Shown: positions 1-64,000 of the stretch, piece by piece
How the letters are laid out: each line of letters begins with the position of its first letter
Numbering within the stretch: the stretch's first letter is position 1
DNA from: Octopus vulgaris
Lineage: Eukaryota
Length of the DNA stretch: 64,000 nucleotides
NCBI GenBank assembly: GCA_951406725.2
Contig: OX597819.1
Location: 85,870,001 to 85,934,000 of the forward strand
Reading direction: 5' to 3'
The notes under the pieces: model-generated
What the model was told of the DNA's origin: nothing
What the model saw: only the letters and a program-made list of their open reading frames with translations
Database searches by the model: none
Translations under genes and position numbers: made by a program

Positions 1-464
1 ACGTATATTATATCATTATTTTATTATTATCATCAGACTTGTAGTGAATTGGCTTCAAAATAATCAATAAAGCATCGTACTAAATGACTATCACTGTCAG
101 CTTCATTTCTTCCATTCTGACTTGGAATCCAGCCATAACTCTCTTTATATCCTTTTCACGTTTGATAATATAAGTAGCAAATATTAGATCGAGTTTATTC
201 AATTAATTTACCCACTATCCTACAGAAATTTGTACCGTAATTATTCATGAAATAAATATTTTAAAATCATCATTTAATCCATATTCATTAGTTTGACAGT
301 ATATATATTTTTTCGACATAATGGTTATAGATTAAATGTTTATTCATTGTCATTCTTATCACAAAGTTCTTTATTTTAAGTTGCCAAACATAACTCCTTT
401 GAACTTGTCACTCACTCGAATATTTTAAAGTACAAAACATATAATGAGTTACACTTTTCTGCAG

Positions 465-591
465 ACACCTGGATTTACCGATTTGTAGTTTACGGAGGGA
501 AGTCGATTACGCAGTCGATAGTAAATATTTTAGGTTAGATTTTGTGCCAATATACAAACGTTTTATTTTTTATCACTCAATAGGAAACGGA
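465..591 (+). CDS. Candidate internal exon of an unidentified gene
   Basis: Acceptor cttttctgcag|A and donor GGA|gtaagt. One open frame reads HLDLPICSLRREVDYAVDSKYFRLDFVPIYKRFIFYHSIGNG. No family recognised. Confidence 0.3.
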
Positions 592-715
592 GTAAGTAAC
601 TATACTGCTTGTAAATTGCTATTTTTCAGCAACTTCATCCATATTACAATTAAGGAAAAACATGATGTGTAAAGGAAGTGTAAACGCTTTCATATTAACG
701 GCCCGTTATCAATTA

Positions 716-1854
716 CTAGCATTATGACCCGTCGTTGTCGGGGCATAGTGCTAGTGCATGTATATATGTGTACATGTTACATGTACATCTATATATATAT
801 ACATCTACACATAAAATACAAAATACAAAGTTATATCTTGATATCGCTAGTGATAACAATACTCAAAATATATAACAGACTGGAATTGTAAGCCCGTCTC
901 TTGCGATTTCGATCAATTGTATCTTGTCCTCCCTCTTGTATAGAAGTGTGGCTACAATCCAGCCTACCTCTATTACTGGGGAGGGGGACATTTTTAATTT
1001 AAGGTAATAATAAAATATTTCCACTTTGCAAGTTCGAGTCGAGTACTCCCTTGCACGCTCCGTTGACTCGAACCTTGCTTCTATTGTGGCGAATTTGCCG
1101 CCTCTGGTTAGATATCTTTCATAGTCGCACCAAGACACTTTTCGATGGTGCTTTCCTCCAGGTGTTCAAATCTTTTTTCTCTACATTGTATACTTTATAG
1201 ACAATAGTCTTTTCTTTAATTTAATTTTTTATTATCCATCTGGACTATTCCATTTCGGCACGCTAATTTTATTTTTAATTTATTCCCATTCATGTGAAAC
1301 CACTTATTCAAGTTCAAGTCATTGATGTAATTTTATACCAATTGCTATTTTTACTTTTGTTATGTTACGATTATATTATACTTTAGTTTGATTTTAATCG
1401 TTATTATTATCTCTAATTTTTATTGTTAAAGTGAAAGTATCTGACATAAAATAGAGAAACGTTTTTATTTCACTTTTAACATGTAATACTGAAATAGTGG
1501 AGAAGATATGATATTGCTATGGGCTCGCTAAACAAACATTTTTTTGCCCATGAAACTACATAGACCCTAAGTAAAGCATGTGTAAAATTTGAATGAAATT
1601 GGTTGTGTAATTCTCAAGTTTTAGGGAATCGTAGTGGAGAAGATATAATATTGCTGTGGGCTCGCCCTAGGCAGAAAGTTAAAGTTTTTTTGCCGATGAC
1701 ACTCCCCTGACCCTAAGTAAAACATGTGTAAAATTTGAATGAAATTGGTTTTGTAGTTCTCAAGTTTTAGGGAAACACACAGACAGACAGCCAGACAGAC
1801 ACACACACATTCTCAGTTTTATATATATATATATATATATATTTATTATATAGA
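716..1854 (-). mobile_element. Non-autonomous Helitron, copy 1
   Basis: The minus strand starts TC-TATA..AAAACTGAGAATGTG(TCTG)n and ends with a hairpin (ctagcactatgccccg...cgggtcataatgctag) then CTAG|T. Internal ~137-bp tandem unit at 1495 and 1632. Highly similar to 40613-41801. Confidence 0.8.
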
Positions 1855-3191
1855 AGGAGCTTCTACAGGACTAGAACTGTTTCATTCAAAGGAAATCATC
1901 AGGTTAACCCCGACTCAACCCGGGACCTACATATATATATATATAGATAGATAGATGTGCCTTTAATATTACGTATCTATTACTCAGGTGGGAAATTGAG
2001 TTTTGTCATAAAAGGCCTTCTGTTTTGGGAGTTTATCAGGGGTTCTGTGTCTCATAGCGTCGAGTGGGTGTAAATATATTCAATCAAAGAACCATAAACT
2101 TTTCTTCTTGGCTATACCAGTTATTCACTAGTTGGAAGAATTTCATTCAAATTTTACTTTCATGAATTCTGAATGTTTAATATTACACCTACATATGCCG
2201 TTTAAGAGTGTCAAAGTAATTGAATAAATCAATAAATCCTCATAATATTCGAAATGCTAGTCAGGTAAGTTAATTGCCAAGTTGTTATACGGTTGAGCGA
2301 ATTTAGATAATATGATAGTTCCAGAAACTATTATTGGAACAGTCTTTGGCGTGGGAAACCAGAATACAGTCGCAATACACCCATAAATAATTCTTTGATG
2401 CACACACACTCCTGATCGAGTATTTTGAGGAAATCTACGAAGGACTGGTTTCTTATTGAGTAACGATCAACAATATATAACTTAATCGATGTTACTTTCT
2501 CTATGTTGATTCTAAAGGGGTTGCGGAGGACCTATAATAAGAAAGAGTGAAGATGGGCGAACGGAGGAGTCTCTATACAGTAGCTCGACATGTGGAAACA
2601 GCATTTCGTTGGCAACATTGGAATCAAAAGTCTCTTTTTTTTGTTAGTAACTCGATGTCACTCTTTCTGGGTTGCACTTGAATTTGCAACGACAGTTCTT
2701 GGCCGACGATTGAGTATTTGTGTATATGTATATGGAAACTGACGAGACTCCTAATTAATAACCATGCTAATATTTTGATGCAAATTTTATTATTTGGGTA
2801 GTTGTTTGGGAAAACAGATAGAGACATAAAACGAAATGTTTGGCAAACCTATTTTCGGTTTTTTTACATCATTAATTCAAATCCTACTGTGGTAATCTGT
2901 ACATTCTCCCTTGCGGTAATTGCAAAAGTAACGTACTAGTTTCCTATTGGTATCGATATAATCGGTGACAAACCCTTCTCTATATAGCAAGGTCAGTGTG
3001 CCAGTACTAGAAACCAGTATTTGAACAAAACGACGATATAAACGACAAACGAGGAATATGAACGGCATAACTAATAGGGGCAATTAACTTAGCAATTCAT
3101 TTTTAAAGCTTCGATTGTGGTTACGAACATATTTTTCTGTACAAATCAGATACTAGAGCAACTAAATTTTTTTGCAACTGTATATGCATAT

Positions 3192-3382
3192 TAATCCTTT
3201 CTACTATAGGCACAATCCCTGAAATTTTGCGGCCCCAGTACGCAACTGGTACTTAATTTATCGACCCCGAAAAGATGAAAGGCAAAGTCGACCTCGGCGG
3301 AATTTGAACTCAGAACGTAACGGCAGACGAAATACGGCTACGACTTCGCCCGGGGTGCTAACGTTTCTGCCAGCTCGCCGCC
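3192..3382 (-). mobile_element. tRNA-derived SINE, family A (central GCCGAGGTCGACTTTGCCTTTCATCCTTTCGGGGTCGATAAA domain, Meta-SINE-like)
   Basis: Head GGCGGCGAGCTGGCAGAA, B-box-like GAGTTCAAATTCC and the shared central domain. Many copies in the window. Confidence 0.85.
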
Positions 3383-3900
3383 TTATATATGCATATTAAT
3401 ATTACCATTACAGAGCGTTGCAAATAAATAAAAGTTTAAAGTAAAATTACAAGTGTGCCTCTTTCATCGGCTGTGACAATTAGGCAGCGTATTTAAGCTA
3501 TATACACATTTTCTCTCTGTGACCAGGATTTACCTGACTAAATTCAGCGTTTATTATCAGTTTTCCAAACGTAGAGTTTCATATTTCCTGATCACATGGA
3601 GAATATACTTTTATATCTATTTACAGTGCGCACTGAATAATCCAGAATCTAATTTGCTTTCTTAACTTGAATACCAGCACAATAACTGGTGACGTATAGT
3701 CATTAATAGTAGTACTGTGGTTCGTTAGGATAAATCGAGATATGAGTTAAATTGCCTTTTGTATAAGTTTAGACTTTTAGAATTGATGTGAAAAGTGGAC
3801 TCTTTGTTTAGAACTACGTTTTACAACCGAGTTCTGCGAAAGATTCCTTAGGGTTTTGCGAGAAAGAGTGAAATAAGCTAATGCTAATTTCATGATCGTC

Positions 3901-3949
<49 letters not shown>

Positions 3950-4367
3950 TATGTCATTTACCACGTAAACTACAATGAAAATATATGAGAAAGATATAGA
4001 ATATAATTTGGGGGTTTCCTTGAGACATGCAATTTATTTTAAGGGTTACGCAAGGGTAAAAAGGTTGACTAGGAAAAGTGATCAATCTGAAACGTTTCAG
4101 CGTTTATTTCTGCATTGAGTGTTCGATATTTCATTTTTTGACTTTTAACTATGTGATAGTTTGTAAAAACGCAAATAGATTAAAGTCGTATGACTTAATT
4201 TGCATGATTCTGTGTGCCCGGGAAAAGTAAACGCGGACTCTTAACTTTAATTCACTTAACTGTTAATTCTAACATGGTGTAGTGCTACTTTTAATTCATT
4301 CACAATTTTTACTCTTACGCTATTATACACATTGAACACATCTTAGCTCTGTTTGAACTTGTGAATG

Positions 4368-4860
<493 letters not shown>

Positions 4861-5148
4861 TAAATGCCTACGTGAATGTTCTTTCTTTTGGCGAGAAAGG
4901 GGTGACTAATCTTTGAAAAACAATAATAGACAGTGAAACTAGCCAGACTTATGAGTGTAAAACATGTAGTCTAGCCACACTCGCTAGTTTTAGTAGCGAG
5001 TTTCAAATGTGCTGACTGAAATGAACTCGTAACCTTATCTTACATCTCGTTCTCACTTTCTCTGTTTTAGACTGCCTATCACACAGTCTGTATTTCCATC
5101 GCATCCTCAACAAATTATCAAATTGTTAGATAAAGGCACATACACATA

Positions 5149-5187
<39 letters not shown>

Positions 5188-5514
5188 ATTAAAATTATTT
5201 TAAAATCAATTATGCATAAATATGTATTTGTGCATATGTATGGATATTTGTATTTATATATGCTATTATTGAGTTTTATATCAAGACGTGTTGCCAATAA
5301 CGAAAGAGTTGGTTTCTAACCTAGATCCAAGGCTCATTCATTAGAATTTCAACATCAACAGGATATTTGCATCACGAAAAAGAAGTGGAACCGTCGAACA
5401 ATAACAGCATTGTATACGATAATTTTGGTAACAATGCGAATACCTGGGCTGTCACCACTCTACACCGTAGTTTTTCAAAAGCTACACTCGCTCTGCCAGT
5501 ATAGGATGGCACTA

Positions 5515-5962
5515 AAGCGGCGAGCTAGCAGAATCGTTAGCACGCTGGGTAAAATGCTTAGCAGTATGTCGTCCATCTTTACGTTCTGAGTTCAAATTCC
5601 TCCGGTGGTCAACTTCACCTTTCATACTTTCAGGGTCCATAAAATAAGTACCTGTTATACACTGGGGTCTATATAATCGGTTTACTACATCTTCTGAAAT
5701 TGCTGGCATTGTGTCGAAATTTGAAATCAATATTTGATGGTACTTGGCGGCGATCTGGCAGAATCTTTACCACGCCCGGTAAAATGCTCAGAAGCACTTC
5801 AACCGCTTTTACGTTCTGAGTTCAAATGATGATGGGGTCGACTTTGCCTTTCATTGCTCAGGGGTCGATAAAATAAATATCAGTACCAGTTAAGCACCGC
5901 GGCCGATGTTTTCAACTTACCTTCACCAAATCAATGGTCCTGTGCCAAAATGTGTAACCAAT
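5515..5962 (+). mobile_element. Two tandem degenerate family A SINEs
   Basis: Two GCGGCGA(G/T)CT(A/G)GCAGAATC heads (5515, 5746), each followed by TTCTGAGTTCAAAT and the central domain. Confidence 0.75.
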
Positions 5963-6644
5963 ATTGGATGGCATTTCAGTACAGCTACGATATTAGAAAT
6001 TATCTACATATATACTACTTAATCCCACTCTCTTTTATTCCTGTATGTCTTAGGATAAGTTGCTGCAGTTCTTCTGTTTTTGTTATACTGAATGTGTATG
6101 TATATTTCTTTCTTTCCTTCCTTCTTTCTTTCTTTCTTTCTTTCTATCTTTCTTTCTTTCCTTCTTTATTTATTTATCTATATATTTGCTTATTGAACAG
6201 CATAATGGGCAACCTATTAGAATTATCCACGTGACATTATTATGATTCGTTCTAGAAACGTATTTATTTACCAACAGCTATATAAACTCAAAGATCTTCA
6301 AACTGTTTGCTTATCAACCTAACTTGTTTATCTTTACATTTACTTCTCTTAATAAAATTTCTCTCTCCCTCCTTCTCTCTCTCTCTTTATATATATACTA
6401 TACTAAGCCAAACCACACTCACAGATAAACAGCCACAACCACACACACACACACACACACAGATTTGCGCGCACGCACATACCCACACATACACACACAT
6501 ACCTCCTTCTCTTGCACTCTCCTGTCGCTGAAAGAACTTTTTCTTCACCCATTTCCTTCCGGTCATTCCAATATGTAACCGCGTGTGTATTGTTGGCGAT
6601 TTTCTTTCTCCGTCTTCTCTTCCTTGAACCTTTCCTTTTTCTAT

Positions 6645-6679
6645 GTTTCTGACGAAGTGCTCCACTCGAAACGTTAAAT
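6645..6679 (+). ncRNA. Minimal type-I hammerhead-like motif
   Basis: gttt-CTGACGA-agtg ctc cact c-GAAA-cg-TT-aaat. Stem I gttt/aaat, short stem II, palindromic ACGT stem III. Confidence 0.45.
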
Positions 6680-6776
6680 CCTCCTACTTTCTTTCCTTTG
6701 CTGGGCCTCCAATAACACTCTAACCACTAAGTCAGACGTCTCCACCCTCACACACTCATATATATGTGTGTGTGCG

Positions 6777-6815
<39 letters not shown>

Positions 6816-6826
<11 letters not shown>

Positions 6827-7193
6827 TAATAAGGGTTTTTTGCAACAAGTTGCTTCAACCACATACCGAAAATATTAGAAATAGCAGTCAAAGGGCTGCT
6901 ATTTCTATTACTACAAAAATACAGTAGACTGTGTGGTTTCGTTGTTTTCCTTCTTCTTTTGCCATATATGAGTTACAAATACTGTTGTTTGTGGAGACTT
7001 ATTTTTGTAGTAATAGAAATAGCAACCCTTTGACTGCTATTTCTAATATTTTCGGTATGTGGTTTAAGCAACTTGTTGCAAAAAACCCTTATTATAATTA
7101 TATAAATTTTTACCGAATATGGTCCTTTCCATACCGAAATACTACTAGGTGAAATTTATTGATTTTATTAAATTAATTATATTTCACCCTTTA

Positions 7194-7195
<2 letters not shown>
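6816..7195 (-). mobile_element. Fold-back Penelope-type relic (about 100-bp inverted arms) with the 3' half of a hammerhead
   Basis: Arms 6816-6920 and 6999-7104 are near-perfect reverse complements. On the minus strand the loop carries GAAAC-cacaca-GTC just before the arm. (TA)n on both sides. Confidence 0.6.
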
Positions 7196-7253
<58 letters not shown>

Positions 7254-8039
7254 AAATGCACACTGGATATAGAAGTAATGCCATTCTTTTATAAAAGCAA
7301 AGACATATACATACCGATAAATGATTTAAGGTGGAATTAAGAGTTATAAAAATCATAAGCATGAGTCAATATAGAAAGTCATACTATCTTCCTCATCGCT
7401 GTTCTCTGATTTTATACACATCTAAACACACCACACACACACACATACACACACACCTATATCTTTCTATCTATCTCCGTCTCAGGTACCACACAGAGGG
7501 ACTGAACATAGAACCATGTGTTTGGGAAGCACCCCTGCACTATACAGATATTTACGTACAGTTATATACAAATACATATAAGTATAAAAATACTCTTCCG
7601 TACATATATTTATATTCGTCAATATATATACATGCACGCATATATTTATACACAAGTATACAAACTTGTATATATATATATATATATAATATATATACAT
7701 AAGTATAGTAAACTTTGGTTGTAGAACAAACAACAAATATAAGGTCATCCACTTAACATATCACATCTCGAACATTTAATGAGATATTGCTTTTTTCTTA
7801 CACATAGAACATAGATGCATAAAATCACAGAAGATGAAACATAATTCATTTAGACAAGCATATAAGTGAAATGTGTGAGTGCAGTCTATCGCGATTAAAA
7901 ATTAATAGTTAATACTTTAGTGACTAAGAAAATTTTTTTTTAATATTATAACATCTACAATAATAAATATATGAATATATAAAAAATATATAAATACATA
8001 AATATATAAAATTATAAAAATACATATATTTCTCTCTCA

Positions 8040-8420
8040 CAGGAGTGGCTGTGTGGTAAGTAGCTTGCTAACCAACCACATGGTTCCGGGTTCAGTCTTC
8101 TACTATAGCCTCGGGCCGACCAAACCTTGTGAGTGGATTTGGTAGACGGAAACTGAAAGAAGCCCATCGTATATATATATATATATATGTGTGCGTGTGC
8201 GTGTATGTTCTGTGTGTCTGTGTTTGTCCCCTTAGCATTGCTTGACAACCGATGCTGGTGTGTTTATATCCCCGTCATCTAGCGGTTCGGCAAAAGAGAC
8301 CGATAGAATAAGTGCTGGGCTTACAAAGAATAAGTCCCGGGGTCGAGATGCTTGACTAAAGGCAGTGCTCCAGCATGGCCGCAGTCAACTGACTGAAACA
8401 AGTAAAAGAGTAAAAAAGAG
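8040..8420 (+). mobile_element. Family B SINE (internal deletion)
   Basis: AGGAGTGGCTGTGTGGTAAG head through GAAACAAGTAAAAGAG tail. Confidence 0.85.
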
Positions 8421-8564
8421 ATATAGGAAATATATAATATATAAGGTAAGATAAAAGTTCATCGATTAGAAATTTTTTCGATTAAAAATTACTTTTTAAG
8501 ATAAGGGAAAAAACCTATTATGAAAAGCCAGTGTCCAAGTAAAAAAGAAGAAACCATATTTACA

Positions 8565-8646
8565 TTCCCTATGGCCATTTTAGGGGTTCATCACCGTATT
8601 AAATGCACTAGGGTGCATTACAATAATTGCTCCTTCATCAGGGGAA
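8565..8646 (-). ncRNA. Type-I hammerhead motif with a G12>A core substitution
   Basis: The minus strand reads ttccc-CTGATGA-agg..(aatgcac ccta gtgcatt)..cct-AAAA-tggcca-TA-gggaa. Stem I is 5 bp and stem III is the palindrome ATGGCCAT. Confidence 0.65.
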
Positions 8647-9082
8647 AATTAAAAAACATCACATACCAGGGCGAGACCTCTTTAAACAAACCCGATGCAA
8701 CATTGCATGGTTTCTTATTTTTTTAATATTTTTATATATTTATTATTCTAGATATTATAATGTTAAGAATTTTTTTTTTTAGATGCTTAAGTATTAACTA
8801 TTAATTTTTAATCGCGATAGACTGTACTCACACATTTCTCTTATCTGCTTGTCTAAATGAATTATGTTTCATCCTCTGTGATTTTATGCATCTATGTTCT
8901 ATGTGTAAGAAAAAGCATCATGTGATTAAATGTTCGAGATGTGATATGTTAGGTGGATGACCTTATATTTGTTGTTTGTTCTACAAACAAAGGTTACTAT
9001 ATTTGCCTCATTTATTTGAGCACTTCTATAGCAGTCCTATTAAACATTTTGTTCCTGATAAGAAACAGTCACTTTATTATTG

Positions 9083-9144
<62 letters not shown>

Positions 9145-9396
9145 TTGTTCTGACCCATTTGAGGTAAGACATTATCATTGTTCACTGATATTTTTTCCTA
9201 TCTTGCCTGTAATAGATTTGTGACTTTTCGGTGGTACAGAAGTATTTTTTGACTTCTATCATTAGCGATATAGGTACTGATATAGTACCCTTGTGTATAT
9301 ATGTACATATCTAATATTGTATGTATATATGTTATTAATTTGCCTGTGCGGCTAATAATTCGCTTAGCACTTATGATGGTATTTTAATAATCCCAT

Positions 9397-9448
<52 letters not shown>

Positions 9449-9479
9449 ATGTGTGTGTGAGTGGGGGGTTGTTGTGGGG

Positions 9480-9770
9480 GGTTGTGTGCGTGGTTAAAAG
9501 CTTGTTGCCCAACGACATGGTTCCTGGTTCACTCCCAGATATAGATACATATATATCTTTGTGTGTATGTCTTCGTGTCTGTGTTTGTCCCCTCCACCAC
9601 TTGATAACGGGTTTTGCTGTGTTTACGATCCCGTAACTTAGCGGTTCGACCAGAGAAACCGATAGAATAAATTAGCTTAAAAAATTAGTACGGGGTCGAT
9701 TCATTCGACAAAAATTTCTTAAGCGTGATGCTCCAGCATGGCAGCAATCCAATGAGTGTAAAAAGTAATA
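9480..9770 (+). mobile_element. Degenerate family B SINE
   Basis: GTGGTTAAAAGCTTG..CATGGTTCCTGGTTCA head, plus CGTAACTTAGCGGTTCG and CTCCAGCATGG body motifs. Confidence 0.7.
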
Positions 9771-9772
9771 TG

Positions 9773-9811
<39 letters not shown>

Positions 9812-9854
9812 ATATGTATACATACATACATATATATATACACACATACACACA

Positions 9855-10010
9855 CTTTGCCATTGAGACCGGTGTACAGCTAGGGTGTATTCTATCCCCT
9901 TTCGTATTGCTTATGGCGATCGACCTCGTCATGCGTGGGGTGATGCACCATGGCGGGTTTGGGATTTTGTGGTATGAGTCAGGGCGCCTGACTGACCTTA
10001 ATTTCGTCAT
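9855..10010 (+). mobile_element. RTE-like LINE reverse-transcriptase fragment
   Basis: FAIETGVQLGCILSPFVLLMAIDLVMR...GILW...LTDLNF matches the GVRQGCILSP...LxDLDFADD RT motifs. Confidence 0.8.
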
Positions 10011-10014
10011 TGTA

Positions 10015-10273
10015 CCTGTTTTTTGTTTACAAAATAAGCTAAACAAAACGTGTTTTTGAATTACGCGTATTTACTCTATATACATATATGAGTTGAAAAC
10101 TTTCTTTTAACATTTCAATAAAGGTCTATGTTCCATGCTGTCATGGGCTGGAGAACTATAAATGTAAAAAGATAGTATCTCAGCTACTAGCAGTTGAGAC
10201 CTGCGTAATATAGACGGTGATTTAAAATTCCATTATTCTCTTTAACCCGGGTCACGCCCGGTATTTTTACTAC
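10015..10273 (+). mobile_element. Degenerate Helitron 3' end
   Basis: AACCCGGGTCACGCCCGGTATTTTTACTACT resembles a CCCGGG..CCGGG hairpin followed by a CTAGT terminus. Confidence 0.45.
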
Positions 10274-10305
10274 TCTCTCTCCACCACCCCTCTCTCTCCA
10301 CCCTC

Positions 10306-10376
<71 letters not shown>

Positions 10377-10594
10377 CATATTTGTGTGTGTGTACTTGTG
10401 TCTGTGTTTGCCCCAACGAGACCGATACAATAAGTGCTAGACTTACAAAAAATAAGTCCTGGGGTCAACATCTTCGACTAAAACCCCTTTAAGACGCTGC
10501 CCCAGCATAGCCGCAGTCAAATGACTGAAACAAATAAAGGAGCAGAATAATAATAGAATATATATACGAGAACACACTCATATTCGAAAATACT

Positions 10595-10852
10595 CCTCTT
10601 TTATTCTTCTTCTACATGTTTCAGTCATTTTGACTGGCCATGTTGAAGCACCGCGTTCAAGTCAAACAAATCGACCCCAGGAGTTATTCTTTGTATGCTT
10701 AGTACTTATTCTATCAGTCTCTTTTGCCAAACCGCTAAATTATGGGGACGTATACACATCAACATCGGTTGTCAAGCGATGGTGGGGGAACAAACACAGA
10801 CACACAAGCACATAAACACATACACATACATATATGCATATATATATATATA

Positions 10853-10944
<92 letters not shown>

Positions 10945-11119
10945 CATATACATATACAACGGGCTTCTTTCAGTTTCTGTCTGCCAAATCCACTCACAGG
11001 GCTTTGGTCGGCTCGAGGCTATAGTAGAAAACACTTACCCAAGGTGCCACGCAGTGACACTGAACTAGGAACCGTGTAGTTGAGAAGCTAGCTTCTTACC
11101 ACACATCCACTCCTACGCT
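10595..11119 (-). mobile_element. Family B SINE with expanded internal (TA)n
   Basis: Reverse complement of the family B head, core and tail. Confidence 0.85.
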
Positions 11120-11709
11120 TTCTTACCACACGGACATTCCTGCACACTTTGGCATATAATACATTCAAATTGATGCGAGCACAAGAGAAGGCGTATGGCT
11201 TATGCATCACTTAGGCATGACATTATTTTTATAGCAAGTTCTCCATATAAACTCATAAACCGAAAACCAACAACTACAACAAATCAACAGGCGAGCTTCA
11301 TATTTAAAATTTTCGAAAACTAATATTGACACTTGTTGAAAGCCCGTAATATAGCTAAACGCTTATTTCATTGCTTTGAAGCTATTATTGATAGGAAAAT
11401 TACTCTAGTTGCAATGGAATATAAATAATTTATTAATAACAGCTCAGTATGACTTAAGGTAACCTTTAATTTATGAAATATCTGTAGATGTTTATTCTAT
11501 GTCCTAATAACATGTTCTAACTATATGAAAATAGATCGCCGGGAATCTGTTCAGCAATTTGATAAAACGATTTATTTCATATATTCACCTCATTCTCTCA
11601 TAAACAGACTCATACGAACATGCATACATATACTGTATACACATACACACACACTCATGCACATACACACACACACACATACACACACACACACATATAT
11701 ATATATATA

Positions 11710-12088
11710 GGCGCAGGAGTGGCTGTGTGGTAAGTAGCTTGCTAACCAACCACATGGTTCCGGGTTCAGTCCCACTGCGTGGCATCTTGGGCCTTGTGAG
11801 TGGATTTGGTAGACGGAAACTGAAAGAAGCCTGTCGTATATATGTATATATATGTATATGTATGTATGTGTATGTGTTTGTGTGTGTGTGTTTGTCCCCC
11901 TAGCATTGCTTGACAATCGATGCTGGTGTGTTTACATCCCCGTCACCTAGCGGTTCGGCAAAAGAGACTGATAGAATAAGTACTGGGCTTACAAAGAATA
12001 AGTCCCGGCGTCGATTTGCTCGACTAAAGGCGGTGCTCCAGCATGGCCGCAGTCAAATGACTGAAACATGTAAAAGAGTAGAAGAGTA
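11710..12088 (+). mobile_element. Family B SINE
   Basis: GGCGCAGGAGTGGCTGTGTGGTAAG head through GACTGAAACATGTAAAAGAG tail. Confidence 0.85.
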
Positions 12089-12271
12089 TATATCAGAAAT
12101 AACACAGTGACTCAGGGCGAGAGTTTCATTCCTCGGCACTTGTCAAACTCCAACGCACGGAATTCTCGGATCGTGATCCACTCTGTTAATTCTGCTAAAT
12201 ATCAATTAAAGTTTTCATATACTCAGATTTTGAGTTTTATTTTTCCTGTTTGCATCAACATAACCTTTATA

Positions 12272-12764
12272 CAGTAACACCTCGACTATCTCGAGTATTA
12301 CTTTCCAGAACCCGTCACAGTAAGTGATAATCCACGAAGTAGAAATAATACCGTACTGCATATTTTTTAAAATTATTTTTATAATTTGTATATATTTATT
12401 TTATTATAAATGGAAAACAACACGCACTCACCTCCCGAGTTTCGTTCGCCATACAGTATGTGCGATTCTTTGTTTATTCATCTACGGTACACTACCCATT
12501 TTCATTTAATTTATTTTAAATAATGTGTTATACAGTACAGCACTGTACTGTAATTTTATTTATTAAATCATTATTTTTTAGGCTTATTTTGCCAGAGAAA
12601 TAATTAAAATCTAAAAAAAAACAGAAACATATAAATACCTATCGGCCGCAGAAGTCGGCAAAATGCTGAGGAGTCCACGGTATAAATTTACATACATTAG
12701 CCAGAAAAATCCGCGATGTACTGAGGGCGCAATAGGTGAACCGCGATGTGGCGAGTGATTACTG
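12272..12764. mobile_element. pogo/Tigger-like MITE
   Basis: TA|CAGTAACACCTCG at the left end and CGAGTGATTACTG at the right end form imperfect CAGT-type TIRs. No coding capacity. Confidence 0.6.
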
Positions 12765-12827
12765 CATATTTATAACATTATGTGGAGTGATATGCGTTTC
12801 ATATACTGGTATTTATGTGTGTGTCGT

Positions 12828-13038
12828 CGTTAGCATGCCGGGCGAAATGCGTAGCCGTATTTCGTCTGCCGTTACCTTCTGAGTTCAAATTCCGTTGAGG
12901 TCGACTTTGCCTTTCATCCTTTCGGGGTTGATAAATTAAGTACCACTTACGCACTGGGGTCGATATAATCGACTTAATCCGTTGTCTGTCCTTGTTTCTT
13001 CTCTCTGTGTTTAGCCCCCTGTGGATAGTAAAGAAATA
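12828..13038 (+). mobile_element. 5'-truncated family A SINE with a 20-bp direct flanking repeat
   Basis: GGTATTTATGTGTGTGTCGT occurs at 12808-12827 and 13039-13058. Confidence 0.85.
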
Positions 13039-13383
13039 GGTATTTATGTGTGTGTCGTATTGATGTGTATGTATGTGTGCGTGCAAACGCATGTGTTTGT
13101 GTGTGTATGTGTACAAGTAACCTAGTGTATGCGTTGTGTTTTGTGTATTTGTGTATGGACGTGTGTATATGAGTGATTGTGCGTATGGGCGCGCGCGCGT
13201 GAGTGAGGCTAATGTGTGCGTGTAACGCATGGGCCTGCGTGTGTATGTGTACAAGTTAACTACTGTATGCGGTGTGAGGAGTGACGAGCGTTTTGTGTTT
13301 GTGTGTGTGTATATAGACGTGTGTATATGTGTTTGGATTGATATGAGTGTGTATGGATGTGTGTATGTGTATGAGTCTAATAT

Positions 13384-13424
<41 letters not shown>

Positions 13425-13610
13425 GCTGTGCAAATGCTTATGTTTATCAGTTCATGTGTGCTTATTCAAGTGGTGTGTGCACGTGTGCATGTGCGTATAA
13501 GAGATAGATAGTGGTTAGGAGTTTGGGAGGTGGGGTAGGGGTGTGAGATGGGATGGGATGGGGTAGCAAGAGATAGGGGTTAGGAGGTGGGATAGGTGTG
13601 AGAGGAGACG

Positions 13611-13651
<41 letters not shown>

Positions 13652-13781
13652 CGTATGTACGTATGTATGCATGAAACGCATAGATCCCCCACACACACGC
13701 ACACACATGCGTTCATATTTATATATATATATATGTCTGTATATACAACTAAAATCACATAAACCCATTCAAACATACTTA

Positions 13782-13784
<3 letters not shown>

Positions 13785-13864
<80 letters not shown>
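13785..13864. repeat. (ATCT)n tetranucleotide microsatellite
   Basis: Direct observation. Confidence 0.95.
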
Positions 13865-13927
13865 ATATATATATATATATGTATATATATACGCATGTGT
13901 GTATGTATGCATGTATGTATGTATATG

Positions 13928-14180
13928 TGGAGGCGCGTGGCTTAGTGGTTAGGGTGTCAGCATCATGATCGTAAGATTTTGGTTTCGATTCCTGGACCGG
14001 GCGACTCGTGTTCTTGAACAAAACACTTCATTTCACGTTGCACCAGTCCACTCAGCTGGCAAAAATGAGTAACACTGCGATGGACTGGCGTCCCGTCCAG
14101 CTGGGGCACACATACGCCATTGAAACCGGGAAACCGGGCCCCTGTGCCTGGCTAGGCTTTAAAAGGGCGCATTTATTATT
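13928..14180 (+). mobile_element. tRNA-derived CORE-type SINE, family C
   Basis: A-box GGCTTAGTGG, B-box-like GTTTCGATTCC and CORE-like GTGTTCTTGAACAAAACACTT. Second copy at 29383. Confidence 0.85.
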
Positions 14181-14273
14181 TTATTATGTATGTATATATA
14201 TAAATAGAAGTATATTCAGCCCACACTCGTGTATATATATATATATATATATATATCATATTCAGCCCACTCT

Positions 14274-14305
<32 letters not shown>

Positions 14306-14819
14306 CAGACATATTATACTGGAGAAAGCTGTTTATTAATTAGGTATGTAACAGTTGCTTATAGAAAGCAAATATTAAAGGCTCGACTGTCCGGAATTTT
14401 TTTATAAATTCATGTTCCAAGAAATTTCCTGTAATTTCGGTTTCTGAAGTTTATGGAATATTTGAACTACAAGTTTTTCACAGATTTACATATTCATTGC
14501 ATTTCCTAGGTTGTAGATTTAACACCTTATCCTCGCCATCGCCCGTGGTAATGCTGCGAGCGTGCTGGCATTCTTCAGTACATTCTGTTATTCTTTGTGC
14601 TGTTATACTTTGTGATGAAAAAGAAAATCCCCACATATGGTTTCAATACAATTTTAACAGAAAGATTTGGGAGAATTAGATCAAAGTTCTCCTATAATTC
14701 TCCTTCATGTAAATAAATGTCTCTGTTAATTAAGTTTTTACAGAAAGACTTGGAAGAATTAGATGAAAGTTCTCAGGCAATTTTCTTTCATGTAATAAAG
14801 GTTTGGTGTGGGAGGGAGA

Positions 14820-16430
14820 TATTCTATCCTATCACTGAATTTGGAGGCAAGAAGAATTGCTAACAACCTTAAAGTTAGTAATAGGATAGAATACCTCCCC
14901 ACACGCCAACTCTTTATTACCCTAAAAGACCAGAAAGCTAATTTCAATAGAAACCCTAAATGTAGACTAATTAACCCAGCTAAAACTGAAATAGGCATTA
15001 CTAGCAAATATATTTTAGAAGCAAGTTAAATAGTGAATTAAATTTATGGATTTTGGGAAAATAGCAAGTCAGTGGTTGAAAGCGATTAGCCATAAGCATA
15101 ACTGCAAATCTTCGCAGTTTGATATTGTCGATTTTTACTCATCAATATCTAGGCCTTTGTTTCTAAAAGCATTAGACTTCGCCAAGCAGTATCTTACCAT
15201 CGATAGCTCGAAAATAGATATCCTGCATGTAAGGAAATCCCTTCTTTTTTACGATGATTCCATCTGAGTCAAAAGAGTAAGGATTCTCTTTTCGCTGTAT
15301 TGATGGGGACATATGATGCGGTGGAGTTGTGTATGCTTATAGGAATTTATATTTTGCATAATCTGCATCTAGAATTCCCTTTTATAGATGCAGGATTATA
15401 CAGGGATGGCGGTCTTATAGTCACCCATAATTTAAACGGCTATGAGTTAGATGAACTTAGGAAGAATCTGATTACATTTTTACAAAGAATGTGCTTACGG
15501 ATTACGATAGAAAGTAATCTTAATAACGTAGATTTTTTAGATATCAACTTAGATTTGGAATTAGATAAATTTAAACCCTACTGTAAGCCTAAGGAAAAGC
15601 CGTTATATTAACAAAGAATCTAATCATCCATCTGTAATTCTTAAGATTGAGACAGCATTTCAAAATGCTGCGCCGTATTGCAATAATGCGTTAAGGAAAA
15701 AGTGGATTTTCGGTTTATAGTCAAGTTAATTCTAACAATAATAGACCACATAGAACTAGGACTAGCAAAGTTTTGTGGTTTAACTCTGCATTTAATATTG
15801 CCGTAAAAAATAATATAGGTAGGGAATCCTTAAAATTAGTTTCTAAACATTTTCAATCTAGCCGTAAGTTCTATAGAATATTTAATGGAACACTGAAGGT
15901 TGGCTATTCTTGTTGCAAAACCTTCGCCTCTTTTATCAACCCGCATAACACGAAAATTATTACAAACAACTACAGTGGCGAAGCTAATCTGAGGAACTAC
16001 AACTTCAAAGATAAGACTTACTGTCCGTTGGAAGGAAATTGTCTAGTAAAAGGAATTGTTTATAGAGCCAAAATGTAAGTAGATTGCTCACAAAAATATT
16101 AAACATACACAGGGGTATCGAAAAATTCATTCAAGACCCGATTCTATATTCCCACCGAAATTCTTTCCGATACTCTGAGAAAAGGATAGCAACTAGTCTG
16201 CAAAGCATGTCTGTGAACTGAAAGAAAATGACACCCGTCCTTTCAATGTGAACTAGGAAATTCTAGAAAAAGTATCATCATACAGACAAGGAGCTTATAA
16301 AAGACCTATGAAATGTAATCTTTGCCTCTCAGAAAAAGCCTTCATCTTCTAGGATAAACATGTTTTGAACCAGAGATGCGAGCTCTTAAATTTCTGCAGG
16401 CACGCCACGAGGTTTAAAATGTCGACCGAT
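14820..16430 (+). mobile_element. Decayed Penelope-like element (RT + C-terminal GIY-YIG)
   Basis: FITLKDQK..CRLINPAKTEIG; FDIVDFYSSI; MGTYD..GLYRDGGL (YxDD region); DFLDINLDL; CPLEGNCLVKGIVYRAK..YTG; CNLCLSEK..CRH. Many stops and frameshifts. Confidence 0.9.
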
Positions 16431-16821
16431 AAAATACCATATGCGTAAAATGTTTTGACTTTCGGAACAGTTTGACTGTCACATTTGAATTTGACCATAC
16501 GCGTTATAGTTATTTTGTATTACAATGCTAGTGCATATTTCGACTTCACTTTTAAGAAAGCCTTTGACTGTTTAAGCTTAAGCTTCACCGAGGTTTATTT
16601 TTATTGTTTAATCACTCATTTAATTATGTTATATCATAATTATGTTATAACATAACATAATTAACATTTAGTTATGTTATATTTTAAAATTGTTTGCGTA
16701 TATACGTTATGATGTATATATTTATCTTGATGTGAAAATATGTCTCTATATATATTTATGTGTATATATGTATTGTAGGTATGTGCATGTATATGTATGT
16801 GTGTGCATATATATATGTGTG

Positions 16822-16858
<37 letters not shown>

Positions 16859-17049
16859 TTATATAAATAGATGAGTGTATTTTTACTTTGTTAACAATTA
16901 ACATGGAAAAAATAAATAAATAGTTATCAGGGTAGCAAAAATCTCACAAGTAAAGATGTTGTAACTCCTTGTTTATAAAGGTAGAAACTTCGTGTTTACG
17001 TGGAATATTTTGAATAATATATGACTAAATAAATGGAGTTAACGCAGGT

Positions 17050-17870
17050 GTAAATCAAATATTTTAACTTTCGACACATGTTTCGAAAATTCCAATGATA
17101 CTATTCAAAAGAATAAATGGTATAAACAATGCAATCTTCTCTTCAGGAAAGTGAAAAAAACGAAACTCGTCAATAAGTCATTTTAGCAAAAAATGATGGA
17201 TTTGTATAGTGATTGACTGAACGCTTAACATTGTTTAAAAAAACGTTATATGATATAACGTCATAAGTAGCTTACAGAAAGAGTAGGGATACCAATAGTG
17301 AATGTTAAATATAAAGGAAATTAAAGTTTAAATTATATATAATGATAGAGACTACTTATCGGCACTAAATGTGTGTTTTTGCCAATGTTTACATCTAAAT
17401 GTTCGCTCTATAATCGTGTTTACTAGGGGATTTTTAGAAAGAAATAATGAAAAATAGCTCAGAATTGCAGAGAAGACAGAATTCCTTGCCTTTGTCATAA
17501 GGTATCGAAATTGAGAGAATCAACCATTCTAAATGAAATTGTTCATTGTGGTCTTTTAAATTCCAAATCAGTTTGCTGAGACCGGTACCATTACGTTTAT
17601 TTCTATTGGATAGAAATTCTTTTAGATAACTCTAACGATGTGCTTCCAATGTAAAATCGTACTTTATTACGCGTACTGATTATACACTGGTATATAGATT
17701 TTTTAATCTTAGAGTTACTTGATATAAACTTAATTCTATTGGAATTGACTTCAGATACAATAACCTTGTTATTAATATTTCTAGAGGGTTGGATGGTATT
17801 AGATAAATTAATGTTAGTATTAGTAAATGTATTAATATTTAACAGTTTGTTTTTATGTGAAGAGATATAG
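17050..17870 (-). mobile_element. Penelope-like element 3' fragment (GIY-YIG + 3' tail with hammerhead)
   Basis: The minus strand reads SIYQCIISTRNKVRFYIGSTS ... WLILSISIPYDKGKEFCLLCNSE...RCKH, followed by a hammerhead. Confidence 0.85.
17067..17152 (-). ncRNA. Type-I hammerhead ribozyme, intact catalytic core
   Basis: actttc-CTGAAGA-gaagatt...aattttc-GAAA-catgtg-TC-gaaagt. Stem I is a perfect 6 bp, stem II is extended and closed by G-C, and the cleavage triplet is GUC. Confidence 0.85.
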
Positions 17871-18759
17871 TTCTATATATATATATATTTATATACATAT
17901 ATATGTGTGCGTATATGTATATGTGTATATACTTTTATATAGGTGGGCATGAATTTGCGTACATATTCTTTGTATATTTGTATGCGTATCTATATGTGCG
18001 TGTATTTGTATGTATATTTGTATTCATGTAGTTATACATGTAATTTTATGTGTGGGTTTTTATGTGTTCGTTTCGCGAGCTAAACGAAGTATCTAAACAT
18101 CTTTAAATACTTTTCGAGCGCCATCAATTCAACATCTCTATCCCTATATACTTTTTCCCTTCCTCTCTCTAGTTTTTTGGTCTTTGCTTTTATTTCTTTT
18201 TCTTGCTTTCTACTGTTTTATTTCTCCCCTCTACTTATTATTATCTGTTTCTTTTCTCTTTCTTTCTTTCGCCTGTAACAACTAACTTGTATAAGCATTC
18301 GCCAGGAGATTTTGTGCACGTGGGTGTGCATGCGTGCATACATATATATATCCATTTGTATATATTTATGTCTTGTAAATAGTCATATATCTGCGTCTGT
18401 ATGTTTAGTGTATATATGTATATTACGGATTGTTTGGTATGTGTATATACTGCTAAATGTATATGCAATCTAACGTGAAATTGATTTTAACCGAATATAT
18501 CTTTTAATCTATTTTTTATTAATATTTTACAGCTAATTATCTACCCTGGGTATTCAGGCCTTTTCCTCCTTTATAAGCTGCTTTTGATTTAAGGTTTTCT
18601 TCGATTTCTTATAATTAATGATATGATTTTAAACTGCAATTTGTTATTGCATGCAACCGGAACGTGAAACTTTGAGTAACAGTTTTTGTGATATTTTTGC
18701 TGCTTTTTAATAAAATATATATATGTGTGTGTGTAGATAGACAGATGTATGTATGTATG

Positions 18760-18830
<71 letters not shown>

Positions 18831-19259
18831 GTGCGTGCAAGTATTTAAACAAGGTAGCCTATAATTTAAGCTTTTCCTGAGCTCTAGATATAGCAGTCTA
18901 TATATATAATATCAGAGTAACAGTCTATCACTGTACGTGCTAATTTTCTTGAAACAAAATGTCAGATACTGTAGTGCAAATTTACTTGCTCATAGGAAAA
19001 GTGTAAAGTTATGTATGTCGCCATATATGTGTATACAAATATATACTAGTTTATTCATCACACTTAAAGTAGAGATACTTTTGTCTCTATAAGATAACAT
19101 ATCATATAGACCTATAGTGTTGAAGAACACAGTAATATATCAGTAGCAGAAGAAAATCACCCGGCAGTGATGGTAAGATTACTAAATACGTTTTTCTGTC
19201 TCTTCGTCCGTAGGAGTTATCCGTAGTTAACTGCATATTTAGACAAGCTCAACCACTAG

Positions 19260-19304
<45 letters not shown>

Positions 19305-19308
<4 letters not shown>

Positions 19309-19700
19309 AGATCGCCATGATAGATTGTTAGTCACTACACACATTTTTCTGTCCTTGTTTCTCCCCTTGTTTTTTTTCTGTGTCCCTTTCTGTAGAAGAG
19401 CGTAGGCTCGAAACCTAAAAGACTTTTTCTATTCCTGAGCGTTATACTAATACATCTGTTTGTTTTGTACACCACCTGTCTTCGTCTTTTGTTTTTTTCG
19501 TAAACTCTCCCTATATATATATATATGGGGGGGGGGGAGAATTCACGAAAAGAACAAAAGATGAAGACAGGGGGTGTAGAAAACAGACAGATGTATTAGT
19601 ATAACGCTCGGGAATTGAAAAGAGTCTTTAATGTTTCCAGCCTACGCTCTTCCTCAGAAAGAAACAAGGAGAGAAAAATGTAAATGTGAGTTGTTCAATT
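19305..19700. mobile_element. Inverted pair of a ~200-bp short element carrying a minimal hammerhead
   Basis: 19320-19512(+) and 19536-19695(-) are diverged reverse complements. Motifs: cttt-CTGTAGA-a-gagc gtag gctc-GAAA (19386-19421) and cttt-CTGAGGA-a-gagc gtag gctg-GAAA (minus). A third copy is at 35075. Confidence 0.7.
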
Positions 19701-19929
19701 TGGGGAGTAATATCAGTATCGCATTTTACCTGATTAAAGTATTTTATGAAAAAAGAAAACGAAGAGAAGAGATGTGTTATGTAGATTTAAGAGGAGAATC
19801 ACTACATCAACAATGCGGGGAAATCATAATAGTGAGGGGTGGGTGGGAGTTGATGGTGCCACAAGGAAAAATAATTTTGAGAAATGTAAGTAAAACGAGA
19901 GAAAAGCATGAAAAATTGCGCAAAGATGA

Positions 19930-20430
19930 AAAGTAAGATTGAAATGCATTCAAATATTCATGCACATGTGAAAATGTTTAATTCCATAATGAACATTTTC
20001 TTGATTATCTCCGGTCTGGTCTTTAAACTGAGGTTTTTATTATAGGAGTTATAAAGTTTTTCTACTTACCCTGCTGTGTACAGATCGCATCTTTTAACTC
20101 CAGGTGTTTTGTGCCTGTTTTAAAGAAATTCCAGTTATTTTCCATGCAGTATTGTAATCCTGCGCTCCATTTTTCTGTATATGTCAAATGGAACATGTAT
20201 GATTATTGAATCCTTGCTTACTTTGTTCTTCTACCATACATGTGTATTGTTTACTTGCCTCATTTAGGTTGAATTATATACCCGTGTTCTTTACAGCATC
20301 AATCAAGGCGTTATTTTATAAAATAAGTCTATATTTGTGTTTCTTCAGAGCATGTGACTTTAGTTTTATTGGTGTATGTGTTATGTAAATAGCGTTTGTT
20401 GCTATTAATAACCGTCGAGAATGTGTCGTA
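19930..20430 (-). mobile_element. Highly degenerate Penelope-type GIY-YIG fragment
   Basis: Minus-strand YTCMVEEQSKQGFNNHTCSI resembles YIGMTExxFKxRxNNHxxSF. Confidence 0.4.
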
Positions 20431-21169
20431 GCTCTTCACTCCGACATTTGAAACTCCGAGTACTATAATGATAACGTTTATACTGTTTCTTCTAAATTAT
20501 AACACACACACATACATGCATGATGCAACTCTTTTTACTTTTCGATTTATCTAAATTGGATTTAACATGAACTGAAATAAGATTTGTAAACGTCATTATA
20601 TTATGCCGCCTCATTTTATTTTATAGTAAGGCGAGGTGCCAAGGAAATACAACAAATTTATCGACTGTATCTTTTTAGGTGGAGAGGTTGGAAATCCCAC
20701 TAACAATATTACTGATGACGCTTTTAAATCTGTATAATGTAAAAAACGATTTTCATTACATTTTCCGAATGATATACAGAAGTTTCTTTTTCAGTCTACA
20801 TTAGTAGAGAAAAAAAGCAGCAGTAACTAAGTTAGTGGCTATCGTCATTTTAAGACTGAAAAATGCTATAAGTTTTCATTATATTCTTCTACAATTCGTC
20901 CAGAGTTTGACTCGTTATAATTTTGTTAAATCTTATTGATCATCAATGTAAAAAACCAAGTTATGTTGTAAATTGCTTTGTAAGAAAATCTAAGATGTAC
21001 AATATTGTATGATAACATATATCAGGACTGTCAGATAATCCCATACGTATGGCGTAGGAATGTATCAAGGTTTCTGACATAGGCGGTGTCCTAATTAAAC
21101 AACTGTTCTGTCTTTTCTCTTACAAAATCACTGTCAATTATTGTTTGGTCATTCTTAGCAGATTCTAGG

Positions 21170-21495
21170 GTGCAGCTTCAGAATGATCATGGTATAGCAC
21201 CTAGAAAGTTATCTTCCAAGACACAAGTCTGGGCATGATTGTTTATGGAAAACCAGCAGTTGCCCATGCATATCAGCCTCCCCTCTCCACACCACTGATG
21301 TTACCCAATGGAAAGGTAAAGGCATCTATAGCTTGGTACCAGTGACGTCGCAACTCATTTGTACTGAGTGAACCGGAGCAACGTGACATAAAATGTTTTG
21401 CTCAAGAACACAGCACACAGCCCTGTCAGGGAATCGAACTCACTACCTCGTGATTGTGAGTCTGACACTCTAACTAGTGAGCCATGTGCCTTCAC
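21170..21495 (-). mobile_element. CORE-type SINE related to family C, with a different tail
   Basis: Minus-strand GGCACATGGCTCACTAGTTAG..GAGTTCGATTCC..GTGTTCTTGAGCAAAACA. Confidence 0.75.
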
Positions 21496-22060
21496 AGTTT
21501 CGGATATGGAAAGAGTAAAATTAAACATTTTCGAACTAAGTAAATCAAAATATAGATTTATTTTTGAGAACTTAATGGACCAGTTAATGATGTCGTTCTT
21601 AGTACTCCACTAATGTAGATTAATAGTTTTCCTAATGTTATTGTTAATGTTGTTTAAAGTGATTTTACTACCTTTAAATAAATTTCATTTAGTTGGGATA
21701 ATTGATACGAATTTCAGGTTAAATGTACTTTGACAGTTGAATAGTTATAAAACACTTGCCATTTAGTTATGATTTACAATCTATTTCGTAGTTTAAGCTT
21801 AGCTTTTCGCTGCTTTTCGCTTTAAGTGGTTGTTTAGATGTTGCCTTATCTATTTCATATAGGTTTCTTGTTGTGTCAGAAAATAAGCAGTGCATTATTA
21901 GCTTTCTTAATTTGTTTCGTGGCAAGTATAGATTTACTTTTGATTCAGAGGTTAAATTAACTTGGGTATGAAAGTTCTAACTTTTAATATCATTCTTGTT
22001 AATCTGTAATGTCAATTAAGTCCGAAACAAATGAGGTCGCTTTTCAGATGCATTAAACAG

Positions 22061-22255
22061 CGGCTTTGACTCTGACACATTGTGTAATGAAATCAAAGAT
22101 ATACCAAAGCGATGATCACACATATAACGGATTTGTTTATGTCAGTTCGATTATTGTTGACCTAGAGCTAAATGACAATAGAACTCGTCTACGACATTTC
22201 TACTTCACATCGGGATCGACGTACAACAGAACAGTTCTCTCCACAGATGATAAGG
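22061..22255 (+). pseudogene. Exon-like segment, possible paralog of 29978 and 34829
   Basis: aacag|CG..AAG|gtac bounds an open frame ..VMKSKIYQSDDHTYNGFVYVSSIIVDLELNDNRTRLRHFYFTSGS.. Similarity to the other two segments is weak and judged by eye. Confidence 0.3.
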
Positions 22256-22409
22256 TACAATTTGAATACATAACCGTGGTTTTATCCGATAACTATTTGC
22301 TACTTTCTGTGGTGCAGTGATATAATTTTATTTATAGTCGTTTTATACGTTCGACAATATCTTTAAGATTGGAAAGTGAAGATCATAATATAATTGGTGT
22401 TACGCAGGA

Positions 22410-23345
22410 CAATGAGCAGGATGAGTGTCCGAAAAATAAATTGCAATATTTACTTACTCGGATGACGAAACTGTAGCCGTCAGTAAAAAAATGGGTCAAC
22501 CTAATTGAGGGATCGGAGTTCTTTTTGAAACAGGTTTAACGTTTTACAGTAAAAAACAACTTCACATGCGCTTCGAAAAACCTAATATATGTATTAACTT
22601 GCTGAAGGTATCGAGAGCAATATAGTGGCCAAACCCAAAACAGTCTACGTCAAAGGATGACACTACATATATCCCAGATTAAAATACAGAAAAGTAGCAT
22701 TTAGCGAACACATCGACATTTGCGCCAGTAATTAACAACCTAAGAGTTTTTCCCCTCTATAAATTCAGGGACGACGCAACCTAATCTGTGCATTAACAAA
22801 GAGTCATATTTCAGAGCAAAATATAAACCCTTTTTCAATGCGTCCACCACAAATGACACTGCAGCAAGGGTTTTATAATAATACCCAGGCAAATATTAAA
22901 ACGATATATTAAGAACAGTAACCACCCATGAATTTATGCAGAACAATTTCAATCACTACTATTATAACGACAAGAGGTCACTTTTAGTTCACTTGACCAT
23001 TTAAGAGGATTCCACCAATATCCTACTAGTCATACCACTCCCGTATTTTCTAATTCTTTCTCTTCTTTTCTGTCTTCTTCTTACTACCTACTACCAAACC
23101 GTCACAAGAGTAAAACACACACACACACATACACACAGTAAAAAGGAAAATATGTCCCTTGCATTTGAAAACTAGGGAAATATTTAAAGAAAAAACATTT
23201 AATCTAATTTTGCCACAATTTAATTGTTTTTCATGCTTTGGTTGAAAAAACTCGCTTTGGAAACCGGTACTAAATGCATTTTCTCCCTTGTCTTATTTTC
23301 CTTTTTTACTGTAAAACATTAACCCTGTTTGAAGAGGAACTATGT
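22410..23345. mobile_element. Degenerate hammerhead/fold-back relic
   Basis: GATGA-gtgtccg..cggatgac-GAAAC..GTC at 22419-22481. Segment 22513-22556 is repeated inverted at 23302-23341. Confidence 0.4.
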
Positions 23346-26020
23346 GTGTTATTTTTTAACCTTCCTTATATTTAGCGCTGGGGTCGATGTAATCGACAAA
23401 TCGTCTCCCCGAAATTACTGGTATTGTACCAAAATTTGAAGCCAATATTATGGATATTCTGCAAATACATATGAATATGTTAGCAGTTGAGGGATGTTGG
23501 AAATGAAAATAGAAATCAGAGGCATTTAGTATAGTTGCAGAAGCGAAATTGACGAGTTTCCTAATTCTTCCTGTATTTTAGTGACACGTTGCCTAAAAAG
23601 AAAATTTATGTAGGATATTATTATCTAAACACCTACATTTGAAATTGAACAATGTTAAATATGATATTCAAAATAATGATTTTGGAAATTTATATTTTCG
23701 TGATGAGCTCAGTAAATTTATAGTTTGCTAGGAAATTACAAAACATCTTTCTTTACAATGTAGTAAAGATAAGCCCGCCAGGGAGAAAAAAATTCGCCCT
23801 CTCAACTCTGCAAAAAATTGAAAGTAGCTCTTCAGTTTTATAGAGCTGGCATCTAGGAAATGTATAATGCTTATCTGCATGTAAAGAGGCGGATAAAATT
23901 GACAGTTCAGAAGAGCTTGATTATAGATGTAAACAGAACAAGCAACAAATTATGGTCTCTTCAGACGTATTTCGAAAGCATTTCAACAATGTCAACGTTA
24001 ACTCTTAATATAATTAAAGTAAATGAATAGTAAAAGAAAAAAACAAAAAGGAAAAGATAAGCTGTGTCGATTTTCGTCAAGTAAAAGTAAAGAAAAAAAA
24101 TTAGCTAAAAGTTATCATTTCACAGGAATGCTATAATACTTCCGAAAAGATGTTTTATGTATTTTGTTTTGTCGTTACCAATATTATTAGGAAGCAACTG
24201 GAGAGAAGATTTACTCTGTTTGTGTTACATGCATTCAATGGTTGCTGAAAGTTTTAAAGTTAATTTTCATGAGTGTTAATTTAAATAACATCTTTACATG
24301 TTTTCATCTATCAATTCACTTCTGTATAAATGTCCTGCAAATATTGTCTCTATCTTTTCTGACACAGTATGATTATTATCAAAATATTTTTCATGTGGAT
24401 AAATATTATAAAATATAGTGTGTTTTATTGTCCTATTACATTGTTTGTTGGCGGTTTAAGAAGTTGTGGGAAAAGTTTCTAATATATCGATAAAATAAGT
24501 ATCAGTTGAGCACTGGGGGTCGATATAGTCGACTTACCTCCCCCCCCCCAAAAAAAAGAAATTGCTGACTTTGTACCAAAATTTGAAATTATTATTATTG
24601 TTATTCGGAAATTAAGTCAATATAATAAAAAATGCCATGTGTAAAAGTGCATGAAGAAATAGATTTAACATTTTAAATATTGTCTATGCAATATTTGGTA
24701 TATAAAATCGCTTATCCATAGTATACACCTAGAATCTCAAATATTTAAAATTAAATTTAAATTTAGAGCTGAAAAGTGAAATTCTATGTGTATATTTATT
24801 GCGACATTTCAACTCAGCATTCATAACTTTCATTCCAGTTCATTTATTTATTCACGTGTTAATCCAAAAGTTCTTTTTTTATTCCTTCGCCACATTTCAT
24901 TATAAATATAATCACTGCCTTAATCTTATCAGTATACTTATGGTTTCGTTTCTTTAGCGTATAATTCTACTTCCTTTATCTTTGAACTATTTCGATTTCT
25001 TCAGCGAAGTAATCTGATGTATTTAAATGCTTAGGAAAATAAAGAAGAAAAATAAAACACTGATTTCTAACTTTGTAATAGGGTCAAACATTTTAGACTA
25101 TAAATAGTCACCGATTATTTGAAGGAAAAACGCTTAATTCTTGTCTCTGTCACCCTAGTGATAAATATATATCGATTGTAAATAAGAACGGATCGACACT
25201 GTAAGGAATGAAGCGGATGTAAATTTAACATTGTTGCATTATCTAAGTTGTCAATCTGCTCCGGTGTGTGCAATAAGAAAACCGCCATGTTAAATACAAA
25301 TCCTGAAAATATATTGACAGTAGCAAGATTACCGGTTTAAACCTCATATTTAAGTAAACAGATGAAACAAATTCCGATTAAGAAGATAAAATGAAAGGAG
25401 CGAAATGATAAATATAGGACAGATAAAATGATATTTCGAATTTTTTAAAATTCCTGTGACTAGTGGAAGGCTTTCAAGACAAAGGAACTTCATGTTACTA
25501 ACTTTCCCTTAAAACTGTCGTAGGTCAACATATACAGGGCAGATATAAACAGGAACAAAATACCAGGAGACCAATGTTCTGGAGCGGCTGTTAGTAAGGG
25601 GGCGGAGAGTTGAACACAAAAAGAGAGACGAAGGGGTCGTTGTGCCTGATTAATGGAGGTACGAGAACAGCCAGCGCTTAGGGTAGAAAAACAGCTAGAT
25701 TGAAGTGACAGAGAGAGGAGCGAGCATGCTCGTGTGACGGAGGCTGGATTGTGTCTCTTAATAGTTGTTTAGCAATCAATCGAATGGTAGTTCTTTTTTC
25801 TGTATATACTCCAGGATGTCTGTGCTTAACTGCAGCACTCTTCTAGATTTTAGAACTTCTCTAAAGCGACAGCCCTATGGTTAGTGACAAAAGCCAGTGG
25901 GTCACCGGTTCTCTGAAAGTCGGACTGGAGGATACTGAGGAGAGAGAAAGAGCTTCAAATTGTTATTGAATGTCACTCTTAGTGGGTATCTCTATAAACT
26001 CAGAGATGCTAGAAGTGAGA

Positions 26021-26130
26021 CTCTTCTTCTTCTTCTTCTTCTTCTTCTTCTTCTTCTTCTTCTTCTTCTTCTTCTTCTTCTTCTCCTCCTCCTCCTCCTC
26101 CTCCTCCTTCTCCCCCTCCTCTTCCTCCTC

Positions 26131-26208
<78 letters not shown>

Positions 26209-26215
26209 AATAATT
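26021..26215. repeat. Compound (CTT)n(CCT)n(ATT)n microsatellite
   Basis: Direct observation. Confidence 0.95.
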
Positions 26216-26229
26216 AAAGCGGCGAGCAC

Positions 26230-26495
26230 GCTGGACGAATTACTTAGAACCCTCCTGATAATCCTTGCTGTCCTTAAGAGACAAACTTTCTGTCGGAGTT
26301 CTACCGGGCATTTTATTTTAATCTCTTTCAGACATTTGTCTATATCTTGGCTTACCGTTTCCAATGCACCAATTATTATAGGCACGACCTTTACTGTTCG
26401 CATACTCCAAATTCTTCCTATTTTAAATTTTAAGGGATTCTATTTTTGGTTTTTCTTCTACCTTCTTTGCGATCCTGGAATCAAACAAGCATGAT
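26230..26495 (-). mobile_element. R4/Dong-type (RLE) LINE 3' fragment
   Basis: VKVVPIIIGALETVS...LRQKVCLLRTARIIRRVL matches the RLE C-terminus. (TTA)n on both sides. Confidence 0.8.
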
Positions 26496-26537
26496 GGGTC
26501 AGTAAGTAAGCAACTTCGCTTTATTATTATTATTATT

Positions 26538-26728
26538 AAGGTGGCGAACTGTCATAACTTCAATGCTTCGGAGTTTGCGTCAGTCTTCACCTTTTGAGTT
26601 CAAATTCCGCCGACGTTGACTTTGCCTTTCATTCTTTCGGAGTCGATAAAATAAGAATCAGTTGAGCGCTGGGGCCAATGTAATACACTTACCCGAACTT
26701 GCTGGCCTTGTGCAACATTTTGAAACCC
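26538..26728 (+). mobile_element. Family A SINE
   Basis: GAGTTCAAATTCCGCCGACGTTGACTTTGCCTTTCAT. Confidence 0.8.
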
Positions 26729-26856
26729 TTCTTCTTCTTCTTCTTCTTCTTCTTCTTCTTCTTCTTCTTCTTCTTCTTCTTCTTCTTCTTCTTCTTCTTC
26801 TTCTTCTTCTTCTTCTTCTTCTTCTTCTTCTTCTTCGTCGTCGTCGTCGTCGTCGT
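26728..26856. repeat. (CTT)n(CGT)n microsatellite
   Basis: Direct observation. Confidence 0.95.
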
Positions 26857-26899
26857 TTTCTTAGCACTAGTAGTATTTTTATGCACTTGACTGGTGACA

Positions 26900-28430
26900 T
26901 CTATGTCTTTCGCACATCTCAGCTCCATCTCGCAGCTTAGAGACGCAACACTTTCCTCAACACATGAATTCTGTTAAGTACTACTGCCATCTGAATACTT
27001 CATAAAATGTTTGGTATTTGCTGCTTTTGATGCCAGAATAGTGCACTTTTGGAGATGGGTCCAAGTACACCGATCACAAATAGGTACCACACTCACTTTT
27101 GAAGCTCTCCGGTTTCTTTTCACCACCGATCCTAAAACTTAGTACTTTTCAACTTTCTCTTCTGTCTCATCAATATTTTGGTTTGCAGATACTGATACAT
27201 CAATGCAGGTCCATTCTCTGGAATCCTTCAGTGGAAGAGTGATATCTGGTGGGTTATTATTTTGCAGCTTTTTTGTCAGTATATATTGGCATATTCCATG
27301 TGGATCTCAACTGTTCATTCTCTGCTGCTGTTAAACGTTGGTGTTTATACTATTTGATAGAGCGTTCTAGCTCATACTTCTTGCACAACTCCGAGTATGT
27401 TCGCATAATTTGTTACGGCATAGTTTTTGAATTATTTTTGACTAGTTTTGAACATCCGCTAATTATATGTTTACCTGTCTCAGATGATTTTCCACATAGT
27501 TTACACAAAGATGATGCAGCTGTCTTAATACGTAAATACATAAAGCATGTTCTGAATTAATACATAAAGCTTGTTCTTGAGCAATAAGAACCAGTCTTTT
27601 CTTCTCGATCTTTAAAAACCCACGTCATAACAATATCCAGGACTCTTCATCAGCTTCATCCGCTGCTTGTTGAAAAAGCTCTGTGTAGGGCTTTCTCTTT
27701 TCAGTTGATGATATTTTCTCTATTACTCCTCATATTGTATTCCTTGAAGGCCTCTCAATTGTCATTGATCACTTCCTCATTCACGGCAGATTGTAACATT
27801 CTTTTATCACTATTCCTCAAATAGGCATGCAAGGACTCGATACTCTCCATAACACTATCTTGTATTCCAATCAGTTTTCTCTCTTCCACTTTCCTTCCTA
27901 GGTAAGTATAGCCATGCTACGTCACTCCTTGTATGAAGTCATCCATGCTTAGCCATTACTTTCCTAGTGTTTCTCTCCATGTTGTCAAGTTCTCACAACA
28001 CCTGCATAGTAAATTATCACAACTCTAATCAGATTCCCTCCATTTAGTCTAATCTATGTAACTTTTAAACTCTTCTAGTATATTCAGAAGCAAGTTTCTT
28101 CATCTTGGTATTCAGTATTTAAATTAGTTACAAAACACCAGATACTTGTAACGCTCTTCGTTCATTCTCTTATTCACTCATCATCTGGAAGTTGTCCTCC
28201 ATTGCACCCTTTTCTGAGTTCAACATCATAATGCCATATGGATGTCTTGAGGAAAGATTCGTGCACGCTGAATAAAGAAATGCATTTGACCATTGCTAGC
28301 TCTGTAAAACTTTAAATCATCCATAAATATCAGATGATTGATTGGTCTCATATTTTTCCATATTTCGTAGCAATCTCCCATTTTTTGAGAACGTTGTATC
28401 GTTTTGTACCTTATTCGATCTTTTTGTGTA
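26900..28430 (-). mobile_element. Decayed R4/Dong-type LINE (RT core, CCHC finger, RLE)
   Basis: INHLIFMDDLKFY (RT catalytic motif), LCGKSSETGKHIISGC, WNMPIYTD..PDI and terminal IHVLRKVLRL. Stops and frameshifts throughout. Confidence 0.85.
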
Positions 28431-28474
28431 TACTTACTGATTAATAATGAAAGCATTACCATAATTTTTATTAA

Positions 28475-29350
28475 TGCAGTGAGCTACCATAATCGTTAAT
28501 ATGTCGGACAAAGAGCTTAGCAGTATTTCCTCAGACTCTCTACAGTATAAGGCCAAATTCCACTGAGGCCATCTTTGCATATCGTACTTGAGGGTTCGAT
28601 AACAAAGTTATTGAAATCTATGTAATCGACTTGCACCGTCTCCTCAAAATAGCTGGCCTTCTACGAGAATTAGAATTATCATTATGATTGTTACAGTTGG
28701 GTTGTCAGAATCATAGCACTGAACAAGATACCTTACAGTAATTAATTACAGCTTTTGTATATTTTAATTTCAATTCCAATTGCAGTCAAGTATATGGTAT
28801 CCACGTGGCTTTGATTTCGACATATTCCTTCCCTCAAAATTGTTCGTCCTGAGCATAAACTAGGAACCATTGTCATTATAATGAGTAAGGCAGCGATCTG
28901 GCATAACCGTTAGTACACCGATGAAAATGCTTAGCGGCGTTTTGTCCGTCTTTATGTTCTGAGTTCAAATTCCTCCGCAGCCGACTTCGCCTTTAATCCT
29001 TTCGGGGTCGATAAAATAAGTACCAGTTGAACACTGAGAGCGATGTAATCGACTAACCCCCTTCTCTGAAATAACTGACCTTGTGCCTGTATTGGAAACT
29101 ATTAGCATTATCATGAGTATGACGGCTAGTTGGCAGAATCGTTAGCGCATCGGACAAAATGCTTAGCAGCATTTCTTCCGGCTCTTTAGGTTCTAAGTTA
29201 AAATGCCGCTGAGAGCAACTTTGCCTTTCATCGTTTCCTGGTCGTTAAACGCAAGTGCCCGTTGAGCATTGGAAGATGGGGCGGAGTGAAGGTAAACGAC
29301 ATACTCCCTGCCTTTAAATCTTGTTGGCCTTGTGTCAAGATTAGGAATAA
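28475..29350 (+). mobile_element. Cluster of four co-oriented degenerate family A SINEs
   Basis: Heads near 28475, 28695, 28887 and 29122, separated by short ATT/ATC-rich spacers. Confidence 0.7.
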
Positions 29351-29382
29351 TTATCAATATTATCTCGCTAATCATATTCATG

Positions 29383-29640
29383 TGGAGGCGCGTGGCTTAG
29401 TGGTTAGGGTGTCAGCATCATGATCGTAAGATTGTCGTTTCGATTCCTGGACCGGGTGACGCGTTGTGTTCTTGAGCAAAACACTTCCTTTCACGTTGCT
29501 ACAGTCCACTCAGCTGGCAAAAATGAGTAACGCTGCAATGGACTGACGTTCCGTCCAGCTGGGGAACACATACACCATAGAAACCGGGAAACCGGGCCCA
29601 TGATCCTAGCTAGGTTTTAAAATGGGCGCAATTATTTTTA
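29383..29640 (+). mobile_element. Family C SINE
   Basis: Closely matches 13928-14180. Confidence 0.85.
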
Positions 29641-29977
29641 TTTAATCATATTTATCATCATCATCCTTATAAGAACAATGATTTTGTTTTAATAAATTAA
29701 ATGTTTTAAAGAAAATATTAAGTTCCCACTATTTTACTATCAATGTCTTTAAAATGTTTTACTATATAAAAATTACAATTAAAAGACGAAACAGATAATA
29801 TTTCATGGAATGACATTAAAACTCAAACTTCCAATGACATTAAAACTGAAACTCTGAGCATCTAATTCAATATCTCAATACGCAGCCAAGTGAATAAGTA
29901 ACACGCTTTTCAAAATACTGACTAAAAATAAGATATTTCTGTATACTTCAACAAAGATATTTTTTATTTGCTTTTAG

Positions 29978-30241
29978 CTTTTAATGAATGCTGTGAAAAC
30001 TTCCGTACATGATTCTGACCACAAAAATTGAATTACTGGTATTAATGTGTCAAGACTCCATCTCAAAGCATATGTTTTTGAAACGTTATTTGATTATCTG
30101 AATAGAATTTACTCCGATCTGAATCATTTGACGTATCATACACAATATGAAACAATTATCGAGCAACTAGTACAGAAACATATTCGTATTTATAGATCAG
30201 ATGACCAGATCTTTTTTAGAAAAAAACATTTGTATTTCTAA
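29978..30241 (+). pseudogene. Exon-like segment with an in-frame TGA (30029)
   Basis: Acceptor ttatttgcttttag| is followed by LLMNAVKTSVHDSDHKN*ITGINVSRLHLKAYVFETLFDYLNRIYS. Confidence 0.3.
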
Positions 30242-30297
30242 CAATATTTGTAGTCTGTACACACAAATATAATACATTTTTTAAGTATAGTTAGCAC

Positions 30298-30379
<82 letters not shown>

Positions 30380-30428
30380 TTATTTATCTTTCTATCTGTT
30401 TGTCTGTATGTCTGTCTGTCTGTATATG

Positions 30429-30462
<34 letters not shown>

Positions 30463-30487
30463 ATTTATCTATCTATCTATTTATCTA

Positions 30488-30516
<29 letters not shown>
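30298..30516. repeat. (TATC)n/(TGTC)n microsatellite
   Basis: Direct observation. Confidence 0.95.
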
Positions 30517-30518
<2 letters not shown>

Positions 30519-31127
30519 AATCGCTCTTACATTATTCATGCATCGATTTATGAAACATACGAAGATACGTATTTGGTGATTTAAACAGTTTTTATATATT
30601 GATATTACGTTTACGCATATTAAATCTTATCAAAATTTATAGTTTTAGTTTAATGCTTCGCTCACTTGAATAAATTACCTGCCAAATGGGATATTTTTGC
30701 ATATCCTGCAGCTACTACACTCAACCTGGCTTCAGTGTTATCTCCATGCAGACAAATTGCACTCATTCATCCCTCATTTTCATATTGCTAAAGTTGTTCT
30801 CCTTCCCAAAGGACATGCCTAACCTCTCATCCCCTAGAAGGACATAATACTGAGATACCATTTAAGGTCAAAATTTTGATGTTTGTAAAACTGGAAAACA
30901 TCAAGGTATAACACATGTGTAGACCATTACACCAGATCAATTTATTTTGAAATAAAATAGTATAAAATAGCAGAGATGCTTAATTCATTATTTCGCTTAT
31001 ACTTGATTATAACAATACTCTATCTTCCTTTATATCTTCTCTTGTTTACCCAATCACTGCTGTTGTTCTCTAGAACAAAAGATTTGTCTCACTCTTTCTT
31101 TCTTTCTCTCTTTCTCTTTCTCTCTCT

Positions 31128-31167
<40 letters not shown>

Positions 31168-31936
31168 ACTATATATATATATATTAAACAATACTGTGAT
31201 AATCTTTTAATGTTAAATTTATATTTACAATGTTTCGCCGCTCGCTTTGCAAACAAATATATATGTATGTGTATGACGGAAACTTTAGCAAGAAGACGTT
31301 ATTTTCTTTGCTTCTTACAGTACATTTTCCTATGATCCTTCTTATTGAATAACTGCTGCTGATGAAGATATCTAGTTTTCATTTTTTCTGTATCGTAATA
31401 TACATTTAATTCGATTCAAATTAAAAACGATAACAGATGCATACGTAGTAACGCGTATACTTCTAATGAGTATTCAGCTATGTTCTAACACTTCAATTTG
31501 CTAATTGTGTCAGAATTCAGACAACAGTTCCATTTCGAAATATTTCCAGCTGTGATAATCGCAATGTCTTTTTCCCGGACACATTAATCAGTTAGCACTT
31601 CAATTTTTAAGAGAATGGTGTGCAATTGGAGGAAAATGTTTCCTATAGGTTTAGCAGATGTCAGGCAAAAAAAAACATTCAATACAGAAATGAAAGATAT
31701 TTTTTAGTATAATCCCTCGCCATGTTCACCATTCCAATGACCAAATGATGGAAGAATGACAATCTGGAATTTCTAGAATTAATGTATGATTTATCGTTAC
31801 ATAGAATGTAAAGTAACAGAATATAATAATAAAATGAAACCATACGAAACTTCATACATTTTATTGTGTAGACAAAACTGAGAAGCAATATGAAGTATTA
31901 TTATAGTGAAATCTATAAAAGACCTTTTATATTCAG

Positions 31937-32009
31937 CATCCGAATCTGCCTTGAATCCCACCGTATCATTGTTGAAGCATTATATATCGAGAAACTCGGT
32001 GAACTGCTG
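31937..32009 (+). CDS. Candidate short exon
   Basis: ccttttatattcag|CAT...CTG|gtaagt. Two frames are open (IRICLESHRIIVEALYIEKLGELL or SESALNPTVSLLKHYISRNSVNC). Confidence 0.3.
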
Positions 32010-33804
32010 GTAAGTGCTGCATTTCGTAATGAAATCCAAAACTGCCGTGAAACGAGATTTTAACCGCATCAGTGTGTTAGTTGGCATGATAAAATTTCTA
32101 TCTCTCAATCAATTACTCTATTTACTTGTTCATTACATTCATTCCCGGGGTCTCTAAATTAAGAGAAATATCTTTCTTACGCCCACGCACACAAATACAC
32201 ACATATACGCACATTAATCACGTTCTCTCTATCTTTATTTCCTTATTGTATCCAGTGTAATGCACGGGTATATGATGTAAATGCGTTTGCATATATATAT
32301 AATGCATGCATGCAAGTATAGTTTCTCGCACGAATTAGAGTTTATTTTCGCCAGCCACTTGCATGGTGACATGTTGGCGAAGAAAAGATTTTTTAATAAA
32401 ACGTAAATGGTCTTTCCTCCGCCGATATTCGCACAACCATTGACCTTTTAGATTTTAAGATTTTGGCAATTTACATTGTTTCAGATATCGTTATAACCAG
32501 TAGTGTATGAATTATTGAAATACATTCTTCCTCCATCAACTGATTTTTAACTAAATTTTGATCCAGTTGGACTGTCACATAGATGTCGCACCAAAAGGGA
32601 CGGGTGTAAAGTTGAAAGTTTGTTTGAGACCAACCTTATCAAATGTTAGATTTTATCTATACATATTTTACTACATCGATACTAAATAAGCAACTGACAT
32701 CCGCATCAAAGCATACTTATATTTTGCAGCCCCATTCATCTATGTCAGGTCGACTGCATTTTAATTTGGTTGATGTTATATTCTTCAATTTCGCCAGTAC
32801 TCTTTTGATCCATCATACTTTATATGTTCATCTTTATTATTTTTCACACGTTATCTCAGATTGCTCTGGTTACTGCCTTAGGCCTCCTCGGAATGTACTA
32901 TCAAGGGAATATTAGTCTACAACTGGATGTGATGTGGATAATATCTACGGCTCTGGTTTTGTGTAGCTTATATTTTTTGTCAACTGATTCATTTTCTATA
33001 TTGTGTAAAAGGCACTTAAATGTCTAGGATACTGTTTTATGTTTCCTGGCTTGCTCTATTCAAGTAATTTACTACTAGTCCATTTATTATATCGTATTCT
33101 AGTTGGGAAAGAAACTTTCTTATATTTCTTTTGAACGGACTATCTTTCAGAGGTCACTGATTTTTGCTTGTTACATGTCATCCCAAATCAGTTGTAGAGA
33201 GCCAAAGAACTTTTGACTTTTATCTGTTCATTCCTCCAAGTGAATTTTCATTGACCACAGAAACATTCGTTAGTTGTAGAATACTTCACGCTTTAGCGAT
33301 ATTGCTATTTTGACTTAATGTTCGGTAAAGTATACTGTCTTGAAGTCTGTTTTCTTTTGTATTTGTTTATCAAGACATGTTTCAGTTAGTGCACAGAGTA
33401 AAGCATTTACACTTAGTGCATACGGCTTACATACCTGTTTCCTGGGGACGTAATTCCTCTCTGTACAAAGGCTACTCTTCTGATCCGAGGAAGGAAGCGT
33501 ATAGTTTCAGCAATGATGATTCCACCTATTTACTGATTACTTATATTCAGTATTGAATAGACGAATTTTAGTTGCGATTAAATACAATGTTCTCCGTACT
33601 TTGATATATCTTTAATTTTGAATTGTATTCATTCTATTATTATATTAGAATATAGTTGCTGTACAGCATGGGAAGATTGTTCATGAAGAGCTCTTTGCTT
33701 TTTTATGCTAGAATATATGTAATACTTAGATACTTATGTAGGAATATCGTAAGTAAACTCATATGCAATTGGTAATATATACTTATATATCCATGCATCT
33801 AAGT

Positions 33805-33836
33805 AAATATATATATATATATATAAATATGTATTT

Positions 33837-33906
<70 letters not shown>

Positions 33907-34135
33907 GTATGTATATATATATATGTGCATATATATATATATATACATACATATATACATATATATATATATACATATATACATATATTCATACATATAT
34001 ATATATGTAGAATATATACATATATACGTATACACACATGTATATGTGGGGGGGGGGGGCGTGTGCGCGTGCTTGTAAGTATGTATATACAGATATGTAT
34101 GCATATATATATATATATATATATACATATGTCTA
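33805..34135. repeat. Degenerate (TA)n/(TG)n microsatellite block
   Basis: Direct observation. Confidence 0.9.
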
Positions 34136-34459
34136 CATTGTAAATTTTTAATGGTTGATTTTGATAGGCAGAGCTGTCTCTTTCTTCCTGACAAATGTAA
34201 TTTGCTGACGCAGATGCATTACGTATAATTCTAAGAATTTGCAATTTAGTAGTTGCTCATTATCTCCATGTAACCGATCCATAAATATTCATATTTTTTA
34301 TATTGAATTAAAACACGATATAGTAAAATGAAAGAAAACTAAACTCGAAATGTGAACACGACTGGAATTTATCATATTATTTCCGCGCCCTCTAATTTTT
34401 GACTCCAGTTTCAACCGACCTTCTACATTTGAAATCTTCATGGCATTTGGCTATGTAGC

Positions 34460-34665
34460 AGCGGTGAACTGGCAGAATCGTTTCGCACACTGGCCAAAAT
34501 GCCACGCGGCCATTTCTTCGGGTTTTACGTTCAACGTTCAAATTCCGTCGCCATTAACTCTACTTTTCATCCCTTACTGTACTGTAAAATAAAGTACCAA
34601 TCGAGAATAAGGATCAACGTAATCGATTAGCCCCTACCACCAACATTTTAGGACATGTGCTTATT
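34460..34665 (+). mobile_element. Degenerate family A SINE
   Basis: GCGGTGAACTGGCAGAATCG..GTTCAAATTCCGTCG. Confidence 0.65.
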
Positions 34666-34828
34666 TAACTATTTAAATTAAGCGATTGAATACAGCCGCC
34701 GAATTCTCTACAGAGACCTTCTTTACATTTGTCCGAAAAAGAATATTCATTTTAAGCCATGCTTATATTTCTGGAAAAAAAGAAATGTTATTCGTTTTGC
34801 AAAAGGATGAATATACCGATGTCACTAA

Positions 34829-34975
34829 CGTCTCACCGTATATCGATATATCGACGCAGGAATGGCTGCGTTAACTAACATGCGTCGCAATGACGTGGAT
34901 TCCATTCAATTCCACTGCGCTACACATTACGTACGTGACTTCTACAATAGCCCTGGATCGATTAATAAATTTTGA
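34829..34975 (+). pseudogene. Exon-like segment, possible paralog of 22061 and 29978
   Basis: RLTVYRYIDAGMAALTNMRRNDVDSIQFHCATHYVRDFYNSPGSINKF*, bounded by stops. Confidence 0.25.
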
Positions 34976-35074
34976 GGAATTTAGAAGACGCAAAGTGTGT
35001 GCAATTTCTTGGTATGTTTGTATGTATGCATACATACACACACACACATATATATTTCTGTGCGTGTGTATACA

Positions 35075-35260
35075 TGATAGATCGCTAGCCACTAAACCTT
35101 TTTCTATTTTCTCTCCCTGTTTATTTCTGTGTTTCTTTCTGTTGAAGAGCGTAGGCTCGAAACGTAAAAGACTTTCTCACTTCCCAAGCGTTAAACTGAT
35201 ACATCTGTTTATTGTTTACACACCCATCTTCATTTTTTTTTTGTAAATTCTCACTATATC
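35075..35260 (+). mobile_element. Third copy of the short hammerhead-bearing element
   Basis: tcttt-CTGTTGA-a-gagc gtag gctc-GAAA-cg-TA-aaaga at 35134-35171. Colinear with 19320-19512. Confidence 0.7.
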
Positions 35261-35479
35261 TATGTATAGATATGTATGTATATGTTGGCGTTTGTGCATA
35301 CGTTCCTACTGCATTGCAACCGGTATTGGTTTGTTTTCGTGCTCCTATCTTAAGGGTTTGTCGAAAAAAGATAATAGAACAAGTAGCAGGCTTAAAATGA
35401 GTACTAGGAATACATTGTTCCAGCATAGCACCAGAAATATTTATGGTATTAACCATAAAATGATGTGGGGTGATTATAA

Positions 35480-35704
35480 ACAAGAAAAAAGCAACAAGAA
35501 TGGATTAGTTGTTCAGTACAACTGTTTCATACGAAGAACAGATTTATTTAAAGCTGCAAATATTGCAGCAAAACACATATGAGTTTTGGCTGATGAATAC
35601 GGGACACTTATATTTGCTGCAATATTTGCAGCTTTAAATGAATCTGCTCTTCGTATGAAACAATTGTACTGAACAACTAATCCATTCTTGTTGCTTTTTT
35701 CTTG

Positions 35705-35705
<1 letters not shown>
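35480..35705. repeat. ~93-bp fold-back with CTGATGA in the loop
   Basis: Arms 35480-35572 and 35613-35705. The loop has CTGATGA at 35590-35596. Abuts (TA)n. Confidence 0.85.
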
Positions 35706-35788
<83 letters not shown>

Positions 35789-36048
35789 TGTATGTATGTG
35801 AATGTGTGTGTATGTACATGCGTGTGTGTGTGTATATGTGTCTCTGTACGTGTGAATGTGTCTGTGAAGGGAAGTGCGTTTCCTTAGAATTGTGTATTTA
35901 AATAAGCCAAATATTTGTATGTATGTTATTGTTGTAAATTCGATAAGATGCGCTGAACGTCTAAGTCCTATAAAAGAACTCGGGAGCTTGGGCCACCAGT
36001 CAGGACTTTCCCGATGCTTTTAAAGTCAGGAACGTTTCAGCACCACAT

Positions 36049-36137
<89 letters not shown>

Positions 36138-36139
36138 TT

Positions 36140-36477
36140 TCTTTTATTCTTTTATTTCTTTCAGTCATTTGACTGCGGCCATGCTACAACGCCGCCTTTT
36201 AGTCGAACAAATCGACACCAGGAGTTATCCTTTGCGATGGTGGTGGTGGTGGTGGGGGACAAACACAGACTAACAAACACTCACACTCGCATACATAACA
36301 CACACATACATACGACGGGCTTCTTTCAGTTTCCGTCTACCAAATCCATTCTCAAGGCTTTGGTCAGCCTGAGGCTATAGTAGAAGACACTTGCCCAAGG
36401 TGCTAGGCAGTGGATGGGACTGAACCCGGAATCATGTGGTTGGTAAGCAAGTTGCTTAGCACACAGCCACTCCTGTG

Positions 36478-36481
<4 letters not shown>
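36140..36481 (-). mobile_element. Family B SINE
   Basis: Reverse complement of the family B head, core and tail. Confidence 0.85.
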
Positions 36482-36517
<36 letters not shown>

Positions 36518-36984
36518 CATCGTATATCTTGTAAGTGTGAGAATACTATGAGGAGCTAAAATCATTAAAATCACAATATATAAACCAATAAGCGACTAAT
36601 TGTATTATATGAGAGTTGTTTACATTTTAACGAAAATTGAATAAAACAGTATTTTCTGAAAATAAATGATTTGCAGAAAGTGAAAGTATATGAAATAAAA
36701 AAACTGGAAAATATTTACAGAAGCATTCTAAAATAAATTACATCAAGTTACAATAAAAATTCAAAGGTTGGGATAAATCACCTTCCCAAAATATTCACAC
36801 CGAACGCCGAAACTGTTGTGAAAACTGAACTGTGTGAAAACCGGACGTGTAACGTTAGCAACATGAAATAAAAAAAAAATTATGTTTAATTTGAACAAAT
36901 GAATAACCAAGGATAATTTTAGATATTAAAAATTAGAACAGCTTCAAATACTTTGCAAAGTTGTCTGTTCAAAATAATATAAAT

Positions 36985-37197
36985 ACAAGAGCACTCAGAG
37001 AGTGCAAACTTCCGCCAAAACAACATCAATCTCCTCTCAACGATTAGCCGGAGATGATTTTTAAAATGAGAATATCTGAAATATACTCGACTGCTCTCAC
37101 AAACGAAAATACTAAAAAGGAATCCGGCCGCTCTAAAAATTGAGTAAAAACCGGAAAAATAATCCAGAATCCTTATCCGGTACCTGATCGATCCCGA
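36985..37197. mobile_element. Helentron/HINE-like non-autonomous element end
   Basis: ACAAGAGCACTCAGAGAGTGCAAACTTCCGCCAA terminus with a short subterminal hairpin (gcactc aga gagtgc). Assignment is by recollection of similar termini. Confidence 0.45.
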
Positions 37198-37714
37198 TGT
37201 TAGTAATGGAATGGTGGGTGTGCGGACCGTGTTTGTAATGGCGGGTGTGGGGGCCGTGTTTGTAATGCGTGTGCGTGTGTCATCAGCAGTGGGAACAGAG
37301 ACAGTCTTCTTTATGAAGGCCTTTTTTACTCTATCCACCGATATAGGATCTTTACGACCATTAAGGTCTATAGTGAAAGATTTATTCGTGCATGAAAGAA
37401 AACGGAAAGGACCTGCATACGGTACTGTTAACGGAGATTTAACAACATGGTTACATTCAAAAACGTGAGTTAAGGACGTAAAGCTTCCTTCAAGGCAGAG
37501 CTAGAAATGCAGTTGTCAAGTAGTTAAAGTATATTAATCTTCGGTTTCATTACAATCATTACATATGTTTCATTTTAACTTTAAACCAGGCAAGGTCAGT
37601 TTAACTTTTCATCCTTTATATGTTAATAAAATGAATACAGGTGCCGCCGCTGTAGCAGAAATTACCCTAAATAGTGGCGTTCCAACATGGTCATGAATTA
37701 ATAACGGAATATAC

Positions 37715-37900
37715 ACCGGCCAAAATGCTTAGCGACATTTCTTCCGTCTTTACGTCATGAGTTGAAATTCTACGGAGGCTGATTTTGCTTTCTTACTTTC
37801 GGTGTCGATAAAATTAGTACCAGTTTGAACACTGTGATCGATATAGTCCACTTAACTCCTCTCACAAAATTGCTGGCCTTTTGCCAAAATGTGAAACTAA
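37715..37900 (+). mobile_element. Degenerate family A SINE
   Basis: AAAATGCTTAGCG..GAGTTGAAATTC..GTCGATAAAATTAGTACCAG. Confidence 0.65.
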
Positions 37901-38667
37901 TATAGATGTACAATTCTTGTCGTATTTAAACTCAAACAAAACCACAGTGGATTTTGAAAAATACATCAATGTAATTTCAGATATAGAACAGCAGTTTACT
38001 TATGTTAGAACAATGACCAATGATGCTAAATATTATAATAGAAATCTAAGGAAAACTTAAGATATTTATAATTTAGACACATAATGATGCGTTCAGAGGA
38101 TTCACAAAAGTAAAGCAAACATTCTCAAGGGTTACTGAGCTGTACCCATAAGGATAGATAAATAGTTGGTTTAAAGTAAATATTATAAAAAAAAATTATG
38201 TGAGAAGTATTAGTAGAAATATATTGGAAAAACAGTAAAATAGAGAAAGAAAAAAAATCATAATACCACCCCAGTAGTAGAATATAAAAAGCTATTACGT
38301 AAAAATATTTTAAAATTCTATTAAAAACATTAGAGCAAGAGTTCTGTATGCTTACCTTCTATTTGAGTAAACTAGTTGCAAGGCAACTTATAAAGTAAAT
38401 ATTTGAAAATGTGCGTATGTGTCTATACAGGCGTTGGACAAAATAATGGTAAAACCGAGCAACATAGCATCGTAATTTTGAGATATCTATAAAACTGTCA
38501 AAAGCTTGTTTATTTTTATGTTTTATGATAAGTATTGAGCAATATACAGATCTGTATTTAAGAGATGAGGAATTATGCACATTATTTACATTTGACGGAT
38601 ATTTGTCCACATCTTGTTTCGAAATTTAGAACCTGGATTCTCATTCCTAAGGTATTTTTCGATGTTG

Positions 38668-38732
<65 letters not shown>

Positions 38733-38734
<2 letters not shown>

Positions 38735-38808
38735 CGTCACTGCCTGGAATCGAACTTGGAATATTCGGCTTAGTAGCCCGCGCTCTTGATCACTACGCCA
38801 TATAGCCG
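38733..38808 (-). other. tRNA-like Pol III module followed by (AAT)n
   Basis: Minus-strand TGGCGTAGTGA (A box) ... AGTTCGATTCC (B box). The cloverleaf is imperfect. It lies directly 3' of the Penelope ORF end. Confidence 0.6.
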
Positions 38809-38829
38809 TGGACAATTATGAAATTTGGC

Positions 38830-40020
38830 GCTTATAAATCTAATATTTTTCTATACTACCTTAATACCGGTTCCCATATGCTACTCACGTCTGCACTCGG
38901 TCTGCTTAGGAGGTTGTTGTGTCCTAGAATATGTACTGCTTCTTTTAATTTTCGTATTTTCCAGTGGTGTTCTTTGTCTATTATTTTAACTTCATCCTAC
39001 AGGGGGAGGTGATCTCCATTTTCCCTATACATGATCAACTATACCCGATGTATCAATATCTCCTCGTGTCACAACTTTGCGATGTTCGTCTACCCTTATA
39101 TTGAAGGGGCGGCATGTTTCACCTTTGTATAAATTACCATACCTGCATGGGATGGAGTACACGCAGTTTTGGGTCATATTATCTTCTATTGGTGGTTTTA
39201 CTCGAAGGGGATATTTATTAAGTGCTGTATTACTCTTGAATACTGTCCTGATTTCATATGGGCTGCATATCTTTTCTGTATTTTCTGAGAGGCCTTTCAC
39301 ATGGGATAAAGAGACTGTAGACAGTTTATTGGTTTCATCCGCTCTTTTCTTCATAATTGGAATAGATAGTATGTTTTGGGATAATTGTTGCTTAATAGAT
39401 TGTTACTGAGTTTGGTCATTTCCTCGTGGTGTGTATCACGATCGCTACTTATATACTTTACTCGATGTTTTAGGCACTGGGCAATTCCTCTCTTTACACT
39501 GTATGGATGGTTGGAGTTGAAGTTAAGTTATCGTCCAGTGAAGGTCGGCTTGCGGTATAGGGATATCCTGAATCCATACTTGGTGCGTGTTATTAATACA
39601 TCCAGGAATGCTAGCTGATTGTCTTTTTTCCTTTTCCATTGTGAAGTCTATGGATGGCTTTATTGAGTTCTCATGCACTTGGACATCTTCCTGGTGGGAT
39701 CAGTGAATAAAGGTGTCATCAACATATCGCAGCTATAGGGTTGGTTTTAGTGGTGTTGATCCTAAAGCCAAATTCTCCTCAATATATTCCATGTATATAT
39801 TGGCTATTATCGGTGATAATGGCGAACCCATAGCTAAACTCTCTTCTTGTTATATATCAGTGTCCGTACTGAAATAGGTAGGTTCTACACAGAAGGTCAA
39901 CATTTCTATCAAGTTTCTTATTGGTATACTAGTGCGTTCTTTTAGATGGGTGTCTGTCACTAGTTTTTCTTGAATCACCGATAGAGCTTCCCCAGTTGGG
40001 ACTTTGGTGAACAGACTTGG
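38830..40020 (-). mobile_element. Decayed Penelope-like element (RT + GIY-YIG)
   Basis: LFTKVP; LAMGSPLSPIIANIYME; LRYVDDTF; AFLDVL; YRKPT; CVYSIPCRYGNLYKGET..RVDEH; RKLKEAVHI. Confidence 0.92.
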
Positions 40021-40023
40021 ATT

Positions 40024-40173
40024 CAAGTATGGATTCAGGACATCCGTATACCGCAAGCCAACCTTCCCTGGACGATACCTTAACTTCAATTTCCACCCTC
40101 CATAGAGTGTAAAGAGAAGAAATGCTCAGTACCTAAAACATTTAGTAAAGAATATAAGTAGCGATCGTGATAC
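40024..40173 (+). mobile_element. Inverted diverged copy of Penelope segment 39433-39582
   Basis: CAAGTATGGATTCAGGA...GCGATCGTGATAC is a reverse-complement match. Confidence 0.85.
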
Positions 40174-40313
40174 CCTTTGGAAACAATTCAAACTTTGTAC
40201 GAGCCATACCTCGTAGAATTCAAGATGTAATTACTGCCAAATGCGGTCCTACTCCATATCAAAAGATATTTGTTCGAAATTTTAAGGCGTTTCATTATAT
40301 TGTCAAACCCCTG
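40174..40313 (+). mobile_element. Tc1-like transposon 3' end
   Basis: AIPRRIQDVITAKCGPTPY matches the Tc1 C-terminus (SMPRRxxAVIxAKGGxTxY). The segment ends in ..CAAACCCCTG. Confidence 0.75.
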
Positions 40314-40493
40314 TTTATATATTTGAACATTTTGTCCTTAATTCGTTTCCGCTGTTAAACAAATTAGATTTGGAGGTAAGGATATGGAATATTTCTTCGA
40401 GGCATATATTGATATATGTATATATAATTGTGTTTGTGGGTGTGTCCAGATATATACATATAAATATACATGCATGCATGTATATACATACAT

Positions 40494-40535
<42 letters not shown>

Positions 40536-40612
40536 ATATACAAATATATACACATAATACACACACACACACACACACATATATACATATAATACGTATA
40601 CATATATATATA

Positions 40613-41801
40613 CTAGCATTAAAAACCCGTCATTGCCGGGTCATAGTGCTAGTGCATGTATATATGTGTTTATATATGTGTACATATTACATGTACATCT
40701 ATATATATACATCTACACATAAAATACAAAATACAAAGTTATATCTTGATATCGCTAGTGATAACAATACTCAAAATATATAACAAACTGGAATTGTTAG
40801 CCCGTCTCTTGTAATTTCGATCAATTGTATCTTGTCCTCCCTCTTGTATAGAAGTGTGGCTACAATCCAGCCTACCTCTACTTCGGGGGTGGTGGGTTTA
40901 AATATTCTTCCGGGACGTTCTACGTCCCAGATATAAAGGTAAACGTAAAATATTTCCACTTTGCAAGTTCGAGTCGAGTACTCCCTTGCACGCTCCGTTG
41001 ACTCGAACACTTGCTTCTATTGTGGCGAATTTACCGCCTCTGGTTAGATATCTTTCATAGTCGCACCAAGACACTTTTCGGAGGTGCTTTCCTCCAGGTG
41101 TTCAAATCTTTTTTCTCTACATTGTATACTTTATAGACAATAGTCTTTTCTTTAATTTAATTTTTTATTATCCATCTGGACTATTCCATTTCTGCACGCT
41201 AATTTTATTTTTAATTTATTCCCATTCATGTGAAACCACTTATTCAAGTTCAAGTCATTGATGCAATTTTATACCAATTGCTATTTTTACTTTTGTTATG
41301 TTACGATTATATTATACTTTAGTTTGATTTTAATTATTACTTACTACATATAATTCAATTGTTATTATTATCTCTAATTTTTATTGTTAAAGTGAAAGTA
41401 TCTGACATAAAATAGAGAAACGCTTTTGTTTCACTTTTAACACGTAATACTGAAATAGTGGAGAAGATATGATATTGCTATGCGCTCGCTCTAGACAAGA
41501 AGTTGAACATTTCGTTTGCCCATGAAACTACATGGACCCTAAGTAAGGCATGTGTAAAATTTGAATGGAATTGGTTGTGTAGTTCTCAAGTTTTAGGGAA
41601 TTGTAGTGGAGAAGATATGATATTGCTGTGGGCTCGCCCTAGGCAAAAAGTTCAAATTTTTTTACCGATGACACTCCCTGGACCCTAAGTAGTGCATGTG
41701 TAAAATTTGAATGAAATTGGTTTTGTAGTTCTCAATTTTTAGGGAAACACACAGACAGACAGACAGACAGACACACATTCTCAGTTTTATATATATAAAG
41801 A
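40613..41801 (-). mobile_element. Non-autonomous Helitron, copy 2
   Basis: Same termini (TC.. / hairpin + CTAG) and body as 716-1854. Confidence 0.8.
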
Positions 41802-41809
41802 TATATACG

Positions 41810-41998
41810 CACCTGGGCGGGCGGTGTGTTGTGTTCTTAAGCAAAACACTTGATTTTACGTTGCTTCAGTCCCCTTTTCGATCAGAGGTGTAGAGAATAT
41901 TGGCCTGCACGCTTAACCAGTGGCTAAAACAATGCAAAAACCCATTGTTCTGACGAGCGATGTGTAACAACATCTTATAGCTTGGTTGGCCACATAAT

Positions 41999-42005
<7 letters not shown>
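41810..42005 (+). mobile_element. CORE-type SINE fragment
   Basis: GTGTTGTGTTCTTAAGCAAAACACTT core motif. Confidence 0.5.
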
Positions 42006-42080
<75 letters not shown>

Positions 42081-42112
42081 GTATATATGTAAATATATGT
42101 ATATATGTATTA

Positions 42113-42992
42113 CGAGGTCTGACCAATAAATATCCGCACCGTTGCCATTATAACGGAGCTATAGCGTGCAGAGTGAAGCCACTTCGCAAAGATTGACCTT
42201 GAACTGTGCTCTGCATTTTCACTAAGTTTTAACGTTCTAGCACACTGCGCTATATACAACAGTGCTTAGAAATAAGGTGTGTACGTGTGATCATCGCACT
42301 GACTATGACAGAGGAAGTTCTCATGGCTCAGAGACCTACGCAGAGTTGCAGAAAGTTCATGGAGAGGAGAGTATAAGCTCACACAAATGTACGAGTCGTT
42401 CAAGTATTTCCAAGATAACCGAAAAAAATGTCGATACTGACGAACGTTCAGGGAGACTCGCAGCCAGCGGAACTGAGAAAAACATCGTAGATGTGAGCGC
42501 AGCTGTGAAAGTAAATAGTCGAATTGCCATCCGTAAGTAACCAGAGAATGTGGAGATTACTTATGGTTCAATTCAGTACATTATCACTGAAGATTTGGGT
42601 ATCAGACGCGTGTCTGCCAAGTTTGTTTCAAAACCCCTTTCAGCTGGCCAAAAAGACACTCGGGTTTCAGTTTCAGAAGATCTTGATCGTGATGAGAACG
42701 ATGAAAACTTTTAAAGACTTTGCGTAGGCCTCTGAGCAGGTATCGGCAGGCTTTTGGTAAAATTTGATGCAGATTCTCTGCTCAACATTCTCTATCATAG
42801 TCAATGCGACGATTACACCCTACACACCTTCATTGTAAGCCCTGCTATAAACAGCAGAAGTGAACGAGAACAGTAAAACTTAGTGTGCATGCTCAACAGA
42901 GTTTAAGGACAAACTGTTGCAAGCGGCTTCACTCTGCGTGCTTCAGCTTTGTTACTATGGCAACAGTCCGTATACTTCATGATCAGTCTACC
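42113..42992 (+). mobile_element. Internally deleted mariner element
   Basis: TA-flanked imperfect TIRs (CGAGGTCTGACCAATAAATATCCGCACCGTTGCCAT / ATGGCAACAGTCCGTATACTTCATGATCAGTCTACC). HTH remnant ETYAELQKVHGEE..DERSGR. A lone TIR of the same family lies at ~44989-45026. Confidence 0.85.
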
Positions 42993-44805
42993 TATGTATG
43001 TATGCATGTATGTTTGTGTGTGTGTGTGTGTGTTTGCGAGTATGTCTGTGTGTGTGTGTGTCTTCGTGTATGTTTCAGCTGGCTTGTTTCCGTTCCTGTT
43101 ACCTAGCGGTGTGGCAAATGAGATCAATAGCGTTAGTATCAGACTTCAGAAAAATAAGTACAGGGTTGATTTATTCAACTATACCTTTAAAGTTGGCATT
43201 GTAGCTTCACTACAGTCCAATGAATAAAACAATTGATAAAAGAAAAAAAAATGAAAATTTGTTAATGAAGGAAGTTAATTCACTAATATACTATTTCCCT
43301 TCTAAGCTAACTCTGTAGTGCTTTAGATCTTACCACACCACAATTCCTTGCTTATATTTTGATAAAATTATCACTTAGCTTTGACGTTCATATATTTATC
43401 ATCTTTATCTGCGAATGATTTTGACAGAAACTATTTGAAAACAATGTCAAATTAAATCTCATGAATATACATGTAATTCTTTTCAATTTCTAAATGAAGC
43501 TATCACAGATACACAAGCAAAAATATTATTGTCGAGAGGTGTGTAATATTTACTAAATTTACATGGTTTCTTTTCTTTTATTACAACTAAACCTTGGAAC
43601 GATATCATTATTGCATCAAGTAATAAGCTTAAAAGCTTCGAAACATTAAATGTTTCATTTTTGGCACATTATCAAAATAATAGCATGTTGCAATAAATGA
43701 TGTGATTTAATATACAAATGCGTATGGATTTCTATTTTAAAGTGAGCAATACACGAATACACAGCCGTATGCTTACAAGTGTATTATATTTATTTGTATA
43801 ATATATATTTAAAAAATGGAGAGATTTAGAGAAGGAAAACAACGCATCTAGAAACAAATAAACTATGACGATCAAAAAAATGCATGCCTTCTAAATTAGC
43901 GTGCATAAGCACGTCTGCAAATGTATCTCTAAATAAACGTGCATATTACATTTCATATAAACAAACATAAGCTTTTATAGAAAACGAAGTTCATGTCTGT
44001 GTGTGTACGTGTATTCTTTTTACGGATACTAAGTAATCATCCTTGTGAGAATCATCAAACTTGGTGTATGAAACATAACCCAATCTGATATTTCACTTCG
44101 TTTAAACTATTATGTGTCTGATTTGTTTTGACAACTTATTCACCCAATCAGTTGTACTGACAGCAATATTTCTTTTATGCTTCCGTTAGTTTTTGTCTCT
44201 AACATGTGCATGTATTCTAATAAGTTGCGTGTAAGCTCCGTACTCTAAGATGTAATTCCATCCTAGCAAAATGGCAATATCGAACTGCTTATTTTCATAA
44301 TAATAAGCGTTGAAACAAGATTAAAGCGAAACGTATTTTATAAAATCTATTTCTCTTTCTTATACACTTTCTTTCTCTCTTATAGTCTTTCTCTCTTACC
44401 CTTTCATAGACCCTCTCTCCCTCTCCCTCTCAGTTTCTCTGCCATTTGATATATTTCGCATGTATGCAGCTGAGAGAATCTGTAAGTTGAAGTGGTATTC
44501 ATAGGTCTAAGGCATCTTATGAAAATCTTTTTTGATGTAAAGTTATATTGAAACAATACAACCTATTTTTTATAGTATGTACTTTGCGCTTCTTTAAATA
44601 TATTATGTCAGCTATAATTCTGGCACACTTCAGAAACCATCCTCACTAATTTATCATTGTTCTCTACATTAAGAAGCTACTATTAGAACGATCTCAGCAG
44701 CGCAAACTACACCTTCTACATTCATTTTCACTTTCCAGAATTGGTTCTGACACTATACCTAAAGTTCACATAGTGACGCCATATACACCTTACACCCACA
44801 CCCTC

Positions 44806-44846
<41 letters not shown>

Positions 44847-47141
44847 TATTTGTATATGTATGCATACATATATACATAAGTGTGTGATTGTATATGTATA
44901 TGCATATATACATGGCGATTTATTAATATTTTAAATTTGACTTCTCGAGCTTCGACTGCTGTCATCAAAGCCAATAAAACCAGCAGTTCTATGGCAACAG
45001 TCTGGATACTTCATGATCAGACTTCGGAATATCTTTATATAAAATACTGTTGTTAGTAATATGAAATCCAAAACGTAGGTCATGCTCAAGAATATTCGAA
45101 ATAATGGTGGTCCTTATTTCGTCGTAACGTTTCGGCAGGTGACGAATGCATATATATCACGAACAATAGGTAATATGATGGGATATACTCGAATATACAA
45201 GTCATGGTGTTATCTAAATACTGTGACGTTTTCAAAGTTGCATTCCACCAAATGTATGGAAAGAAAAGAGAGAAGAAAGGAAGTATTTGATCATCAACAG
45301 TGGAGGTGTTACGCAGAATTCCAGTTGATTTGCGTAAGGAAGTAAAAGCCACTTGAGGGCTCTTCAAAAGCATGCTAGAGTACTTGAGAGAGGCAAATAG
45401 TAGTAGTTGATGCAGTAACAGCTAATGTATTGTACTGTACCACCTGTTGCAGCGCCGAGGTTATCTGGGAAAAAGAGGCCTAGTTCTGAGACCCTGAAGA
45501 AAATAACTGGAGAGCTGAGGAGAGACGGGGCGACTGAAATAAGTCAATGAAAATAACAAGAGAAAGAAGAAGAGATATAATGCAGAGGGTCGAGGGTAGA
45601 CTGTACCTGTAATTCAAAAGGCATAGCATGGACACACATACAAACACAATACACACACATACACGCACAATTCCATGTGGATCTAGCCACGTTAATTCAT
45701 GTGTTGGCTGTTTTGTGTAGTTTTGTGTAGGCTATTTTGGTAATTAATCTTTAGTCTGAATCATCACACCAAAAGATGGAGACCCACCGCCACAGCCATA
45801 ATATTCCTTTACTTATTCTCATGATTACCGATTGGTGGAAAAGGCAAACGTAGTTGGTGTGACACAAATATAGCTAAAATAATCTTCATTCTGTTCAGCA
45901 CATGAACCAGTATCGATTCCAGGAGAGAGAAAATTCTTTGCATTTGCAACATTATAGCTTCTGAGTTAGACATAGATATCACATAACTATTATTCATCTC
46001 CTGTAATTCTGTAACATAAAAATAAAAAAATAAAATAAATTAATCTACACTTCTGGGGAAAACTGTCAGTTAGATACTCATGATATATTTGTTTTAATTT
46101 ACATTGGTAAAGCTCCAGAGAAAAGGCAAAATCAAAACATTGTATTGCTATATGGTACAACATTTGGTTATTTTAAATGTTGAAAAGAACATCTCTATCA
46201 TTTAAGAGATAGAAGAGACAAAAAGGATTTTATACTGGGATGGTTTAATCAACTAACAACTCACCAATAAGCTACAGCGGACTTAGAGAGCGTTCATTTA
46301 AGAGTCACAAGCACTCAAACAACAGTTCGTTCTCTTGAAAGTATTATGCATGTATGTTACTGATGTTTTTGTTCTCAGTGTGGGCTGCAAGCAGAGAAAA
46401 TCGATTAGGAACGGACGATATACTGTCGCTGGTTTGTGTCCATTTCTATGATCAAATCCCACAGGTTTCGGTGTTATTCAAGGAGAATACTAAAGTTGAT
46501 TCAAATATTTATAACGCATAAATGACTAAAAATAGAGGCAGAATGCTTTGAAAATAATATATAGTTGCATTATTTTGAAATTGTAAATTAAAGAATATTT
46601 AGCAATGCAAATAATACATAATCTATGCATAAAAAGTGAAAATAAAACACAAGTTCATATCTTCAAAAGAATCTATAGAAAATCACATTTCTTTCTGATG
46701 GTTCACTTCTGAAAGTAAGACTATTTCAGTAGACTACTTGTTGAATGATGGATCATATTGAGATGAATTATTTTCATCACTCAATGTATTTCTGTAGAAA
46801 TTAGCTGTGTTTTGAGTGTTACTCTAAAAATAAAGTGAGAAGGCGCGTAATGAAAGAAAGAAAACAACAAATTTTATCAAAATAAACAGTTAACTGGAAC
46901 ATCATACAAATAAACGCTTTCAAAATAATTTCCCAGGGTGATACCTGAGATTTATTTTTTGCTTCGAAAGATCATTAAATAAATATTAAGTTAAAATTAG
47001 AAACATTGATTTCATAAACATTTGTGTGACACACTTGTGTATGAAGTAATTTCGTATAAATAAACAAACATATTTGTTTATTTGATATTTGTAAATTAAT
47101 ACACATACGCAAACCCATATGTATTTCAATATTGATCATAG

Positions 47142-47740
47142 GGCGGCGAGCTGGCAGAAGCGTTGGCACGCTGGGCGAAATGCGTAGCCGTATTTCATCT
47201 GCCGTTACGTTCTGAGTTCAAATTCTGCCGAGGTCGACTATGCCTTTCATCCTTTCGGGGTAGATAAATTAAGTACCAGATACGCACTGGGGTCGATGTA
47301 ATCGAATTAATCCGTTTGTCTGTCCTTTTTTGTCCCCTCTGTGTGTTGCCCCTTGTGGGTAGTAAAAAATCGGTATTTCTTCTGCCGTTACGTTCTGAGT
47401 TCAAATTCCGCCGAGGTCGACTTTGCCTTTCATCCTTTTGGGGTAGATAAATTAAGTACCAGTTACGCACTGGGGTCGATGTATTCAACTTAATCCGTTT
47501 GTCTGTCCTTGTTTGTCCCCTCTGTATATAGCCCCTTGTGGGTAGTAAAGAAATAGGTATTTCTTCTGCCGCTACGTTTTGAGTTCAAATTCCGCCGAGG
47601 TCGACTTTGCCTGTCATCCTTTCGAGGTCGATTAAATAAGTACCAGATACGCACTGGGGTCGATATAATCGACTTAATCCGTTTGTCTGTTCTTGTTTGT
47701 CCCCTCTATGATTAGCCCTCTGTGGGCAATAAAGAAATAA
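47142..47740 (+). mobile_element. Family A SINE tandem trimer (one head plus three ~185-bp bodies)
   Basis: Units restart at GTATTTC(T)TCTGCCG near 47372 and 47557. Confidence 0.9.
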
Positions 47741-48113
47741 ATATCATTCATATGGTACAAATGCCTGAAATGCTCAATTCACCCATTGCGGAAAGTACTT
47801 GGAGTTTTGTATATGTTAATATAGATAAGATAAACAAGCAGTACCATACTTGAACCACAGTTTCATTCGTTCATCCGTATGCCTGAACGCATTTGAAAGT
47901 AATTTTATGACTCTAGTTGAATTAAGGGAGTAAATTGTCCGTTTTTGTCTTCTATCCATAAGGAAATTGCTCTCCTATAAATTCTCAAAGAAGAGTTTGG
48001 GGATGTGTCAGAAAATAATATTACCCTGTTCTATTTGTTTAAGATTATAAGAAGACAACTAGGTGTGACAGAGGTTCTCTCTGAAGCAGAGATTGCAGAA
48101 ATTGGACGATATA

Positions 48114-48203
48114 AAAACGCTGCTGATGAGATGCCAGTGCATTTTCTTTGGTTTCTTTACTCACAAGTGTACTTCGAAAAATATGTTAATTTCCTAGTGT
48201 TTT
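48114..48203 (+). ncRNA. Type-I hammerhead candidate
   Basis: aaaacgctg-CTGATGA-ga..gtgcattt/aagtgtac..tc-GAAA-aat..att-TC-ctagtgtttt. Core intact, stems imperfect. Confidence 0.6.
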
Positions 48204-50696
48204 CAAGAGAACGAATTGTTCGAGAGAAAGTGACTCTTAAATGAGCGCCCTCTAAGCCCGCTGTAGTTCATTGATGAGTTGTTAGTTGATCAAAATATCC
48301 CAGTATAAAATGCTTTTTGTCTCTTCTATGTATTAGCTCTTTAAATGATAGAGATGTTCTTTTCAGCATTTAAGATAACAAAATTTTGTGCAATATAACA
48401 CTTGCCTATTGTTTTAAAGCGATTGCTCGAGTGTGTTGTTAAGAACTGCCTTCTTCCTTCATATAGGCTAATTCATATTAATAGATAGCGGAAACTTTGA
48501 AGTAGTGTAGTGCCCAGGAAGCCTTACAAAACCTGGCGTATATGTACACACATTCCTGCATCTACTGAACTCTTTCAAATATGTTTTAATCAGCAGAAGC
48601 CAGTGAATGCATAACTTATACATCTGAAAACACCGTAGAGTTCTATAACGAGGACTATCCACTAATCAGTAACAATAAAAATAAGGATTCGATAATAGCA
48701 GCACTAGAAAACAGTCTTATAAACGTGTAATCCACCATAAAACATTGGTATAGAAACTGTGTGGCAACTTGGACAAGTGTCTCTTCCAGCAGCCTCGATG
48801 TTTGTGACACATTTCAGTTTCTAAAGGCAAATGCAATGCAGTTACCGCGGAGAAAAAAGATTTCCGTATGGTAAAATGTATAAAACACAATATGTGCCCA
48901 GTGTTTCCCTCTGTCGGTTTTCCAGATGCAGTGTTTCTGTCTCGTAAGCCTTTGTCAATGGGAAATACCGAAGTGGGCTAACTCTGCGCAGATTTAAAGC
49001 CGAAATTTTAACTAAAAAAGAAAAAAGTCAACAACATTGATTGATTAGATAATACAATCATATTATCTAATCGGTACGGAGCCGACATTAGACTTCAAAA
49101 GAGACGTATAGAGAAACTCCATCGAAAACTAGCTCGTCTTTCAAACCATCTAACTTTCCAAAAATGAAAAAAAAAAGTTGTTCTACCTCACGTTTACTAG
49201 AGTTCAGGGTCGCAAAATGAGCGTTGTCCATTCTGAAACAAACTATCGGAAATACTAGAGAATTGGTCCCGAGACAATAGAGCAGGTAACAGCCAACGAG
49301 GTTTGTGACTTCGGCCGAGTTGCTCGCTTCTATCGGTATATCGAAGTCATTAGTTTTCTGTCAAATTGTACAATTCGACGGGCTGCTAGGATAATATCGA
49401 TATAAACTCTAGATAGGTCAGAATATTTTAGTGCAAATATGAGGTCTTCGTTAAGTAGGATAAGAGATACGAAGGCCACCGATGTAACTCCGACTGCTAT
49501 AGCTAAAACCTTAATCACCTCACTTTCTTCCTCTTCTCTCTTATAGCAGTCCCACCTTACTCACACTCCTATATAGTTAACTTCTTCTTTTGCTTTTCTT
49601 CTCATTCTTGACTATTTCATTTCTAAAACTTCTTTTCTTTCTTTTTATTCAGTATCAATGTCTATGCATGGTTGAGATAACATATTTGTTTACCGTTGAT
49701 ATAGTAAAGTGACCTCAGCTTAATATTGACATCGACCATGCCCTAAAGTCAGCATCAATCCAATCTAAACCCCACTTTTCTTTATTCTTAACAAATTTAG
49801 AAAATTTCCCACTCCCCAATTTTTTTACTTCTTCCCTCTTTTCTCTTACCGACCAAGTTATTTTTTCAGAAATTTGGTTTACTATTTTGTTATTTTACAC
49901 AATTCTTCCGATTTCACTGCTCATTTAAAATTATATCTTTGGCGAGTTTCTTAACTAAGGCAACTTCGGTCTGGTGAGAAGCTATCGGAATATCCCTCGT
50001 TGAGCAATTATTACTTCCGAGGATTTGCTACTAAGGGAACATATATAGCCTGAATTTTACCAGCTCCATTCTCTCAATTTGGATTTTTAGTCGCCTTCAT
50101 AGCAACCCTAGTTGGTAACTGTGAACTATAAAACAACTTTTCAGCTTATCGAAATTAGATATAGGAAAAACCTACAACCTTCGATATGGATAAACTATTC
50201 TTGTTTTTTACAATTTCGACGGATCACTCGAAGCTTTTTAACTTCCTAAACCTAGATCCCCGGATCTTACAATCACACACCCACACCCACACCCACCCAA
50301 CACCCATACACTCATACGCACATACACACATACACACACACAAGCCCGCCCCCATATATATACGAGGGGAAGTTAAAAATTATCCGTACTTTCGCCATAA
50401 CATCTTTATTATTGTCTGATTATTTGTGTGTATGGATGAGTGTGTGTGTGTGTGTGTGCATGTGTGTTAGGGGTGTACCTTTTTGTCTGTTTCTCTTTTC
50501 CGTCGCTCGATAACAAGAGTTGGTTTGTTTACGTCTCCGTAACGTTGCTATTCGGCATAAAAGGACCAAACGGATAATCATTTCAGCAACCGTCATATGA
50601 TGATAAATATACATACATAGGTAAATTCATATATATGTATATCGGTGTGCGTGTGTGTTTAAGTGTGTGTATGTGTGAGTGTGTGTGTGTGTGTAT

Positions 50697-50746
<50 letters not shown>

Positions 50747-51935
50747 TACTTGTGTGAATGTATACTTAATCTACAACATTAGAGTCATTCTATGCTAAAA
50801 TACAAATATCGGTGTTCAGCTTTGAATGTCAATCACGTGCAAATTCTTTACATAATTCCAAATACAAATTCAAATATGATGGTTTAATGCAAAGCATAAA
50901 ATAATCTCTGCTTTCTAAAATAACTTCTTTGGAGTGAACCAATATTTTATAGAAAATCAGATTCCGCAATACTAAGAGGTTTTTAATGGCCTTAAGCTCC
51001 ACAAACTGTTCAACAGAGAACAGTCTTTCCTTGAGCTACTGCTGCATGAAAAATAAGTTTCATGTCAACAATATGCACAAAGAAAAGTACTTCAAGCAAA
51101 CACAGAACAAAGAAAGCCAAAATGCAAGAACCTATTCAATATTCGCGCTCCCACTTCATCAGAACACTGATGAAAGAATCTGTTTACATTTTTAAGTAAT
51201 AACCTATAGATTTTTTATAGAATTCAGAGCCAGTACTTACGACGTTTCGTACTCGAATGCATTTATAAAGATAATACGATTGATGATAGAAAAATAAAGT
51301 AGGTGTATATGCATATTTCAAGACTTATTGCTGTTTTATCAGCACCTCATCCAACCCATCAAATATCCATGAACGCATTGCTTCAATACCCATCATGCTT
51401 AGCGTTGTAACTCTATTGGATATACCAACTTAGATACAATTCTGGCAGGTCATAAGTAAGTATTAATTACTGGCAAGGACTAAGTATTTCCTTCTTGCAG
51501 CCATAATATACTATGAAGTATATTAAAGTTTTAGAAGTCAATATTATATCTTACTTTTTGTCCTAGCAGAGTGAAATTCTAATTTTTAAGTGAAAAAAAT
51601 TTGCTTAGGTTTTCTAAATTTTAAACGCTCATCCGAATGAAGTACACTCGCTGCGTCACATGTACCATATAAATGCTGAGATAAAGATTAAAAACAAAAT
51701 TTTAATATAAGAAAATTAAAATAGACGACGTGTGTGTGTGTGTGTGTGTGCATGTGCGTGTTAAATATTAGACACATCGTTACAAAGTGAAAAATTTTGT
51801 GCAGGCTTGATATGAGAAAGCTGGTTCGAGACACAGAGGTTGCCTGAGCTTTATTTGGAGTTGCTATAACACACTGTTTATAAACGGTGGGGGGTTAGTA
51901 GTTTGGTTTGCTTTCAGTGTATGAGTAAATTGATT

Positions 51936-52000
51936 AGCTTCTGGCAGGGATTCGAACCCGGAAGATAATCGGTTAGACATAAGGGGCAAAACACAGTAGC
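51936..52000 (-). pseudogene. tRNA-like relic
   Basis: Minus-strand GCTACTG...GGGTTCGAATCCC..CAGAAGC gives a 6/7-bp acceptor-like stem and a T arm, but no D arm. Confidence 0.3.
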
Positions 52001-52392
52001 TTCATGTGATCAGTCTAATAAACAGATAAATCAGCATGAAGCCATCGTGTGATTCTAGAATCTTCTCCTTGAACCCTCTTTTCTAGAGTCTTCTCCTTGT
52101 ATATAAAGCCACTTTTTGGCGTCCAAGCTCTTTTCAAAGCGTTGAGTCGACTCATTTACGCGTCACACCTCTCACCGCGCGCAGTGTTGAAAGTGGCTGA
52201 GCAAAATGGTCCACCACTTTTACCAGGAACATTTACGCAGACACCTCCAGGTTCTTCAACATTCACACGTCTCACTTCTTACCATGCAGAATGTTGTGCC
52301 TCCATTCTCGCCATATCCAGCCGACTAACACAGATGGCCAATTGTAGACAAGAATTTTAGTAGCCACGTATGTAGCGCTATTATTTCCCAAT

Positions 52393-52714
52393 TGTGATGG
52401 GTATATTAGATATTGCTGCATGAGTACGACTGCCGTAAACTGCAAGCAGTATGTCTCCCCCAGTATGTGATTATTGCTGTTAGTATCTGCAAAAGACTGA
52501 CAGATTTAAAACTCTATGTGCAATAATAAAATAAAATATGTGTTTATTTGAACCACAGATTCACTCGTTCATCCGTATGCCTAAACGCATTTCAAAGTAA
52601 TTTGATGACTAGTTGAATTAAGGGAGTAAATTGTCCGTTTTTGTCTTCCATGAAATTGCCCCCCTATTAATTCTCAAGGAAAATTTTGGGGATGTATTAG
52701 CAAATAATATTACA
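52393..52714 (+). mobile_element. Possible solo LTR; partial second copy at 47850-48025
   Basis: TGTGAT...ATTACA termini and an internal AATAAA. The 3' ~170 bp is repeated at 47850. No TSD seen. Confidence 0.45.
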
Positions 52715-53094
52715 CTGCAACATATATGTATTAATTTTTCGCAGGTGTTGTCTGTTATTTCTTCACGTGGCCTGCGAAATACATTTTCATTCAGAACACG
52801 TCACCTACGACGAACTTTTTTTTGGGGGGTTATCTTGAGCAATTTACTACGGAAGTGAAAATAGATTTTGACAGGCATCAGTACTGGAGAAGGGGCTCAC
52901 ATATGACTGCGCATATATACACATACATATATCTTAACATACACATTCATACACCCGCTCAACCACTCATACATGCATGCATAAGTATATATCTAAAGAT
53001 TTAAACAACGTTACTTAATGCAGCCTCTTACAAGAATATCTTACAAGAATATCTTTTAAAGTAAAATTTAGTAATTACAAGTTTTTTAATAGTA

Positions 53095-53575
53095 GATTAA
53101 GTCACACCTGACTTGGTGTAAGCCCTGTTGACTTTTCCGTTGGCACGCAGGTATCGATGAATGGGTGAATGACCAAATTCAAACTTCTCTGCTAGTTCCT
53201 CAATTAGCAGAGATTTTGTTCCACCAGGGTTTGCAGGACGTCCTCGTCAAGCTCTGCAGATCTTCCAGGACGAGGCTCGTTTCTAGGCTGTAATTTACGG
53301 GTCTGAATTTCTGGAATCACCGTTGACACTGGCTTACGGTTATTGTCCGATCCCTATATACTGCTTTAACATTACTCGCACTTTCTATTGAGTTGTTGCC
53401 TTTCTTGAAGTCATAAAGCAATATATGTCGAATATACACCTTTGTCACTTTCCTTATAGCTTTGAAAAAATAACTGCTAAAATCAAATTGCACTCTTCAA
53501 AGCTTTTATTATCTGCTTTCATAGCAAGTTGATGCAGGTAGTTTATCTCGTCCTCCTCTGAAGCAGTTGAAAAAT
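53095..53575 (-). mobile_element. mariner transposase N-terminal fragment
   Basis: Minus-strand IRHILLYDFKKGNNSIESASNVKAVY..SQCQR*FQKFR..EPRPGRSAELDEDVLQTLVEQN. Confidence 0.85.
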
Positions 53576-53648
<73 letters not shown>

Positions 53649-53649
53649 A

Positions 53650-54120
53650 TAGGAAAAAAATTATAAAAGAATTTCTACCAGTGGCCTAGCATGTATACAA
53701 AGTCAATAGACATACTTTTCATATAAAAATTAGTGTACATTTATACACAAAGATGCAAGCCTTTAACAGGTTGCCTAAAATACTAGAAGGAACAGTCAAA
53801 GAGTCCAGGTCACAGTTAAGAGCAATTTCTATTACTTCTTCCTACCCTATATAAATTTAAGAAATGATTTTAGCAATTTCTGAAGTTTAATCGGAACTTT
53901 TATTTGCTGCAGATTAAAGCTGCTGATAAGCTCTTCGCCTTGCAATTATTTTAATTACTAACCAAAGTTCGAAATTTCGGGTCCGGCGGTAAAACAGTAA
54001 ATGTTTTTATTTTTCATTCCTTTCAAAATTGCTCTTAACTGTGGTTTGAACTTCTTGACTGTTATTTCTAGTATGTTAGGCAACCTGTTTAAGGCGTGCC
54101 TCTTTCTGTATAAATGTACA

Positions 54121-54125
<5 letters not shown>
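53650..54125 (+). mobile_element. Fold-back relic with a hammerhead-like motif in the loop
   Basis: Arms 53729-53828 and 54026-54125. Motif gctg-CTGATAA-..-GAAA-tttcggg-TC-cggc at 53919-53987. (TA)n/(GA)n flanks. Confidence 0.7.
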
Positions 54126-54170
<45 letters not shown>

Positions 54171-54281
54171 TAAAAACGGTAAGATAACAAAAGAAAGAAA
54201 GAGACCTCAATATTATGTAAATAGAGGAAATTTATATATATATATATATGTACATATATTCATATATATGTATATATGTAT

Positions 54282-54356
<75 letters not shown>

Positions 54357-57300
54357 AATAGTTCATATATCGAAGTCGATAGATAACCGCTCATATCCTC
54401 CGGAATTCTAAGGACAAGTTGTTAATAGACTTCTGACCAGGTTTTCAGCAAGATCTGTTTTTCGAGTGTTCATTTTAGTCTTTTCTCATCACTCTCGCAA
54501 ACCACCACGTGGGCAATTTCGATCTACTTTGATATTCTGAACATTATAAATCCTATAGTTTCTAAGAAAATGGTGAGTTCCTCGATTTTGGCGTTTGCTG
54601 AGAAGTGAATTTTTCTTACTATATTATGCATACCTTCTGTCTAGGATCTACATTTTGAGGAGTTCTTTTCCCTCTTCATATTTTTAATGTCCTTGATAAA
54701 GTGCCCATTCGTTTTTAGTTTCCTTTTCCTCCCCATATTTTGTGTGAGAACAGTGTAATATGCCTAGGACAGGTATATTTACTTCTTGGTATCTTGATTC
54801 TTGGTCATCATTTCCTAAGACTGATATTTCGGCATTCATTGGTGTTGTAATAGTTGCGCAACTGAGGCTTCAGGATGTTTCGACAATCATCGGAGTTCCT
54901 AAAGGATTTTATAACCATTGAAGCACTACTTCAACACCTGTCGCTCCTAGATACATAATTATTCTCCACATTTAAGTACTGCGTTTCATGGTTGAACGAC
55001 AACAAATTAAGCATCAAGATATTTGTTAATATTCTTCAGTTTGACAGTAGTATAAAGTTGACTCAAATATCGCAGTACTAGCTTATGGATAAACACGCAA
55101 TACACCAACTTAGATTCTTCTATCACTTCGTCTTCCATTTTCTTAAAGAACATTGTTGAGACACGACAAAAGCTGCCCCACTTTAAGTGATGCAAGATTC
55201 CCGCAAAGATCCAATTCTATTGGTTATAAAACTCTGTCAATGGGATCTCTCTTCCCGGTTAGTTAGTCGGTTCATTTTCGAAGTCTGCTGCTGTTTCTAG
55301 CGCAGGCGAATACAATTCATTTCACTGTTTAGTTCATTTGACAAATAATATATTTGTGTGTGTATTCTAATTCTATTTACCTTATTGCAATCAACATTCA
55401 AATTAATAATTCTATTTTCTATTAGAAAGTCATTATTTATTCCTTGTGAAATATTTACACACTGCAGTGTGATTACATTTCCCTGATACTTTTCTTTTAT
55501 TTGTTTTCTCGCCATAAAAAAAGTACTTCTTTCTTTTTGACTTTAAGAGGAGGTTTCTGCATGAATTACTCATGTTTTCAATTTACGAATGGAATAAAAA
55601 AAAATCATTTCTTGACAAAAGAAATTCTTTTTTTAAACACAACACTTAACTTCCTATTTCTCAGAATAGAAGTTAGAATTAAAAAAAAGAAATTCACTTA
55701 CTAGCAAAAAAGAAAAAAAAGACACCTATGATATTGCTATATTGGGCCTACGAGACACAATACATCTCACTGTGTCAAACACAAGATGAAAAAGGTAAGA
55801 AGAAGAAGAACAACAACAACAATAACAATAACAATAACAACAACAGCAACAATAGTACTACTACTACTAATAATAGCATTTTGTCTTTTGGCTACTTATC
55901 TCACTAGCCAGACGGATGTATCTAATCTTACTTCGACCTGAAGATACTGTTTTAATAGATCTATTTTTAGTAGCCATATACAGTCATAATCTAAAATGGT
56001 TAGAATGGCGCATAGCTGTTTGTTTACTCAAAATGGGACATTACAAAAGAGAACATCGATGATATTAGTGACAACAATATAAAAGTGGACGCAGGAAATG
56101 TATTTAAACGTTGACAGATAGAATTATTTCAATGACATTGTAAATGCTCCGGTCACACAAAAAACTATCACTGTACTAAATAAAGAGTGACTGATATATA
56201 AAATATTTCAAATGTCAGTCACCAGGATAATATTAGTATAGATAATAGCAGAAGACATTGACAAAGCTGAGAAACCAAGGAATTACACTAACCTAACAGC
56301 TAAATTTAAACACTATAAGTATTTAAGAATAAGTATATCATCCTATGAACACAACTGCAATGATACACGGTCATAGTTGGAAGCATATTCTTAAAATACT
56401 TTTAAAGATTGACATAAATATTTTAAGAAAACGGTAATACTAGAATCTCAAAACATTATCAGAAAGCATTTCTTAACACTGAACATTTTTCTTGACCATG
56501 AACACTCGTGTTCATTTTGAACGCTTTTGTTCAACTTGAACATCATTCTTATCCTTAAATATTTTTAGGAATATTCTTCAAGTTGTAAATTGATTTGGGT
56601 TTGAAGAAAGCAAACTATTTATTTCTCAGCACAACTATAACAAAGATTATAATAATGGATAACCGAAATTTGGAGATTGAAATCAGAAACAATTACTTTA
56701 ATAGTCGGTACGCTGTAATGGAAGAAAAAAGAAAATGAATTACCAATGTAACAGGAGCTTCACCTATATACAGCGTACTCAAAATAGTGCTTCAAAGCAC
56801 TATACGCATATCACGTATACAGTACATTATAACAAGTTAAAAATTTATATTCGGAACAAATAATCACAACTCAAACTTACTGCAACTGGAACTTATTAAA
56901 TGGCTTGTAAGCATCCCTAGTTTTAGTCGAACTGTGGGAAAACCTACAATATCTGGAGGAGTATTTTTCTTCAAAAGTCTATCATTTAAGGTTTGGTGCA
57001 TTCCACGATTGTCTCTTTCTTTATCAACACAATGCTTTTTTTTTATTTCAATTTCTTTTTTAATCTCTTTATGAGCCCCATTAAGTTGTAGATGTTAAAT
57101 CAGACCGTAAAGTTCATGTAAAATAAAAACTTGTATGAGGGTTTACAATGAAATACTCACCTTCTGTCATTCCTTTGTCACCGACTTCGACGTTTCATTT
57201 GTTTTATCCAAAGTCTATCTCCAGCTCATCACCGCGGAATGACGGGTGGAACTACAACTTGGAGCTTTCTGCCACTCTTGAGCAAGGGAAGGCTCTACCA

Positions 57301-57592
57301 AACTTTCCGTCGCTCTGTCTGCTGCCCTCTACCTCATGCAGGTAGAACTGTAGATACAGCGATTACTCTTGCCTTTGCTTCACCCCAGTTATGTTCAGTT
57401 GTCATCACATTCTGAATGTAAACGGTAGTTTATAATCTATGCGTCGCACGATGCTATACTGAAAAGATAAACTGAAAGCTGGTGACAATCCAGTGATCAA
57501 AATCCGAGCCAATATCTCTGGCACGAGCCTTGTCTGTTCGCATGGACCAGTGGGCAGATGTCTGAGATACGAGCTGTGTCTGCTTTTCTTAC

Positions 57593-57700
57593 CTTTTTCT
57601 GCCTTACACCATATGGTTTGGCTCAGTTGAGGGAACGTAACTACGTCCATGTAAACAGACAAAAACTTTTCCACGAAATTGGCAAGTATGTTTTCAAAAT
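57593..57700 (-). CDS. Candidate exon (phase 1-1)
   Basis: catctttgtttcatcttatgcag|AT..AAAG|gtaaga bounds the open frame FENILANFVEKFLSVYMDVVTFPQLSQTIWCKAEK. Confidence 0.3.
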
Positions 57701-58404
57701 CTGCATAAGATGAAACAAAGATGTTTAACAGTATATGTACATTTTCTTTTTAACATATAATGTAGTTCTTGGCCCACACTCAAACATATTTGAAATGAAT
57801 GTTTGAGGGCATTACAGTTTTCACCGCATAATTACAATTATAAATAAAGATATCTTTTCACACGTTTCTATTAAGACTAACGTCAGTATTCTTGGTGTTG
57901 TCATTATTTACACTAATAATGTTGCGAATGTTCCATATAATCATCCTAATATTGTTGCTATTTATCAATTACTCTTTTACTCTTTTACTTGATGAGGATT
58001 TGTATGTTCATTCCTCTAATATGAAGGATCATGGCTACAACTACTAAATTATCCCAACGTCATCACTTCTGCACATAAATAACCAAATAATTTTTTTCTA
58101 AAATAAATAGGCAAAATACTTAAGAAACAATGTGTCCACTTGATGTAACAATAACGTTCTAAACACAAAATATCTAATTAAACTTTGAGTAATTAATACA
58201 AACAATATCACGTGCTGATTCAATGCAAATATTTCTATGGAATGATATGCAATCAAAGAAACAGCATTTATATTAAAGCTTTGTACTTTAACGAATATGT
58301 AGTAGGCAAGATAGACCTTTAAATCGAATTAATTTTTTTAAAGCCACTAAAAGACTTGGCTCCGTTTAGTAGACTTTGCAATTGTCCAAATATCCCCCAT
58401 TTAC

Positions 58405-58525
58405 CGCAACGTTTAGGAGATCTACCTCGAAAGTGCTTCTCAATAATGTTTTCCGAGGAAAACATGTAAAACAGCAAAGACGATATGACAACGGCTATAG
58501 CGACGACGAAACTGATGACACCAGT
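58405..58525 (-). CDS. Candidate exon with a transmembrane-like stretch
   Basis: aatag|ACT..TGCG|gtaaat bounds TGVISFVVAIAVVISSLLFYMFSSENIIEKHFRGRSPKRC. Its phase is compatible with 57593-57700. Confidence 0.25.
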
Positions 58526-59048
58526 CTATTCTATAGTAAATAAAGCTGGTTGGGAATTAACTAATATAAATGTAACTTTTACTATTAGTGAGTGATCATT
58601 AGGGTCAATACTGTCAAGAAAATTCTTAGAAATACTAGTTTTGATATATTTTAGCAATAAAAATGTTTTACAAGTTTCTTTTATTATTCAAGATTTCACT
58701 ATACGCTTCACTCAGAAAACTAATTTTTATTCGCTGCAATATAGCATTTTTTCAAACCTCTTACATATTTTCTCCTTTTTTCTAATCTTCTCATGCCTAG
58801 CGCTCTTTCTCTCTCACTTTGTTTATAGCGTCTGTTCGTTTCTAGCACTTTCAGTCTTTCAAATTATTTATCATTATCACTTTTGCTATCATACTCTTAT
58901 CATTATCATCTTTTCAACGTCCTTCTTCCCTCGGTCTCTGACACTTCTTTCACAAACTCTGTTTGTATCTCTTCCCCTGATATTTCAATTTGATATTTTC
59001 TTCTTTTCCTCGTACACTCTGTTACATTCACTTTTATTCCTTACACTA

Positions 59049-59111
<63 letters not shown>

Positions 59112-59339
59112 AAGCTTCTATTTAATTGCTTTTTTTTTATTAAGAATACGTACTTGAGGTTGTTGAGATATTTTGAAAATATTTGTGAACGTTTCTGCTC
59201 TACATTTCCCATAACAAAATTACTTCGCTGAATATCGAAGGCTTTGAGTTATATTCTGGGCCTACATCGACTTTGCATTTAGTATTAGGTAATATTATTG
59301 ATTTCATTTAACATATTGATTACAATACAATAATAGAAT

Positions 59340-59990
59340 CAACATACTGCGATATGTTATTCCAGACTGAAATTTCCACTTCAACATACGCCGTCCTAAA
59401 GAAAATGCGGCTAAAAACATGGTTGGCGGCAAAGGCACAGCGGCAGATGGAGAGAAACTGAACCAGTGAAACGAGGGAAAATCAAGTAAATGAACTGTCT
59501 AAATATACATGCAGGCTTTGAGAATATGATATTGTAAGGGGATGTCAAGATGAGAATGATCGAGGTGCCAGTTTTCCCAGTCTGTGAAAATTCTGGTGTA
59601 TATTGATAACATTCATCATATAGACAGGATATGCAGACAAGTCATTCATTCAAATATTAGTGATATGCAAACAGTAATAAGAGAAACATTGCATAAACTG
59701 TATGCATCTGAGGTACTTTCATGTTTCTCATACAGATTCGGGAAAGATATTCGTTCACATAAAAGTAGTTGATATAAAAATAGGCTAGCATTGGCTTCCC
59801 TGGATTGCAGAAAAATCAGAGCCCCAGGATTTAGTTTTATATTTAAGGTGCAAGAAAATGAATGTTACATGATCGAATCACTACTTCAAAATACAACAAT
59901 CTGAAATTTGCTCAGATCTATATATACGTAGTTCTAGAGCAGCTGCTATAATTGGACATAAAGGATTTCCCTATTATTGTGCATGTTAAT
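59340..59990 (+). mobile_element. Very degenerate RLE-LINE fragment
   Basis: HHIDRICRQVIH resembles the RHDxxxxxIH motif after the CCHC finger. A later PIIV-like motif is present. Confidence 0.35.
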
Positions 59991-60344
59991 TAGAATAGTA
60001 AACTCTCTAATAAACATTTTCGAACATACCATCTACCAATGGTATCAATAATTAATTTGTTAAACGTTTCCTCAAATAACGTGGGTCTTTGTCGAATGAT
60101 ATATGCAAAATTAAGATAATATATATAATTTATATATTTTCTCTCACCTTTTACTTATTTCATTTAATAGAATGCGACGATTCTGGACACCATCTTGAAT
60201 AGTTTATTCACGCAACCGTCATGTAATTATCTTTTCAAAGCATGGTACTTATTGAAGAGTTCTCCTTTTGCCGAACCACTAATTTGCAGGGAAGTATACA
60301 AGCCAAGACACCTATATCTCTACCCCTCCATCTGTATATATATA

Positions 60345-61115
60345 CAAATAAGGGTAAAAATTGTTAAAAGAGATAAAAATGTTTACCAGTGGTCAGCATG
60401 CGTAATAAAAGTGAGAAGACATACATATTTCTATATAATAGTGTTTAAAAAGTTATACACGCAGAGGAGACCACCATATGGACTCCTAACATGCTAAAAA
60501 AGGCAGTCGAAACCCAAACCAGGTTAAGAAAGGTTCTTCTTTCAGACACATTGCTTGTAAGTGAGCAGGATATCTAAATGAATAAAAGTTTCGGTTAACC
60601 CCATACCCGTGCGTTTCACTATTAATGATCAAATATATCAATTAATTCGTCAATTTATTGACTAATTAGTCAATCAATTAATTAGTTAATTAATTGAGTA
60701 GTTATTAATTAATTAGTTGAATTTATTAACTGCTGTACGATGCTGGCTCAACACAGTGCTTCAGGATATTTGATTTGAATTCATGATGTTTAAAGATGAA
60801 ACTAAATGCGTATGTCATTATCTTGTGTTTTTCGTTACGTATTATACTTTCATAATTAAGTGTTTGCGAACAACGCTGCTGATGAAATAGGGATGGTTAA
60901 TTAATTAATTAAGTTGATTTATTTGATCATTACGAAACTCATAGGCATAGAGTTAAATGAGACTTTTATTCATCTAGATATTCTACTCGCTTACAAACGA
61001 CGTACCTTAAAGGATCTTTCTTTCTGTAGTTTGGGTTTCCATTGCCCTTTTTAGCATTTGAGGAGTCCATATGGTGGTCTCCTCTCCGTGTATAAATTTT
61101 TATACACTATATATA
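60345..61115 (+). mobile_element. Fold-back relic with a degenerate hammerhead before the right arm
   Basis: Arms 60432-60592 and 60959-61113 (LYT(Q/E)RRPPYGLL on both strands). CTGATGA..atggttaa/ttgatcat..GAAACTC..GAGT at 60879-60954. Confidence 0.7.
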
Positions 61116-61259
61116 TGTGTGTGTTTATAGTGTGCCTCTTAAACAACATTGTTAGAGTGTAGCAATATAATAGGATAACGTCGTTGGTAGGAAAGATTAG
61201 GAAAAGTAAAGGAAGAAGATGAAAGAAAATAAAACAAAACAACTCTTGAAAGTGCCACG

Positions 61260-61640
61260 TGAAATTTTTACATCTCCAGCATTAGAAGATTTATTGTAAC
61301 TGTTCAAAGTCAGTGTTGTTCTCCATTATCTCATACTTACAGACAAGAAGTTTCGCAGAGTAGCTGTTATTTTATACATTTCCAGACATTTCTTAATCCA
61401 GCTACGTGGTAGAATAGCAAACGCTTTTTTATAGTCTATCCAGGCTATCGACAAGCGATTGTGTTGTTTGTGACAATCTCCAAAGATCAACTTATTGATG
61501 AGTAGCTGATCTTTACAACCATATGACCCACGTTTACATCCTTTTTGCTCATTAGGGAATATGCAACTTTCTATTAAAAAACAATAGGTATATTCAATCA
61601 AGACAGATGTTAGCATTTTATACATTGCTATTAAGCAGGC
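61260..61640 (-). mobile_element. R4/Dong-type LINE RT fragment
   Basis: EQKGCKRGSYGCKDQLLINK...LSIAWIDYKKAF..PRSWI. Confidence 0.9.
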
Positions 61641-63702
61641 TATATATATATATATATATATATACGTGTGTATGTGTTTGTGGATACCAGTCATATGCTG
61701 CACATGATTCAAGTGAATCCACAAATTTGAATCATATATAAATGTAAGAAATCAATAATTTATTATACAGATCTATTTATGACAATATTCATGTAGTTAT
61801 GTAAGTTTAACTCCACTTCTGTTTGACTTTGAAGTATTACGTTAGTTTTCTTTCTAATGAAGTAAACCAGTGCCATTCCAAGAACAAGTTTAAGTATAGA
61901 AATAAAAGAATAAAGATTTGCATCAACCCTGATTTTCCTACAACTTCGATAAAATTTAACACTTATTGAATACTTCTGTCACATCAGTAATTGCATGTGC
62001 ACATCTTACGATAACATAAATGATGTTTCATTTTACATTTAGTGCTTGCATTATAGTTTAAAGTGTAGTTCACATCAAACGATTATCCGGTTGAAGGAAA
62101 AATGGAAAAACAAAAATCACAAAAATACCGTTATATCACACAATGTTGTTAGCAGTATGATAGAAAAAAGAAACAAATAAAGAATCACTCTTTTACTATT
62201 TTTCCCACCACGTTAGATAAGCTAGAATGTTTGATTAAATTTAATTTCATATACCAAGCATGGATAACCTTATAAATGTACAAGTTTGTAGCATCAAAGT
62301 TTGTGTGATATACGTTTATCGAAGCCTTTTTTGCAAGAGAAAATTGTCGTTAATATTCAGAAGTTTTATTAAGGAAATCTTATTATCAAAATATTTCTAA
62401 GCAAATAATTTTGAAAATTAATTACAATTTTCACTACAAGAATAATTTAACGACAGTTTGTTATGGAATGCCTTATAAAATAAGCAAAATTAAGAGGAAA
62501 GAGGAAAACATTATGCCTGTAATTGAATATACGTCAAGACAGGGAGCTGCACTATTCTGTATACATACATAAATATGTATATATTTAGTATAAATTAGAT
62601 AACGAAAAACATTACCGCATTGTAAGAAAAGCAGGCCGTTTAGAATTTACAACCAGCCTAAATAATGAGATATTTTAGGGGAAAACACAAGAAACTGAAT
62701 AAAAAATCGATATGCTTTAATGTTATGAAACATCAGAGTGCACATTATGTGAAATCCATACCTAAAGCAATCTCTATGCTCTGATATGGCGAATTCACGT
62801 TGTTCATCCTTCTTTTATTTTGTTTTGTCTTTTCTTCTCTCTTTCTTGATCTGTCTATCTCTTTTTCTCTCTCTATCTCTCCCTCCTCTTCTCTATCTCC
62901 CTATTTTTCTCAATATATACCTCCAATTAAATTGCTGCATCATTATCAATTTTCCACATATCTAATAAAATGCGATAAATAACGAACAATAAATATTTTC
63001 TCGATTTACAGGCCTTACGAATATTTACTTCTTAAAGAGCAAATGTTTGTGAATTGCGTTTTACTAGGAGTAGATATTTGTCAACCAATCATATTGCACC
63101 GTATTAAAATCTTACTATAAACTACAATTTTCATACACACACTCACACACACATTATAATGCGTGTAGCAACGCATGAGATTTTTTTATTATTTTTGCAA
63201 GTATACTCATTCTCAAAATTGAATTGTTTATAATAAAAAGAGAACTCTGATTTGACAGAAACAGTAAAATGTTGTACTAAATAAATAATACGAATTTAAG
63301 TGTCAAGAGGTGACACTTTTTTCAGTACATACAGAACAAATTCTTCAAGTTGTAATTCAACATGAAAATATGAACAAGTGAAAGAATTTCAGCTGTACCA
63401 CTTAAAATTATTCTGCTGGTTTTCAGTATAAATTGAATTCTACTGGATTTTTTTTTCACTGCTCCTCAGTTTTAAACAGTGTTCCATTATCTCACTCTTA
63501 ATCAGACGATATAGACTTTACAAATATGCTTTTGGTTTGAAACCACTTTCAGTATATGACACATGAAATAAATAACTTAGGTAGATGGAAATGTAATTAT
63601 TTAACATACGATTTACAATATATTGAAGTTTTACAAAAGTACTCCATACCATAGGGAATACAAAATTTGGAAATCATATAAGAAATTTACACACACACAC
63701 AC

Positions 63703-63757
<55 letters not shown>

Positions 63758-63826
63758 GAAATGAAGAAAATGCTGACAAAATAATTTAAGTAAGGGAGAG
63801 TGTATTTAATTAGGTGAAAGTTCTTT

Positions 63827-64000
63827 TTACCGGTTGCGCATTTGTTATGCTTATCAAAAGATATTTTTTAAGAGAGATAGAGTTCCTTTCTGATAGATTT
63901 TTTTCTCTTATCTGATAAGAGAAAAAATCTATCAGAAAGGAACTCTATCTCTCTTTAAAAAATATCTTTTGATAAGCATAACAAATGCGCAACCGGTAAA
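63827..64000. repeat. Near-perfect palindrome centred at 63913, running off the window
   Basis: The arms differ only in homopolymer lengths. The spacer is 1 nt. Confidence 0.95.

What the first reader, a model, noticed from the sequence alone, without database searches (positions are those of the whole stretch)
6816..61115. Recurring non-coding [inverted tail]-[hammerhead]-[tail] fold-back cassettes, often in (TA)n
Seen: at 6816-7195(-), 35480-35705, 46150-48400, 53650-54125 and 60345-61115 a whole or partial hammerhead core is followed by a 90-190 nt tail, and a reverse-complement copy of that tail lies upstream. Most are flanked by (TA)n. The arms are not obviously similar between loci, so the architecture is shared rather than the sequence. 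Three start with a similar leader (A/G)GG(G)T/AAAA...TTT(C)ACC(T)AGT(A/G)G. Known: Penelope-like elements carry hammerheads in their pseudo-LTRs and often have inverted 5' pieces. Inference: these are a retrozyme-like or short non-autonomous Penelope class that favours TA microsatellites, with self-cleavage defining the duplicated tail.
Basis: partly seen in the sequence, partly recalled or inferred. Interest (0 to 1): 0.8.

Follow-up and report, generated by a model that had tools for sequence, protein, structure and literature searches.

The report
Penelope-made mirror insertions of ribozyme repeats
These short mirror-image DNA pieces are real, and they are most likely separate insertions made by a Penelope-type jumping-gene enzyme copying short, protein-less RNAs into TA repeats, a layout already described in other animals, with the fold-back point falling at a different place each time rather than at the ribozyme's cutting site.

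Summary
All five fold-backs exist (arms 77-97% alike), plus a sixth at 7701-9082. Only B has a canonical hammerhead. C, D, E and the sixth have decayed cores, and A has none. The 'leader' is the reverse complement of a 3' extension carried by one arm only, the known Penelope 'tail'. A, D and E are related through arm and extension. Arm inner ends lie -55 to +178 nt from the cleavage site. Contigs of other copies of A and D show different junctions, each at about one-locus depth. So the cassette does not replicate as a unit, and self-cleavage does not set the duplicated tail. No Penelope ORF was found inside any cassette. In D's family the extension runs head-to-tail into the DNA upstream of the hammerhead, implying an ORF-less unit of about 358 nt. 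Verdict: retrozyme-like, non-autonomous Penelope passengers with the standard inverted insertion footprint, probably mobilised by a (TA)n-targeting Penelope such as the Hydra clade, whose remnants lie in the window. The scan has noted this pattern before, elsewhere in this genome and in others. RNA, cleavage and circles are untested.

The parts
6823..6925 (-). Cassette A: inverted arm without the extension, ending in (TA)n
   Evidence: 97% to 6997-7098; 1 nt from a TA run
6926..7098 (+). Cassette A: 5'-truncated sense copy (loop plus arm); no hammerhead core
   Evidence: Diverged contigs bridge 6997 on one strand; depth falls from the arm toward 6926 in 3 runs; no core
7099..7196 (+).
   Evidence: Highest depth of the stretch in 2 of 4 runs, below the arm core in the other two; fold -13.0 kcal/mol
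35436..35562 (-). Cassette B: inverted copy (3' half of the hammerhead plus tail, 35562-35481) with an extension of about 45 nt holding an 8-bp hairpin; an old SINE piece lies to its left
   Evidence: SINE match p 0.0005; outer end approximate
35563..35704 (+). Cassette B: sense copy with a canonical type I hammerhead (core 35590-35596, GAAA 35657-35660, cleavage after 35668, 60-nt stem II region, palindromic stem III loop), 36-nt tail, then (TA)n
   Evidence: Strict scan hit; landmarks
46146..46340 (-). Cassette C: inverted arm; may extend weakly to about 46402
   Evidence: 84%; extension p 0.01
46341..48118 (.). Cassette C interior: unassigned DNA, a SINE in partial tandem (about 47120-47740) and a 180-nt piece repeated at 52545-52717; no PLE coding match
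48119..48400 (+). Cassette C: decayed hammerhead (48119-48187) and arm (48201-48400); no (TA)n
53650..53828 (-). Cassette D: inverted copy, arm 53828-53731 plus 81-nt extension 53730-53650, ending at (GA)n(TA)n
   Evidence: 87%; junction bridged by contigs with 0 differences in 2 runs
53825..54123 (+). Cassette D: sense copy. It begins with sequence matching the end of the family's extension, then a spacer, a decayed hammerhead (53919-53987, cleavage after 53983), a conserved box (53997-54030) and the arm, then (TA)n. Implied unit about 358 nt
   Evidence: Opposite-strand joints 53671/53825, 53672/53839, 53672/53856 and loose ends; length
60346..60662 (-). Cassette E: inverted copy (part of stem II, 3' half of the hammerhead, arm) plus 87-nt extension homologous to D's
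60875..61110 (+). Cassette E: hammerhead with intact 5' core (60879-60885) and decayed cleavage triplet (60945-60947), arm, short (TA)n; upstream 60663-60874 unassigned
7701..9082 (-).
16862..17637 (-). Internal comparison: Hydra-type endonuclease remnant (17637-17430), canonical hammerhead of the same long-stem-II style (17146-17073), 210-nt tail, (TA)n; no inverted arm
   Evidence: Profile E 2e-12; tblastn E 4e-9; strict scan

Best explanation
Each cassette is a separate two-armed insertion, likely written by a Penelope-type reverse transcriptase/endonuclease from the 3' end of a short hammerhead-lineage RNA, and in family D that RNA is likely an ORF-less head-to-tail unit of about 358 nt (retrozyme-like). 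Inferred steps: the enzyme nicks both strands of AT-rich or (TA)n DNA and primes cDNA from both ends. One cDNA starts at a distal site (end of the extension, at a terminal hairpin), the other at a proximal TA-rich site about 45-100 nt further upstream. Each stops after a variable length, and the two are joined head to head, often at a short palindrome or microhomology. This gives an inverted arm with extension, a loop belonging to whichever cDNA ran further, and an arm without extension. Shown here: the anatomy, the scattered junctions, the head-to-tail continuity in D's family, and the absence of detectable ORF. Inferred: the enzyme, the two priming sites, the RNA template. Ribozyme cleavage plays no visible part in setting the arms, and most of these copies are decayed fossils.
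For: - One-sided extension in 5 of 6 cassettes (A, B, D, E, F), matching the published inverted 5' copy plus one-sided tail.
- The proximal end falls just before a TA-rich word at nearly the same aligned place in A, D and E.
- In vitro, a Penelope protein nicks and extends both strands, starts at two internal sites that bound the tail, and does not need ribozyme cleavage (PMC11167929).
- For D, 9 of the 15 joints shown are other fold-backs, with junctions differing from D's. In three runs their depths are 35-70, against 42-58 for contigs of this locus itself. For A, 7 joints are shown, at depths of 5-74.
- Three further D joints (3 of 4 runs) link the extension end to the start of the sense copy, and loose-end consensus letters there resemble 53825-53850 by eye.
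- Hydra-type remnants with the clade's motifs lie at 14832-16425 and 17637-17430. The second is followed by a hammerhead of the same style and (TA)n. A Hydra family with (TA)n preference is listed for an octopus (PMC8557442 File S1).
Against: - No nucleotide similarity links any cassette to the Hydra-linked 3' end at 16862-17430, so the partner enzyme is not identified.
- The direct alignment of D's own extension end with its sense start is not significant (p 0.11; p 0.69). The head-to-tail claim rests on contigs of other copies.
- D's hammerhead region is covered at about one-locus depth or not at all (0, 0, 42, 73), so spacer-to-ribozyme continuity in other copies is weakly shown.
- No such permutation was found in A, B, C, E or F.
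- C has no (TA)n and no recognised extension. A has no ribozyme.
- One other D-family locus starts its sense copy about 10 nt past the cleavage site (table 5c), and C's high-identity core ends 14 nt past it.
- Only 2 of 6 families were tested against other copies, with contigs, and the tables were cut (10 joints not shown for D).
Confidence: 0.68

Rival explanations
1. All cassettes are just 5'-truncated 3' ends of autonomous Penelope-like elements with the usual inverted copy. D's head-to-tail joint is an ordinary partial tandem or a local rearrangement, and there is no ORF-less family.
For: The same window holds ORF-bearing PLE remnants with inverted pieces (14792-14920; 40024-40173) and a truncated EN-hammerhead-tail end. 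A's depth falls steadily upstream. Most minimal hammerheads in animal genomes were read as truncated PLEs (PMC4209133).
Against: In D's family the extension end is followed by the spacer that leads within about 90 nt to the ribozyme, in contigs of 3 of 4 runs, and 4 of 9 other fold-backs also start their sense copy at 53826-53856. No coding match in any loop, including C's 1.1 kb of non-SINE interior, though only Hydra- and Poseidon-type queries were on hand.
Confidence: 0.17
2. The second arm is made by snap-back: the end of one cDNA (or a broken strand) folds onto a short internal complement and copies itself back to a TA-rich site, so only one priming event uses the RNA.
For: Fits A best. 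The loop belongs to the extension-bearing copy, a short natural complement flanks the loop, and letters at 7014-7033 that differ from most other copies are mirrored in the left arm. Palindromes at inverted junctions were read as self-priming in PMC3846280; F has one.
Against: In B, D and F, and probably E, the loop belongs to the copy that lacks the extension, so the extension on the other arm cannot have been copied from it.
Confidence: 0.08
3. One reading: a class of fold-back cassettes that replicate as units, with hammerhead self-cleavage defining the duplicated tail.
For: The layout recurs six times. C's high-identity arm core ends 14 nt past the cleavage site, and one D-family locus starts near it.
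Against: Offsets of -55, +43, -33 to -51 and +178 in B, D, E, F. Junctions differ among copies of A and D. A lacks a core. Arms in B and E include the cleavage site itself.
Confidence: 0.05
4. MITE-like or Foldback DNA transposons with long terminal inverted repeats that insert at TA.
For: Long inverted arms and TA flanks.
Against: The arms are not terminal on one side (45-100 nt extension), inner ends vary among copies, depth falls from one end, and hammerhead cores lie in sense with the arm in B-F.
Confidence: 0.02

Closest known systems
Insertion units of endonuclease-bearing Penelope-like elements (PMC8557442: passages, section 11, supplement rows; PMC3846280: passages; PMC11167929: parts 1-3 of 4)
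   Same: Inverted 5'-truncated copy next to a sense copy, tail at one end only, hammerhead near the 3' end, microsatellite targets, palindromes or microhomology at the junction.
   Different: No RT or GIY-YIG ORF found inside; extensions of 78-98 nt in A, D, E, F against the published 30-40 nt (B, about 45 nt, is close); A has no hammerhead.
Hydra clade of PLEs (PMC8557442 section 11; File S1 lists Hydra-1_Obim)
   Same: (TA)n targeting and canonical hammerheads; a Hydra-type end in this window has the same long stem II and palindromic stem III as B.
   Different: No sequence similarity shown between the cassettes and that end; Naiad families of octopuses also prefer (TA)n, so the partner is open.
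Animal non-LTR retrozymes (PMC7229834: passages; bioRxiv 10.64898/2026.07.22.740005: parts 1 and 3 of 5)
   Same: Non-coding, low GC, type I hammerhead, unit of about 358 nt in D's family (mussel 350-390 nt), proposed to be moved by PLE enzymes.
   Different: No complete tandem in this window; copies are dispersed two-armed inversions; ribozymes mostly decayed; no RNA or circle shown. In PMC7229834 the word 'inverted' does not occur.
Minimal hammerheads of metazoan PLEs (PMC4209133: parts 1-2 of 4)
   Same: Short helix I, short palindromic helix III, mostly solo motifs, pairs on opposite strands 100-700 bp apart already reported.
   Different: Stem II regions here are 41-60 nt, longer than the 7-8 bp helix described.

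Membership tests
Autonomous EN+ Penelope-like element | ORF with telomerase-like RT and GIY-YIG endonuclease | tested here: not met
   No significant hit inside A-F with 41 PLE-like proteins and a 16-sequence profile (weakest-level scores only, E 0.08 or worse), Pfam or phmmer of a copy of C's interior piece. Neptune, Nematis and Naiad queries were not on hand.
PLE insertion footprint | Inverted 5'-truncated copy adjoining the sense copy | tested here: met
   6 of 6 cassettes
PLE insertion footprint | Tail extension at one end only | tested here: met
   A, B, D, E, F; not recognised in C
PLE insertion footprint | Variable 5' truncation and variable junctions among copies | tested here: met
   A and D, the 2 of 6 families tested
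PLE insertion footprint | Type I hammerhead near the 3' end | tested here: inconclusive
   Canonical in B, decayed in C, D, E, F, absent in A
PLE insertion footprint | Target-site duplication | not tested
   Ends lie in microsatellite, where duplications cannot be read; not sought systematically for C
Hydra clade passenger | (TA)n target | tested here: met
   5 of 6 alignment-defined arm ends within 5 nt of (TA)>=4, background 4%
Hydra clade passenger | Shared 3' sequence with an autonomous Hydra element | tested here: inconclusive
   No similarity to the one Hydra-linked 3' end in the window; no genome to search
Non-LTR retrozyme | Head-to-tail units of a few hundred bases, each with a type I hammerhead | tested here: inconclusive
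   Head-to-tail joints for D's family in 3 of 4 runs; no full dimer seen; no permutation found in A, B, C, E, F
Non-LTR retrozyme | No protein-coding capacity | tested here: met
Non-LTR retrozyme | Self-cleavage and circular RNA | not testable with these tools
   Needs bench assays or raw RNA reads

The most novel reading that the evidence does not exclude
The two arms record two Penelope reverse transcriptases working on one small RNA circle from both cut target strands, each tending to stop near where the other started. In D's family all 9 other inverted arms shown end at 53697-53751, within about 35 nt of the proximal start (53731). 4 of 9 sense copies, and D itself, begin at 53825-53856, around the distal start (about 53844). 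The signals the enzyme reads would be the terminal hairpin and arm box kept across A, D and E, not the ribozyme, which A's family lacks. Thousands of such copies would then be a natural read-out of how Penelope inversions form.
Probability: 0.3. Interest if true: 0.62.

Novelty: new member of a known kind. Interest (0 to 1): 0.33.

Why it matters
As it stands it is an annotation point: such fold-backs are Penelope footprints on short ribozyme-lineage repeats, not a new class of element. Searches for cephalopod plus retrozyme and octopus plus Penelope plus hammerhead found no paper describing these families. A 2026 octopus repeat annotation has no occurrence of 'hammerhead' or 'ribozyme' in its main text. 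The library lacks most subscription papers, and Repbase and Dfam were not searched. If the novel case holds, the copies would make an open question directly testable, namely how PLE tandem and inverted structures form (named as open in PMC8557442), and would point to the RNA signals that let a non-coding RNA borrow the enzyme.

Tried and rejected
- Rfam: no match at gathering score. The E-value run showed only microsatellite- and hairpin-driven matches in the 150 of 175 rows printed.
- No RNA holder was listed for 59000-62700; this is no evidence on expression.
- A metagenome scan with D's box found nothing.
- A suspected endonuclease remnant in C's interior got no support: the 4 phmmer hits were repetitive proteins with summed weak stretches.
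- A long 63% alignment extending C's arms by 450 nt was rejected (p 0.24). A 60-nt extension remains possible (p 0.01).
- A by-eye likeness of A(+) to B(+) was not significant (p 0.07).
- B's long apparent leader proved to be an old SINE piece.
- Three of D's 15 listed joints (53751/54089, 53752/54089, 53800/54048) join near-mirror positions and were set aside as ordinary copies switching between arms.
- Look-ups of earlier findings by sequence for D, A and B returned nothing.
- One paper fetched by a mistaken id was unrelated.
Full report
Setting. The window is 34% GC and rich in microsatellites and SINEs. No genome is held for it. I take the host to be an octopus from earlier scan notes on the same genome and from recall of its repeats; no tool named it.

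Are the fold-backs real? Yes. Self-BLAST of the masked window finds all five, plus a sixth, F, at 7701-9082. Arm identities are A 97%, B 91%, D 87%, E 77%, F 89% and C 84%, so the events differ in age. D's junction is bridged by contigs with no differences in two DNA runs, so it is not an assembly artefact. The arm end that lacks the extension lies within 5 nt of a (TA)>=4 run in 5 of 6 cassettes, against 4% of window positions; C is the exception.

Are the hammerheads real? In part. A scan that allows a long stem II and a minimal stem III finds two canonical motifs, B at 35590(+) and one at 17146(-), against 0.07 per shuffle. C, D, E and F carry recognisable but damaged cores. A carries only a 3' half-motif on the minus strand, a pattern that occurs 51 times in the window. 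The variant table for other copies shows nothing that would restore a 5' core. Rfam found none at gathering score.

What is the leader? In A, B, D, E and F one arm runs on for about 45-98 nt beyond the point where the other arm ends in (TA)n. Read in sense, this is a 3' extension. D and E share it (z 8). Over arm plus extension, D aligns with E (z 8.9) and with A (z 6.6), while B, C, F and the 17-kb end align with none of the others. In A it folds into a terminal hairpin; E has a weaker one. This is the one-sided tail described for Penelope-like elements, there 30-40 bp long, together with the inverted 5'-truncated copy (PMC8557442, passages; PMC3846280, passages).

Does cleavage set the arms? 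No. Relative to the cleavage site the inner arm ends are -55 in B, +14 in C (or about -47 if a weak extension is real, p 0.01), +43 in D, -33 to -51 in E and +178 in F after removing a SINE. In B and E the arm contains the cleavage site.

Do copies share the fold-back? I laid contigs of four DNA runs on A and on D at 80% likeness. For A, summed depth is highest on the extension and arm core and falls toward 6926 by about 25- to 100-fold in three runs. Four listed contigs with 10-13 differences bridge 6997 on one strand with at least 31 letters each side, and none listed bridges 6925 that well. A's sense is therefore +, the loop belongs to the extension-bearing copy, and the left arm is the inverted one. 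Seven joints at other places are listed, at depths of 5-74. Letters at 7014-7033 that differ from most other copies are mirrored in the left arm, so the inversion was made at or near this insertion. For D, 15 joints are shown and 10 are not. Nine are other fold-backs, with left ends at 53697-53751 and right starts at 53839-54065, at depths of 35-70 in three runs, like the 42-58 of this locus's own contigs. Three join near-mirror places and were set aside. Depth sums over contigs are not copy numbers, but they point to abundant families.

Is there a short ORF-less unit? For D's family, probably. The remaining three joints (53671/53825, 53672/53839, 53672/53856; 3 of 4 runs) carry the end of the extension straight into the DNA at which D's sense copy begins, and loose-end letters at the extension end resemble 53825-53850 by eye. 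From there the ribozyme is about 90 nt away, giving a unit of 358 nt. Against this: D's own two versions of that stretch do not align significantly (p 0.11); other copies barely cover the ribozyme itself; and no permutation was seen in the other five cassettes. No PLE coding match was found in any cassette with Hydra- and Poseidon-type queries, Pfam, or phmmer of a copy of C's interior piece. The same queries find decayed PLEs at 14832-16425, 17637-17430 and 38.9-40.0 kb. I noted the unit length before seeing earlier notes that report young 355-360-nt ribozyme repeats in this genome. Those notes are unchecked, and I could not link them to D by sequence.

Mechanism. A purified Penelope protein nicks and extends both strands of AT-rich DNA, starts reverse transcription at two internal sites that bound the tail, and works equally with a dead ribozyme (PMC11167929, parts 1-3 read). 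Applied here, one cDNA starts at the extension end and one at the arm end, each is cut short, and they join head to head. That accounts for the one-sided extension, the conserved outer ends, the scattered inner ends and the loop belonging to either arm. This step is inference. Snap-back copying explains A as well, but not B, D or F. The likely enzyme is a (TA)n-targeting clade. The profile built from relatives of the 15-kb remnant shows the Hydra motifs, the 17-kb Hydra-type end carries a ribozyme of B's style, and an octopus Hydra family with (TA)n preference is on record. Octopus Naiads share the preference, and no sequence link to a partner was found.

Most novel reading. In D's family the nine other inverted arms end near the proximal start, and four of nine sense copies plus D begin near the distal start, as if two enzymes on one small circle each stopped where the other began. 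Short truncation lengths and divergence in the arm could give the same picture, and the sample is small and cut. I give it 0.3.

Verdict. The cassettes work like Penelope insertions, are not autonomous elements, and at least one family works like a non-LTR retrozyme, though membership is not fully tested. New member of a known kind; interest 0.33.

Noticed in passing
window 7701-9082: Sixth cassette of the same layout with a SINE inside it and a short palindrome at the junction near 8700.
   Followed up: partly
window 35073-35255, 19316-19510, 19674-19537(-): A short element of about 185 nt with a hammerhead-like core variant (position 6 changed, minimal stem III). Two copies share both ends; the pair at 19316-19674 lies tail to tail around (TA)n, the opposite of the cassettes. 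Candidate short non-autonomous family.
   Followed up: partly
window 6649-6680: Another hammerhead-like core followed within about 90 nt by TA/CA repeats; single copy in the window.
   Followed up: no
window 14792-16425: Decayed Hydra-type PLE (RT, linker, endonuclease) with a small inverted duplication at its 5' end (14792-14920).
   Followed up: partly
window 38860-40173: Decayed Poseidon-type PLE on the minus strand; its 5' end is joined to an inverted duplicate (40024-40173) of an internal coding stretch (39433-39582), not of the terminus.
   Followed up: partly
window 63826-64000: 97% palindrome cut by the window end, next to (TA)n; may be a young cassette of the same kind.
   Followed up: no
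window 42119-42986: Inverted arms 75% alike around 460 nt; looks like a decayed Tc1/mariner-type element (label from recall).
   Followed up: no
window 60642-60735: The stem II region of E's inverted copy appears expanded into an AT-rich self-complementary run (alignment p 0.02).
   Followed up: partly
window 21705-20864(-) and 49470-49139(-): Weak further PLE reverse-transcriptase remnants (profile E 3e-5 to 7e-3).
   Followed up: no
window 714-1778 and 40611-41750: A 1.1-kb repeat, 89% alike, with a 140-nt internal tandem; not classified.
   Followed up: no
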